Shown: positions 1 to 25,205 of the stretch, piece by piece | Layout of the letters: each line of letters starts with the position of its first letter | Numbering within the stretch: the first letter of the stretch is position 1 | Made by a program: the position numbers and the translations under genes | Notes under the pieces: model-generated | What the model was told of the DNA's origin: nothing | Seen by the model: the letters and a program-made list of their open reading frames with translations, nothing else | Databases searched by the model: none | Source of the DNA: Cyanophora paradoxa CCMP329 | Taxonomy: Eukaryota; Plantae; Glaucophyta | DNA: 25,205 nucleotides | Direction of reading: 5' to 3' | Assembly: GCA_004431415.1 (NCBI GenBank) | Contig: QPMI01000045.1 | Coordinates: 1-25,205, forward strand

Positions 1-5
1 ACGCC

Positions 6-401
6 ATGCGGTGCCCCAGGACCGTCGCAGAGGCCACCGACTGGGCGCCCGGGCTCGTCAACCGCCGCAGCGCCTTTCTGCTCATGGTCCGCAAAATCGC
101 CGGCTGGCACGGGGGCAGCGTCCGGTACGTGCCGAAGCCGCTGGACTACATCGACCGGCTCGCCGCCCGCATCGGACTCTCGGGCAAGGAGCGCGAGGCG
201 GCCCGCGAGCGCGCGAGGGCGCTCGCCGCGGCCGGCTCGGGCCGCTCGCCCGTCGTCCTCGCGGCGGCGGCCATCTGCGCCGCCACGGGCCTGCCCCACG
301 ACGCGGTGGCCGGCGCCGCGGGCATCACCGCCTGCGGGGTGCGCAAGGGGATGGCCGCCTTGCGCGCGCACCTGTCCAGTCCTCTTGTGGGCGCGAGCTA
401 G
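6..401 (+). CDS. TFIIB/TFB-like cyclin-fold protein, C-terminal part (probably truncated by the window start)
   Basis: The translation shows the TFIIB core-repeat pattern: CPRTVAE (end of repeat 1), PLDYIDRLAARIGL, GRSPVVLAAAAIC and the helix-turn-helix-like VAGAAGITACGVRK. Stop TAG at 399-401. The N-terminal Zn ribbon is not in the window. Confidence 0.75.
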   Translation: MRCPRTVAEATDWAPGLVNRRSAFLLMVRKIAGWHGGSVRYVPKPLDYIDRLAARIGLSGKEREAARERARALAAAGSGRSPVVLAAAAICAATGLPHDAVAGAAGITACGVRKGMAALRAHLSSPLVGAS

Positions 402-552
402 AACGATTCCGAAGACTCGAATTTGCGCGTGAATTTCGCGTCTTTGAAATTTCGCAAGCCTAGGGCCTGGGTCCAGGCCGGGTACGATTATAGCGCCGTT
501 GAGAGAGATCGCGAGCTCGAGGGAGATTCTGAGAGGCAGAGCCTGCAACGCG

Positions 553-558
553 TAAATA
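553..558 (+). promoter_or_regulatory. TAAATA (TATA-like) motif upstream of ATG 591
   Basis: AT hexamer in very GC-rich DNA, about 30 nt before the ATG. The same motif precedes four other genes. Confidence 0.5.
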
Positions 559-590
559 GAGCCCGGGGGGCCCCGCGCCGGCACGAGTAG

Positions 591-2873
591 ATGGCAGCGG
601 GAGACGCGGATGACGTTCCTGCCCCTTCGGGCTCGGGCCCGGGCGGCGGCACCCCGGCCGCGGGCGCCGGCGCCGGCGCCGACCTGGCGTCGGCGGCGGC
701 CCCTCCAGCTCCCGTCCGCCGCCCGAGCCCGAGTCCCGCCCCGGCCGCGTCGCCCTGCCGGCCTACTTTTCCGAGTGGCGGCACGAGATGATCAACTTTC
801 GCCACCAGTGCGCGCGCTGCGGCTGCCGGCAGCCCCTGCCGCCGCTGTTCCTCTACCCCTGCACGGTGGCCGCGCTGCTCGAGCGGACGGGCGCCAAGAC
901 TGTGAGCGAGGCGATCGACGCGCACCCGCGGGCGGCCGCCAACGTCTTTCGCGGCGGGCGCATCGCCTGCACCCCGTGCGCCCTCTCGCTCGCCTCGGGC
1001 GGGGCCTTTCCACAGGCCTCGGCCCCCGCGGGGCCCGAAGGCTTGAATCCCGACGGCGGGGCGTGCGGCGCGGCCGGCTGCGACCACGCCGCCCTCTCGC
1101 CCTGCAGCCGGCTCGACGCCTACGCCTCCTACCTGGGGTACATCGTCGAGGGAGGGGAACCGCGGGCGTGGACGGAGGGCGAGGCCTGCGGGCGCGCCCT
1201 CTTGGCGTCCGTGCACGAGGTCGGGGCGAGGCTGCGCCTCCCCGCTCCCGCCCCGCCGCCGGCCCCTCTGCCGCCTCTTCCGCCCCCCGACCCCCCCGCC
1301 GCGGCCGCCGGGGCCGCCGCCGGAGGAGAGCCGCAGACGGCCGCCGCCGCGGCGAGCTCGAGCTCGAGCGCTGCGGGAGGGGCGGCGCCCAAGGAGCCGC
1401 GATCGCCCGCGACCCGACGCAGGGGCGGCGGCGCGCGCGCTGGCGGCGGCTCGCGATCGGGCGGCCCGTCTCGATCGGGAGGGGGAGCGTCGTCCTCGCG
1501 CGCGGCGGCCACGGGCAAGCGGGCGGCGCGGGACGGGGAGCCCTCCGACCGCGAGAGCTCGAAAGAAGAGGAGGAAGAGCGGGACGAGCTCGCAGAAGAG
1601 GACGAAGCTGCGGCGGCCGCGGCCGGCGGCGCAAAGGCCAAGGGGCGCCCCCGGCGCCTCTGCACGACGGCCCCGGCCGGCGGCGAGGACGAGGAGGAGG
1701 AAGAGGCTCCGGAACAGTCCGACAAGGGCGCGGGGCCCAGCTCCAGGGCGAGGCGCAAGCGCTCCAAGTGGGCCGCAGCCGCAGACGACAGGCGCCCCTG
1801 GCGGAGCGACAAGCTCATCAAGGTGCGCCCAGCGAGATGGAGCTCAAATTAATTATAAGATTGAAAGCTGCGGCCCCCTTACCTCGCGCGCGCAGGTCCT
1901 GGTGGCGGCCTACGCCGTGCCGAGCGAAGAGGGAGACGAAGACGCCGAGGGGAGCTCCGGCGGCGGCGGCGGCGGCGGCGCGGCGGCGGCGGGCGGGGGC
2001 GAGGGCAGCGCCGCCGGCTCGCGGCGCGGAAGAGGACGACGAGGACGAGTGGGAGGCGGCCCAGCGCGAGCGGTGGGCCAAGTCGTTCGAGCGCCTGGTG
2101 AGGAGCTCGAGGCGACGGGACGGCGGGGGCAGCAAGGGCAAGCAGCCGGCCGAGGACGACGGCATCGACCGGGACGGATTCGAGGCGATCGTCATGGGGC
2201 TAGAGGGGGGCATCTCCCCTGAGCTGTCGGCTGAGGCTGGACGCCAGCGCCGAGGCGCGGCCGAGCTCCTGCGCTCCGCGACCGAGCGGGCGTGGGCGCC
2301 TGCGCCCTCTTGCTCATCGCCTGCGCCGTGCTGGCATCTACGAGCGCTTTGCGGCGCGCTTCAGCCGGAGCCGCCGCTCGTGGGATTCTTTCGCCAGGTG
2401 CACCAAATTTCCGCCCTTTAATTTTGTACAACTTCAAGAGGCGACGCGCGGCGCAGCTCAACGTCGACCGCGCTACGACGACGCCCTGCGCTGCTGCGGC
2501 TTCCGCACCGACGAGCCGACCTTCAGGCTCGCACCTACCTCGAGCTGCCCACCTCGCCTCGACCGTCCGGCGCTTCCCCGGCCTCGCGCGCGTGGCCGGC
2601 GCGGCGCACGCGCAGGACTTCGTCAACTTGTGCCGCTGCTGCCCGCGCGGACGAGCGCGGGCTGGAGGAGGTCTGGCAGCGGCTGGAGGACGAGCTGCCC
2701 GAGGGATGACGCTGCCGGACGACCTGCTGGCCGAGGCGGCCGACCGGGCGACGGCGGGCCTGGCTCGGACGGAGGCGAGGGCGGCGCCGGCTCGGACGGG
2801 AGGGCGCGTAGCGCCGCCCGGCCCGCGGCCGCGGCCGGGCGGGGCCGGGCCGGCCCCGGCCGGATCCCGATAA
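591..2873 (+). CDS. Hypothetical multi-exon protein with an N-terminal Cys/His-rich (putative Zn-binding) region and acidic low-complexity linkers; frameshifted
   Basis: ATG 591. A frameshift near 750 joins to ..AYFSEWRHEMINFRHQCARCGC..CTPC..CGAAGCDH... GT-AG intron 1823-1895 gives in-frame SDKLIK|VLVAAYAVP, and a second likely intron starts at 2398. Later globular-looking pieces are WEAAQRERWAKSFERL, QDFVNLC and LEEVWQRLEDELPEGMTLPDDLLAEAA. No family recognised. Confidence 0.55.
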
Positions 2874-2876
2874 ATA
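2871..2876 (+). promoter_or_regulatory. TAAATA motif upstream of ATG 2929
   Basis: GATAAATACGG, about 50 nt before the ATG. It overlaps the putative stop codon of the upstream gene. Confidence 0.45.
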
Positions 2877-2928
2877 CGGCGGGATCCCCCGCGGAGCGGC
2901 ACCGGAATCGAGAGCGGCCGACGTCACG

Positions 2929-3363
2929 ATGGGCCTGGAATCGATCGAGCTCGTCGACATCGCGATCTACCCCACCTCTGCGTTTCCGACGGCGAGGGAG
3001 GGCGTGCGCGTCAACACGTACCACGCGGTCAGGGACGCGCCTGGACGTGAGCATGACGCCGCACGGGCTGCGCGCCTCGACCTGCGTGCGCGAGGACGCC
3101 ATCCCGATCCTGCGCAAGCACGAGCGCAAGGGCTACGCGCGGCTCACGGCGTACGTCGAGGACGAGGGTGGCGTCGCCGTCACGCACATCGTACTCGCCC
3201 GCGACGAGCGCGAGGTCGCGCCGCCCAAGCCCGCGCGGCCGCCGGCGGCGTCGCCGCCCCCGGCAAGAAGGCCGCCGGCCCCAAGATCAAGGCCGAGAAG
3301 CCCAAGCCCAAGGGGAGGCGGGCGAGGAGGGCTCGGACGAGTGATCCTTTTGGAGTCTGTTAG
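2929..3363 (+). CDS. Small protein, possibly HIRAN-like domain plus basic tail; frameshifted
   Basis: MGLESIELVDIAIYPTSAF..YHAVR / GTRLDVSMTPHGLRASTCVREDAIPILRKHERKGYARLTAYVEDEGGVAVTHIVL, then a Lys-rich tail (GKKAAGPKIKAEKPKPKGRR). The VREDAIPIL..G.ARLTAYV segment resembles the C-terminal half of HIRAN, but the NxxDxxA motif is absent. Confidence 0.45.
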   Translation: MGLESIELVDIAIYPTSAFPTAREGVRVNTYHAVRDAPGREHDAARAARLDLRARGRHPDPAQARAQGLRAAHGVRRGRGWRRRHAHRTRPRRARGRAAQARAAAGGVAAPGKKAAGPKIKAEKPKPKGRRARRARTSDPFGVC

Positions 3364-3929
3364 CTACAGCTCGAACGCCGTTGCAGATAGGACCGCCGAC
3401 TCGTTCTGCGCAAGAGTTTGCGTATTGCAGTGCCCTCTAGATCTGGTATGAGAGCGCGGGCGCCGGCGGGCCGGGGCGGTGGGCTAGAGCGCGCGCCGAT
3501 ATCGCGATCGATCCGCCTGCGCTCAGCGGCTGGCAGCGGCGCCGCTCGCCGGCCGCTTCCTGCCGAATCCCTCTATACCACCTTTAGCTCTCGAAAGCGA
3601 GCCGTGCGCGGGCCCGAGGCGCCAGCCGGCGCCGCGGCGACGCGCGCGCGCGCGCGGCGCGTGCGTGCTCCCGGCGGGCCGTGCCGGGACGTCTCGGTGC
3701 ACCAAGAGTCGTTTCCAAACACAATAGAGCAAATCGCGCCGAGCGAGCGCGTCGCCGCGCGTCGGTTGCGGGAATCCAGTCGTTGGCATGCCAACGACTG
3801 AAACGACCCCCCCTCCCGGGGGGGAGGAAAAGGGGGGGAGAAAGCGGGGGGTACACCCGCCGATGGGCGCCGTCCGCTCCGCCCCGGTCCCTCAGACGCC
3901 CGTGCGCTGGCGATCCCGGTGCTCGGCGG

Positions 3930-4756
3930 CTAGGACGAGTCGCCCGCGTCGTCTGCCTCGCCCGCGCGGCCTGCGCCGCCGCCCTCTTCCTCCGCGTCCA
4001 CCTGAATCGGTGCGCCCGCGTTCGAGTGCTCCCTGGCGAGCCGTCGCATGACTGCCAGCTTGCGCTTCGCCCCGCCGCCGCCGTCCTTGACGCCCCGCTC
4101 AAAGGCGCGGGACGCGGCGATGCCGGGAAAGCCGTGGGCGATGGCGTAGGCCTTCCACGGGCCCTTGTTCTTCGTGTACGAGAACTTGCTCCCGCGGTTG
4201 TGCTCCCGCAGCCTGCGATCCGCCTGCGATCAGCGCGGCGCCGGGCGCGCCCGCGTGCGGCTGCGGGCTGGGCTCGCGCGCGGCGCGGCGCGCGGGGCGC
4301 CGGCGGCGGCGCTCGGCACGCTCGGCGCGCTCGGCGCGCGGCTCGGCGGGGGCGCTCACCGGCGGGCCATGTCCGAGGTGCTGCCGACGTAGCACACGTT
4401 GTCCGGGTTCGTGATGAGGTAGACGACGGGGCGCTTCGGGTGGCGCAGGTGCAGCGGCTTGGCCTTGCCGTCCGCCGTCTTGCTGCCGGCGTCCGCCTTG
4501 GGCTTGGCTCCCGCCGCCCTGACCTTGCCGCCCCCGCCGCCCCGCCCCCGCCCGCCGCCCGCCGCCTCGCCCGCCGCCGCGGCCCGGGCTGACCGGCTCC
4601 GTCCGCAGCGTCGTCGGTAGAGGCGCTCTGCGAGGCCGGCTCGGCGGCCGTGGTGCCATCGCCGTGGATCGACTCGCTCGGGGCTCCTTCTCCATGGTCT
4701 CTTCGCCCCGCGCGCCGGCGGGGGCCGCTCCGCTGCGAGCTCCACGGACCCGCCAT
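3930..4756 (-). CDS. SLX1-type GIY-YIG structure-specific endonuclease (2 exons, intron 4213-4359)
   Basis: Splicing CG|gtgagc...cgcag|G gives VVYLITNPDNVCYVGSTSDMARRLREHNRGSKFSYTKNKGPWKAYAIAHGFPGIAASRAFE. This matches the SLX1 pattern Y..YVG.T....RRL.QHN...T....PW......GF......FE with Tyr, Tyr, Arg and Glu intact. Stop TAG at 3932-3930. The low-complexity N-terminus has a frameshift, so the start at 4756 is approximate. No C-terminal RING. Confidence 0.85.
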
Positions 4757-4809
4757 CCCCCCTCTTGAGATCCCGCGAGTCCGCTTGCCCCGCCCCGCCC
4801 CGCGCGTCT

Positions 4810-4815
4810 TATTTA
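4810..4815 (-). promoter_or_regulatory. TAAATA motif upstream of the GIY-YIG gene
   Basis: TATTTA on the + strand, about 55 nt upstream of ATG 4756. Confidence 0.45.
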
Positions 4816-5071
4816 CGCGGACCCGCCCGGGCCCCGCCGGCGCAGGGGTACCGCGTGCCCGCTGGCTCCCTCTCTTCGTGCGCAGTACCCCCTCCTTCCC
4901 CGCTCGGCTTTCCCCCCCCTCTGATCCCGCCTCGCAGCGGCGCGGCGCCGCGGGTCCCTCCCGGCGGGGCGGCCGCCGGCCCGTGCCCCACGCAGGATCC
5001 CGGCGTGCTCGGCTCGGCGCGGGCGGCGTGCTGCGGGCGCGCTCGGTGCGTATTTTCGTTCATCTCGCTCG

Positions 5072-8000
5072 CTACCCGCCTGGCAGGGCCGCGCTCGTGA
5101 CGGTGTGCGGCAGGGAGGCGGGGCGGCGCGCCTCTCGCGCTTTGCGGGGGCCCCGCGGGGGCAGGACGATGGGTACCGGGCGGCTCGCGCCCGGCGGCGG
5201 CTTGGCGGTCACCTCTGGCGGCACGCGGGGGCGCGGCGTCGGGCGCGGGTCGGCCGTCGGCGTCCATGGTTGGCGGGCGGCGGGGCGGCGGCGTCGTCGG
5301 AGGACGAGGGGCTCGGGCGCTCCGTATTATGCGTCCCGTGCCGCCGCCGCCGCCTCCGCCTCCTCCGCCTCCTCCGCCGCCTCCGGCGCTCACGCCCCGC
5401 GCTGGGTTCTTCGGGGGCGGCCGCGGCGGCGCCCGTGTAGCTCCCGCGCCCGCCGGGGCCGGCTCGGCCGCGGGGCTCCTGGCGGCCGCGGCGAGGCGCC
5501 GCAGGACCTCCTCGGCCGTCGTCGTCACGTCGACCGCGCCGCCCGTCGCGCGGTACTCCACCTCCACGGCCGCCCTCGGGTACGAGTAGTCGTCCGGCCC
5601 GCCTCGTTCGACGGCGTCCAGAGCGCGCCGAACCGCCGCAGGATGACAAAGCGGTTCTCCTGCTGCCGGAGGCGAGGCCCACCGTCGCCGTCAGCCGCGC
5701 AAAGACCGTCGACGGTAGGAGTCCCGCGCCGCGTCGCCATCGCCGCCACGACCGTCCGCGCAGGCATCGGGCTCGGCGTGATCAGCGGATGTGCCAGGGC
5801 GCCGGCGGCGGCGGCATCTCCCCTCGCGCCCCTCGCGGCGCCCGCCCGGGAGGAGCGACTCCCGCGCGGCCGCCGCGCCCCCGCTTCGGCGCGGCGGCCA
5901 CCTCCTCCGGCGCCGCCGCCTCCACCGCCTCTGCCGCCGGAGCGGCCGCCGGCGCGGCACCGGCACCGCCGCGGGCGGCGCTCCCTCGGCGTGAGCTGCA
6001 GCGCCCTGCGGAGCGCCTTCCGGGGCGGGTCGCACGGCGGCCGCCGCCGCTGCCCTCTGCCTCCTCCACCTCCTCCCTGTCGCTCCGGCCGCGCGCCGCC
6101 GGCTTGCGCGGGGAGCGGTGCCGCTCCTTGCCCTCGTCGTCCCGAAGATGCGGCAGCACTCGGGCACCAGCGCCCCTCGGCCCGGGCCAGCTCGCGCTCG
6201 ACGCGCATGCCCTCTTTCGGCTCGTCCGAGCTCTCGTCCGAGCTCCCGCCGTCCTCGCCTTCGTCGGACCCGCCGCCGCCGCCGCCGCCGCCAGGGGCGC
6301 CGCCGCGCGCCTCGCCCGCGGCGTCCTGGTCCTCGCCTCCCGACTCGCTCCCTTTCTCGTCCTCCGTCCCCTCCTCCTCCTCCTCCTCCTCCTCCTCCTC
6401 CTCATCGTCGGTCCCGGCGCGCTCCGCCCGCTTGGCTCCCTCCAGGGCCGCCGCCCCGCCCCTCCAGCGCCCGGATCGACGGTCCCTCGTGCTCGGCGGC
6501 GGCGCGCTCCAGCCACGCCAGCGCGGCGCACGCCTGCGCGGCGGCGCGTCGGAGGCGCGCGGGGCGCAGCGCGCAGCGACGGGGCGGGCGGGGCGCGGGC
6601 GGCGCACCTCGCGCTGCGTCCTGTGGCAGTCGTAGTGCATCGTGGCGGTCTTCGGCGTGTGCTGGAGGAGCCGCGCCGTCCCCTCGATCACGCTGGTGGC
6701 GACGTCCCCCTCGATCCGCCCTTGGCCGCCTGATCGCGCACCCAGGTCGTCACCACGGCGCGCATCGTCCTCGGCGGGACCGGCACGCCCGTCCAGCGGC
6801 AAAAGGCCTGCGCCCCCGCCGCCCCACCGGTTCGCCTCGCGCCCTCCCCGACCCGCGCCGCCTCACCTCCTTGGCAAACGCCGTCCAGGAGCCGCGGCGA
6901 AAGGGCTCGCCGGCCGACGTGAAGAAGATGTACCCCTGGTCCTTGGCGCCCTCCCGGAGCAGGTGCCGGCGGTAGTTTTCCACGTACTCGGTCAGCGGTT
7001 CCTGACGCGCCGCGCGGCAGGTCTTTCTGCGGACGCGGGCGGGGGGCGGCGGGGCGGGCGCGGGGCGCACCTGGAGCTGCTCGGCCACCGGCACGACCAC
7101 GGCCCCGTGCCGCTTCTGCGGGCCCATCGCCGGCGCGGGGGGCGCGGGGGTACCCCCTCTTCGCGCGCACCGCCGTCTTGTGGTGAGGGCCCCTCGCTCG
7201 GCCCGTCCTGGATCCGCATGCTCAGGATCGACATGTTCCACCGACCGTTGTCCTTGCGCAGGGTGTCGCCGATCTTCAGGTGCTGGAGGAGGCCCGGCCG
7301 CGCCGGGCTGATCGAGAGGAAGCCGAGGAGAAGGCAGTCCCGCAGGTGCTTTGCCTTTTGCCGCGGCTTCTCCTCGGCGTCGAACGCCTCGTAGGCGTCG
7401 GCCCGCCCCGGAGGACGCGCTCGAACTCGACGCAGTTCGTCCGCTGCCGCCACTTCTTCTCCGTCTTGGACTCGGCGAGGAGCTGGTTCTGCGCGGTGCG
7501 CGGTGCGCGTCGGACCCGGCGCAGCGAGCCGGGAGCGGGCGGGCGGATCGGCTCACCCGCAGGTTCCGCAGGCCTGCCCGTGGGCCCGTCGCTTCCGGCA
7601 GAGGCGCCGCCCCTCACGGCGACAAAGGCGGCGAGATTGATCAGGGTCGAGGCATAGCTGACGAGCGTGCCGGCTTCGTCCCGCGCTCCTCCCGCAGGAA
7701 CCTGCGGCCCGGCCGGCGGTGGGCGCGCCCCCGTGCCCCGCGCCGCGCCCGCGCCCCGCCCGCAGCCCCGCCCCGCCCCGCCTCACCTGAAGAAGCGCAG
7801 GACGATCTCCACGGCGTCGAGGCGGCCCATCACGTCGAGGGTGAGCTCGCCCTCCAGCCCCTCGCGCATGCGGACGTAGCCCAGCAGCCGCTGAATGATG
7901 CCCAGGTCGTTCTGGAGGCTCGAGTTTTCGATGGCGTTGCCCTTGCGCGAGGCGTTGAGCGGAGCCTGCCTCCACTCGCGGTACGCCGCCATCTGGTGCC

Positions 8001-10309
8001 GCAGCGCCCGGCCAAACTCGCCCTCGCTCAGGCGTACGGCTGCCGCGACTCGGCGCCGGCGCCGGGGGCGAGGCGGCCTTCTGCACGGCCAGCGCCACCG
8101 GCACGGGCGGCGAGGCGACCCCGCGAAAGGCGGCGAGGCGGCGCGGTCGATGGGCGTCAGCGGCGCCCGTCGGCGTCGCAGGAGCCGGCGGCGCTCGCGG
8201 CCTCGCTCCCCGCCCCGTCGCCCTCGGCCTCGCTCTCGCTGGACGCCGAGCTGGAGGACGAGGAGACGAGGCGGCCGCGGCGGCGGCCGCCGCCTCGATC
8301 GCCCCGGCGCGCGGCTCGACGCCGGCAGCGCCACGGCCCAGCTGTCGACGTCCTCGTCGATCTCGAAGAGGCGAAGGTCGCTCGTGTCCACGATCGCCGA
8401 CTCCAGCAGCGTCCGGTACGCCTTTCGCCTGCGCATCGGGGGTAGGGGAGGGGGGTCGGCACGGGGCGACGGGCGGCGCAGGGCGGCGCAGGGCGGCGCA
8501 GGGCGGCGGCGGGCGGCGGTGGCCGGCGAGATCGACGCGCCTCTCGGCGATGAAGCGTGCGTTCTTCGTGCCGAACCCGCCCTTGTCCGCCTCGCCGCTC
8601 TTCAGGAAGCCGATGCTGCCGTCGTTCAGGTACTCGTGCCAGGAGTACTGCGTGGCGGCCTCCAGCGCGACGCTCTCCCCGAACCAGAGCGCCCAGATCC
8701 CTGGTGCGCGCGCCCCCGGTCGGCGGCGGCGGGCCGCGGGGGCGGGGCGCGACCGACGGACCGCAGCTGTGCCCGTCCACCTGGAGGCGCTCGGGCAGCT
8801 CCGTCACCCAGGCGAACGTGGGGAGGGCCTTGGTGGCCGCCCGCTTCAGCCGCGGGTCCGGCGGCGCTCCGAGCGAGTCAAAGTAGCGGCACCGCCTGCT
8901 CGAAAGGTTCGCGGCGGGGCGGGCGGCGGGGGCGGCGCGGGGGCGTGGCGGTTCGCTATAGGGGCGGGCCCGCGCGCACCGGCTCTCGCCGTCGAGGGCG
9001 AGGTGATCCAGTGGCCGCGCGTCGTCCACATCTTGAGCGTGCCGCCCGGGACCCCGCCGATGCGCACAAAGCATAGGAGAGGCCGCCGTTGACGGCGTGC
9101 CATAGGTTGCGCCGCTTCCGCTTCTCCTCGCTCATCCCCGCGTACCGCCGCAGGAGCGAGACGACCGTGTCGATGCTGGCGGGTACAGCGCCTTTGTGAG
9201 CGCGTTGGGCTTCATGCGGTGCAGCAGGAGGGTCATCACGTTGGCCATCATGCTGTCCTGCCGCCCGGCGCGAGGTGAGCGCGGGCGTGGGGCGGCGGGT
9301 GCGCGCGCGGCACGGCGCGGGCGCGGGCGCCGCGGAGCGCGGGGAGGGGTGGGGGCGGCGCGCCGTGAGCCACTCCTCCCGCGAGAAGATGGCGAGCCGC
9401 CGCGCCGGCTGAGGCTCGGGCACCATCAGGTCGATCTCCGCGGGGTCCATGCCGCGGACGGCGAGCGAGGCGCGCTTGAACGCGAGAGCAAAGGCCGGGT
9501 CGCGGTCGGGAGCTTGGCGATGAGCTGCTCCGTCCCTCGAGCTCAGGAAGGACCAGCTGCGGGCCGAGCCCAGGTTCTCCTGCCCGCCTCGCCGGCCAGG
9601 CCGAGGAACGTGATGAGCGTGCGCGCCAGGACGGAGAACCGCGCGGAGCCCAGCGTCTTCGTCGTCGCCACCCAGCGGTGCGGGCTCCCTCGCCGAGGTT
9701 CGGGTGGCGCCTCCCGATCTCCTGGCGCACGCTGACCGTGTTCCTCGGGTTCCCGTAGATGCACTCGGCGATGCTGGCGATCGGGCAGTACCACGGCGAG
9801 AGCTCCGGGACCTCGATGCGCTTGACCTTGAACGCGAAGAAGCGGGCGCCGTCGACGTGCAGCACCTTGACGTCGCAGCGCTCAAAGTCCTCTGGCAGTC
9901 GCCGCTCGATCGCGCTGGTGAGGTCCCTGTAGCAGTCCCGCAGGTTGGTGCTCTCCGACCCCTCCCAGCAGAGCGATGCGAGCTCCTCGACCTGGCCGAG
10001 GCGAGGACGCGCGGCGGGTTCTCCGTCGGTGCAGCCGCCCCCGCGGCACGATGCGCAGCATCTCCCACAGGAGGATCAGGGCGTCCGTCTGCGGGCCGCT
10101 GATCGGGCGCGAGGCGAGGCCGTGCGGTCCGGTGAGCTGCTTCCTCGCCTCCTCGGCCTCTGCGGGGGGCCCGCTCCCGAAGATTCGCTGAAGCTGCGGC
10201 AGGGCGACGGCGGGGCCGGCATCGGTCCTGAAGACGAGGATGCGCTCGGGCCCCCCGTATGCGTCGAAGACGATCTTTTCCCACGCGTCCCGCACAAAGG
10301 CGAGGACAT
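5072..10309 (-). CDS. Large multi-exon protein: unknown N-terminal region + Ulp1/SENP-like protease + tyrosine recombinase + acidic/low-complexity C-terminus; several 1-nt frameshifts
   Basis: Exon chain reconstructed from a likely ATG at 10309. The protease and recombinase sides join in frame through GC-AG intron 8429-8540 (NARFIAER|RKAYRTLLES). The linker and C-terminal part need frameshift correction, and the 3' end (TAG 5074-5072) is uncertain. Confidence 0.65.
6371..6403. repeat. (CTC)n microsatellite encoding poly-Glu on the minus strand
   Basis: About 11 perfect CTC units, read as DDEEEEEEEEEEE in the recombinase-gene tail. Confidence 0.9.
6608..8040 (-). CDS. Tyrosine recombinase (phage-integrase fold) domain with N-terminal core-binding-like region
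   Basis: Spliced motifs: LRDCLLLGFLSISPARPG (Arg 7298-7300), HHKTA|KRHG (Lys 7177-7179; intron 7116-7170), YIFFTSAGEPF, PRTMR (HxxR box with H>R; Arg 6760-6762) and LLQHTPKTATMHY (His 6659-6661, catalytic Tyr 6632-6634). Confidence 0.85.
8471..8520. repeat. 10-bp tandem repeat GGGCGGCGCA inside intron 8429-8540
   Basis: Three perfect and two variant units are directly visible. Confidence 0.85.
8541..9380 (-). CDS. Ulp1/SENP-like (C48, CE clan) cysteine protease domain
   Basis: EEWLT|DSMMANVM (WLxD motif, across GC-AG intron 9258-9363), GHWIT, RCRYFDSLG and LQVDGHSCG|IWALWF (intron 8701-8761). The His-Asp-Cys triad and oxyanion Gln are in the Ulp1 order. Confidence 0.85.
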
Positions 10310-10379
10310 CCGTCGCCCGCCGCGCCGGGCGCGGCCGTCTCGTTCTCGCTCGGGAGATCGGGGGCGGGTGATCGTGGTG

Positions 10380-10385
10380 TATTTA
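10380..10385 (-). promoter_or_regulatory. TAAATA motif upstream of the Ulp1-recombinase gene
   Basis: TATTTA on the + strand, about 70 nt upstream of ATG 10309. Confidence 0.45.
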
Positions 10386-10540
10386 TGCGTCTCGGGGGTT
10401 TTTGTTTTGGCAGTTGGTCGGTGGCGAGTTTTTAGAGATGTTTCACTTCTCGTTGTAGTTCTGTCCACCTTGTACTATATTTCTGTCCCGTCGCATTTTG
10501 AATTTTGTTTTGCTGTACCACCCCTTGTAGGCCCACCCCT

Positions 10541-10770
10541 CTGCCTCCCATCATTCCCTTGCATTCCTCTCTTCATTCCATTTCTAAATGTATGAGAGAG
10601 TAAGGAGCATTCCGTGCGTTCCCGGCGTTCCGTCCCTCTTGTCCTCCGGCGGACAGCGAAGAGCATCCACGGGCGCCGGCGGCGTGTGAGATTTAATGCT
10701 GCGGCACGGGCCGGGGGCCGGGGCCAGAAGTAGGTCTGGAACGCTGGAACGCGGAACGCGGCAGGGGTAC
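10541..10770 (+). repeat. ~230 bp repeat family, copy A
   Basis: Core CATTCCCTTGCATTCCTCTCTTCATTCCATTTCTAAATGT ... GGTCTGGAACGCTGGAACGCGGAACGCGGCAGGGGTAC. Confidence 0.9.
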
Positions 10771-10907
10771 GGGCGAGAGAAGCCCTAGGCCTACCGCTGA
10801 AAGCGCCGGCGGAGCGTGTTGCATTTTAGCACGTCTTCACCGTTTTTACAATGTGCACTTATATAATTAAGCTTCAGTACCCGCGGTCGAAGTCCACGCC
10901 ACTGCAG

Positions 10908-11132
10908 CTGCCTCTCATCATTCCCTTTGCATTCCTCTCTTCATTCCATTTCTAAATGTATTAGAAAGTATGGAGCGTTCCGTGCATTCCAGCGTTCCGC
11001 CCCCCTTGCCTCCCGGCGGCCCCGCAAGTGCACTCACAGGCGCCGGCGGCGTCGATTTTTGTGTGCGGCGACGCAGGGCCGGGGCGGGAGGTAGGTCTGG
11101 AACGCCGGAATGTGGAACGCGGCAGGGGGTAC
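10908..11132 (+). repeat. ~230 bp repeat family, copy B (tandem with A)
   Basis: Same core and the same GGAACGC...GGGGTAC end, about 365 nt after copy A. Confidence 0.9.
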
Positions 11133-11655
11133 AGCGCTCACAACCCGGCGCCCACCTCAACACGGGGGGTACAGGCCCAGAAGCTGACTCGAGCTCAGTG
11201 ATGAATCTTAGCCCGCCACCATGATCAAGAAGATCGATATTGGACTGACTTCAGCTACAAGAGTTGAGCTATATCTAATTAGTACTTGCGATCGATATGT
11301 ACGAGTATACGTGCCACCTAACTTATATATACTTTATGATTATATATACTATGATACTCATGATCATGATCATGATCACTGACATCTTAGCTTCGAGAAT
11401 ACATGACACGAAAGCTTCGAATTCTCTTTTTTCAAGCGTCACGATCAAGGTTTTAATTTGGCTTGTTATATATAAGATTATAAGATCGCGATATCATACA
11501 TAGAAGCGATTAAATATCTAAATCTAGACCTGTATACGTATATATACGTACATGCGCATGCCGCAGTGCGTACATGTTCCGGTTCATGATCAATTACATA
11601 ATTGTTTATGATCATGAACGTGAAAAAGGGTTGAGAGGTCATGCCATGATCATAA

Positions 11656-12105
11656 TCACTGAGTCAGCGGCCTCTTACGCTTACCCGGACTGTAGCTTTT
11701 CGGTAGAGTCGACTTTCTTACTTTCGAAGTTCCCGACGCCGAGGACTCTGCGCTTGCCAGATCCCATGCGCCGACGATAGCGGATACGGGGGCCCTTGCT
11801 GCAAGGCGACCGCTGCACGCGAGAAGGTTCGGGGCCCCGAGATAATCGGCGAATACGGCAACCTTGGCCAGCGCCACGAGCTTTGCTAGAGAGTCGTCTG
11901 CTGTATCTGAAGGCTCGAATAATGACGCTGTGGGAGGGGCTCGAAGGGCGAAGAAGGCACTCCGTAGCGTCTCCGAAGTAAATGGAAGCGGCACGGGAGA
12001 AGTGTCGGCGTCACTGCAAGCTTGCGCATCCTGCAGGACGCTGCTGTCGGCGAGGAGAGCGGGATCGCAATCAAAGACTTCGCCGTCGACGCTGACAAGC
12101 AGCAT
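11656..12105 (-). CDS. Skp1/BTB-POZ-like protein (intronless, 149 aa)
   Basis: MLLVSVDGEVFDCDPALLADSSVLQD..PVPLPFTSETL..VAVFADYLGAPNLL matches the Skp1 pattern L.S.DGE.F.V......S..L....P.PLP...S..L...A.YL....LL. The C-terminal F-box-binding helices look diverged, and the protein ends in a basic KRKRP. Confidence 0.75.
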   Translation of the reverse strand: MLLVSVDGEVFDCDPALLADSSVLQDAQACSDADTSPVPLPFTSETLRSAFFALRAPPTASLFEPSDTADDSLAKLVALAKVAVFADYLGAPNLLACSGRLAARAPVSAIVGAWDLASAESSASGTSKVRKSTLPKSYSPGKRKRPLTQ

Positions 12106-12601
12106 GTAAAAAGCTCAAAGATTTTTGCTAATCCGAGATCTAGAATGAAAGATGAATTCGAAAACTATATTTTAATAACGATTCGAGAGGTTCTATATGC
12201 AGGTACTGCGGTGTACGTGTCGTTGCGAACGCAAGCTAAGCGCGAGCGACACTGCAAAACTTCATCACAGCGGGCCGGGGTCAGGCGGGCCCGTTTGAGA
12301 AGCCGCCGGGCGCAGCCGCCGGTGGACTCCATTACGTTGTGCAATCGAATTAATGCTTATCCAACGGCAACCGCTTGCTTCTGCAGCAAGGGCGGCTCGC
12401 CAGACCAATCCCCCGACCACCCTAGCCCGCCGGCGCCAGGGCCTCCGAGGGTGACTTCGCTCGCGCCGAGCTAGCCCATTACCTCGCCTCTGTGCCAGCT
12501 CCCCGCGGGATGCGTGCCAGGCTCCAGGGCGCGCTCCGAGCCGCGGCCCCCTCTCCAGGTACGGATCCGGACCGGGGGCCGGGATAGGGGATACTCGGTC
12601 C

Positions 12602-12833
12602 GCGAGAAACTGGAGCACTGCGCGTGTAGCTGCTGCTTCCAGCATTGCAACGAGGCGTTCAGTTTCTCGCCAATCGCTCTTCCAGATTTAACCAGACGGA
12701 ACCGACCAGACGCCATACGAGTCCAGGAAAATCGAAAAGGGGACATTCCAGGGACATTGGCGAGAAACTGAGCAAGGATAACAACTACGCACGCACGTAC
12801 CACACTCCTCCTATTTTCAGTTTCTCGCCAATC
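12602..12833. repeat. Cluster of the 16-18 bp motif TCAGTTTCTCGCCAAT in alternating orientation
   Basis: Direct copies at 12658-12675 and 12816-12833, an inverted copy at 12756-12771, and a partial inverted copy at 12602-12612. Confidence 0.85.
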
Positions 12834-13261
12834 CCTTCCTGTGAGATCCCGATTCCGGCCCCCCGGGGGACCCCCGCCCCCCGGCCCCCCTGCTTCCCGG
12901 GGCCGCCAGGCCGCGCCGCTCAAGGAGCAGCATTGCAATGCCAGCCCGAGCTAATGCGCGCCTCTACCGTGCCGGTCGCCGGCTTTTCTCCAGATTTGAT
13001 CTCTGCCCCGAGGGCGCTCGGCGGGCCGCCCGCCTTGCGCGCACGCGCCCCGGCCCGCCCTCGGCAGTCGGCCTCGCGCGGCTTGCGCGCCTGACAAATA
13101 ACCGCTAGTGCACGCCGCCGTGATAGCTGGTTATCCCGGGACCAGCTCCAACTCGCGGCCGCCAAGTGCATCAAGAGTTGAGCGCGAGCGGTCAAGGACG
13201 AGCACAAGTCTTCTCTTTATAAAAATACAGCGCTAGCATACTAACGTTCTATCTATAGCAG

Positions 13262-13457
13262 AGCTAGAGGCTTGGAGAGCCATGCCAGGGAAAATGTGGA
13301 AATTGAATTAGAGACGCCCCTCGGGGGGCGTGAAGAAATTAATTACGTTAGCGTTACATCTATAACACATCTATTACAGCTAGAGGCTCGGAGAGCCAAG
13401 CCAGGGAAATTGAAATAGAAAATGAAAGAGGCGCCACTCGGGGGCGTGAACAAATTC
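13262..13457. repeat. Imperfect ~80 bp direct repeat (2 copies) downstream of the dioxygenase gene
   Basis: AGCTAGAGGCT(T/C)GGAGAGCCA(T/A)GCCAGGGAAA...GAG(A/G)CGCC(C/A)CTCGGGGGGCGTGAA(G/C)AAATT at about 13262-13340 and 13378-13457. Confidence 0.85.
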
Positions 13458-13506
13458 AAGGTGGCGGGGCGCCGAGATCCAAAAAAGAAAGCAGAGTAAA
13501 AACTCA

Positions 13507-16149
13507 TTAAGGTGCGTTTGGAGAGGCGCCCTCGGAGTTGACCTTGAGGTTGTTCCCCAGCGTCAGCACGATGCAGTATCTGCCGGAAAGAGAAGGCTCG
13601 GAGTGAGCTTGAGAGGCGCCGCTGCGGCGGCCGCGGGAGGGCCCGGCGCACCGCCCCTCCGTGTCGTCGTCCTCCACCACGCCGTGCTTCAGATAGTGGC
13701 CCTGCCGCGAGAGGCGACGCGTCGGCCGCCGTCGCCCCGCCGGGCGAAGCCAGAGGCGCGGCCAAGCGTGCATGCGCACCTTGATAAAGACGACGTCGCC
13801 GTGGCGGAGCTCGACGGAGATGCCGAGGGCGGGGAAGCGGAGGCGGTGCAGGCGCCGGTCGCGGTCGCCGTCGGGGTGGAAATAGATGAGGGCCGCGTAC
13901 CCCTCTCGCGCATCGTTCACGTCGCGGTGCGGATCCGTGATCCTGCACCGGGGGAAAACGTCGGCCGCTCGCGGGCCGGCCGGGGCGGCCGGACGGGGGG
14001 TACGGCGGGCGGGGGAGGTGGCGGGGGTGGCTCACTTGTCCGGCCCGTTCATCCACTGCATCGCCCAGAAACCTGTACACGCAGGGATGATGGGAGCCCG
14101 GCCGCGCCCCCGGCCCCGCCACCCCCGAGGGCGGCCCGGCGGCGCACCGTAGTTGTACGGCTGCTGCTCGAGCAGCCGCAAGCTGATCTGGGCCATCTGG
14201 CAGGCGGCCCTCAGGTTGACGATGCTGAAGGCCGCGATGAGGTACTCCAGCAGCCCCGCGAGGTACCAGTTGAAGAGGTGCAGGCGCCGGTTCGCGTTCG
14301 TATCCGGCCCGAACTGCTTGTTGATGACCACCTGAGGCGGGCGTGAGCGCGGGCGCTCTGGCGCGCGGGGGGAGGCGGTCGGGAATCGCGGCGGGCAGCG
14401 GGCGGGCGCACCGGCGTCGGGACCGTGGCGCTAAGGCGCTGGCAGCCCGTGGTGACCCGATCGCCGCGCACCCCCTCCTGCTCCTCCGTGCCGCACCCGT
14501 GCCCCCCCTTCTTCTTCTTCTTCGTCTTCTTCTTCTTCGGCTTGGGCTCCGGCTTCTCTTCGGCCTGCGCGAGCCAGCCCTCGCGCTCGAGCTCCGCCAG
14601 CTTGGCTCGCATGACGTCGAGGCTGCCCGTCTCCAGCGCCGCCTTGGCGCCTCGTCGGCCGCGTCCAGCAGCGCCTGATCCTGCGCGTCCCGCCCATCAG
14701 CATCGCGACCGCCCGGCGGCGGGGACCGCGGGGTGGCGGCCGGGCAGAGGCGGGGAGGGGAGCGCGGGGGGCGGCGCACCAGCTCGGCGTTGTCGTGCGG
14801 CTTCCCCTTGGAAGCAAAGGGCATCGCCACCGAGCCGCAGGCGACGACGGCCGCGACGCGCTTGATTGCGGCGCCCTCCGCGTCCCAGAAGAGGTCGGGC
14901 AGGTGGGCGGCGGCCAGCTCGCCGCCGAGGACGAGGCGCGTGAACGTCCCGCGCCCCATCACCGCGTCGTGCTTCCGCACCTCCCTTCCCGGCAGGCCGG
15001 GCGGGAGGGGCTTCAGGCCGTGGCAGAGGGCGCCCTGCGCGCCGGGGGCTCGGCGGGGGCGCGCGTGGGGCGCGCCGGGGGCGTGCGGAGGGGCGGGCGG
15101 GCGGACCTGGGCCCGCAGGACCTCTTGGATGAAGCGCGTGTCCACCTCGCCGCCGCCGGGGAGGTTGCAGCTGAGCACGAGCGTCTGCGGGGGCGACACG
15201 GCGCGCTTCGCCACCGCGACGGCGTGCAGGGGCCCGTGGGGTCGTCGAGAAAGGCCCCCTGCAGGGCGCGCAGGGTCCACTCGGCGACGGGGCGCGGCTC
15301 GAGCCTCTTCCCCGACCGCAGCCGCAGCTCGGAGCCGTAGAGCTCGGCCTCGCGCGCCGGGGGCCCGAGCATCCCCGGAGGTACGATCCCGCGAGGCAGC
15401 TGCGGAGGGGGAGGCGCGTTCGGGCCGGGGCGGCAGCGGGCGGGCGAGAGGGGGCGTCTCGCACGTAGATCGTCTTGCCGGCCCAGCGGTGGGCCCCGAA
15501 GGACGGGAGCCCGTAGGTGTACCGCGCCAGGAGCGCGGCCTTGGCGAACGGATCTGCGGCAGGGCGTCGGGCGGGCAGCGGCGCTGCGAGCGCGGGGCGA
15601 GGAGGGGCGGGCGGACTCTTTGTGCGGAGGGGCACGCCGGGCCGGGAGCGCGTTGGACGCGCGCCTCTGCCCGCCGACCGCCAGCCCCGCCGCGCGCTTC
15701 TCGTTGCGCTTCCTCAAGGCCTCGGCGCGCCGAGCCGCCGCCGCCGGTCGGCCGCGAGCGCCTCTGCCGCGGCGGCGCACAGGGCCGCGTCGTCCGCGCC
15801 GTCCGCCGACGCGGCGGCGGCCCCGGGCGGCTCCCGCGGCGGCTCCTGCTGCAGACGCTCGCCCCTGCGCGGGCGGACGCGCCGCGGGCCTCCTCCGCTT
15901 CCGCCCGGCCCGGCCGACCGCCGGGGCCGGGCCTGCGCAGGCGCCGGACCGCTCCGGTTCCCCGACCAGGGCCGCCTGTGCGTTCTCGCGCCTCCGCTTG
16001 TGCGTGGCCTGCGCTGCAATGCCGCGGTGCCTGGCGGCCGCCTTCCTCGCCGCCTTGGTAGCCTTGGCCAGCTCCGTCAGCGGGATCAACTCCAGCCCCG
16101 CGCGCGCAAGCATGCCGCCGCGCGAGCTGCCGGGCCCGCCGTCCGGCAT
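13507..16149 (-). CDS. TET/JBP-family-like 2OG-Fe(II) dioxygenase, multi-exon, long N-terminal extension; frameshifted
   Basis: The spliced C-terminus reads NGPDK|ITDPHRDVNDAREGYAALIYFHPD..LRFPALGISVELRHGDVVFIK|GHYLKHGVVEDDDTEG|RYCIVLTL. It has HxD (13921-13929), distal His (13684-13686) and the 2OG-binding Arg, plus the TET/JBP-like HxDxxD, L.FP.LG..V.L..GDV and HGV signature. The start is uncertain, with possible further exons up to about 16700. Confidence 0.75.
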
Positions 16150-16941
16150 GATCTTCGGATGCGTGCTTCACCTGCGAAATTAAAGGCGAGGCGTCGGCGC
16201 GGGCGGCCGCAGGGCTCGAGCGAGTGGCGGCGAGCTTTCGATATCGGTCGCGTGGCGCGCGGGCTGCTCCGCGCACCTCTTCTCCGCCGCGCCCAATGCC
16301 CTAGACGAGCCAGCGGGCCTTTGCGGTGCGCCAGCAGCCGTCGGGGCTGTTTCTGCTGCAACAACGAGCTCCGTCGCGGACGCGTAGCTCGCCGATTCGT
16401 CGTTGGGTTCTGCTGGTGTCGAATCGAAAGGTGCCCAGGTATCACGCGACTGTTGCGACGTTGAGCCCCACTTGTCCGCTTAGATCGTCGCCACGGGTTT
16501 TCTTCGCGGGTACCCCCTTGGCCGCCCGCTGCCCGCAGTTAACGTTCACGTTCAGGCTGGAATCCGCTAGAGTATGTATACGCAGAGCTCGGGCGCCGGC
16601 CGCCATCCAATGATTTACTCGCGACCGGCTGCCTTTTTTCTCGTTGAATTCGAAGCCGCGAGTGCCGCTGACGAATGCGCGAGCCAAGCTCAGCCAAAAA
16701 CTCGTGCGCCCTCGGTTTCATCGCCGCGGGGTGGGTTCAGGAGGCGCGGCCCTCTCGTGCGTGCATGCGCGCCCCGGACCCCCGCCCACCCCAGTGCTCG
16801 GCTCGGCAGAGACGACCGCAGCGGCCTCGGCGGATTCGACAGAAATGTACAATGCCCGCCCGACCCGCGGGCGTCGGGCGAGCCGCCGAGCCGGCCCTGG
16901 GCCTCGCGGCCCCCTCGCCGCGCGCCGTAGCCGAGCCCGCC

Positions 16942-17829
16942 TCACTCGTCCTCGCCGCGGATCTTGCGGCGGAGCTGCGATCGCCCGCCCCGCCGGTCAG
17001 AAGAGGACGGGGATCGAGCCCGCCGGCGGGGCAGAGGGGCGGGGGCACCTGGATATCCTGTGCGCGAAAGCGGCGGGCGCCGTCAGCCTCCGGCGCGTGC
17101 GAGGGCGAGCGCGGGGGAGGGGGCGTGCCTTGGTTGGATGGTCGTGCGGCCGCGGTGGATCGCCATGAGGTTGGCCCCCTCAAAGGTCTGGATGAGGTGC
17201 ATCTCGGCCGCCTCGCGCAGCGCCTCGATCGCCTCCTTCTGCCAGCGCAGGTCCTCGCAGGTGAAGCCGGCCTCGCGCCGGCGCTTGAACTCGTCCTGGG
17301 CCAGCTCCTTGACCTGCGGCCCGCGCGCCCCCGTCAGCCTCGTCCCCCCGCCCCGCCCCGCGCGGCCGCCCCGGGCGGACGCACCAGACGATCAAAGCGC
17401 GCGTAGGAGATGAGGGGATTAAACGTCTTCTGGTACTTGCGGATCTGAGGGAGAGCGGGGCCCGGTCAGGAACGAGGAGGAGAAGGGGACGGGGCGATGA
17501 CGGGGGCTCGTTTTGTTTAGAGAGAGGGCGGCGGGGCGGACCTCGCGGAGGCGACCGTCCCTGCCCCGGCCCAACGCGCGCGGCGCTCAGCCGCGGAGCC
17601 GGCGGGGCCCGGCGGGGATCGGGGCGGCGCACCGGGGCGGTACCTGCGGGCGCGCTGGGGTGAGGCGGGGAAGGAAGGGCCGGGGGCGCGCTCGCGCTCT
17701 CGAGGCGCACCTGTGCGGCCTCTTGACGCCCCGGCGGCGGGGCGCTCTTCCGCGCGGCCTTGGTGGCCAGGCACCTCCTCGGCGCCTTGCCCCGGTCGAC
17801 CTCTTTGCCGTCTGCTTCATGCGCGCCAT
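16942..17829 (-). CDS. H3: Divergent histone H3 variant, 7 exons, with several 1-nt frameshifts
   Basis: Exons 17829-17711, 17643-17633, 17560-17542, 17444-17385, 17313-17129, 17057-17049 and 16974-16942 give MARMKQTAKRSTG(G)KAPRRCLATKAARKSAPP..GVKRPHR|YRPG|TVA(L)RE|IRKYQKTFNPLISYARFDRL|VKELAQDEFKRRREAGFTCEDLRWQKEAIEALREAAEMHLIQTFEGANLMAIHRGRTTIQ(P)K|DIQ|LRRKIRGEDE*. Confidence 0.92.
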
Positions 17830-17914
17830 GGCCGCCCGTTACCCCTCGCGGGCTCGTCGGGCTCGGCGGCTCGCCGCTGCCGGCGCTGCACCCGACCTCG
17901 CCTGCGGGAGCCTG

Positions 17915-17920
17915 TATTTA
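17915..17920 (-). promoter_or_regulatory. TAAATA motif upstream of the H3 gene
   Basis: TATTTA on the + strand, about 85 nt upstream of ATG 17829. Confidence 0.45.
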
Positions 17921-19861
17921 AGCGTCGGCCGGCGAGGGAAAAGGAGGGGAGGGGATTGCGCGAAGCAACTCACCGGGAGCGGCGGCGGGGAGACGGATTC
18001 GGGGTAGAAAAGAAGGCGCGGGGTGCCGAGGGCGGGCCCCGGGCGGCCCACCGGGACGGGGCGGGAGGGGGCGGCGGCGGCGAGAACGGCGCGGGGCGCC
18101 CCGGCGACCCGACCCTCGAGTCCTCCGAGCGATCGCCCCCTCTTGCGAGCGTTGGATCGACAGAGGGCGGCGGGGCGGGTGAGGGAAATCAAACAATCCG
18201 CCCTAGCGGCCCGCGGGCGCACCGGCAGACGGTGGGACCCCGTCCGATCGATCGGGCTCGTCTTTTCGGTTCGTTTAAAAAAAAGCCCGGGCCGAATTAG
18301 TGTCCTAGGGGGGGGGGTACGTGCCACACCGGCGCCGTACCTCACCTTTAGCTCGCGACCTCATGGAGCTCTAACCCGACCAAATCGACCCCGGGGAATC
18401 GAATGGCGGGGTCGGCGGGGGGCGTAGAGGGGGTACTGGAGCGCCAGGGAGGGGTCGGGGTTTTGATGGCGGCGCAACCTGGCAAAGCCCGGTGAATAGC
18501 AGCCGATGGGTGCTAGTAAACGATCGGGCGGGTTTGGGCTCACTCCGCCGCTCCGGCGACGCGCGAGATGCGTTCGAACGACGCCGGGTCGCTGCCGCGC
18601 GGCTCCTGCCGGCCGAAGGGCGCCCAGAGGCCATCTGCGCACCCTACGATCGTACTGGGAGCGTTTGCCCGCGCGGGCGGGCGGGAGCTCGGTGCGTTTG
18701 CGGGACGCGCCGTCGGCCACGCGGCGGCTCGCGAGCGAGCGCGGACCGATCGGGCGTGTAGCGAGCACCGCAAAGGCCAGCAAACACGTTTCCCGGCCGC
18801 CAGGCGTGCGACGCGACGACCATTTGCCGATGTCTGCGGAGTCCAGCGCAGGCCGAGCCCACGGTCAGCTTTTCATCGATCAAAGAGTGCGAGCTGCGCA
18901 CCTGTGACGTCCTATGGCGGCGGGCTGCAGGATCAGGGATGCCGGTCGGTCGCGCGAGGGTACTCTTATTTCACTGGGGTACGCGTATCGCGGGCCAGTT
19001 TGCAGCAGCAGCCGTATGTGTGCAGTTTACATAAACGAGAACATGTGAGACGGGCGGCTGGGCGCCACGTCGCACCTTTCCTCGAGATTCAGGTGCTTCG
19101 GATCTCGTTCGATTTCCGCCCCCGCCGTCGCCAATTGAGCGCTTGACCTTGCGCAGGCGCAGTGCCCGGGCCGGCGCCGGCGGAGCCCGCGGAGCCGAGC
19201 GCACGGGTGCACGTGCGGCCGGCATCGGAGATCAGATTTCTGCGCGCGATCCGCGTCCGTCCCGCGGCGCGTGCCGGGGAGCTCGATCCGAGGTGCCGTG
19301 CCCGAGCTCGAGCGTGGGCGCCTGCACCTCCAGCCTCAGCTCGCAGCACGCAGCCGCAACGTGCGCGCCGCAGCTCGCACCGGCGTGGGCCGGCGTGCGC
19401 GCCAGCACGAGGCGCCACCCCCCGATCTCTCCATTCGCGTCGGTTTGGAGGAACAGGCTAGGTGCGCAGCTGCAGGCCGCCGATGCGCACCGGCCGCGTC
19501 GTCGAGGCAGAGTAGAGGGCCGGGCGGGGGCGGGCGTGCGTCGCGTTGCGCCGCTGCGTTAGCTGCCTCGTCCCGTGCACGCCAAAAAACTCTGATGCGG
19601 TGTCTGCTTCGCAGGTTTCCTCCGGTGGGGGGCGGACGGCACGCCAGCAGTATTAGAGGCGCAGCGGACCGAGTCTCTTCTCTCGCGCTCGTTGCTGCTC
19701 AGGTACGCGCCGCTGTTATTCGATCGTCCGGCGGCGTGCCCCCGCCCCCCTCTAGAACTCCACCCGGGCCCCGACCGCTGCCCCTGTACCGTTTATCGTT
19801 ATCGATTTATTTTCTTGTCCTTTGAGCTACGTGTGCATCGTAGCTGCTTTCAATTTACCCC

Positions 19862-20091
19862 GTACCCCAAGCCGCGTTCCGCATTCCAGCGTTCCAGACC
19901 TGCCCTCGCCCCCGGCCCTGCGCCGCTGCACCGAATTGAACTCGATTCCGCCGAGGCCGTGGGTGCGCTCGCCGGGGCGCCGGGATCAGAAGGGGGGCGG
20001 AACGCTGGAATGCACGGAACGCTCCTTACTCTCTCATACATTTAGAATTGGAATGAAGAGAGGAATGCAAGGGAATGCGGGCCGCGGGTAC
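19862..20091 (-). repeat. ~230 bp repeat family, copy C (inverted relative to A/B)
   Basis: GTACCCCAAGCCGCGTTCCGCATTCCAGCGTTCCAGACC ... ACATTTAGAATTGGAATGAAGAGAGGAATGCAAGGGAATG...GGGTAC. Confidence 0.9.
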
Positions 20092-20215
20092 AAGATCGCC
20101 TCCCCATCTACCTGTCTCTCTAGCCCCTCTGGTGAGTTCCTTTTTCAGGCGCTAGATTCGATGAGAGGCCCGGGGTCGGTACCCCCTCCTCTCCTCTACC
20201 CCGAAGCAACGCCAT

Positions 20216-20442
20216 GTACCCCAACCGCGTTCCGCATTCCAGCGTTCCAGACCCTCCTCCCGCCCCCGGCCCCGCGCCATTGCACGCAACCTCAACGCCG
20301 CCGGCGCCCATGGGTGTGCTCGCCGGGCCGCCGGGAGCCAAGGGGGGCGGAACGCTGGAACGCACGGAATTCTCCATACTTTCTAACACATTTAGAATTG
20401 GAATGAAGAGAGGAATGCAAGGGAATGCGGGCTGCGGGGTAC
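20216..20442 (-). repeat. ~230 bp repeat family, copy D (tandem with C)
   Basis: Same as copy C, about 350 nt later. Similarity with C continues about 35 nt past the GTAC (CAAGA..CTACCTGTC..CTCTAGC). Confidence 0.9.
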
Positions 20443-20728
20443 AAGAGCCCCCTACGCTACCTGTCCTATCCCTCTAGCTACAAAGCGAAAACGAAAGTGA
20501 TCCAACCTACACCTGCTCTAGAGTCGCTAGAGTAAACCCGACCCGGTACGCCTTCCGCCCCCGAGCGGGGCGGCGGCAGTCACGCGGCAACAGCATCCTC
20601 GTCCTCGATCTCGAGGCGACCGCCCCCGCGCCGCCCAACAACTCCAACCGCTCGCCGACGGCCGGCTCGAGCCCTCGCTCCGTTGCCGCTTGAGCGTCGG
20701 CGAGCCGTCCCTGTGCGCCGAGCGGTGG

Positions 20729-22553
20729 TTAGCAGGAGGCGCGTCGGAGCGACGGGAACGTTAACATGGTGCACCGCTTGGTCTGCTCTCCTTCCCCGCC
20801 CCGCCCGCAACCCCGCACCCGACCTGCCGGCGCCGCCCGGTGAGCCCCGTGCGCGGCCTCGCTCGTTGGTGGGGCGGGCGAGGCTTTTGCGGGGGCAGGA
20901 GCGGAAGCGCACCAGAGCGCGCGGAGGTCGGCGTCGGACATCTCGAGCCACCGCTTCGCCCCCGACTGCCGCTTCCTGGCCGACGCGTGAGGCCGAGACG
21001 GGGCCCACCGCCCGCGGGGCGGGCGGCCGGGTGGGCGCTCACGGGTCCGGCGGGGCCAGCCGAGGCGGCGGGCGACGAGACGGCCAGGGCGCAGACGGCG
21101 TCGCGGTCCATTGACGCCAGCGTCGCCGCCGGCGCCTCGCCGGGCAGGTGGCGCAGGGCGTAGCCTCGAAGGTCGTCCGTGTTGCGCTTGAAAAAGGTCC
21201 TGGAGGCAAACGCCCGCTTCCTGCACGCGGGCGGCCGTCGGAAGGGCGAGAGAGCCGCGCGGCCGCGCGCACGCGGGGGGAGGAGGGACGCACGCCAGCT
21301 GGACGTCGACGACCGTCCCCTCGTCGCCCTCGGCGGACCTGCACAAAAACTCCAGGGCGTCGGCGGGCGCCGCGCTGCCGCCCGAAGAGCGCGCGGGGCG
21401 GAGGCGCACATTTCGAGAAAGAGCGCCGGGTTCGGATCGCTGCCCCGCACGCCGTCAGCCAGCGGCCACCGGGCGCGCGCCCGCGCCGCGGGCCCGGGGG
21501 CGCGCGCACCAGTGGGAGACGTCGAGTTCGCGCTCCCTGCAGAGGCGCGCGGCGAGGGTGCGGAGGGAGGCGAGGTCGCGCAGCCCCGCCGCCTGCTCCT
21601 CGGCGCCGAGCGAGGCCAGGAGCCTCAGCAGCCGCGAGCAATCCCGAAAGGCGTCGCTCCTGACGGCCGCCGGCCGCGCGCTGCGAGGCGGGCCGGTTGG
21701 GCCGATCGGCCGGGCGCCGGGCGCTCCTCGGCGGGATGCGGGCCGCACCTGGGACCGGAGAGGGACGTGGACGGCTCGGCGTCCGCGGGGGCGGCGAGGT
21801 GGCAGGCGGCCCGATGCCGCCGGCCGGCGGGCGCGGCGTCCACGCGTCGGGCTCGAGGATGTGGCGCACGGCCGCGCGCTCGATCGTCCGGGCCGTGCGG
21901 AAGATCCGGTCCATCGAGAGGCAGCGCTGCAGGAGCGCCGCCTCCGTGAAGACGTGCTTCCTGGAGGCGCACGCGGGGCACCACACGCCCGGCGGCGCGA
22001 GCGCCAGCTCGCCGATGCCGGCGACCAGCGCCGTCCCGCGCGCATCTCGGCGAGCGCCCGCAGCACGGCCGGCACCAGCAGGGCGCGGCAGGCTGCGCGG
22101 ACGCGCGGCGCCCGGCCCGGGCGGCACGCGTCAGCGGCGCCACCGAGAACGAGCGCGCGGCAGGAGATCTAGAGGCGCGGGGTCGGGCGCGACGCGGCGC
22201 ACCGAGGTCAAGGGCCGACTCCAGGACGACGGCACACGCGGCGCGTTGGCGGGCAGCGAGCCCGTCGCCGCGCTCCTGCCGCATCGGAGGTCGATCACAG
22301 CACGCCGGGCAATCGCTCCGACTCGCGGTTTGCGCACCGAGCCCGCGCCGACCATAGCTGCGATCCATTGGACGGAGCGGGCGTGCGCCTCGATCACCCG
22401 GTCGCCGTCCGAGGCTTCCTCGACGGATTCCAGCCCGAGGAGGGCCACGGGGTCGCCCAGCCCCGGGCCCCAGCAGTTGGCCGGGGGCACATCAATTACC
22501 CTTAAAAAAGCTTTTTTTGCCACAGTAGGGACACGCATCTTGGCAAGCAGCAC
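20729..22553 (-). CDS. Hypothetical multi-exon protein, frameshifted
   Basis: Protein-like blocks (..AFLRVIDVPPANCWGPGLGDPVALLGLES.., VWCPACASRKHVFTEAALLQRCLSMDRIFR, AFRDCSRLLRLLASL, FFKRNTDDLRGYALRHL, KRWLEMSDADLRAL) are separated by GTGCGC/GTGAGC...CTGAC...CAG introns. The ends are approximate and no family was recognised. Confidence 0.5.
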
Positions 22554-24014
22554 CCGCTCGGCCTCCGGACGTGAGCGCCGGCGCGATCATCTCCCTAGCC
22601 CTCCAGCGTTGCTAAACGAACCGTGCGCTTCGCTGCGCCAGGTCCTTCGTCGCCAACGCACAGGCATCGCGCCCGCATCGGGCGGGCGTTGCGCACCCGC
22701 GCGGGGCGGGCCGCACCAACCTCTCCGATTTCGGTCGGTCACAGCGAAAAGCACGTGCGTCGTGCGCCAGCCCCAGGCGCCGGCCCCGGACCACCACTCG
22801 CAAGCTGACGATAGGCGGCGATCGGGCGGCAGAGTCGAGGCAGCGAGTCGAAGCACCCGTATCGGCTGCAGGACCATCGTGCTCGACCGCCTGCCGGTGC
22901 GCGGGCCCCGCGCCGCGCTCTTGCCCGACCGGGCGGCCGCCGCGGCGCCGGCGCGCGGGGGGCGTGCTTCCGCGCGCTGCGGCGGCGCGGATCCGGATCG
23001 GCGATCGTGCCCTTATGAACGCGCTCTCAGGTCTGCGCTGCCGCAGGCAGGCCGCCGCCGGTCCAGCGGGCGCTTTGCCGTCCGACGAGCTCGAGGTGCG
23101 TGCGGACACGAGCCGCGAGCCTAGAGGGCGCTAGCGCTAGCCGTGGCTGCAGGGCCGGCGCCCGCGGCCACCCTATCTGGCCGCTTCGTGCACTAACGCA
23201 GACCTCGGGAAAGACAGGCCCGGCGGCGCGGATCCTGGGGGGGGGTACGCGTGCACACCGCGAATCCAATCCTAGCTCGACCTAGCTCAATTGCTGTGCA
23301 GCTTCGCTGAGGTGCATACATACATCTATGCAAATACACATATATACATATCACGATTTCTTCGTCGAATGAAATTAACCTCGCATTATCTGATCTCAGT
23401 GGAGCCGCTGATCATGAGCGGAAATTCGGTCACGGAGTCAGCTCGGCCAACTTTTTCACGATGAAGAAAGCAGATATCGACATGTACGCATCTTCAGAGT
23501 TAGAGTCGGAGATGGGTTGCAACTCGTAATTGGAGAAGAGTCCCACTCGATCCGTTTGTGAGTGCATTCGTTTCGATTTCCACATTTCAGTTCCATGTCT
23601 CTAGCCGTAGCTAGATATAGATCTACCTAGACTAGTACTGTTCACCGGGATATAAGGCCGAACCACACCGTTTTTTTGTCACGTGCATGCATTTCCGGCC
23701 TGAATTCGTGCTCTTGTCGATAATTTTTATGATGTTAATGCATTTGACAAAATCCCACGAATCTCACTGCCCCTGATCTATTTTTTCAAAAAGGCGGTCA
23801 ACATCTGATCTAAATTTGCTCATAGCTCGCGATCGCATATATACGCGTACGCACACGTAAATATATAAAAAGGTACACGTTACGTAATAACTGACGGCCG
23901 GCGTCTTTTTTCACAGGAGCCGCCGTTCCAGCTTCGCAACTTCAGAGCCGGCTCCATCCCGCTGATCAAAAGTCGTTCACTGAAGAAGTTTCGTCGAATG
24001 CACCGCAGTCAAGC

Positions 24015-24658
24015 ATGGACGCGTACGGTGGCGAAGCCAAAGCTCGTCATGATCAGGTCATCGAGCGCATCATCGACCAGTTCGCACAGGAAGTGGTATA
24101 CCTCGGAGTGCCCAACGATGCGCCCAGCTCCGCGGTGGACGACGAGCTTCGCAGCATTGTTGGGGCAAAGAGTCGCCTCTTTCGCTCTCTGGTTCTTCGA
24201 ATTTCACGTTACGATTATCGTGACAAGATCAACCTCGACAAGCCCAGGATCCCGACGACGAGGACGCTTTGAAGGAAGCTCTCGTGTCCTCCATCTCCTC
24301 GACAGCTGAGGAAGACTTGAACAAAGCGCTGAGGGGCTGGTGTCGTCAGTGGAAGGAATCCGGATCGGCCTTCGGCCTCCTTGTCGTTCCGTTGAGCCAT
24401 TGCATCAAGGTTTTCACAGCTCTTCTGGACACAAGAATGCGAGGAGCTCGGATCGACTCTCTCCAAGCGAAGGACACACTCTTCCACGCCGTGTACACGT
24501 CAGTCGAAGCGCTTCCAAATCGCCAGTCCAGCCTACACCCAGCCTCAAAGCCTCAAGCGGTGATCGTGTCTGGTCGCTTGGGAACCAAATACGAGGACGA
24601 TGCGGTAACGCTGTCGTACCTTTTGAGCATTCTGGGTGCTCTTGATCATGATCAGTAA
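24015..24658 (+). CDS. Hypothetical intronless protein with one frameshift near 24245
   Basis: ORFs 24015-24272 and 24269-24658 join as ..RDKINLDK/PQDPDDEDALKEALVSS... The amino-acid composition is normal, and a TATATAAAA lies at about 23862-23870. Confidence 0.5.
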
Positions 24659-24712
24659 GCGCCCTTTGCTTCTTCATGCACAAACAGCTAATATATATAA
24701 AGATGTAATATG

Positions 24713-25117
24713 CTACATTTTCTGATCTACCTCTGCCGTATCAGATTCATGAATCAAGGCGCAACTGGAAGCAAAGATCAAGGCCCATTTTCTCAAGATC
24801 AAACAACCGAGACGAAGTTCGCCGGGCTGAAACGGTACGCTACCCACGTACAACTGATATACAATTGCAATTCTTTGCTTCCCACGGCAAGGACTGATCG
24901 TAACTTCATCGATCAGGTAACTGCAACGAGTGTCGTCGACGTCTGCATCACTCGGGCGGACAGGGTCTCGGGTCTCTTTTACTCGAGAACCTCGGTTTGA
25001 CATCATGGCCCGGCAATCTGAGGCGCTGACGGCTCTTGTGATGTCCGGGAGCTCAAATTGCATCTCAACTATTCCGGCTCCCGCTCGAGCGCAGAAGACC
25101 TGTTTCCTTCGGAGCAA
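24713..25117 (-). CDS. Hypothetical protein, probably the 3' part of a gene extending beyond the window
   Basis: 134-codon ORF with globular-like composition, convergent with 24015-24658 across a short AT-rich spacer. No family recognised. Confidence 0.3.
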   Translation of the reverse strand: MLRRKQVFCARAGAGIVEMQFELPDITRAVSASDCRAMMSNRGSRVKETRDPVRPSDADVDDTRCSYLIDEVTISPCRGKQRIAIVYQLYVGSVPFQPGELRLGCLILRKWALIFASSCALIHESDTAEVDQKM

Positions 25118-25205
25118 CTGTCAAACTGTCAACTTGGAGAATCTGTCCATCAAATGGCACAATCCGCATCTCAACTCTCTCCCCTCCGGACTAACGAAAC
25201 TCGAT

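Follow-up and report, generated by a model that had tools for sequence, protein, structure and literature searches.

A putative Cyanophora family of large tyrosine-recombinase mobile elements with predicted anti-silencing cargo

Overview

The stretch of Cyanophora paradoxa nuclear DNA analysed here (the window; 25,205 nucleotides) is probably, at somewhat better than even odds (roughly 55%), a member of a family of large Cyanophora mobile elements whose movement would depend on their own tyrosine recombinase (YR) and which carry a predicted anti-silencing cargo. A sequence-only reading of this DNA had proposed a self-integrating element equipped to escape host silencing; the multiple copies of the TET and recombinase genes, their recurring linkage and a host that methylates its DNA bear this out in part, whereas neither an end of the element nor a target or empty site came to light.

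Organization and expression of the locus

The six genes that had been placed within about 18 kb all lie between positions 3 and 17829 and are real, the Skp1-like gene being the weakest call. They had been described as compact and are instead intron-rich, and comparison with short-read contigs identified the frameshifts in them as long-read deletion errors of the assembly. Only contigs that skip GT-AG introns were counted as RNA, the sequencing runs themselves carrying no RNA label, and by this measure spliced RNA was detected for the TET/JBP gene, the histone H3 variant and an orphan gene with a CxxC motif. An Rfam search of the window gave no match, and short Pfam matches to MLVIN_C and SDH_C were judged to be due to chance.

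At the left edge is the 3′ part of a TFIIB/TFB-like gene (3..401, plus strand), truncated by the window start, which comprises the second cyclin repeat (PF00382, E = 0.0027) and matches archaeal TFB in the PDB (1ais, E = 1.2e-4); a short-read contig extends 776 nt further left, beyond the window start. Two orphan genes, called from reading frames, follow on the same strand. The first (590..2709, start and exon borders approximate; TAAATA at 553) encodes a Cys-rich N-terminus, an acidic middle and a helical C-terminus without a match in Pfam or PHROG; a base-hypermodification helical domain had been seen in it by eye only, found no match and was dropped. The second (2929..3344; TAAATA at 2871) is small, has a basic tail and lacks a convincing family match. 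On the minus strand, a GIY-YIG nuclease gene (3930..4760, start approximate), supported by its reading frames, matches PF01541 on both exons (E = 4.8e-4 and 3.2e-4) and has a single intron within the catalytic domain; its motif suggests the SLX1 type.

To the right of the genes discussed below, a transcribed region with no recognizable coding family (18379..19941, plus strand as judged from one splice acceptor), delineated by RNA contig pieces and reading frames, ends at an inverted repeat arm. It is followed by the spliced CxxC orphan gene (20580..22538, minus strand; a 1454-nt RNA contig, five pieces listed), which on two further contigs has homologues upstream of TET (N-termini of P0004 and P0006), and by a low-GC stretch (23281..25205) with orphan ORFs and a spliced plus-strand transcript (23286-23534). 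The element end that had been placed at position 23280 proved to be merely a drop in GC content from 74.5% to 49.7%: a single 15.6-kb short-read contig crosses this position at even depth, joining the low-GC stretch to the CxxC orphan gene, and no boundary is demonstrated there.

A protease-tyrosine recombinase fusion

The gene on which mobility would depend (approximately 5390..10310, minus strand; gene model P0011, paralogues P0012 and P0013) encodes, in order, an N-terminal domain without assignment, a CE-clan (Ulp1/C48-like) protease (~9400-8550), the YR (~8040-6600), an acidic tail and a conserved C-terminal domain. Pfam gave no match for the fusion and no integrase family in any of the three proteins. 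PF11917 (DUF3435) was absent at E up to 0.5 from P0011 and P0012 and at E up to 1 from P0013, and neither GCR1_C nor a DUF3504-type YR was matched, in proteins where Pfam is also blind to every integrase family. A Bro-N domain in the N-terminus was seen by eye only, Pfam and PHROGs being negative, and was dropped. The R/K/RxxR/H/Y recombinase pattern is nevertheless kept in all three models, the position of the first His being variable, and the YR part of P0012 scored 0.96-0.97 in the ESM Atlas, where the named set is Phage_integrase on 15% of members. By its predicted sequence, the YR has intact catalytic residues and is a candidate mobilizing enzyme. None of the RNA pieces over its gene is spliced, and the piece at 6415-6694 reads through a predicted intron, so that expression of the YR gene is not counted as established.

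Five of the best seven PDB matches of a three-member profile of the fusion are CE-clan proteases (best E = 0.0065), and the best protease matches are ChlaDub2, a deubiquitinase/deneddylase, and XopD. The CE-clan triad His-Asp-Cys plus Gln (W..H..D..Q..C) is present in the window frames and in the alignment, from which the His is absent only where models skip that exon. The predicted substrate is SUMO or a related modifier such as ubiquitin or NEDD8.

The TET/JBP dioxygenase and its possible target

A multi-exon gene for a TET/JBP-family 2OG-Fe(II) dioxygenase (13507..16149, minus strand) is supported by its own model (P0001), PF12851 and spliced contigs. The family comprises 10 models on 10 contigs, 59-100% identical, all of which retain the HxD..H..R residues (iron ligands and 2-oxoglutarate Arg). 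PF12851 matches all eight aligned members, with a best E value of 2.2e-5 that falls under the curated 34.9-bit cut-off, and the ESM Atlas score is 0.94. The two best PDB sequence matches are both Naegleria Tet (E = 0.26 and 0.93), while the full-length family profile retrieved no relevant PDB chain. Two structure models were of low confidence (pLDDT 38.5 and 46.2) and returned nothing significant in Foldseek or VIA-align; Foldseek ranked 2OG-Fe(II) prolyl hydroxylases highest, though weakly (E = 0.03), and the VIA rows were generic helical hairpins. The predicted substrate may be 5-methylcytosine rather than thymine. Such an enzyme would have a plausible target, because the host silences repeats by CpG methylation, which stands at 32% and covers repeats as well as 5,406 genes, most of them silent (PMC12344493).

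The histone H3 variant

The neighbouring gene (16942..17829, minus strand; Pfam Histone, E = 2.4e-11, gene pieces read separately; spliced contig) encodes an H3 variant in which an H3-like tail is combined with a CenH3-like core. The tail is H3-like in length and has R in place of K9, with the K4, K27 and K36 contexts retained, and the core differs from solved H3 by F84W and T107A. Relative to canonical H3, loop 1 is presumably about 10 residues longer and Q68 is lost. A long divergent loop 1 distinguishes CenH3 histones (PMC2995078). By its sequence, the core of the variant is CenH3-like in its loop and substitutions, whereas the tail departs from that of CenH3, which is unlike the tail of canonical H3.

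Inverted arms

Self-BLAST and alignment revealed four repeat units of ~215 bp, two in a left arm of 593 bp (10541..11133, plus strand) and two in an inverted right arm of 607 bp (19859..20465, minus strand), which flank exactly the Skp1-like, TET and H3 genes. Within each unit, an AT-rich imperfect palindrome is accompanied by two triads of GGAAY boxes that oppose each other (7 matches to the box pattern versus 0.33 expected); the units are 79-85% identical end to end and up to 96% in a 71-bp core. The Skp1/BTB-like gene (11656..12105, minus strand) is an intronless ORF in low-GC DNA and a weak call (PF03931, E = 0.12), although all 12 of its PDB matches are Skp1 (best E = 0.53); no RNA piece among those listed falls on it.

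Since the arms enclose just these three genes, they could bound a non-autonomous TET/H3/Skp1 transposon nested in a separate YR element. A diverged copy that matches from the H3 upstream region through the right arm would fit such nesting, as would the terminal-repeat transposons of fungi that carry TET genes, as described in the available text of PMC12730594. Nesting is nevertheless the least probable of the readings considered: on other contigs TET is linked to genes from outside the arms, namely the orphan and the YR gene, no transposase is present between the arms, and the arms are tandem, diverged and without a flanking duplication in the alignment.

Alternatively, the arms could belong to a selfish replicon of the 2-micron type, in which the recombinase would flip the inter-arm segment and excise circles, the GGAAY boxes would act in replication origin or partitioning, and a segregation mark would come from the CenH3-like H3 together with the Skp1-like protein. 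Arms with box arrays, an H3 core with a long loop 1, W84 and A107, and a contig (P0010) on which the YR 5′ end lies head-to-head with TET, as inversion would yield, are all in its favour. According to the available portions of PMC6594588 and PMC2064333, the yeast plasmid likewise has a YR (Flp) beside long (599-bp) inverted repeats, SUMO-linked control of that YR and a centromeric-type H3 (Cse4); it borrows Cse4 and Ulp1 from its host, however, and has perfect repeats and a high copy number, whereas the Cyanophora unit encodes both an H3 and a protease itself, its arms have diverged and it is present in about two copies. The identity of the arm units is unlike that of an actively recombining pair, the depth (about twice single copy) indicates no amplification beyond perhaps rare circles, and no strand-changing joint at the repeats occurs among the joints listed (15 of 408; 15 of 39). 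With a replication gene absent from the window and the tail of the variant H3-like, this replicon is very unlikely. Decidedly unlikely, too, is a new class of capsid-less eukaryotic replicon that flips and excises at its own arms, has a private chromatin system and encodes what the yeast plasmid borrows. Its recombinase would remove its own SUMO brake, TET would erase host 5mC, the TFIIB would be its own, and segregation would be served by a centromere-type H3 that is blind at K9 and has a Skp1-like partner.

Copies and linkage

The TET and recombinase genes are not the single-copy, unlinked genes that the sequence-only reading had held would refute it. The search for copies that it had proposed yields TET models on 10 contigs and three protease-YR models. 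TET is also found repeatedly beside the H3 variant, the YR gene or the orphan: four of the seven more distant TET models have chimeric N-termini that reveal the neighbouring gene. P0005 joins TET to an end of the H3 variant (E = 3e-7), and P0010 joins it to the 5′ part of the YR gene in antisense (E = 1e-9); in P0004 and P0006 the neighbour is the orphan, matched in three collinear segments (E from 7e-4 to 7e-3). These five linkage scores, none reached in 30 shuffles, are read from mis-predicted chimeric gene models and not from DNA. From the other three distant models no linkage could be read, and two further YR-bearing contigs fall outside the 10 TET contigs. Contig depth, as per-contig means and not tool-given copy numbers, is 139-190 versus 78 for the diverged copy in run X9 and 118-149 versus 66 in X14. 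This fits two identical copies (P0001 and P0002, which do not differ in the catalytic domain) and one diverged copy, P0003, the residues of which agree with five of six amino-acid-changing variants tested.

The same data could be read as accessory gene families of the host that segmental duplication has dispersed, with the recombinase domesticated or a passive neighbour. The duplicated stretch of even depth spans at least 36 kb with no end seen, the genes have host-type introns and are expressed, and the identical pairs P0001/P0002 and P0007/P0010 could be segmental or assembly duplicates. Yet the same unrelated genes are linked in lineages merely 62-76% identical in TET, the searched proteins are all without relatives beyond this alga, and the recombinase catalytic residues are kept in every model, making such an origin highly improbable.

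Viral hallmarks and wider relatives

The sequence-only reading had suggested that viral hallmark genes would separate virus from transposon. Within the window, no capsid, packaging ATPase or PolB was found in 300 of 302 ORFs of at least 45 aa, nor a KDZ-type/DDE transposase or Helitron Rep/helicase among the 300, in a scan insensitive to split genes that also missed the YR, protease, TET and Skp1-like genes. Pattern scans of 2.9 million viral contigs (P0012 and the TET alignment), of metagenome contigs (YR and TET alignments) and of phage records, which need near-exact words and are weak, gave no relative.

GIY-YIG nucleases, Skp1-like proteins, CE-clan proteases and histones are typical gene types of large viruses, and the TFIIB is closest to archaeal TFB. 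The window could accordingly be part of an endogenous virus, either a giant-virus insert or a large polinton-like virus, with capsid and replication genes outside the window (at least 11.6 kb of contiguous flank lies beyond the sequence read) and accessory chromatin genes that gained host-like introns. Giant-virus inserts have been reported from C. paradoxa (PMC12344493), and polinton-like viruses commonly hold a YR integrase and GIY-YIG (PMC12220804), so that virus-type accessory genes of this sort have precedents in algal genomes. In contrast to these, the window has no detected capsid, packaging ATPase or PolB, and its genes are expressed, densely supplied with host-type introns and high in GC (75%); with no relative among the viral contigs or phage records, a viral origin is possible but unlikely.

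Comparison with known mobile elements

The oomycete Cryptons CryptonF-2_PS and CryptonS, in the accessible part of PMC3212892, are likewise YR-moved DNA transposons that encode a C48/Ulp1-type peptidase. Cryptons have 4-6 bp direct repeats at both termini, whereas terminal direct repeats were not found in the window, beyond which the ends may lie or within which they may go unrecognized; here, moreover, protease and YR are joined in one protein with extra domains, and the unit is tens of kb with TET, H3, TFIIB, GIY-YIG and Skp1-like cargo. Fungal TET/JBP transposons (Kyakuja, Dileera, Zisupton, hAT, EnSpm, Plavaka, Helitron; PMC12730594) similarly bring multi-copy TET/JBP genes on mobile DNA into a repeat-methylating host, and anti-silencing has been proposed for them. 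Their carriers are of DDE type or Helitrons, whereas the Cyanophora unit carries a YR; in the main text of that paper the terms 'tyrosine recombinase', 'Crypton' and 'algae' never occur, and its available part describes no histone variant cargo. Starships are also large, cargo-bearing, YR-moved eukaryotic elements, but as portrayed in the available text they have a DUF3435 captain as first gene at the 5′ end and a target site duplication and belong to Pezizomycotina (PMC9156397), while here no DUF3435 is found and the YR gene is flanked on both sides by candidate cargo, in a unit for which no end was detected. No description of this gene combination was found in the literature, with subscription papers mostly outside coverage.

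Proposed mechanism and significance

In the preferred reading, that of a YR-moved Cyanophora element, the recombinase would excise the unit and re-insert it, with the GIY-YIG nuclease resolving recombination intermediates. The TET/JBP enzyme would oxidize 5-methylcytosine placed on repeats by the host, nucleosomes with the K9R H3 would be unable to receive the K9 methyl mark, and the fused CE-clan protease would free the recombinase or nearby chromatin of SUMO or a related tag, while TFIIB would aid transcription from TAAATA-type promoters. TET looks like optional cargo, with the recombinase, nuclease, TFIIB and H3 as the core. Precedents exist, within the available text of each source, for TET capture by transposons (PMC12730594), for Ulp1 together with a YR in oomycete Cryptons (PMC3212892) and for SUMO control of the YR Flp (PMC6594588). 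Counting against this reading are the K27 and K4 kept in the H3 tail and the TET, protease and Skp1 calls, which lie below curated cut-offs.

The Cyanophora lineage is distant from fungi, and the repeat methylation of the host has already been mapped. To our knowledge, known anti-silencing transposons deploy one counter-measure each; the Cyanophora family appears to combine counter-measures to three layers, DNA methylation, H3K9 methylation and SUMO-type tags, on one YR unit. Because this kit occurs in a methylation-mapped host with existing EM-seq data, and some family members seem to have TET and others to lack it, the idea that a transposon-borne TET protects its carriers becomes directly testable. 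The family would also provide an H3K9R histone that occurs naturally, as well as a TET branch that diverges deeply.

Source of the DNA and quality of the assembly

Two proteins found by searching, tig00000179_g13065 for a protease-recombinase (P0011) and g13066 for a TET/JBP protein (P0001), are gene models of the window itself and identify it as nuclear DNA from the glaucophyte Cyanophora paradoxa. Coding regions of the window have a GC content of 73–75% and its introns are short and GC-rich; GC content is lower at 11134–13450 (55%) and 23281–25205 (50%). Within the latter stretch are three intronless low-GC ORFs of 125–144 aa (23895–25120) with no Pfam or PHROG match. The eight longest short-read contigs listed from run X1 show 0 to 3 letter differences from the window and otherwise gaps, those listed in coding DNA being restored single bases, and the window's many frameshifts are therefore assembly errors.

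Gene content

The six genes named in the sequence-only reading are all present, one of them weakly. A TFIIB repeat lies at 3–401 (Pfam E 0.0027; archaeal TFB E 1.2e-4) and a GIY-YIG gene, both exons of which match PF01541, at ∼3930–4760. The gene at ∼5390–10310 encodes a CE-clan protease (5/7 best PDB matches, top E 0.0065) fused to a tyrosine recombinase (YR), the latter part without a match in a Pfam search, carrying YR motifs and, in the paralogue P0012, scoring 0.96–0.97 in the ESM Atlas, where Phage_integrase is assigned to 15% of the members of the named cluster. By eye, the N-terminal domain of the fusion (9700–10310, minus strand), which is conserved in the paralogue P0013, resembles two Bro-N-type repeats, for which no Pfam or PHROGs match was found. 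A CxxC motif and a C-terminal domain beyond the acidic tail (5505–5783 and 6080–6220, minus strand) are kept in three of three or two of three fusion proteins. All 12 PDB matches of the gene at 11656–12105 are Skp1, but E values are only 0.12 (Pfam) and 0.53 (best in the PDB), and it is tentatively termed Skp1-like.

The TET/JBP gene (13507–16149) has an Atlas score of 0.94, and Naegleria Tet provides the top two of its three PDB matches (E 0.26 and 0.93). PF12851 matches all eight aligned family members (best 2.2e-5, below the cut-off), and the HxD..H..R motif is present in 10/10 TET models; two structure predictions of the protein yielded no usable fold. In P0003 (tig00001387_g8569), a diverged copy that also appears in RNA-run contigs, a Cys separates the His and Asp iron ligands. 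An 82-bp AT-rich direct repeat, 83% identical (13262–13340 and 13378–13456), lies within the TET 3′ untranslated region.

In the first exon of the H3 variant (16942–17829; Pfam Histone, E 2.4e-11), read ahead of any break, position 8 is K and position 9 is R, in place of the canonical R8-K9; the contexts of K4, K27, and K36 are retained. Relative to solved H3, its core carries F84 to W and T107 to A, both CenH3-type residues, and a longer loop 1. The core is thus CenH3-like, a longer loop 1 being among the CenH3 criteria in PMC2995078, and the tail is not.

Expression

Four runs were guessed, and none recorded, to be RNA, and transcript evidence consists of contigs that skip GT-AG introns. Such contigs join 13299–13579/13652–13700/13779–13942 and 15668–16168/16274–16487 in TET, 17132–17311/17383–17446 in H3, and 23286–23309/23398–23534 in the low-GC stretch. 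One 1454-nt contig maps in five pieces to an orphan CxxC-motif gene (20580–22538, minus strand), back to back with which a spliced plus-strand RNA piece (22534–22754) starts. Recombinase contig pieces are all unspliced and one spans a predicted intron; expression of this gene is therefore not established by the RNA contigs.

Copies and linkage

Neither the TET/JBP gene nor the recombinase is single-copy, in keeping with the mobile element first proposed. Searching models of at least 269 aa with TET gave 10 proteins, every one of them from Cyanophora and each on a contig of its own, 59–100% identical in the catalytic domain and including two identical pairs; the recombinase search, which covered models of 536–1707 aa, returned three. 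Depth of the window contigs is 139–190 in run X9 and 118–149 in X14, and that of the diverged copy 78 and 66, near the medians of listed unrelated partial contigs (79, n = 13; 59, n = 11). Among 12 sites tested over TET, X1 variants give the P0003 residue at five of the six that change an amino acid. Contig depth is no copy number, although a window depth about twice that of the diverged copy, in a host for which haploidy is reported to be the likelier state (PMC6704402), fits two identical copies and one diverged copy; a single window locus assembled twice is a possible alternative to the identical pair.

Linkage was assessed from chimeric gene models among the seven TET models more distant than P0003. 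The N-terminus of P0005 is the final part of an H3 variant that shares 60% identity with that of the window (E 3e-7), the N-terminus of P0010 is antisense to the 5′ part of the recombinase gene (68%, E 1e-9), and those of P0004 and P0006 are homologues of the orphan (E 7e-4 to 7e-3), which are the best two of 433 ORFs by profile and collinear in order. None of 30 shuffles equalled any of the five linkage scores. The N-termini of P0007 and P0008 did no better than chance, and P0009 lacks an extension. Conserved linkage of TET, to the H3 variant, the recombinase gene or the orphan, is thus found in four of the seven distant models. The two other recombinase contigs are absent from the 10 TET contigs, and TET therefore looks like optional cargo.

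Repeat arms and short motifs

The Skp1-like, TET, and H3 genes are enclosed by two arms, each a tandem pair of ∼215-bp units (left, 10541–11133; right, inverted, 19859–20465). The four units are 79–85% identical, reaching 96% in a 71-bp core, and each contains an imperfect palindrome rich in AT, together with GGAAY boxes arranged in opposed triads (seven matches versus 0.33 expected). Summed depth at the arm sites is 790–1420, which suggests few copies outside the element family. In P0010 the recombinase 5′ end points away from TET, the layout expected from inversion between the arms; no inversion joint at the arms was found among the joints listed. Informative sites that group units two by two (10552–10770 and its three sisters) form a mosaic, with three adjacent sites joining the left and right units L1 and R1, five L1 and R2, and four L1 and L2, a hint that the arms once exchanged sequence.

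TAAATA occurs seven times (0.66 expected), at 553, 2871, 4810(-), 10380(-), 17915(-), 11511, and 23858, five of them ∼30–90 nt ahead of predicted gene starts, and could be a host TATA box or serve the TFIIB of the element as a promoter. GGGGGTAC occurs 12 times (0.52 expected), chiefly in spacers and introns (3847, 4885, 7146–7157, 11125, 11165, 13996, 16510, 18313, 18429, 20179, and 23241), and could be a motif of the host or the element. A perfect 24-bp palindrome (3777–3800) separating two convergent genes is a possible recombinase site or terminator.

Ends and relation to known elements

The boundary earlier placed at 23280 is not supported, as a 15,632-nt contig runs from 20403 across this position to 10.8 kb beyond the window at even depth. 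Another contig extends 776 nt beyond the left edge of the window, and no element end was found within the window or on the short-read contigs running past it. Capsid, ATPase, PolB, and transposase families had no match in 300 of 302 window ORFs, which is weak evidence because the same scan missed four of six real genes.

The element would work like cargo-carrying YR transposons. It is probably not a Starship, since it has no match to the DUF3435 that defines these (PMC9156397). It could be a Crypton or a virus, assignments that turn on its ends. A plasmid-like nature, paralleled by the 2-micron plasmid (PMC2064333), seems improbable. Precedents exist for the uptake of TET genes by DDE-type and Helitron transposons in fungi (PMC12730594, the main text of which mentions no tyrosine recombinase, Crypton or algae), for pairing of an Ulp1-type peptidase with a YR in oomycete Cryptons (PMC3212892), and for control of the YR Flp by SUMO and Ulp1 (PMC6594588). 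A literature search found no account of the gene combination, which had been thought undescribed.

In C. paradoxa, which possesses DNMT1 and DNMT3, CpG methylation stands at 32%, repeats are methylated, 5,406 genes are methylated and mostly silent, and giant-virus inserts are present (PMC12344493). A mobile element in this genome would counter repeat silencing with its TET/JBP enzyme, K9-less H3, and recombinase-fused protease. Alternatively, the TET could act on thymine, and the protease substrate could be NEDD8 or ubiquitin; silencing through K27 could still occur. The multi-copy genes, recurring linkage, and K9-less H3 speak for the self-integrating anti-silencing element first proposed, but no end was found. 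The family appears to be real, low-copy, and expressed, of a YR-mobilized type. As the unit recurs with TET/JBP, an H3 without K9, and a recombinase-fused protease in a methylating host, it is most simply read as a mobile element that counters silencing through these putative activities.
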